Shown piece after piece: positions 1 to 23,616 of a stretch of DNA of 23,616 bases. How positions within the stretch are numbered: position 1 is the first letter of the stretch; each line of letters opens with the position of its first letter. Both the position numbers and the translations under genes were made by a program. The stretch lies in IMG/VR virus record IMGVR_UViG_3300040957_000063. One strand, written 5' to 3'. The stretch comes from an uncultured virus (IMG/VR IMGVR_UViG_3300040957_000063). Lineage: Duplodnaviria; Heunggongvirae; Uroviricota; Caudoviricetes. Below the pieces are notes generated by a model. The model searched no databases. It saw only the letters and a list, made by a program, of their open reading frames with translations, and was not told the DNA's origin.

Positions 1-214
1 CACATTTTTCACATTTTTTCATTAGTGTAAACGCTTCTCTATTTCCAATCCACTCTTCAAAATGTTGGAATTGAGCGGCTTTTGTTCTTTGAAATAAACC
101 TTCCATTAATACTTCTCGGATAACTCTTGATGGCTTTTTGTTTACGTGAACGGCGTATTGTTCTATTAATTCATCTAAGGTGTCGCCCAGACGAACTGAC
201 CTATTTTTGTTCAT
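1..214 (-). CDS. Ribbon-helix-helix (CopG/MetJ-like) DNA-binding protein followed by CxxC; runs off the window start
   Basis: Not in the ORF track. Manual translation from ATG 214: MNKNRSVRLGDTLDELIEQYAVHVNKKPSRVIREVLMEGL...MKKCEKC. The beta-strand (RSVRL) plus two-helix pattern is typical of RHH proteins. It has its own promoter at 248-264. Confidence 0.7.
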   Translation of the reverse strand, partial: MNKNRSVRLGDTLDELIEQYAVHVNKKPSRVIREVLMEGLFQRTKAAQFQHFEEWIGNREAFTLMKKCEKC

Positions 215-216
215 TT

Positions 217-232
217 TTAATCATCTGATTAA
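217..232. promoter_or_regulatory. Palindromic operator-like site 1 (TTAATC-ATCT-GATTAA)
   Basis: Perfect 6-4-6 palindrome between the minus-strand TATA box and the RHH start codon; one of four copies. Confidence 0.7.
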
Positions 233-247
233 CTATAACTACGGTCT

Positions 248-264
248 CCTATTTAAATCTTTCG
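248..264 (-). promoter_or_regulatory. Archaeal BRE+TATA promoter for the RHH gene
   Basis: Minus strand reads CGAAAGATTTAAATAGG; the TATA box lies about 35 nt upstream of ATG 214. Confidence 0.75.
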
Positions 265-296
265 TATTACATTATCAAAAATTGTAATACAACCGC

Positions 297-312
297 CATA
301 AGATTTATATAG
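297..312 (+). promoter_or_regulatory. Archaeal BRE+TATA promoter, divergent from the RHH promoter
   Basis: CATAAGATTTATATAG, followed by a GGAGA RBS and ATG 352. Confidence 0.75.
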
Positions 313-351
313 TAGTATGGTGTACTATTACCTAAACAAGGAGACATTAAA

Positions 352-1275
352 ATGTCACAAAACCCAGAAAATAAACCCAACCCTACGGAACAACCGAAGG
401 AAAAAGAAATAAAGATTACTGTTGACAATGAACAGACAAAGATTCTTGCAGAACAACTCGCTAAAGCCGAAGCCGCAAAGAAAGAAATGGAAGAGAAACT
501 ATCAAAGTTCGAAGCAGACGCAAAAATACAAGCTGAAGCCTCAAAGAAAGCACAAGAAGATGCCGAGGATTTACGTAACAAGCTCGGAATTATTGCTGAG
601 AAAGAGTTAGAAAAGAAACGGAAAGCTGTTTCTGAAAAAGCTAATGTTCTTTTGAAAGACCCCGAACGTGTTAAAGAAATCACAGATAAATTGAGTACCC
701 CTGACGGCATCGCCGCAATGGAGTACACAATGAACGTTCTCGAAAAGCAAATGAAGGTCGGCGAAGAGCAATTCAAACAATATCAAGAGGCAGAGCGCAA
801 GAAAGCCGAAGATGCCGCTAAACTTACTGAAGAGCAAAAGAAAGCCGCTGACGAAGCCGCTAAGGTTGCCGCTCAAGCCGCCGCCGAAGCCGCAAAAACA
901 GGCAAACCAGTACCAAAGCAAGAAACACCAGCGGGTTCAGCCCCATTAAATAATGCTCAGATGGGTAACCCAGCACCAACAGACTTAATGCATCAAAAGT
1001 TCGGAAGCTATGCCGCTATGGTTAGCTACCTACACGAGGTAGAGAATGGTCCAGACAAAGAAAAAGCCGCTGAAGCTAAAACTGCATTAAATGAACTTAT
1101 ACGAAAATGGGCAACATTGGTTAAACAATCTCACGATGCAATGACGAGCACAGGACCAGAAAATCTGTCAAAAGATACTCCCTCAATTCACGATATGACT
1201 TTGAGTAAACGCGCTAAAGAAGAATTAAGACGAAGAGAACAAGGTTTACCAGCACAAAGCGTGGTAACAGGATAA
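352..1275 (+). CDS. Coiled-coil protein, putative capsid scaffolding protein
   Basis: 307 aa, E/K/A-rich heptad-like helices, upstream of the major capsid gene; GGAGA RBS. Function inferred from composition and position only. Confidence 0.5.
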   Translation: MSQNPENKPNPTEQPKEKEIKITVDNEQTKILAEQLAKAEAAKKEMEEKLSKFEADAKIQAEASKKAQEDAEDLRNKLGIIAEKELEKKRKAVSEKANVLLKDPERVKEITDKLSTPDGIAAMEYTMNVLEKQMKVGEEQFKQYQEAERKKAEDAAKLTEEQKKAADEAAKVAAQAAAEAAKTGKPVPKQETPAGSAPLNNAQMGNPAPTDLMHQKFGSYAAMVSYLHEVENGPDKEKAAEAKTALNELIRKWATLVKQSHDAMTSTGPENLSKDTPSIHDMTLSKRAKEELRRREQGLPAQSVVTG

Positions 1276-1292
1276 AATAAAGGTGAACAAAA

Positions 1293-1745
1293 ATGACCGA
1301 TAAAAATGAAAAATATCCTATAAGCCCAATGCACAAGCAACTGAAAGAAGCCGTTTGGTATGAGTTAGAACGAGAAGGTTCCGTCACAGGAAGAGAAGAC
1401 GGTATCTTACACCGTATGAAATGGCTATTTAAACAAAAAGATTTCCCATGCCGTAATTGCGGTGGAATAGAATCAGTTACCTTTATGGTTCTTCCAACTG
1501 GCGTTTTTCGCTCGTGCGGAATTGAAGGCTGGACAGAAAAAATACAACCTAATCCTGAAGAAGAAGTCGATATGCCACACTATGAAGCGATATTGCTCGA
1601 AGACATAGTATGCAATAACCATCAAGCAAATGAAGTCGTCAAAACTTACCATCAAGAAAGGCTTTATTTCGACCCTGTACATACACTCTTTCCGTTGTAC
1701 AGACTTCCAAGAAAAGGCGTTCAAAGCGAAGATAGCGTACAGTAA
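1293..1745 (+). CDS. Hypothetical protein, possible Zn-binding (CRNC ... CNNH)
   Basis: 150 aa ORF with GGTGA RBS, followed by an oligo-T tract. Confidence 0.6.
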   Translation: MTDKNEKYPISPMHKQLKEAVWYELEREGSVTGREDGILHRMKWLFKQKDFPCRNCGGIESVTFMVLPTGVFRSCGIEGWTEKIQPNPEEEVDMPHYEAILLEDIVCNNHQANEVVKTYHQERLYFDPVHTLFPLYRLPRKGVQSEDSVQ

Positions 1746-1758
1746 AATCTTTCCCCTA

Positions 1759-1777
1759 TTTTCTTTTTTTATTTTTT
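1759..1777 (+). terminator. Archaeal oligo-T terminator
   Basis: CCCCTA followed by TTTTCTTTTTTTATTTTTT, just after the stop at 1745. Confidence 0.6.
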
Positions 1778-1829
1778 GTAACAACTTTGTTATATAACAG
1801 TTTTGTTGTTAATTTAACACTTTTTGAAA

Positions 1830-1846
1830 CAATAGATTTAAATAGG
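1830..1846 (+). promoter_or_regulatory. BRE+TATA promoter of the major capsid gene
   Basis: CAATAGATTTAAATAGG, about 50 nt upstream of ATG 1894. Confidence 0.75.
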
Positions 1847-1858
1847 AGAGTTGCGTAA

Positions 1859-1874
1859 TTAATCAGTAGATTAA
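1859..1874. promoter_or_regulatory. Palindromic operator-like site 2 (TTAATC-AGTA-GATTAA)
   Basis: Perfect palindrome about 15 nt downstream of the TATA box, over the expected transcription start. Confidence 0.7.
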
Positions 1875-1893
1875 AACAAAAGGATGAAAAATT

Positions 1894-2850
1894 ATGAACA
1901 CCGAAGAAATTTCAATTGAAGAAACTTTAACTGCCTCAACCGTTGTATCTGGATTAGGCGCATCTCCATTCTTAATCTACAGCGAAGTCTTTGAGTTGCC
2001 AAGACGACCATTGGTTTTCCTATCTCTGCCCCTTGAGGACTTTTCCTTGATTGGTAGCACAGGTAACACCATCCGTGGTATGTTCTTGACCCACATGTAT
2101 GCAAGCACAATCACAGAAGCCAACTTGGTTAATCCATCAGTCGGTATGGTCGCAACAACTAAGAGCGTAAGTAACTGGTTTGTCAGCGTTACAGACCCTA
2201 TATTTTCCGCTACTAACTTGTCCGACATATTGCTTGAGGACTTCCCAAACATCGAGTGGGTTAGAATCCACCTTCGAAACATGGGACTCGCCATTATGGA
2301 ATACCTTGACGCTTCAATCGCTGACCTTTACGAAGCTGGCGCGGGAACTCAATACACTACTTCAGGACATATGAGCTATAACTCAATTGTGTTAGCCCTC
2401 GCAAAGATGGAAAACGTAAATTGGGTTGTTGACGTTGCAAATCCACCGTTCCTAATCGTGTCACCTGACTCAGCCGCACAAATGCTACAAGACACTCAGT
2501 TCCTTGACAGCAAGCGTTATACGCTTTATGACTTGGGACGGATGATGGAAGGAGAAATCGGAATGTACGGCGGATGCCGTGTTCTAAAGACTCCATTGCT
2601 TTCGGGCACAGGTGTTGGCGGAACCCCATCAGACACAAATCAGGGCGTTGACTCTTACGCATACATCGTATTCCCGAATGATACTGGTCGTGGTCCTGTT
2701 ACATTGCTGGCTTGGAAACGAAGACTCGAAACTCGCAACTTCTACTGGACACAATGGGCGTACACCTACTACGTATCAAGCATACGAGCAAAGAGCGTTC
2801 TGGTCCAAAGCACAGGCGTTTGCAAGATAACCATCAACACAACTCCATAA
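1894..2850 (+). CDS. Major capsid protein (HK97 fold)
   Basis: 318 aa. Shows the L.G..GNTI segment, a spine helix (LRNMGLAIMEYLDASI), and the FLIVSP and GEIGMYGGCRVL motifs typical of P22/N4-gp56-like coat proteins. Has its own promoter and terminator. Confidence 0.8.
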   Translation: MNTEEISIEETLTASTVVSGLGASPFLIYSEVFELPRRPLVFLSLPLEDFSLIGSTGNTIRGMFLTHMYASTITEANLVNPSVGMVATTKSVSNWFVSVTDPIFSATNLSDILLEDFPNIEWVRIHLRNMGLAIMEYLDASIADLYEAGAGTQYTTSGHMSYNSIVLALAKMENVNWVVDVANPPFLIVSPDSAAQMLQDTQFLDSKRYTLYDLGRMMEGEIGMYGGCRVLKTPLLSGTGVGGTPSDTNQGVDSYAYIVFPNDTGRGPVTLLAWKRRLETRNFYWTQWAYTYYVSSIRAKSVLVQSTGVCKITINTTP

Positions 2851-2888
2851 GCTGACACACCACAATAAGGCAAGTTAAACTTCACCCC

Positions 2889-2904
2889 TTTTCTTTTTTA
2901 TTTT
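2889..2904 (+). terminator. Archaeal oligo-T terminator
   Basis: CCCC followed by TTTTCTTTTTTATTTT after the capsid gene; same architecture as 1759-1777. Confidence 0.6.
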
Positions 2905-2927
2905 ATACTAATTCTGTTTAGCATTAG

Positions 2928-2944
2928 CGATACCTTTAAATATG
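2928..2944 (+). promoter_or_regulatory. BRE+TATA promoter of the neck operon
   Basis: CGATACCTTTAAATATG upstream of the leader hairpin and ATG 3020. Confidence 0.6.
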
Positions 2945-2967
2945 GCGTTAATCATTATTCTTCTTAG

Positions 2968-2999
2968 GGTGCGGCTGAACTTAGTAGTTCGGGGGCATC
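2968..2999 (+). other. GC-rich stem-loop in the 5' leader
   Basis: GGTGC-GG-CTGAACT-TAGT-AGTTCGG-GG-GCATC: 5 bp and 7 bp stems (with G-U pairs), a 2x2 GG internal loop and a 4-nt loop. Confidence 0.55.
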
Positions 3000-3019
3000 G
3001 ATAAAAGGAATGATTCAAA

Positions 3020-5125
3020 ATGGCGTTGACGTTACCACCAGTTACTAAATATGAGTATTGGAATAGATTAGATAATTCTTCGACTGTTATTTGGGGTACA
3101 AATTTTGCGGCTCAATCATTCATTTGCGATGATGTACCTCACACGATAACTTTCGTAAAATTGAAACTTTCCAAAACAGGAAGCCCAACTTTCTTCACCG
3201 TAAGCATTCAACATATTAATGAAAGCGGGGTTCCAGATGGATATAACTTAGCAACTGAAATTATTAGTGCCAACGTTCTTACAGGTACCCCAACGTGGGT
3301 TACAATAAACTTTTCAACAGTAATTTCTATTGACTTAAATTCCGAGTATGCAATAGTTGTAAGTTGTACAGGAGACATAACTGACTATATCGGATGGAGT
3401 ACATCGGCTCACGATTATGATACTCCATTTTTCACATCTACTAACTCTGGAACAGTTTGGACAGAAAGCCCAATGACTGTCGCTTTGTTCGAAGTATGGG
3501 GAACTTCATCTGCTGGACCGCAAATTGGTCAAAACAATCAGATGATTTCAGTAACCGCTTTGGGTCAATGGTCAACCGAAGCTCTTGTATATCAAGTTAC
3601 AGGTATGAGTTCGACCATAGTTCAGAAAATGTGGGGCGGAAGTCAAGGAACTAAAAGCGCAACTGATGTAACAAATCTCATAAATGGCTACATAACAATG
3701 TGTGACCAGAGAATTCGCCACTTAATGGGTCTTCCATACACCATTAGAAAGGAATATCACGTTTTTCACTTCAACGAACAATTCAGAGAAATGGGACCAG
3801 CCGAAGATGAATATGAATTCTTTGACTACTATGACCCAACAGACCGAGTAGAGAAAGTCTTTGCTATTTACTCTAATAAAAAAAGATTGAAATATCCATT
3901 CCCGAAAAATTGCGATGACCTAACAGAAAACGTCAAAGTTGTAAGCACAGAACTTTCGATAAATGGAAAAGAATGGACTACAGACGACCTTCCGCGCCAG
4001 ATTCTATTGACTTTCAACTCTACAAACTATAATGCATTTGTTCCAGCAGATATTGGGGCAGTAGTTAATGCAACAACAGCTAATCCATATGTTCCTACAA
4101 CCACACCACAATATTCACTTTCTCAGTTTTCTCTTGATGCTATCGGAACATTAATCTCATATGACAATGTGGCAAAGACATGTATAGTTGGAACATATAC
4201 AATAGTAAATTCGCAACAAGTAATAACAAGAAATGCTACAGTTGATTTCCCAGCGGGAACTAAAATAAGCGTTTCTACAGAAAGTTGGACTCCAAATCAA
4301 TACAATATCTTATCTATTTTAACTTCTCGTGTTGCAAGTCCACCAATTACAACTTTAATTACTCAAGATACAAGCGACTTCCAAGCTGGAAAAGCAAGCC
4401 TTAGAGTTGAAGTAACTAACCCAAGCGGCGGAGTAGCTATCTTTCCAATGACTAAAAATTTAGCAAAAATGCAATACCCGTGGGATTATGTTGCATTTTG
4501 GATGAAAACAAGCGACCCAGCCGCATCATTTACTTTCAGAATGTATGACAGTCTCGGACGAAACGTTTGGCAACAATTCTATTGCGGAAACAACAACTTC
4601 AATATGACACTACAAATTAATCCAGCTTTACCCGACACATGGCAAATAGTTGCTTTGAAATTTATGCTTATGCAAGGTTATGCGGGCGGCGTAAATTGGG
4701 TTTTTGTTCCTGTACAATTCTTCACTATAGAAGTCGATAGACCGTGCGTATTCTGGTTTGACAATCTAAACTGGAACGATGGAATATTTTTTACCGCACC
4801 CAAAGGTTACTTATGCTGGTCAAGAAGCGAAATCGCGGCTATTGCTGACGAATTAGAAGTAACATATTCATTTGACCCGTTCAAACAAGAAGTGCCGAGC
4901 GATATAAGCTATGGCTCTGCAAAAATGGCTGGCGTATTGTTACTTGAATTTTTGATAGGCATTAGACAGCGTTCTACAGCTTTCACTCAAGGCTCAGACC
5001 AAATGCAAACTGGTCCAGACAAAGAAACTTTAGAATTCCGTAGAGCAGAACTTGAAAGACAAGTACAAGACTTCATAGCTGGAATAGGATTCAAAGGTAT
5101 CAGCGGAGTAAGTGCAGAGGGATAA
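3020..5125 (+). CDS. Head-tail adaptor (HK97 gp6/SPP1 gp15-like) enlarged with beta-sandwich/CBM-like domains
   Basis: 701 aa directly after the capsid gene. Adaptor-like helices (WSTEALVYQVTG...LINGYITMCDQRIRHLMG) and a C-terminal LEVTYSF...VPSDISYGSAKMA signature are separated and preceded by beta-rich domains. Confidence 0.55.
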   Translation: MALTLPPVTKYEYWNRLDNSSTVIWGTNFAAQSFICDDVPHTITFVKLKLSKTGSPTFFTVSIQHINESGVPDGYNLATEIISANVLTGTPTWVTINFSTVISIDLNSEYAIVVSCTGDITDYIGWSTSAHDYDTPFFTSTNSGTVWTESPMTVALFEVWGTSSAGPQIGQNNQMISVTALGQWSTEALVYQVTGMSSTIVQKMWGGSQGTKSATDVTNLINGYITMCDQRIRHLMGLPYTIRKEYHVFHFNEQFREMGPAEDEYEFFDYYDPTDRVEKVFAIYSNKKRLKYPFPKNCDDLTENVKVVSTELSINGKEWTTDDLPRQILLTFNSTNYNAFVPADIGAVVNATTANPYVPTTTPQYSLSQFSLDAIGTLISYDNVAKTCIVGTYTIVNSQQVITRNATVDFPAGTKISVSTESWTPNQYNILSILTSRVASPPITTLITQDTSDFQAGKASLRVEVTNPSGGVAIFPMTKNLAKMQYPWDYVAFWMKTSDPAASFTFRMYDSLGRNVWQQFYCGNNNFNMTLQINPALPDTWQIVALKFMLMQGYAGGVNWVFVPVQFFTIEVDRPCVFWFDNLNWNDGIFFTAPKGYLCWSRSEIAAIADELEVTYSFDPFKQEVPSDISYGSAKMAGVLLLEFLIGIRQRSTAFTQGSDQMQTGPDKETLEFRRAELERQVQDFIAGIGFKGISGVSAEG

Positions 5126-5127
5126 AT

Positions 5128-5685
5128 ATGTCAACAAGTGGCGGCGTAGATGTTCTACTTTCAAGCACACCAACTCAGGGAAGAATTTCTAATACAACAA
5201 TGGCTATGTTAGCAATTATAGCGGCATCAGACCCAAGTTTGCAACCTCAAACTCAACATGTTCTTCCAAATTGGAAAACACCAGTAGATTATTTATCAGA
5301 AAATTATCCTGTTGTAACTCTCAGAGTTGGTAACGTAGATTTATCTGACAAAATTTATGGTCGTTCAATGCCTCAAGGGGTACGTGGTCAGTATGTAACT
5401 TACGCATTTACGGCTCACGTTTGGGGAGAAAAAACTTGGCAATTATTCAATGATGTAGATGAAGAAAATGAAGCTGTTCCACAGGCTAATCTTGCAAGTG
5501 ATTTGGCAGATAAAATAATTGATGTTCTTGAGAGTTTTTCTGGCGATAAATACTCTGGGATAGTCTTTTTTGATAAGATAAAAGTCAGGGAATCCGAGCC
5601 TGAACGTGGACCACAAAGATTAACCAGAATGATAATTAGCGGATTTGTAAACGTTAGAAGACCGCTGGGTACATTCACAGGCTGA
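5128..5685 (+). CDS. Putative tail-completion / terminator protein
   Basis: 185 aa with the YPVVTL...FTAHVW...ASDLADKIIDVL pattern of gp17/gpU-like proteins; follows the adaptor. Confidence 0.5.
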   Translation: MSTSGGVDVLLSSTPTQGRISNTTMAMLAIIAASDPSLQPQTQHVLPNWKTPVDYLSENYPVVTLRVGNVDLSDKIYGRSMPQGVRGQYVTYAFTAHVWGEKTWQLFNDVDEENEAVPQANLASDLADKIIDVLESFSGDKYSGIVFFDKIKVRESEPERGPQRLTRMIISGFVNVRRPLGTFTG

Positions 5686-5690
5686 CCTAA

Positions 5691-5951
5691 ATGTATGCTT
5701 CTCTTATGCCTAACGTAAGACTAATTCCGATTGAACAACTGGTTTCTATACCTAACCCAGCAGAAAAACCAGAAGATTTTGAAATTAGGGTGAAAAGAAT
5801 AATGAAACTTATAGCTAACGGCGAAGATTTAGGACCTTTTGAAGTGCGTCAGGAAGGCAACTATTATATAATTGGTGATGGTCGCCACAGATTTGAAGCT
5901 ATGAAACGTCTTGGCTATAAAGCAATTCCGTGTATAGGTCTTTTTGTATGA
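5691..5951 (+). CDS. Stand-alone ParB/sulfiredoxin N-terminal domain protein
   Basis: 86 aa; IPIEQL...GPFEV...YYIIGDGRHRFEAMKRLGYKAIPC contains the GxxRxxA motif. Confidence 0.8.
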   Translation: MYASLMPNVRLIPIEQLVSIPNPAEKPEDFEIRVKRIMKLIANGEDLGPFEVRQEGNYYIIGDGRHRFEAMKRLGYKAIPCIGLFV

Positions 5952-6199
5952 TGAAACCACCTTCATTTATTTGGCATTCTGAGACAATTCCTATAGAGAA
6001 AATTACAGGTCAATTTGTTTTAAACATTGATTGTGAAGTTTTAAAGGAAAATATCAGGGTAAACAGCTTGAAAGAGCGGCTTTGGGTTGTTCCTAATGGT
6101 GACGGCACCTATAAACTCATAGAGGGTGTTCATAGGATAAAGGCATTGCGCGAATTAGGCTGGAAGGAAGTCCCCGTGATGGTTTTTGACCAATTTTAA
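5948..6199 (+). CDS. Second stand-alone ParB/sulfiredoxin N-terminal domain protein
   Basis: IPIEKI...LWVVPNGDGTYKLIEGVHRIKALRELGWKEVPV. Start moved to the ATG overlapping the upstream TGA (ATGATG at 5948-5953). Confidence 0.8.
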   Translation: MMKPPSFIWHSETIPIEKITGQFVLNIDCEVLKENIRVNSLKERLWVVPNGDGTYKLIEGVHRIKALRELGWKEVPVMVFDQF

Positions 6200-6211
6200 T
6201 CACCTGATTAA
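6196..6211. promoter_or_regulatory. Palindromic operator-like site 3 (TTAATC-ACCT-GATTAA)
   Basis: Perfect palindrome 13 nt upstream of the BRE of the replication operon promoter; overlaps the ParB2 stop codon. Confidence 0.7.
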
Positions 6212-6224
6212 ATAGAAAGTTGAA

Positions 6225-6242
6225 CCGCAACATTTAAATAGG
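6225..6242 (+). promoter_or_regulatory. BRE+TATA promoter of the replication/nucleotide operon
   Basis: CCGCAACATTTAAATAGG. Confidence 0.75.
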
Positions 6243-6273
6243 GGTAAGCCCATCTTCTTTGGTAGTGAAATAT

Positions 6274-6606
6274 ATGGGAAACAAACTCGAAAGTTTGATT
6301 TCGGTGTGTAACTCAATGCGTGACTATGCTATAGAAACGCCGATGGCAATGTTTCCTATGACAATCTATATTTGGATAGACACAAACCAAGATACTTGCA
6401 AAGCTATTACAGGTCAAATTCATCTTGAGTTTAGTGGAGATTCCCGCGATACAAATTGCCCGATGACAAACTCAAAGTTGTTTGCGATGTTAATGCTCAT
6501 AGATAGACTTACCCCAATCTATAAAATAGTTGTAGAGGGACACCCGTTTAAGGCTTTTATTGTTTCTCAAACCGAAGAATTTATGAAAAAAGGATGTGGA
6601 AGTTAA
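6274..6606 (+). CDS. Hypothetical protein
   Basis: ORF-track frame 6259..6606; ATG 6274 preferred because a GTGA RBS precedes it and it fits the promoter spacing. Confidence 0.55.
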   Translation: MGNKLESLISVCNSMRDYAIETPMAMFPMTIYIWIDTNQDTCKAITGQIHLEFSGDSRDTNCPMTNSKLFAMLMLIDRLTPIYKIVVEGHPFKAFIVSQTEEFMKKGCGS

Positions 6607-7064
6607 TGTCTGAACCTCAAAAAGAAAATAAATCGCCGATTAATGGCGAAGAAAAACCTCACGATACTATGCATCTTGACATCGATTTGACCGAATTGTT
6701 TACTCATCCCGTAGAAGTAAAGCACGATGAACTTTGGAAAACCAAAGAAGAAATGAGCGAAGATTATAAAAAACTTGCTCAATCACTCTCGTATTTAGCT
6801 ATTTACATAGCTCGAAACATCAACGAGGGTCCAGAAGTCAAAGACAACTCAGCAAAACGCATTTTGTTAGCACGAACTATTCTGGGGATGTTGATTAACA
6901 ACTTAGCTATTTCAGGCTATGAAATATACGGTGTTTTAACAGAAATCACCCAAGAGACATTTATGAATATTACTGGTAAAAAGTATATTATGATGACTCT
7001 TGCTCAAGTTGCACAAGCAACCCAAGCTGAATCCCAAAAACGTTCTCACGATTATACGATGTGA
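6606..7064 (+). CDS. Hypothetical alpha-helical protein
   Basis: ATG 6606 is coupled to the upstream TAA (TAATG); 152 aa. Confidence 0.6.
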   Translation: MSEPQKENKSPINGEEKPHDTMHLDIDLTELFTHPVEVKHDELWKTKEEMSEDYKKLAQSLSYLAIYIARNINEGPEVKDNSAKRILLARTILGMLINNLAISGYEIYGVLTEITQETFMNITGKKYIMMTLAQVAQATQAESQKRSHDYTM

Positions 7065-7069
7065 TAAAA

Positions 7070-7390
7070 ATGGCACAAAACCAAAATAGTCAAACCGAAA
7101 CTCTACCTATTGACGAAAACTTTGCTGTCAAAGAATACGAAAACATCTATAAAACAGGCAAATGGTGGTGCGCCGTTGTTCTTGTCAATGCTTTCGGGCA
7201 CGACAAAGTTATGGTGTACCTCTGGCAATTCAAAGAAAAGAAACGCAAGGAAGGCGACCAATGGGTAGGTACAGGTCAATTTAGTTGGAAAGTCCAACAA
7301 AAAATGGGAATCAATTTCCAAGAGAATTGGGACCACGAAAAAGCCGTAATCGATAGATTTATGGCGAAAATCAAAGGGGTGACAGCATAA
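7070..7390 (+). CDS. Small beta-rich protein, possibly PC4/YdbC-like ssDNA-binding
   Basis: Beta strands with exposed W/Y/K (KWWCAVVLV, VYLWQ, WKVQQKMGI) then a C-terminal helix; immediately upstream of RadA; GTGAT RBS. The fold guess is weak. Confidence 0.4.
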   Translation: MAQNQNSQTETLPIDENFAVKEYENIYKTGKWWCAVVLVNAFGHDKVMVYLWQFKEKKRKEGDQWVGTGQFSWKVQQKMGINFQENWDHEKAVIDRFMAKIKGVTA

Positions 7391-8388
7391 TGCCAGAAAC
7401 AATAAAAAACATTAATGGAATCATTGGAGAACTTGCTGACAAAAAGGGAGAAACTTTAATTGAATTCTATAAAGATAACAGAAATAAAACATTTACGTCT
7501 ATAGACCCATTCAAAGCATTTGAGAAAGAACAGGGTCAGCTTAAACTAAAAACTGGAACACTCATTGATGATATGGTGGGTGGCGGATTTGAAGCTGGCG
7601 CATCTATGCTTCTTTATGGTGAATACGGTTCTGGCAAAACAGAAACTTGCTTCACAATGTCTGTTCTTTGTCCCGATGTCATAATCTATATAGATTGTGA
7701 AGGCTCATTTAAATGGTCCAGAATAAAAGAAATTTGCGACCAAAGAGGATTAGACTATAAAGTCGTATTCGAGAAAATTAAACTTTTCCAGCCAGCTAAT
7801 TGGATTGAACTTTTGATGGTTATGAACCAATTGCCATCGCCGTCAGACGTTGGAAAAATAGGTTTAATCATTATTGACTCATTGACAAAATTATTCCGTG
7901 GAATTGAATTCGCTGGCAGACAAGAACTTCAAGTGAAACAACCCCCTCTAAGAGAATTGATGTTACACTCACAAGAGGTTGCTAAAGTTTTCGAGTGCGT
8001 TGTAATATTCACTACTCAGATATACTCATCTCCAAACGCAAACTCATTTATGCCAGAATGGTCAACTTTCCATGCTGTAGGCGGCGCATCAATAGAACAC
8101 CAAGCCAGTTATGTTATGTTCCTAAGACGAGCACAGGGAAACGTTCGTATTGCACGACTAACAGATTCAGATTGGAAACCATTGTCAGAACGTCCATACA
8201 TCATAACTGCAAAAGGAATCGAAGACCTTCCAGATACAAAGACCGCTCAAGACCTCATAGAAAAGACGGAAAAATACGAAAAGAATCAATCAGAATCATT
8301 GCGAGACAAAAAAACAAGAGGAAAATCCGAAGAAGAACCTAAATCCGAAGAACCTCAAACAGAAGAACCACCGAAGGAAACTGCATAA
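7390..8388 (+). CDS. radA: RadA/Rad51-family recombinase
   Basis: KTG..IDDMVGGG, Walker A GEYGSGKT, IYIDCEGSF, Walker B LIIIDSLTKLFR, AVGG..IEH, RIARLTDS; short N-terminus and acidic C-terminal tail. Confidence 0.9.
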   Translation: MPETIKNINGIIGELADKKGETLIEFYKDNRNKTFTSIDPFKAFEKEQGQLKLKTGTLIDDMVGGGFEAGASMLLYGEYGSGKTETCFTMSVLCPDVIIYIDCEGSFKWSRIKEICDQRGLDYKVVFEKIKLFQPANWIELLMVMNQLPSPSDVGKIGLIIIDSLTKLFRGIEFAGRQELQVKQPPLRELMLHSQEVAKVFECVVIFTTQIYSSPNANSFMPEWSTFHAVGGASIEHQASYVMFLRRAQGNVRIARLTDSDWKPLSERPYIITAKGIEDLPDTKTAQDLIEKTEKYEKNQSESLRDKKTRGKSEEEPKSEEPQTEEPPKETA

Positions 8389-8389
8389 A

Positions 8390-8791
8390 ATGAACTTCAC
8401 CTATACCCCTCATATTGAAGCTATTCTTCGCGGCAGAGGAATGTTTAAAGACGGCTCACTTAGATGTTGTGCCGCCCATTGCATTTTCGAAGTCGGGGGT
8501 AAAGGTTTTGGAAGAGAAATAGTTGTTATGGGTACTGCAAAGTGCCCAGATTGCGGTTCTCCAATTGTTTACCCAGATGACTTAGAATTTCAGGAACAGA
8601 CACAAAAATCTATTCTTAAATGTCCAGTTTGTAAATCTCAAGTTTCTTTAGAAATAGTTATATGGACTCAAATTGTAGTTTCAAAGCATCACCGTGGCAA
8701 ACACTTTTATTTCCATATTGAATGCCGCGATGCAATGTATCAAGACGTAAAGGATGAAGATGATGACGGAACAGCCACAGAAACAGTTTAA
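8390..8791 (+). CDS. Zn-finger/Zn-ribbon protein
   Basis: CCAAHC, CPDC, CPVC and HIEC motifs; 133 aa. Confidence 0.65.
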   Translation: MNFTYTPHIEAILRGRGMFKDGSLRCCAAHCIFEVGGKGFGREIVVMGTAKCPDCGSPIVYPDDLEFQEQTQKSILKCPVCKSQVSLEIVIWTQIVVSKHHRGKHFYFHIECRDAMYQDVKDEDDDGTATETV

Positions 8792-8978
8792 GGAAGAAGA
8801 CGAGTTTTTTGAGGGAGAACGTGACGAGCGAACAAAACAACAATCAAGCCAAGAACTTCTCTGGCTTACAAAACGCCGAGATTGGCTCAGAAGTCTCACC
8901 CAAAAAGAACGAGACTATATCTCAATGTATGGTCTCGAAAGTTGGGAAAAAAGAACAGGTAGGAAAAGAGATGTCTAA
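8754..8978 (+). CDS. Hypothetical protein
   Basis: 74 aa ORF overlapping both neighbours; the true start may be ATG 8760 or 8763. Confidence 0.5.
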   Translation: MKMMTEQPQKQFKEEDEFFEGERDERTKQQSSQELLWLTKRRDWLRSLTQKERDYISMYGLESWEKRTGRKRDV

Positions 8979-9396
8979 ACCACAAAAAGGTTATAAAATC
9001 CGCTATGAAACTGCTCACGGCGGCGGAGTAGTTGTTACTTTACCATACGACCCACGTAAACATAAATGCGATGCTTGTGGAAAAAGCGTTGCGGCTGGCG
9101 AAATCAAGGTAACTGCATTTCATCATTGGTGGTACGCTTATCAGCCAAATACAGTTAGGGAAAACCCTATTCTGGCTCTTGAGAACACGAGCGAACTTTG
9201 CTTTGGATGCCATCAAGTTGCAGATGCTATTAGAGCATTAGTCTATGCAAACCCAAATAGGGTAGCTATGGTTGCCGAACAGCTTCGCGGCGAACCGAGA
9301 GAAAAGTTCATAAGGGTACTTGAGGAAGTAGCAAGAAGATTGAAAGAACAAAATATACCATTAGCAAAAAAAATACTTGAGATGTCTAAAAAATGA
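8971..9396 (+). CDS. HNH-like (His-Me finger) nuclease with Zn-binding CxxC pairs
   Basis: CDACG...FHHWWY...ENTSELCFGCH. ATG 8971 (MSKPQ) preferred over GTG 8809, which overlaps the previous gene. Confidence 0.6.
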   Translation: MSKPQKGYKIRYETAHGGGVVVTLPYDPRKHKCDACGKSVAAGEIKVTAFHHWWYAYQPNTVRENPILALENTSELCFGCHQVADAIRALVYANPNRVAMVAEQLRGEPREKFIRVLEEVARRLKEQNIPLAKKILEMSKK

Positions 9397-9887
9397 TAAA
9401 AACCTATTTAGCTGGACCTATTAATCATAAGAATCCAGCCTCTTTTGAGTACGCCAAAAAATGGCGCAAAACCGTAACCGAAATACTAAAAAAATGGAAT
9501 ATACAATGTCTTGACCCATTAGATAGGGTTGGCGGAGACAGTTTAGCTCCTGAATTACGTTGTAGCCTTAGAACCGCATCGCATACAGGAGACTTGAACA
9601 CGGTTCGTCAAATAGTGGGTGACATCATTATTCCGCCAGATTTGAAAATGGTTGAAGAATCAACATTCATCACCCTATATCTTCCGCTTAAAGATGACTA
9701 TGAAACTTGTGGTACATATGGAGAGGCAACATTAGCAAAGTATCTTAATATACCTATTTTCATAGTTACCGAAAGAGAAAATAATACTATTCCAGAATGG
9801 CTTACAGGCTGTTCAACCGCAATATTTAAATGTTGGGAAGACTATTACGTTCACGTAATGTTGAACTATCATATGGTGAAAATATAG
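9393..9887 (+). CDS. Nucleoside 2-deoxyribosyltransferase-like / nucleotide N-glycosidase (NDT/RCL superfamily)
   Basis: YLAGPI, CLDP, DLKMVEES and GTYGE motifs (putative catalytic Glu) in a flavodoxin-like pattern. Confidence 0.75.
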   Translation: MIKTYLAGPINHKNPASFEYAKKWRKTVTEILKKWNIQCLDPLDRVGGDSLAPELRCSLRTASHTGDLNTVRQIVGDIIIPPDLKMVEESTFITLYLPLKDDYETCGTYGEATLAKYLNIPIFIVTERENNTIPEWLTGCSTAIFKCWEDYYVHVMLNYHMVKI

Positions 9888-11024
9888 TTGGATAGGGACC
9901 ACGTAACTAAGGAAGAATTCCTTCTCGAATACTACGGGATGCTTTCCAGAGAATTAGGCAACCCCCCAGCCGAAGGTCGAAGACGATATTTCTCGGATAA
10001 CCCAAACGACATCTTTGAATGTATTCAATTTAGCATAAATAATAAGGTGCCAGCATTCATTAGCGTCCAACCCAGAGAATCTTTTGATAGGGTTCAGGGT
10101 ATAGAAAAACTGTTTTTTGACTTTGACTATGCAGACAAGCATTCGGTTAAGGAGTTAGAAGCCAGAATAAAAGACCCTAAGAAACGGGAAGCAATCTATG
10201 AAAAACGAAAGATAGATATGAAGTTCGAAGTGGAGTTTTTTCTCAATAAACTTCAGGGTAGAAGGATAGTTCCTCTCGTGGTAAAAACCCGAAAAGGATT
10301 CCACGTTTACATCTATCTCGACCAAGTTTACCCATTGTCGATTGATAATGAAGACTTACTTAAAGAAGTCTATTACCAACTTCAATACAACTTTATGCGG
10401 GACAAGAAAGGCGGTTACAAATACTTAGATAACTCAGTCATTGGCGATGTAAAAAGGATGTGCAGAATTCCAACTTCTGTTCACGAAGTAAGCGGTGAAG
10501 AATGCTTTGTCGTAGAGCGAATAGTTAACGGAAATGTAATTCCAGCTAAGTTCAGAGGAATAGACCATTTCAGGTTAAATGGTTTAAAAAGCTCAGATTG
10601 GTTACGTGCTATTGACTCGGCGTTCCGTGCAATAAAACGTAGAGAAGAAGTTGCTTTAAAAGAAGAAGCCGCACGTATAAAGGAAATGGAAGAACATAAA
10701 GGCGAACCAGAATATACCCCTGAGATTAGACCGTGTTTCAAACGGCGTATGGAAACTGGTGAAATGGGTCATCAAATGCGTCTTGCTCTTGAGCTTGAGG
10801 CATATTGGGCTGGTTATAAAACTAAAGAAGCTATGATGGAATTGTTCAAGTGTTTTCACGATTATGACGAACAAAAGACACGGGACCAAGTAGAATGGTT
10901 TTTCAGAAATAGGGTTCCAGACATAGACAAGAGCAAAAGATGGAAGCCTTATCGTTGTTCAACTCTTGAAGAACTTAACCTTTGTGATAAACTTCAATGT
11001 CCAAAATATAACCGAAGGAAATAA
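9888..11024 (+). CDS. Archaeo-eukaryotic primase: PriS catalytic domain fused to PriL C-terminal (Fe-S) domain
   Basis: AEP motifs LFFDFD, TRKGFHVY and GDVKRMCRIP; C-terminal RPCF...GHQMRLAL...YDEQKTRDQV...YRC...LC...CP with four Cys; TTG start. Confidence 0.85.
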   Translation: MDRDHVTKEEFLLEYYGMLSRELGNPPAEGRRRYFSDNPNDIFECIQFSINNKVPAFISVQPRESFDRVQGIEKLFFDFDYADKHSVKELEARIKDPKKREAIYEKRKIDMKFEVEFFLNKLQGRRIVPLVVKTRKGFHVYIYLDQVYPLSIDNEDLLKEVYYQLQYNFMRDKKGGYKYLDNSVIGDVKRMCRIPTSVHEVSGEECFVVERIVNGNVIPAKFRGIDHFRLNGLKSSDWLRAIDSAFRAIKRREEVALKEEAARIKEMEEHKGEPEYTPEIRPCFKRRMETGEMGHQMRLALELEAYWAGYKTKEAMMELFKCFHDYDEQKTRDQVEWFFRNRVPDIDKSKRWKPYRCSTLEELNLCDKLQCPKYNRRK

Positions 11025-11025
11025 A

Positions 11026-11148
11026 ATGAATAAAAACCAAAGAAAAAATAGACCAAGAAAAAAAGAAGTACCTCAGAAAACTTGGAACAATACGTTTGAA
11101 AACATAAAAAGGCAGTTTGAACATGGCGGCAGACAAGAAGAAAATTAA
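11026..11148 (+). CDS. Small basic hypothetical protein (40 aa)
   Basis: ATG 11026 directly after the primase stop; MNKNQRKNRPRKK... Confidence 0.35.
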   Translation: MNKNQRKNRPRKKEVPQKTWNNTFENIKRQFEHGGRQEEN

Positions 11149-11338
11149 TCGCCCAGCGAGAATTCCGCCACGCGATAAGCAATCACATGCTCAATATGTG
11201 TGGATTAAAGAGATGTTCGCTCGTCAAACAAGATTGGAAGGACGGATTGTAGATATGGAAAAAGAAATTTCTGATTTAAAAGAATCCGTAAAGTTTATTA
11301 AGGACGAGATAACTAAGATAGAACAGATAGGTGATTGA
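11123..11338 (+). CDS. Small coiled-coil protein
   Basis: Heptads LEGRIVDMEKEISDLKESVKFIKDEI. Confidence 0.55.
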   Translation: MAADKKKINRPARIPPRDKQSHAQYVWIKEMFARQTRLEGRIVDMEKEISDLKESVKFIKDEITKIEQIGD

Positions 11339-11822
11339 AACGCCAGAAACCAATTACAATATTAAAGATAGCGGCGAACGCCGAAGTTTTGGAACAGGAG
11401 CAGTTAGGGATTTGTCTTCAGGTAAAGGGCGGTTTGACCTTATTCCGTGGGCAGTAATTCGTGCTCTTGCAATCCACTATGAAAAAGGTTGCCTGAAATA
11501 CGGCGATAGAAATTGGGAAAAAGGAATTTCGGTTCACTCGTTTTTAGATTCTGGAATGCGACATACGGCAGATGTTATTGACGGACAAAATGATGAGAAC
11601 CATCTAATTGCTGGAATCTGGAATCTTTGTTGCGCGTATCAAACTATCCTTTGGATTCAAGAAGGAAGATTGCCACTCACATGTTTAAACGATAAACACG
11701 AAACTGTAGAACTATATGACCTTCCGAGAAAGATAACTCTTCCAGACCCCTATGGACGATATTCCTATGCAACTTGGGACGATGTGCTCAAAGTATTGAT
11801 GCCTAAGCCCCTAAAAATCTAA
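11331..11822 (+). CDS. dATP/dGTP diphosphohydrolase domain protein (DUF5664-like)
   Basis: KDSGERRSF.TGAVRD...GKGRFDLIP, HYEKG..KYGDRNWEKG, DS.MRH and ENHL motifs. Confidence 0.85.
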   Translation: MIETPETNYNIKDSGERRSFGTGAVRDLSSGKGRFDLIPWAVIRALAIHYEKGCLKYGDRNWEKGISVHSFLDSGMRHTADVIDGQNDENHLIAGIWNLCCAYQTILWIQEGRLPLTCLNDKHETVELYDLPRKITLPDPYGRYSYATWDDVLKVLMPKPLKI

Positions 11823-11840
11823 TTTTTTTCCTCTGTTTTT
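11823..11840 (+). terminator. Oligo-T terminator at the end of the replication operon
   Basis: TTTTTTTCCTCTGTTTTT immediately after the stop codon. Confidence 0.55.
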
Positions 11841-11860
11841 GACCCATTATTGACCCATTA
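11839..11860 (+). repeat. Tandem 11-bp direct repeat (TTGACCCATTA x2)
   Basis: Exact copies at 11839-11849 and 11850-11860. Confidence 0.8.
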
Positions 11861-11884
11861 TTATACATTTTTGGATTACAATCA

Positions 11885-11902
11885 CCATAACATTTAAATA
11901 GG
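11885..11902 (+). promoter_or_regulatory. BRE+TATA promoter of the portal gene
   Basis: CCATAACATTTAAATAGG; GTGAT RBS before ATG 11935. Confidence 0.75.
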
Positions 11903-11934
11903 CGGTTGCTTAATACTATTGTTGTAGTGATGCT

Positions 11935-14271
11935 ATGTCTGAAGATAAACCCAGAAAACCGCGTACACCAAAGCGTAAGCCAAAGAATTTCTCAGCCAAA
12001 GACTTAAATTCATATATTATAGATGAGGCTGGAAGAACAGGAAAAAGTAAAGAAGAAATCTTAGAGGAAACGTTCCATGATGGATTCGTTGTAGTCAGCG
12101 AATCGGCTGACGGTGCCTTTAAGGTTGAAGGCGGACAGCTTTTCAAAAACAAAGAAGATAAAGTTGATGACTTAACTGAATGCCGCCGATTGCGGGAACG
12201 GTTTGGTCCAATATCTGCTTGTGTCGAATACATCAAAGACGTTATTATGGGAAGCGGATTTGACGTTGTAGTTGACGATTTTCACGATGAACGTCAACGA
12301 AAAATACAGGGAGATGTTCTGGAATGGATGGATACGGTTTATCAAGACGTTTATACAGTTGGGCTAAATGCTTTACTTGACATTCTTGTTGATAATGCCA
12401 TTGTAGAAGGTTTCTCTGCCGCTGAAATGGTTTTTACAGGCGCAAAAGGTGACCTGTTTAGCAAATATGCTAAAGTAGTAACATCTTCAGTTGTTACTCA
12501 GGAAGGCGGAAGGCTACAAAAATCTGATACTACTTCTTATGAGATTTCAGACCCTAATTGGGAAGACCTAAAGGGAATAGCTCGTCTAAAAATCTTTTTG
12601 GACGCTCCAACACGACTTAGACTTTACAGAAAAGGCGCAACTTGGGAAGCTGATTATTGGGTTCTTGACCAACCTAACGTTGCTGGTGCTCAGGGTGGAA
12701 TGACATCTTCAACTCAAAAGAACCTTCAACAAGGTGCACCTATGCAAATGACAAGTGCCGACTTAGTAGCTTCAACTATGCCGAATGCAAGCACAAGCAA
12801 ACCTCAAACGGTTGCTAAACCATCTGCTTATTTCCTTCCGTGGCAGATATTCTCACTTTCACTTAACCGAAGAACTTGGTTAGAAAAAGGTCCAAGTTTA
12901 ATTCTTCCAGCAATGAAAACCGCACAATTACTTGAGAAAATTATGAATGCCGTTGGCGAAGGAATTTACCGAGCGGGAAACAAGAAATATTTCATTATTT
13001 GCGGAACAAAAGACCGTCCGTGGGGAGCAATACACATTAGAAACTTACTGTCACAAATTAAAGATGCATCCGAGAAAAACTGGTCCACAATTCCAGTTCC
13101 AGCGGGCTTTGACCTAAAAGAAGCTGGCGGACAAGTCTTTGAAGCTCAAAACGCTATAAACTATTTCCTAAGAATAATCGCTGGCATAATGCACGTTAAC
13201 CCGTCAGTTTTAGGCTTAGACACTCGTGAGGCAAGAAACGTAACCGAATACCCCTACTTTACTCATCTAAGAATGAAAGAGTCATTAAAGAACCAAGTTA
13301 GAACCCAACTTATTAGACTTCACATCTGGGCAAAATACGGCGAGAAACTAAGCAAACAAGGCGGATATGTTGACCCACAATGGATTCCACAACTTAGAGT
13401 AAAAACAGAAGATTTGCTTAATCCAGCAGACCGTTTGAATTTAGACATTGCTATTCTTAATGCGGCTAACCCTGTTATGCCACAGACTAAACTCGAAGTT
13501 GAACGTGACATCGTAATAACAAGAGGATGGGAAGTTGACCTTCCAACTCAAGAACAGTTTATGAAAGAACAAAATGAGCAAAAAGATAACCAAAAGAAAC
13601 AAGACGATGCAGATACAAAGTTGAAACTTGAACAATCTAAAGCATCACTTGAAGCATTGAAGAATCCACAAAAAACTCAACCACCAAATGGTGATGGCAG
13701 TAATCCAACTAATACCCCTGTTACACCACCTAATACTACAGAGACACCAAAAACTATGGGTCCACCTAATCCACCGAGCAATGCAAAACAACAAAAGAAA
13801 CTTCAGAATAGCACAAATAAGAAAGGCAAATCTCCGAAACAACCACCCAGAGGGACTACAAGAAAACCAGCGGAAATTCAAGAATCCGAAGAGGGTGAGG
13901 AAGTTGAAGAATCTTTGGAAGATGAACAAATTCAGGAACCTATACAGAATGAACCTCAGAAAGTTGATGTTAACATAAACGTAACAACCAAATCAGAACC
14001 AATAAAGACCGAGCCTATTGTCGTAAAAACCGAAAAACAAGAAGTTGAGGTTACTATAAAACAAGCCGAGCCAAAACCTCAAGAGCCTACTAAAATTGAG
14101 CTTAACATCAAAAACGAACCTCTGACAATAAAGACTGAAAAACAGGAAATAGAAGTTAAACTCAAGGAAGACCCAGAAAAGACCGCTGATGAAAAGGCAA
14201 TTCGTGAGCAGAAAAAGAAACTATTAGATGATATGTCAAAACAGGTAAAACAGGAAGTTGAGCAACAATGA
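11935..14271 (+). CDS. Portal protein with long low-complexity C-terminal extension
   Basis: 778 aa. ISACVEYIKDVIMGSGF, NAIVEGFSAAEMV, GPSLILPA...helix and IAGIMHVNPSVLG match the portal architecture; the last ~240 aa are Q/K/P/T/E-rich. Confidence 0.75.
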   Translation: MSEDKPRKPRTPKRKPKNFSAKDLNSYIIDEAGRTGKSKEEILEETFHDGFVVVSESADGAFKVEGGQLFKNKEDKVDDLTECRRLRERFGPISACVEYIKDVIMGSGFDVVVDDFHDERQRKIQGDVLEWMDTVYQDVYTVGLNALLDILVDNAIVEGFSAAEMVFTGAKGDLFSKYAKVVTSSVVTQEGGRLQKSDTTSYEISDPNWEDLKGIARLKIFLDAPTRLRLYRKGATWEADYWVLDQPNVAGAQGGMTSSTQKNLQQGAPMQMTSADLVASTMPNASTSKPQTVAKPSAYFLPWQIFSLSLNRRTWLEKGPSLILPAMKTAQLLEKIMNAVGEGIYRAGNKKYFIICGTKDRPWGAIHIRNLLSQIKDASEKNWSTIPVPAGFDLKEAGGQVFEAQNAINYFLRIIAGIMHVNPSVLGLDTREARNVTEYPYFTHLRMKESLKNQVRTQLIRLHIWAKYGEKLSKQGGYVDPQWIPQLRVKTEDLLNPADRLNLDIAILNAANPVMPQTKLEVERDIVITRGWEVDLPTQEQFMKEQNEQKDNQKKQDDADTKLKLEQSKASLEALKNPQKTQPPNGDGSNPTNTPVTPPNTTETPKTMGPPNPPSNAKQQKKLQNSTNKKGKSPKQPPRGTTRKPAEIQESEEGEEVEESLEDEQIQEPIQNEPQKVDVNINVTTKSEPIKTEPIVVKTEKQEVEVTIKQAEPKPQEPTKIELNIKNEPLTIKTEKQEIEVKLKEDPEKTADEKAIREQKKKLLDDMSKQVKQEVEQQ

Positions 14272-14654
14272 GCAACGAAGAAATAGACCAAATACGATTC
14301 TACGCTGACGCTGAATGCACTCAGCAAATTTCCACTATTGAGTGGAACAACTCTGTTAAAATAACTCTTGCGGACAAAACTACCAAAGTTATCCCGAATA
14401 CTGCTCTTGGCGGAGAAAATGCAGTTGCAATAGTTTGGGTTAGAAATGAGGGGCAATTTGACTACGGTATAACCAGAATATCATTTTCCGATAATCGAGT
14501 ACAAGTTATTCTCTCTTCTGCTTGGCTTTATCCTAAAGTTCCTGTTCAAGTAACACTTATCTTCATTGTGCCCCCTAACCCTACAAAAAATGATATAATG
14601 AAAGCTGGAAAAATCAATATCGAAGGATTCTATATCTACAAATCCCTTCAATAA
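14268..14654 (+). CDS. Hypothetical beta-sandwich (Ig-like) protein
   Basis: 128 aa, coupled to the portal gene (ATGA overlap); VWVRNEG and VQVTLIFIVP strands. Confidence 0.55.
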   Translation: MSNEEIDQIRFYADAECTQQISTIEWNNSVKITLADKTTKVIPNTALGGENAVAIVWVRNEGQFDYGITRISFSDNRVQVILSSAWLYPKVPVQVTLIFIVPPNPTKNDIMKAGKINIEGFYIYKSLQ

Positions 14655-14675
14655 TCCCTATTTACACTTTTTAAC

Positions 14676-14692
14676 CCATAACATTTATATAC
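14676..14692 (+). promoter_or_regulatory. BRE+TATA promoter of HNH gene 1
   Basis: CCATAACATTTATATAC. Confidence 0.7.
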
Positions 14693-14723
14693 TTGATTGT
14701 AATGTTATTTCTTGTGATATATA

Positions 14724-15155
14724 ATGGTATTCAAGTTCGAACACCCAGAAAACAGACATCAGAGATTTTATGCAAATCATAGAGAAGAGATTAAAATACA
14801 ACAAAAAGAGAGAAAACAAAATATGACAGAAGAACAACGAGAAGACAAACGAGAATATGAACGGACGTATTCTAAGACTGAAAAATTTAAACGTCATAGA
14901 CATTTATATTATCAAAAACTTGTTGAAAAATATAAAACCCAAGTATTTGAGAAGTTAGGTAACAAATGTGTTCGTTGTGGATTTTCTGATAATAGAGGAT
15001 TCCAAGTGGACCACATTAACGGCGGTGGGCATAAACAAAGAGGAATAATGAATGCTGTGAAGTTCTTTAAATATGTTTTAAATCATCTTGAAGAGTTTCA
15101 ACTTCTTTGCGCTAACTGCAATCAGATTAAACGAATAGAAAACAAAGAAAATTAA
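14724..15155 (+). CDS. HNH endonuclease (free-standing, homing-type) 1
   Basis: Basic helical N-terminus; CVRCG, QVDHINGGG and QLLCANCN motifs. Confidence 0.85.
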   Translation: MVFKFEHPENRHQRFYANHREEIKIQQKERKQNMTEEQREDKREYERTYSKTEKFKRHRHLYYQKLVEKYKTQVFEKLGNKCVRCGFSDNRGFQVDHINGGGHKQRGIMNAVKFFKYVLNHLEEFQLLCANCNQIKRIENKEN

Positions 15156-15171
15156 AAAGTGTTATATTTTA

Positions 15172-15188
15172 CCGAAAGATTTATATAC
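15172..15188 (+). promoter_or_regulatory. BRE+TATA promoter
   Basis: CCGAAAGATTTATATAC. Confidence 0.7.
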
Positions 15189-15224
15189 TTCTATTGGAAT
15201 TTTTAACATAGAAGGATTGAGAAT

Positions 15225-15848
15225 ATAGTAGCGACTGTCGTAATTCAAGAAGTAACAGGCTCAAGCGTTACATACCAAACCGTAACCAACAGAACAAGAT
15301 TAATGACGGTAGATGCATTCACGAACCAAACTACAGCACAGACATCCAATCCAGTTATTATTCCCGCCGCCGCTGGTCAAGGCTATGCAAGCGGAAACTA
15401 TAACTACAGTTTTTGGAAGAGCATTTGCTTAGACATTTCTGGTTCAGGATTCATCATATCAAACATAAACCACTATTCAAACGGCGACATTACTGGCACA
15501 TGGACTTTCGGTACTGGTGGTGCCCTCAATAGAGGAAGCATAACTGGTGCAAAAGGCTCAGTAGCACAAGGATGCCCAACAGCAAACTACGCGCAAGCAA
15601 CAGGAGTGGTCGGAACAAGCGGAGACCCAATCGACAATGCAACAGCGGGACACCCATACTATAAATCAAGCGGTGGTGTGGCAGATGTTAACAGCGACAC
15701 ATCAGGTTCATTAGCTCTAATCGATGCTGGTCCATATTCAGTTGCAAGCAAGTCGAATATGATTGTTTTGCAAGTTAAAGTTGGATACGATGGAACACAA
15801 GGAACACAAACCGCAAGAACCCTAACTTGGCAATATGACGAATCTTGA
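15225..15848 (+). CDS. Putative virion structural protein; probable ATA start
   Basis: The frame is open from 15207 with no ATG/GTG/TTG before 15303. ATA 15225 follows GGATTGA and gives (M)VATVVIQEVTG. G/T/S-rich, ends LTWQYDES. Confidence 0.6.
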   Translation: MVATVVIQEVTGSSVTYQTVTNRTRLMTVDAFTNQTTAQTSNPVIIPAAAGQGYASGNYNYSFWKSICLDISGSGFIISNINHYSNGDITGTWTFGTGGALNRGSITGAKGSVAQGCPTANYAQATGVVGTSGDPIDNATAGHPYYKSSGGVADVNSDTSGSLALIDAGPYSVASKSNMIVLQVKVGYDGTQGTQTARTLTWQYDES

Positions 15849-15850
15849 GA

Positions 15851-15878
15851 TGTAAATATTATTACAACAATATTTACA
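15851..15878. repeat. 10-bp inverted repeat (TGTAAATATT-N8-AATATTTACA)
   Basis: Perfect arms at 15851-15860 and 15869-15878, starting 3 nt after the stop codon. Confidence 0.7.
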
Positions 15879-15940
15879 AGTAAAAGCCTGTTATCAGCAA
15901 TCCAATGCTATAATAGAAATCCGAATACAATCGGTTACAC

Positions 15941-15951
15941 TTTCTTTTTTT
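15941..15951 (+). terminator. Oligo-T tract, possible terminator
   Basis: TTTCTTTTTTT just before the next promoter. Confidence 0.4.
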
Positions 15952-15962
15952 GTTAAATATAA

Positions 15963-15979
15963 CCGTAACATTTATATAT
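15963..15979 (+). promoter_or_regulatory. BRE+TATA promoter of HNH gene 2
   Basis: CCGTAACATTTATATAT. Confidence 0.7.
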
Positions 15980-16014
15980 TAGTATTACTATTATAGTATT
16001 TACAAGTGAAATAT

Positions 16015-16494
16015 ATGTTCGACCAAAAAATATATAATCAAAACTATTATCAAGACCATAAAGAAGAACATGACAAGACTACTAAAGAATGGGCTAAAAA
16101 TCATCCAGAATATCAGAGTAATTATTATCAAACTCATAAAGAGAAAAAGTTAAAACAAGCGTCTGATAGTCAAAAGAAAAATTTAAAAAAGATAGAAGCT
16201 CGAAATAGAGATAAACATCATGAGAGAAAAATGAGAGCCTTTGAATTGCTTGGTAATCAATGTGCTAATCCTTATAATATAAATCATGGAGATTTTCCAA
16301 ATTATCCAGATTGTTTACAAATAGACCATATTAACGGTGGTGGTTCTCAACATCATAGACAAAGACAAACTGAAGGAATAATTTCAGATGTTATAAAGGA
16401 CCCAAACCGTAAATTGAAATATCAACTACTTTGCGCTAATTGTAACTGGATAAAACGTTTTATAGAAAAAGAACATAACCAAAAACTTCCGTAA
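16015..16494 (+). CDS. HNH endonuclease 2 (paralogue of HNH 1)
   Basis: FELLGNQC, QIDHINGGG and YQLLCANCNWIKR motifs; N-terminal Y..NYYQ.HKE repeats; ATG 16015 follows a GTGA RBS. Confidence 0.85.
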   Translation: MFDQKIYNQNYYQDHKEEHDKTTKEWAKNHPEYQSNYYQTHKEKKLKQASDSQKKNLKKIEARNRDKHHERKMRAFELLGNQCANPYNINHGDFPNYPDCLQIDHINGGGSQHHRQRQTEGIISDVIKDPNRKLKYQLLCANCNWIKRFIEKEHNQKLP

Positions 16495-16506
16495 CATTTA
16501 AATAGT
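16489..16506 (+). promoter_or_regulatory. BRE+TATA promoter overlapping the HNH2 stop codon
   Basis: CCGTAACATTTAAATAGT; the TAA at 16492-16494 is the HNH2 stop. Confidence 0.7.
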
Positions 16507-16535
16507 GGAACAAGTATGTACTATTTGTGATAAAT

Positions 16536-17243
16536 ATGTCATATGAAACACGCCATCCATTAGTGTATTTCTGGGTAGCATTTTACAAAGACGGAAATTG
16601 TCTTCCACAATTTGACGTTAACTCTGGAATAGAAAATTCATTTCAAACTATAGACCAAACCAAAGTAGAAAAATTTGGGCTTTTTCCATTTAGTCCAGCA
16701 TTGGTTTTAAAAGTTAATTCGGCGGCTGGCGTAATTATAGCACGAGAAGTCGAGAACTTGCCATATTATATTATGAAAGTAGAAGAGGGGCAACGTCTAA
16801 TTAACATTCGAAGAAATTTTATTCATCAATTTACTTACCAGCATTGTGCCAAATGCGGGTATAATTGGCAATGGATGATGGGTCATAAAGAGGGAGAGAT
16901 TGCCGAATTTGGACTTCCGATATGCGATAATCACGTTGTCCAAAAAGTTCAAGGAAAAGATATGGGATTCCCTAAATGTCCTAAATGTGGAGCGTATAAT
17001 TCAATAGTATGCCCCGATTGCGGTACTCTTATTAATGAAATGGCGAGACCAGATACTAAAGAGCACTATTTTTTATGTCCAAAGTGCAACAAGGAACATC
17101 CAAGATACATTAAAATTTTGGAAGATAATAAGAGGCGGCTAATCTACATTATGGGTTACCAAACAACCGTTGATGGCAAAAACGTTAAACAATTAATGTT
17201 CATAGGAGAAGACGGCGTAATAACGCTCAAAAGCGACCTATAA
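16536..17243 (+). CDS. Hypothetical protein with four internal CxxC motifs (two Zn ribbons)
   Basis: CAKC, CPKC, CPDC and CPKC lie between beta-rich N- and C-terminal parts; GTGAT RBS before ATG 16536. Confidence 0.7.
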   Translation: MSYETRHPLVYFWVAFYKDGNCLPQFDVNSGIENSFQTIDQTKVEKFGLFPFSPALVLKVNSAAGVIIAREVENLPYYIMKVEEGQRLINIRRNFIHQFTYQHCAKCGYNWQWMMGHKEGEIAEFGLPICDNHVVQKVQGKDMGFPKCPKCGAYNSIVCPDCGTLINEMARPDTKEHYFLCPKCNKEHPRYIKILEDNKRRLIYIMGYQTTVDGKNVKQLMFIGEDGVITLKSDL

Positions 17244-17259
17244 TTAATCTACTGATTAA
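17244..17259. promoter_or_regulatory. Palindromic operator-like site 4 (TTAATC-TACT-GATTAA)
   Basis: Exact reverse complement of site 2; abuts the BRE of the tail-fibre promoter. Confidence 0.7.
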
Positions 17260-17277
17260 CCATAAGATTTAAATAGG
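17260..17277 (+). promoter_or_regulatory. BRE+TATA promoter of the tail-fibre operon
   Basis: CCATAAGATTTAAATAGG; GGAGTGA RBS before ATG 17315. Confidence 0.75.
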
Positions 17278-17314
17278 CGTTTTCCTAATATATTACTTGG
17301 AGTGAAAACTATAA

Positions 17315-20300
17315 ATGCCTATGCCCTCTTCTGTTAATGGTGGAACGTGGCTTGGTCCTTTACTTAATCCGCCAAATGGAGATTTGATAGGGGATCCAGC
17401 ACTTAATTTAAAGACTAACTTAGTTGTAGGAAGTCTTACTTATATTCCAGTTATTGGCGTAGATACGGTAGCTGGTCAAATGTACATAGACCCCGATACT
17501 GGCATGGTTCGGGTAATGAATTCTACTAATAATCATTGGACTCTGGTAGAGACAGCACATTATACTCGTGACCCAATCGGGTTTCCAGTAGTTGTAGGTG
17601 CTACAGCAAACTATGTTAATCCTAATACCTACTCAACTTTAAGTTTTATTAATGGCACAAGAACATTTACAATAGCCCCAACAGGAGCAAGTTTCAAATG
17701 TGTTGTTCAGGGAGTAGAATTTCAATATACAACTGCACAGTCTGTGGTAATTACAGCCACAGAAGGGTTATGGTTCATTTACATTAACGCTTCTGGTGTT
17801 CTTACTGCAAGTCAGAGCTATTGGGATTTATCTTCAGTAGCGGCAGTAGCTTATGTCTATTGGGATAATGCTAATTCTACTTGTACCTTTTTTGCTGACG
17901 AGCGACACATGATTACAATGGATTGGAGAACACACCAATATTTACACAATACTATAGGATGTAGATATGCGTCAGGGTTAGGAATTTCGGGCTATACTAT
18001 TAACGTTTCTGGCGATACAAACGTACAGGTAGGGTTTGCTAACGGAATATGCTATGATGAAGACTTAATGTTTTTAATTACTAATGGAGTATCAGGGACA
18101 CCAGCAAGTACAACTAACTATTACTATCAACCATTAACTAAACCAGCTACAATACCTGTGTTCTATCAGTTAGGTGCTACAGGAATTTGGAGAAAACAAG
18201 TTACAGCCAACTTCTATCTCTATCCAGACGCTAACCCAAGACCATATTACAATTTAAATACTGCTGGAACATGGAGTTTAGCTTCTACTCCTTCAGGGGA
18301 TTATGTAAGTTACTGGATATTCGCAAGTAATGATATTGACAATCCAATCATAGCGATTATGGGACAGCAAATTAACACAACTTTGACTAATGCTGTTAAT
18401 AACGATGTTTACTCTGCGCTTTCAATAGCTTCAAGTGGATTGCCATTCGTAGAAATGAAACTACTTTATCAGATAATTTTAAGTGTTTCAAACGCTTACG
18501 GCGGTTCTACATCTTCAAGAGTAGCACAAGTAAACGATTTTAGAAGTGCAAGCCTTATAGGTGGTGTTGCTCCAAGTGTTGGAAACTTCATTACAAGTGT
18601 GGACCCAAGTTACTTTACTGTTAGTGCGGGAGCATTATCTTTTGCTGGTGTTCACGCTCAAGCAATAGGTTCAGGAGATAGCCCATCATTTACTGGTTTA
18701 ACAGTTGGTTCAAACACAGGTATAGCTACTTTAACTTCGGGTGTTCTTGGTTCTGAGTCAACTGTAACAACTACACAATTAGGAACAGCAGTTACACCAG
18801 CTACATTATCAGGTTCAGGTGCCGTTCCCGCTGGATGGACCATACCTTTCAGTCAGGTATCAAGTATCGGTAACATAGTTAGTTCATTAACTACAGAATC
18901 GGGTGCTGGAATTACATTAACCGCAACTAATCCAACTGGACAAGGTGCGGCTTATTATGTTCCCTCAATAACGGGAAACTTAGTGATTGGAAGTTATGGC
19001 ATAACATTTACAGCAATAGCAGATGCTTCGGTCTCTGGAAAATTATTCCTTTCTTCAACTACAGCTAACGTTATGAAATATTATGACAACACACCAGCTT
19101 TACATTCGATAGCTGTATTAGATTTAGCCCAATCATTTAGTGGAATTCAAACATTCACAGCCAAGCCAGTTATCAATATAAGTGGAAGTGGCTCGGTACT
19201 CGACTTATACAATCCAGCAAATACTCATTATTACACATTGACCACAGGAGCTATTGGTGGCAATTATGCGTTAAATCTGCCAGTTATTACAGGAGCAGAC
19301 ACTTTAGCGGTATTGGGATTAGCACAAACCTTCTCAACACTACAGACCTTTGGTGCTGGAATAGCATTATCTAACTCACAAACGATAGCATTCGGTACAG
19401 GCGGTGGTATCACATTTACTGACGCTACAGCTATAATAGGTAGTGCAACCCATTATGTTGCAACCGAATATGTTAACAACATTACATTTGAGGGGGCATC
19501 AGCCCAACTCGCGGGTACATATGAAATTGCGGGCACACCTACAGTATTCTCTACGCTTGCATTTAATGGTACAGCACTTAACATAGGTTCATCGAGCAAT
19601 TATCCAGCTATTATTTACACTAACGCGCTTACGGGAGAAGGTTCAACTCCGACTATTACAGGATTTAGTTTAGCTGGGACATATAACATAGGTGGCACTC
19701 CTACTCTAAATGCTACATTGGCTCTTAATAGCCAAACACTTTCAGGTTCAGGAACATTTAGCGGCACAATAACATTTACATCAGAACCAATCATAAATAT
19801 TTCTGGTAGCGGTGCTGTTCTTCGATTATACAATCCAGCAAATACTTACTACTACACATTAACTACGGGAGCAATTGGAGCAAATTATGTATTAAACATT
19901 CCTGTTATAACGGCGGCTGACACTCTTGCTACTTTGGGTCTTGCACAAACATTTACTGCTATTCAAACTATACAGTTGGCTCAAGCAGAGCTTATAATAA
20001 ATAGTACAACATCTGGCAACCAATCCTATATAGAACTTGAAAACTCTGCGAGTGGTTATATAGGTTACTTAGGAATAGTTGCTACTGCTGGTCAGTTGTC
20101 TACTTCGAGTGTTGTAGGAGATGTAGTTATAAGAAGCAATAGTGCTGGAATATTATTTGCCGCTTCTACTACACAAACCATGTACATAGCTTCTAATGGT
20201 AATGTGAGTATCGCTGGTAATATAACTATGAGTTCTACTCTTAAAATGGCGAGTAGTAATTTCGGATTATTTTGTAATGGTTCAGCTATTTATCTTGCTA

Positions 20301-20758
20301 ATATTGGAAGTAGTAACGGTCTTAGTGTAGATGGTTCTGGTAATTGTGCTTCTGCTGGTACTTTTAGTATTGGGACTGTTGCAAATACTACATCTCATGC
20401 TGCTTATTTAACAGGAGCTACTTCAGCCTCAGTAGGTTATAATACTTCTTGTTTACGTTTCAAGGATAACATAGAGAATATTGAAGATGCAAGTTGGATA
20501 TACAATCTTAGACCTGTAGAGTTTGATTGGAAAGACCCTGAAAGAGCAAAGTTGGAAGGTAGAATGGTAGGATTAATAGCAGAAGAAGTAGAAGCTCAAT
20601 ATTCTAAGATATGTGAATATGAGAAAGGAGAACTTACAGGGTTACACTATGAATGGTTAGCCGTTCCTATGATAGTCGAGTTAAGGAAACTTAGAGACAG
20701 AGTAGACCAACTTGAAAAGGTTCTTCAAGCGGAAGGTATATTAGTGAATAAGCCATAA
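17315..20758 (+). CDS. Tail fibre / receptor-binding protein with C-terminal intramolecular chaperone (peptidase S74)
   Basis: 1147 aa, G/T/S/A-rich. C-terminal SCLRFKDNI...LRPVEFDWK...GLIAEEV...GLHYEWL plus coiled coil, from about 20447. Confidence 0.85.
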   Translation: MPMPSSVNGGTWLGPLLNPPNGDLIGDPALNLKTNLVVGSLTYIPVIGVDTVAGQMYIDPDTGMVRVMNSTNNHWTLVETAHYTRDPIGFPVVVGATANYVNPNTYSTLSFINGTRTFTIAPTGASFKCVVQGVEFQYTTAQSVVITATEGLWFIYINASGVLTASQSYWDLSSVAAVAYVYWDNANSTCTFFADERHMITMDWRTHQYLHNTIGCRYASGLGISGYTINVSGDTNVQVGFANGICYDEDLMFLITNGVSGTPASTTNYYYQPLTKPATIPVFYQLGATGIWRKQVTANFYLYPDANPRPYYNLNTAGTWSLASTPSGDYVSYWIFASNDIDNPIIAIMGQQINTTLTNAVNNDVYSALSIASSGLPFVEMKLLYQIILSVSNAYGGSTSSRVAQVNDFRSASLIGGVAPSVGNFITSVDPSYFTVSAGALSFAGVHAQAIGSGDSPSFTGLTVGSNTGIATLTSGVLGSESTVTTTQLGTAVTPATLSGSGAVPAGWTIPFSQVSSIGNIVSSLTTESGAGITLTATNPTGQGAAYYVPSITGNLVIGSYGITFTAIADASVSGKLFLSSTTANVMKYYDNTPALHSIAVLDLAQSFSGIQTFTAKPVINISGSGSVLDLYNPANTHYYTLTTGAIGGNYALNLPVITGADTLAVLGLAQTFSTLQTFGAGIALSNSQTIAFGTGGGITFTDATAIIGSATHYVATEYVNNITFEGASAQLAGTYEIAGTPTVFSTLAFNGTALNIGSSSNYPAIIYTNALTGEGSTPTITGFSLAGTYNIGGTPTLNATLALNSQTLSGSGTFSGTITFTSEPIINISGSGAVLRLYNPANTYYYTLTTGAIGANYVLNIPVITAADTLATLGLAQTFTAIQTIQLAQAELIINSTTSGNQSYIELENSASGYIGYLGIVATAGQLSTSSVVGDVVIRSNSAGILFAASTTQTMYIASNGNVSIAGNITMSSTLKMASSNFGLFCNGSAIYLANIGSSNGLSVDGSGNCASAGTFSIGTVANTTSHAAYLTGATSASVGYNTSCLRFKDNIENIEDASWIYNLRPVEFDWKDPERAKLEGRMVGLIAEEVEAQYSKICEYEKGELTGLHYEWLAVPMIVELRKLRDRVDQLEKVLQAEGILVNKP
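19163..19954 (+). repeat. Intragenic 57-codon duplication (19163-19333 and 19784-19954)
   Basis: KPVINISGSGSVLDLYNPANTHYYTLTTGAIGGNYALNLPVITGADTLAVLGLAQTF versus EPIINISGSGAVLRLYNPANTYYYTLTTGAIGANYVLNIPVITAADTLATLGLAQTF. Confidence 0.9.
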
Positions 20759-20769
20759 AGGTTCAGTTA

Positions 20770-21039
20770 ATGGAAGTGATATGTGTGAGTGAGAAAGACA
20801 AACAACCAGAACCTCAAGTACCAGTAGCACCTATGCAACCACCAGCAGAGGTCCAGAAGGTCCTCAACAAAGTTTCTGTCAAATACAATGCCAAGTCAAT
20901 GCTCGACCAAGAAGTAGGAGAAGCTATGACAGAGTACATCAATACGACTGTTATGGTGATTAACCAACTAAAAGCAAAGGTCGCTGAGTTAGAGGCTCTC
21001 GTTCCAAAACCAAAAGAAGACAAAGCTAAGGCGAAATAA
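20770..21039 (+). CDS. Small coiled-coil protein
   Basis: INQLKAKVAELEAL heptads; the start may be GTG 20785 (GTGAT RBS). Confidence 0.6.
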   Translation: MEVICVSEKDKQPEPQVPVAPMQPPAEVQKVLNKVSVKYNAKSMLDQEVGEAMTEYINTTVMVINQLKAKVAELEALVPKPKEDKAKAK

Positions 21040-21041
21040 AG

Positions 21042-21785
21042 ATGTCAGATGCAGTAGCCGTTGTTGGTTCAGCCGAGATTGATTATGCTACCATAGACGG
21101 TAGCTATATCGGTCTTGTGAAGATTCTTATTACCGAAGGTACTGCTGCTGCTGACACGATTCCATCAAAACACAAAACAGCTACACCAACCAAGACAGAG
21201 GGGTTAGCTGTTAAAGATTCTTTTTCTAAATATAAGAAAGCTTACAAAACCTTTACTGAGGGATTAGCAGCAAAGGACACACTAACCAAGTACAAGCACG
21301 CGGTTAAGTCCTTCACAGAGGGAATAGGAAACTTAGACACTTTTACTAAATACAAGGAAGGTGTTAGGATGGTCACAGAAGGATTAGCTGTCAAAGATTC
21401 TCTTTCTAAATACAAGAACGCTTACAAGACTTTTACTGACGCATTAGCAGCCTTGGATACAGTTACTAAGTTTAAGCACGCCTATAAGACCTTCACCGAA
21501 GGGATAGGAAACTTAGACACTTTAAGTAAATTCAAGGTAGGTGTCAGGTCAATCACAGAGGGATTAGCAGTTAAGGATACCTATTCTAAGTACAAGCAAG
21601 CATACAAGACTTTCACAGAAGGATTAGCTGCTAAGGACACAGTTACTAAGTTTAAGATAGTAACTAAAACCATAATAGAATATATGGGAGTAGGAGACTA
21701 CTTAGAAGAGATATACAACAAGATAATCCCTAATCACGCTAAGTATGATTACCCTGCTATGCATATCGAGAACGATTCAAGGTGA
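21042..21785 (+). CDS. Basic 20-aa tandem-repeat protein (probable virion fibre/structural protein)
   Basis: Eight full TEGL/I..[KL]D[ST]..K[YF]K..[YV]K.F units plus degenerate flanking units. Confidence 0.75.
   Translation: MSDAVAVVGSAEIDYATIDGSYIGLVKILITEGTAAADTIPSKHKTATPTKTEGLAVKDSFSKYKKAYKTFTEGLAAKDTLTKYKHAVKSFTEGIGNLDTFTKYKEGVRMVTEGLAVKDSLSKYKNAYKTFTDALAALDTVTKFKHAYKTFTEGIGNLDTLSKFKVGVRSITEGLAVKDTYSKYKQAYKTFTEGLAAKDTVTKFKIVTKTIIEYMGVGDYLEEIYNKIIPNHAKYDYPAMHIENDSR
21195..21674 (+). repeat. Coding tandem repeat, 8 x 60 bp with 180-bp super-period
   Basis: Unit types run A-B-C-A-B-C-A-B; GAATAGGAAACTTAGACACTTT / GGATAGGAAACTTAGACACTTT recur 180 nt apart. Confidence 0.85.
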
Positions 21786-21790
21786 TAAAT

Positions 21791-22048
21791 ATGAGAGATA
21801 GAGTGTATGGTACTGGTGGAGTTTTACTTTCTTGGGTTCAGCGAAGATGTGAGAGATGTCACCGTTTTTTAAGTAAAGAAGAAAGGAAATATTGTAAGCG
21901 GTGTTTTCCTAAAGTACATTCTACGCAACCAGATAAAAGAGATTATAAGTCTCGTTGTCTGAAAGACCCATATCATAAAATAAGGATGTACCTATATTGT
22001 AAGGTACACAGAAGCGCAGATAAATTTAATGTAGGGGATTATATTTGA
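21791..22048 (+). CDS. Small basic Zn-finger protein
   Basis: CERC...CKRC motifs; GGTGAT RBS before ATG 21791. Confidence 0.6.
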   Translation: MRDRVYGTGGVLLSWVQRRCERCHRFLSKEERKYCKRCFPKVHSTQPDKRDYKSRCLKDPYHKIRMYLYCKVHRSADKFNVGDYI

Positions 22049-23616
22049 GCCAACCAAATAACTATTACGATAATCCAGCAAGGCAATTACTGGTCAACGA
22101 TGTAGACCTATCTGGTATAGCTTTTTCTATTCAGGTCGAGCTTAATGAGAACGGAATACCAATGGCTACTCTCGTTGCAGATAACGATGATGCCAAGGCT
22201 TTTCTATCTAAGTTAGTGGTAGGAGACACTATTGTAGTTAAAGGATTAGCTACTTCTAATGAAGCCTATCAGGTAGAGAACTCTATCAATTGGTCTGCTG
22301 TTCTACCATGTTTCTCGGGCACAATTCAAGAGCTTAGTCCTTCAATAACTCAGGCAGCACAACAAGCATCAGTAATGGCTCTCGGGTTAGGATTCCAGCT
22401 TAAAGAAATGAAGGTTAATAGCTGGTATGGAGACATCACAGCTTTACCTCAAATATCGAACGTGTCCAGTTTTACTAATCAAATATTCCAATGGTCCTCT
22501 GGTGGTTACAACCAAGCTCCTTACATTGGCTGTTATAGTGGTGAGGGAGCTTTCGGTGCTGTATTCGCTTATGAGAACCAGAACTACATACAATTGGACT
22601 CACAGAATCTTGGTGGGTACATTGGTGGTTTCGGGTTCGCTATGGATGAGGACTATGACTATAATCCTTTCCAGTATGCTAAGTTGCACATAGTAGCTGG
22701 TATCTACAATAACCAGACAGGATTCTCTATTTCTAATGCCACCGTTAAGCCATACTACTCTATAGATAATGGAGTAACATGGCACGCCTTTACTGCTAAT
22801 AATGGAGCAGCTAATCGTGGTGGGGTAGTTACTAATTATACAGGTCAGAACGGTTCTTTTCCATTAATACTAACCAATGTTAGTGCTATTGGTGGTGGAC
22901 CAATACCAGTTAATGATATTGATTGGTTGATACCTCTCGCATGGACCTATGATAGCACATACAATCCGTTAGCCGACTATGTTCATGGACCACCACAAGG
23001 AGAAGATGACTGGTTAGATGTCACGAGTGACTTGAACGGTATTGGTGGATTCCTTCATAACTTGCAGATTAAACTACAATTCTCAGGTTGTACTAATCCG
23101 ACTACAGGCTCAGGGGTTACTATCGTCTATATGTACCTTGAGTATCAATTCAATATCTTCTCGGGTTTGACAGCACGCCAATTGTTAGCTGGTGACAATG
23201 TAACCAGAGGGATAATTCCTCAGTATGTTAACTCAGTCTTCAATGGAATCATAGATACTGCTGGTAATGTAATTCCAACAGGGTATCCAGTATTAGGAAC
23301 TAACTACATTTACAAAGAAACACCGTCAGGGTACAATCAGATACCTTCGTTAACTCTACCTTACAATGATGCTTTCCAAGCAGTTAACGATGTGCTAAGA
23401 TACTCTTCGGGTCTTAATCTATTGTATGGTGTAGCTGGTCAGCATTGGCACTTAGATACTGCTGGCAATCTCTGTACTGCGCCAGTAGGCAATCATCATG
23501 TGACAGGTGTAGATGGAAGCCACTATGTAGATGCAGTACCGAATACAATACCTTGGGTACTCAGACCTTATGTTACTCCAATAGTGGTTAAGCAATCAAT
23601 GGTCACTCAGAATCTT
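22045..23616 (+). CDS. Tail/baseplate hub-like protein with inserted beta domain; runs off the window end
   Basis: Not in the ORF track. TTG 22045 overlaps the upstream TGA and the frame is open for 524 codons. MSQPNNYYDNPARQLLVNDVDLSG...ATLVADN...VGDTIVV...FSGTIQEL resembles gp27/Tal-like N-termini. Confidence 0.6.
   Translation, partial: MSQPNNYYDNPARQLLVNDVDLSGIAFSIQVELNENGIPMATLVADNDDAKAFLSKLVVGDTIVVKGLATSNEAYQVENSINWSAVLPCFSGTIQELSPSITQAAQQASVMALGLGFQLKEMKVNSWYGDITALPQISNVSSFTNQIFQWSSGGYNQAPYIGCYSGEGAFGAVFAYENQNYIQLDSQNLGGYIGGFGFAMDEDYDYNPFQYAKLHIVAGIYNNQTGFSISNATVKPYYSIDNGVTWHAFTANNGAANRGGVVTNYTGQNGSFPLILTNVSAIGGGPIPVNDIDWLIPLAWTYDSTYNPLADYVHGPPQGEDDWLDVTSDLNGIGGFLHNLQIKLQFSGCTNPTTGSGVTIVYMYLEYQFNIFSGLTARQLLAGDNVTRGIIPQYVNSVFNGIIDTAGNVIPTGYPVLGTNYIYKETPSGYNQIPSLTLPYNDAFQAVNDVLRYSSGLNLLYGVAGQHWHLDTAGNLCTAPVGNHHVTGVDGSHYVDAVPNTIPWVLRPYVTPIVVKQSMVTQNL

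Follow-up and report, generated by a model that had tools for sequence, protein, structure and literature searches.

SurR is an archaeal regulator with position-dependent action. For TrmBL1 of Thermococcales, repression from sites downstream of the TATA box, over the start site, and activation from sites upstream of the BRE are described in PMC4706686, with nine of nine downstream templates repressed and two of three upstream templates activated among those reported there, and the rule that the earlier note had given for archaeal regulators is documented for this factor. The palindrome TTAATC-N4-GATTAA, which was analyzed here in a 23,616-nt stretch of viral DNA (the window), resembles the TrmBL1 (TGM) sites in that it is likewise a dyad-symmetric site at many promoters, and its two geometries match the layout described in that report. 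On the other hand, TrmBL1 is a host factor for host metabolism with an unrelated motif and its effects were measured on transcription, whereas the present element occurred only in viral genomes among those searched and the likeness lies in the layout of the sites in the sequence.

SvtR (SIRV1), AvtR (AFV6), and F55 (SSV1) are small virus-encoded proteins that bind repeats at promoters or start sites, and the targets described for them are the promoters of their own genes and of structural or early genes, including a tail-fibre gene in the case of SvtR (PMC5569661). In the same account, F55 has sites overlapping both the BRE and the start site, and AvtR is both an activator and a repressor (PMC5569661). 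Their sites are imperfect inverted or tandem repeats that occur at only a few promoters of small crenarchaeal viruses, whereas a perfect 16-bp palindrome was found here in up to 35 copies in a head-tailed virus of about 112 kb, and the RHH protein encoded nearby seems not to be the binder of the site.

The stoperators of Cluster A mycobacteriophages (L5 and Bxb1) are described as dozens of copies of a single short repressor-binding sequence, distributed over the phage genome in short intergenic gaps (PMC9283540, PMC6550527), and in a complete relative of the window virus (G001) 35 copies were located between operons. Stoperators are asymmetric, monomer-bound, and oriented with transcription according to PMC9283540; in contrast, the present site is symmetric and the window has only four copies. 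No signs of a temperate lifestyle (integrase or immunity repressor) were detected by Pfam among 177 ORFs of G001, 29 ORFs of the window, and 14 ORFs located upstream in L001 (sequence of the window's own virus), which is weak evidence. The plasmid-prophage N15 reportedly carries a few dispersed centromere palindromes near regulatory regions, alongside ParB-family genes. The window virus is similar in having a few scattered palindromes near regulatory regions together with ParB_N-like genes, but it differs in the absence of full-length ParB and ParA and in its tight TATA spacing.

Palindromes and promoters in the window

Four exact matches to TTAATC-N4-GATTAA were found in the window (Table 1), and these are the copies that the earlier note had listed. 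The composition-based chance estimate was about 0.007 exact matches per window, in line with the 0.01 proposed previously, and none of 100 dinucleotide-preserving shuffles contained a match. Turned to one orientation, all four palindromes read TTAATCAGnnGATTAA, and palindrome 4 is the exact reverse complement of palindrome 2, both as previously described; the full consensus is TTAATCA-NN-TGATTAA. Only three extra weak matches appeared when up to two mismatches were allowed, and the resulting total of seven was reached by 3 of 100 shuffles, so the four exact sites stand alone in the window. Within the 31.7 kb covered of the virus to which the window belongs, the four exact copies were accompanied by one near-copy with a single mismatch, located just outside the window (L001 5558) and 3' of a third ParB_N-like gene.

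None of the four palindromes lay wholly within an ORF of at least 50 aa, in agreement with the manual scan reported previously, and all four were intergenic by ORF scan. Palindrome 3 shares 4 nt with the stop-codon end of ORF 5930-6199, and palindrome 4 begins immediately after the stop at 17243. The orientation of the spacer bases relative to the genes was inconsistent. A role as an intrinsic terminator or structured RNA was also considered: the predicted hairpins reached only -2.8 to -3.7 kcal/mol and a 3' T-run was absent at all four sites, and for these reasons a hairpin role is unlikely.

The labels given previously to the neighboring genes (RHH, capsid, replication, and tail fibre) all held, some of them on weak matches. 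The capsid gene had two PHROG major-head-protein matches (E 2.6e-5 and 4.6e-5), its homologues carried PF25209, and pieces of the gene were found in contigs of three RNA libraries. The replication block contained a Rad51/RadA domain match and a DNA_primase_S match that was below the Pfam cutoff (E 9.2e-4, 20.1 bits vs. 26.8).

Table 1. Palindromes, promoter elements, and neighboring genes, in window coordinates unless L001 is given.
Feature	Position	Strand	Remarks
Palindrome 1	217-232		TTAATCATCTGATTAA; exact pattern match
Palindrome 2	1859-1874		TTAATCAGTAGATTAA; exact pattern match
Palindrome 3	6196-6211		TTAATCACCTGATTAA; exact pattern match
Palindrome 4	17244-17259		TTAATCTACTGATTAA; exact pattern match
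RHH-HNH promoter TATA box	250..257	-	TTTAAATA, within ATTTAAATAGG; matrix score 21.3
Major capsid promoter TATA box	1837..1844	+	matrix score 19.7
Replication operon TATA box	6233..6240	+	BRE-like CCGCAAC just 5'; matrix score 24.0
Tail-fibre promoter TATA box	17268..17275	+	matrix score 24.8
RHH-HNH gene, 5' part	2..214	-	full length 124 aa, L001 7947-8321
Inverted repeat GTATTAC-N13-GTAATAC	264..290	.	between divergent RHH-HNH and scaffold promoters
Major capsid protein gene	1894..2850	+	HK97-type, N4-gp56 family; PHROG, PF25209 in homologues
ParB_N-like genes (two)	5691-6199		second is ORF 5930-6199
Replication operon	from ORFs at 6259 onward	+	RadA 7390-8388; primase-like 9888-11024
HNH-like genes	14724-15155, 16006-16494		also L001 153-581, 2789-3301
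Tail-fibre gene	17315-20758	+	1147 aa; C-terminal Peptidase_S74

Promoters were scored with a matrix derived from 168 gene-upstream regions of the same virus group. The 11-mer ATTTAAATAGG occurred in exactly five exact copies in the window (248 on the minus strand, 1836, 6232, 11892, and 17267), four of which flank palindromes, and a sixth copy with one mismatch was located at 16496. The matrix upheld the geometry described in the earlier note, with two sites downstream of the TATA box (RHH-HNH and capsid) and two upstream of the BRE (replication and tail-fibre operons). Palindrome 1 follows the minus-strand TATA box at a distance of 17 nt and stands 2 nt before the RHH-HNH ATG (214), and palindrome 2 lies 14 nt downstream of the capsid TATA box, with its centre approximately at the expected archaeal start site. 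Palindrome 3 precedes the TATA box of the replication operon by 21 nt, and palindrome 4 precedes that of the tail-fibre gene by 8 nt and abuts a BRE-like CCATAAG.

Across the viruses, 18 of 79 sites were downstream of a matrix-scoring TATA box, representing about seven independent promoter contexts, and the gap was 12-17 nt in 17 of these 18. With such a gap, the dyad and the TATA centre are about 26 nt apart, the distance at which archaeal transcription starts, and judging by this usual distance the downstream sites probably overlap the transcription start. A further 15 of the 79 sites, including palindromes 3 and 4, precede a matrix-scoring TATA box by 8-27 nt, with gaps that do not follow a single helical phase. 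In two studies, the RNA-library contigs over the capsid gene start at 1888 and 1889, with one of them directly following an adapter, and this is 21 nt downstream of the TATA-predicted start; if these positions represent the primary 5' end, then the dyad-on-start picture is wrong for the capsid promoter. Closeness to a promoter is, by itself, not surprising for an intergenic element.

Recurrence and variation in related viruses

The palindrome recurred in relatives with capsid protein identities of only 36-92%. G001 (112 kb) contained 35 copies vs. none of the reversed control, and bin G003 contained 21 copies vs. no controls. Of these 21 copies, 20 were on contigs that share protein homology with G001. 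The conservation in relatives on which the earlier note had staked its proposal was therefore found, both in the copies of G001 and in an invariant footprint at the capsid promoter. The G001 sites are located in the gaps separating operons, and many follow the upstream stop codon by a few nucleotides; 23 of them were in no ORF of at least 40 aa and the other 12 were in ORFs of 41-108 aa, and when all sequences were pooled, 4 of 80 sites were inside ORFs of at least 100 aa. Furthermore, 23 of the 35 G001 sites had no matrix-scoring promoter within 80 nt, and several site clusters were located in poorly coding stretches (37.7-39 kb and 44.4-45.9 kb), which indicates that the element is not only promoter-linked. 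The previous statement that all sites are beside promoters is thus true of the four window sites and does not extend to G001. In G001, no site was present at the capsid promoter or elsewhere in the stretch that is syntenic with the window.

The element was found at different promoters in different relatives. The arrangement of palindrome 1 was repeated in L002, L006, and L009, and palindrome 3 was kept in L006 (at 14184), where an insertion of about 300 nt directly follows it, while at the L002 capsid gene the palindrome was shifted to a position upstream of the TATA box. Placement downstream of the TATA box was also observed in relatives at the scaffold and portal genes, and placement upstream of it at MCM and many small-gene operons.

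Alignment of the capsid promoters of eight relatives gave a mean column identity of 64%, and the invariant columns were almost only those of the TATA box, which was the same in all eight, and of the palindrome. Of 40 non-redundant capsid promoters, 10 carried a perfect palindrome at this position, vs. 1.4% of shuffles. In more distant lineages, the symmetry of the arms survived changes in their sequence: the capsid-promoter palindrome was TTAAGT..ACTTAA in L027 and L028, TTAAGC..GCTTAA in L048, and TTAACC..GGTTAA in L035, with both arms changed in each case.

In 370 other genomes from the phylum of the sole cellular bin that holds such viruses, nine single matches vs. three controls were found, which is at chance level, and 40 genomes of the cellular group yielded about 509 matches vs. 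408 controls when up to two mismatches were allowed. Among the genomes searched, the palindrome is confined to viral DNA. Only one cellular group is associated with these viruses, solely by co-binning, and the motif does not form a genome-wide feature there.

A proposed operator and candidate binding proteins

The fixed places beside promoters and the recurrence in distant relatives make the palindrome a very likely docking site for a gene-regulating protein. It is probably the operator of a putative dimeric, sequence-specific DNA-binding regulator, within a regulon common to a family of archaeal head-tailed viruses of roughly 90-150 kb (estimated probability about 0.65). At sites 12-17 nt downstream of the TATA box, the dyad would coincide with the transcription start, and the bound protein would let TBP/TFB bind but block the recruitment of RNA polymerase, which would repress mostly structural genes. 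At sites 8-27 nt upstream of the TATA box, adjoining the BRE, the same protein may modulate TFB/TBP loading, and the outcome could be activation by recruitment or else repression, through either occlusion or looping. Apart from the weak RHH match, Pfam detected neither an HTH nor any other regulator in G001 (148 small and 29 large ORFs), in 29 selected window ORFs, or in 14 ORFs from the 8 kb upstream in L001, and neither Pfam nor PHROG tied a candidate binding protein to the palindrome. The present analysis nevertheless leans towards a virus-encoded factor.

The same mechanism could also operate with a host transcription factor that is exploited by the viruses. A conserved cellular protein would fit a 16-mer that is identical or nearly so in viruses with capsid proteins only about 46% identical, and the lack of a Pfam-detectable viral regulator in the ORFs scanned points in the same direction. 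However, the motif was at chance in the co-binned cellular group, both as exact matches and with mismatches allowed, and the half-site variants differ between viral lineages, which co-evolving viral pairs of protein and site would fit at least as well. A host factor is considered unlikely.

The earlier note had implied that the RHH-HNH protein encoded beside site 1 binds the palindrome and regulates its own gene. The predicted product appears to be a two-domain RHH-HNH protein: its AlphaFold model (mean pLDDT 85.8) has a coil-helix-helix N-terminus, and Foldseek matched the N-terminal part to the RHH domains of PutA and CopG (target TM 0.71-0.80, probability 0.91-0.96), with whole-chain E-values above 1 for these matches, whereas the C-terminal part was matched to an HNH nickase. 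The model also had a weaker resemblance to T5 SciA. The Pfam matches (DUF6290 and HNH_5) were weak. The expected start of the RHH-HNH gene falls within site 1, as is also the case in L002, L006, and L009; the protein with its predicted RHH fold is found across the virus group; and in G002, another complete relative, the motif is absent and an RHH-HNH homologue is undetectable in its locus. However, the predicted N-terminal strand, which reads the bases in RHH proteins, varies widely among viruses that share the palindrome, being RSVRLG in the window virus, HTSVWIK in G001, and TRITITL in G003_C5. The palindrome was present at the RHH-HNH promoter in only four of the seven close relatives seen (L001, L002, L006, and L009), was absent from that promoter in L004, L005, and L008 as well as in more distant relatives, and was not found in 18-21 kb of L030 and L050, which also carry the gene. 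The constant companion of the RHH-HNH promoter was instead a repeat of the GTATTAC / GTATGAC type. On these comparisons, the RHH-HNH protein seems to be a poor candidate for the palindrome binder and its autoregulation through site 1 is quite improbable. The earlier interpretation, in which one dimeric factor would repress some modules and activate others, is partly supported as a whole.

Recombination, segregation, and nicking as alternative roles

The palindromes could also be recombination sites at module borders, as the earlier note had suggested, used either by a site-specific recombinase or in homologous exchange or gene insertion at short conserved sequences. This proposal has some circumstantial support, as homology did break at palindrome edges three times: comparison of the window virus with L006 revealed a 113-nt insertion at its own 8320/8321 and the insertion that follows site 3, and relative to L004 the initial base of site 2 is where homology sets in. 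The variable placement of the element in relatives, including that at the L002 capsid gene, is also consistent with such a role. On the other hand, no integrase, recombinase, or transposase was detected by Pfam among the 177 G001, 29 window, and 14 L001-upstream ORFs, and rearrangement joints at the sites were absent from the contigs of one DNA run, a search of low power. The 12-17-nt TATA spacing and the invariance within diverged spacers would be expected of a conserved operator island anyway, and mosaic joints can arise as a by-product where regulatory sequences are conserved. Recombination as the function of the sites is very unlikely.

A 16-bp palindrome is the format of parS, and the sites might be dispersed centromere-like elements for a ParB-like protein that functions in episome segregation, with only secondary effects on promoters. 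Of the two ParB_N-like genes in the window, the second ends within site 3; the one-mismatch copy follows the third such gene, and G001 contains multi-site clusters. However, the two ParB_N-like proteins (86 and 89 aa) consist of N-terminal domains only, score below the Pfam cutoff, and lack an HTH; no ParA was seen in the window; and the ParB-like proteins had no tblastn match in G001, the virus richest in sites. Segregation also leaves the precise TATA-box spacing unexplained, and this role is highly improbable. Cleavage or nicking of the palindromes by viral HNH-type nucleases, in the manner of the site-specific nicks of phage T5, is hardly credible despite the several HNH-like genes (two in the window, two in L001, and about eight tblastn places in G001) and the nickase-like and SciA-like features of the RHH-HNH model, as 3 of 16 RHH-HNH homologues have another residue in place of the first histidine in the HNH motif, the free-standing HNH genes have no link to the sites, and the promoter-relative geometry is left unexplained.

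The inverted repeat between the RHH-HNH and scaffold promoters (Table 1) was kept in L002, L004, and L005, and related tandem repeats were present in distant relatives; it is a candidate operator separate from the palindrome.

The palindromes and their promoters

A pattern search of the window returned exactly four matches to TTAATC-N4-GATTAA (sites 1 to 4), and none was recovered from dinucleotide-preserving shuffles (0/100). When two mismatches were allowed, three more, weak, matches appeared in the window, a total that was also reached by 3 of the 100 shuffles. Site 2 is the exact reverse complement of site 4. No ORF of at least 50 aa in the window wholly contained any of the four sites; site 3 and the stop codon of ORF 5930-6199 overlap, and site 4 starts immediately 3' of a stop at 17243. 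The earlier note, which had described four exact copies, none of them wholly inside a coding sequence, was accurate, and the palindromes are a real and functional feature of this virus. In L001, the 92.7-kb contig of the same virus, a fifth copy that has a single mismatch, TTAATCAGTTGTTTAA, was located about 2.5 kb ahead of the first base of the window; it follows the stop codon of a ParB_N-like gene by 13 nt and precedes a BRE/TATA promoter by 22 nt. The 31.7 kb read from this virus contained four exact palindromes and this near-copy.

A promoter matrix derived from the upstream regions (n = 168) of ORFs of at least 100 aa in this virus group yielded an unusually sharp and strongly oriented consensus, AACCRWAA, two bases and TTTAWATA, in which a BRE precedes a TATA box. 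The 11-mer ATTTAAATAGG occurred in the window in exactly five copies and once with a mismatch, and four of the five exact copies flank palindromes. The word is found, too, at the portal promoter (11892) and, in its mismatched form, at a promoter at 16496; neither has a palindrome. Matrix scoring placed sites 1 and 2 downstream of TATA and sites 3 and 4 upstream, as had been proposed from inspection of the sequence.

The same matrix was applied to 79 sites from all sequences. Eighteen lay downstream of a scoring TATA, with a gap of 12-17 nt in 17 of them; their genes encode the capsid protein, RHH-HNH, the scaffold (L013 and L014), the portal (contig G003_C5) and two unknown proteins. The upstream class comprised 15 sites, located 8-27 nt from TATA, and included the replication and tail-fibre operons of the window as well as genes for MCM (the complete relative G001 and G003_C9) and a phosphoesterase-like protein (G001, L011, and G003_C107). 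A promoter was found only at 59-72 nt for eight sites, and 38 sites, 23 of them in G001, had no promoter in range. The genes of G001 lie nearly all on one strand, and its palindromes are situated in inter-operon gaps, often a few bases past the upstream stop, with some clustered in threes to sixes within poorly coding stretches. By-eye reading of the flanks indicated that several unscored G001 sites are followed by TATA-like words lacking the BRE consensus. The palindrome is mostly, but not only, linked to promoters. An intergenic element close to a promoter is unremarkable by itself; what is remarkable is how tightly the downstream class is spaced, at 12-17 nt. In approximately half of the G001 sites, one flank had an additional RAAAGA word (GAAAAGA-TTAATCA...), usually upstream in gene orientation, which was absent from the four sites of the window.

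Positions of palindromes, repeats, insertions and genes in the window and related sequences
Feature	Sequence	Coordinates	Remarks
Site 1	Window	217	17 nt downstream of minus-strand RHH-HNH TATA, 2 nt ahead of ATG (matrix)
Site 2	Window	1859	14 nt downstream of capsid TATA (matrix)
Site 3	Window	6196	21 nt upstream of replication-operon TATA (matrix)
Site 4	Window	17244	8 nt upstream of tail-fibre TATA, touching its BRE (matrix)
Near-copy, one mismatch	L001	5558-5573	
GTATTAC-N13-GTAATAC repeat	Window	264-290	Between divergent RHH-HNH and scaffold promoters
Insertions, compared with the window's virus, precisely at the edges of palindromes	L006	8292-8404; ~14201-14501	Small genes
Sites with RAAAGA, examples	G001 (L203-L208)	15636, 40030, 56357, 67325, 78749	
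L10e/L16 homologue, two DruA-like proteins, LonB, MCM	G001 (L206; L207)	L206 13704-14333, 9593-10414, 11652-12320; L207 14419-16527, 17110-19110	
Free-standing HNH-like genes	Window; L001	Window 14724-15155, 16006-16494; L001 153-581, 2789-3301	Lysine/tyrosine-rich N-termini
ParB N-terminal-domain-only small proteins	Window; L001	Window 5691-5951, 5930-6199; L001 4925-5545	Three genes

Conservation in related viruses

The exact palindrome was found in 15 of 84 loci. G001 contained 35 copies, compared with 0 in a reversed control, and nearly all of these were TTAATCAATTGATTAA or TTAATCAGTTGATTAA, which widens the consensus to a 7-2-7 arrangement, TTAATCA-NN-TGATTAA. G003, a 1.3-Mb cellular genome bin, harbored 21 copies, 20 of which were on contigs whose proteins are homologous to those of G001 and which are therefore viral. 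The exact palindrome was absent from G002, the second complete relative, whose regulatory motif may differ; this genome contained 71 TTAA-N8-TTAA words versus 20 in controls, including repeated non-palindromic TTAAYTCTRTNTTTAA words (27.6-29 kb). A scan of IMG/VR with the 14-base palindrome gave only single, chance-like matches among the matches listed, and the 16-mer TTAATCAATTGATTAA was not found in the literature searched.

In the capsid promoters of eight relatives, the invariant columns were almost only those of the TATA box and the palindrome, and the flanks had diverged. A perfect six-pair palindrome was present 12-17 nt past TATA in 10 of 40 non-redundant capsid promoters, compared with 1.4% of shuffled controls, and several more of these 40 promoters had a five-pair version. 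Both arms were jointly altered in other lineages, namely TTAAGT..ACTTAA (L027 and L028), TTAAGC..GCTTAA (L048), and TTAACC..GGTTAA (L035). Symmetry that is kept through such change would be expected of a dimer-binding site, or of a hairpin. The region of G001 that is syntenic with the window, including the capsid promoter, had no palindrome, and the capsid site of L002 was shifted upstream of TATA; membership of the putative regulon is fluid.

Predicted operator function and competing explanations

The palindrome is most readily explained as an operator to which a putative dimeric regulator would bind to control a virus-specific regulon. Binding of a protein at the DNA level is the best reading because the hairpin energies of the four sites are marginal (-2.8 to -3.7 kcal/mol) and none of the four is followed by a T-run. 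Because the expected start of the downstream class falls within the palindrome, RNA from these promoters would not carry both arms. A 14-nt gap would put the dyad approximately 26 nt from the centre of TATA, which in archaea is the transcription start and also the place where repressors that block polymerase recruitment bind. Within this reading, repression at these start-site copies is the best-supported step. Sites of the upstream class occupy the position of archaeal activators, and at 8 nt occlusion of the BRE would be equally possible. TrmBL1 is one protein that represses or activates by position, a direct precedent for dual action of a single factor (PMC4706686). SvtR, AvtR, and F55, described in PMC5569661, are virus-encoded regulators at structural- and early-gene promoters, and provide a precedent for a viral regulator at promoters such as these. 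Operator regulons of viral and archaeal transcription factors are a known kind of system; the case in this virus group is new. In its widest form, to which we give about one chance in four, the reading is of a virus-encoded, genome-wide switch in an undescribed family of archaeal head-tailed viruses of ~90-150 kb, in which a putative dimer, unrecognized and possibly of new fold, would shut structural promoters from the start site and, bound upstream, would drive or gate early and replication operons by the dozen, and protein-site pairs would diversify (TTAATC to TTAAGT, TTAAGC, and TTAACC) into immunity-like specificity groups. Such a switch would be a symmetric archaeal counterpart of the mycobacteriophage stoperators.

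The idea that the palindromes are recombination sites at module borders, also raised in the earlier note, has some footing. Three breaks in homology between the virus of the window and its relatives fall at the edges of palindromes, two of them with insertions in L006; a conserved island among diverged spacers would give the same breaks. Pfam searches of 29 ORFs from the window, 14 from upstream in L001, and 177 from G001 found no recombinase. Low-depth contigs, which favour neither view, contained no joints at any palindrome (DNA run X9) and included none bridging sites 1 to 4 (RNA). Of the small genes inserted in L006, one, a ~38-aa zinc-ribbon ORF, separates the palindrome from the RHH-HNH start. 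Integron-like cassettes were considered for the small-gene region of G001 and rejected, as no integrase was found among the 177 scanned ORFs of G001.

A host-encoded factor would also account for a shared binding site, and is unlikely. The only cellular link of these viruses is G003, and this link is co-binning only, which leaves room for a host factor. Among 370 other genomes of the phylum of G003, the exact palindrome gave nine matches, once each, versus three in controls, about the expectation from composition; in 40 relatives of G003, up to two mismatches gave by addition ~509 matches versus 408 in controls. Genomes of the relatives of G003 measure 0.3-2.0 Mb, a size that would fit a DPANN-like group. 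These chance-level counts thus indicate no host regulon in that group.

The RHH protein, which had been the candidate binder, is a still poorer prospect. The gene next to site 1 encodes 124 aa, and the model (pLDDT 85.8) has two domains, an RHH at the N-terminus and an HNH-like zinc domain at the C-terminus; an atlas look-up of the protein gave only HNH-family leads (at most 0.90). The gene is present at the same place across the virus group. Its N-terminal strand varies widely among viruses with an identical palindrome, the palindrome occurs at its promoter in only four of seven close relatives, and this promoter always has a repeat of another type, which in the window is GTATTAC-N13-GTAATAC and in that form recurs at the same place in L002, L004, and L005; the protein is therefore judged probably not to be the palindrome binder. 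Distant relatives have tandem GTATGAC, GTATTAC, or GTGTCGCAC-type repeats just ahead of the RHH-HNH start, and the GTATTAC repeat is probably the operator of the RHH protein itself. No other regulator was recognized by Pfam among the scanned ORFs (29 in the window, 14 upstream in L001, and 177 in G001). A 73-aa basic coiled-coil protein (11117-11338; weak bZIP_1, E 0.056) was rejected as a bZIP binder, since bZIP half-sites abut and those of the palindrome are 10 bp apart.

Parts of the capsid gene were present in three metatranscriptome libraries from two studies. RNA contigs start at 1888 (X22) and, directly after the Illumina adapter, at 1889 (X23). These positions are 5-6 nt ahead of the capsid ATG, 21 nt past the predicted start, and 14 nt after the palindrome. 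A transcript from 1888/1889 would omit the Shine-Dalgarno-like GGAG and GGTGA words seen by eye ahead of the ATG in most relatives, and there is a weak hint that these positions are a 5' end that is secondary or due to processing. Close by, at 1925, a contig of a DNA run begins as well. The 1888/1889 ends, 26 nt away from the left-arm centre, had suggested the palindrome as a core promoter itself; this was dismissed, since the same rule would start RHH-HNH inside the ORF and would place the start at sites 3 and 4 within the canonical TATA.

To our knowledge, the regulatory circuits described for archaeal viruses are very few. Those that have been characterized come from small crenarchaeal viruses (PMC5569661). 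Here, a single sharp 16-bp element marks the promoters of the capsid, replication, and tail-fibre modules of a large uncultivated archaeal tailed virus. The palindrome offers a handle to define transcription units and timing classes, and a DNA bait to fish out the regulator, which, if viral and of unrecognized fold, would found a new family of archaeal virus transcription factors. The natural set of both geometries permits tests of position-dependent repression and activation on archaeal promoters, and the half-site variants permit sorting of related viruses into possible specificity groups.

The virus and its relatives

The window belongs to a head-tailed virus of archaeal type. Its genes specify an HK97-type capsid protein (matches to PHROG head proteins, and PF25209 in homologues), a portal-sized protein, a tail fibre ending in Peptidase_S74, and a Rad51/RadA recombinase; several others are HNH-like, and there is a weak primase small-subunit match below the Pfam cutoff. 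It is identical to L001, which is from a peat metagenome, across 12.8 kb. By coordinates, the window would overrun the end of the 92,670-base contig by ~1.3 kb and therefore stems from a different assembly of this virus, either longer or permuted. Megablast comparison with GenBank phages gave no matches for the window, a literature search on DPANN and archaeal virus capsids returned nothing on this virus group among the papers listed, no description of the group was found in the searches made, and tRNA genes, as a clue to the host, were absent from the window, L001, and G001.

Relatives were carried on contigs of 60-152 kb. In IMG/VR, the capsid protein query alone returned no locus and a capsid alignment returned two, and two complete relatives with terminal repeats were found, G001 (112 kb) and G002 (94 kb). 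Synteny of G001 with the window covers the structural and replication modules. The proteins of G001 include MCM, RadA, an archaeal LonB, a Topo VI-A-like protein, two DruA-like proteins, and a homologue of ribosomal protein L10e/L16, and it also has a sugar-modification gene block. Two of the three ParB_N-only genes are tandem and overlapping; neither an HTH domain in their products nor a ParA was seen, and these proteins had no match in G001. The free-standing HNH-like genes look like homing-endonuclease-type insertions, and their family has approximately eight tblastn places in G001.
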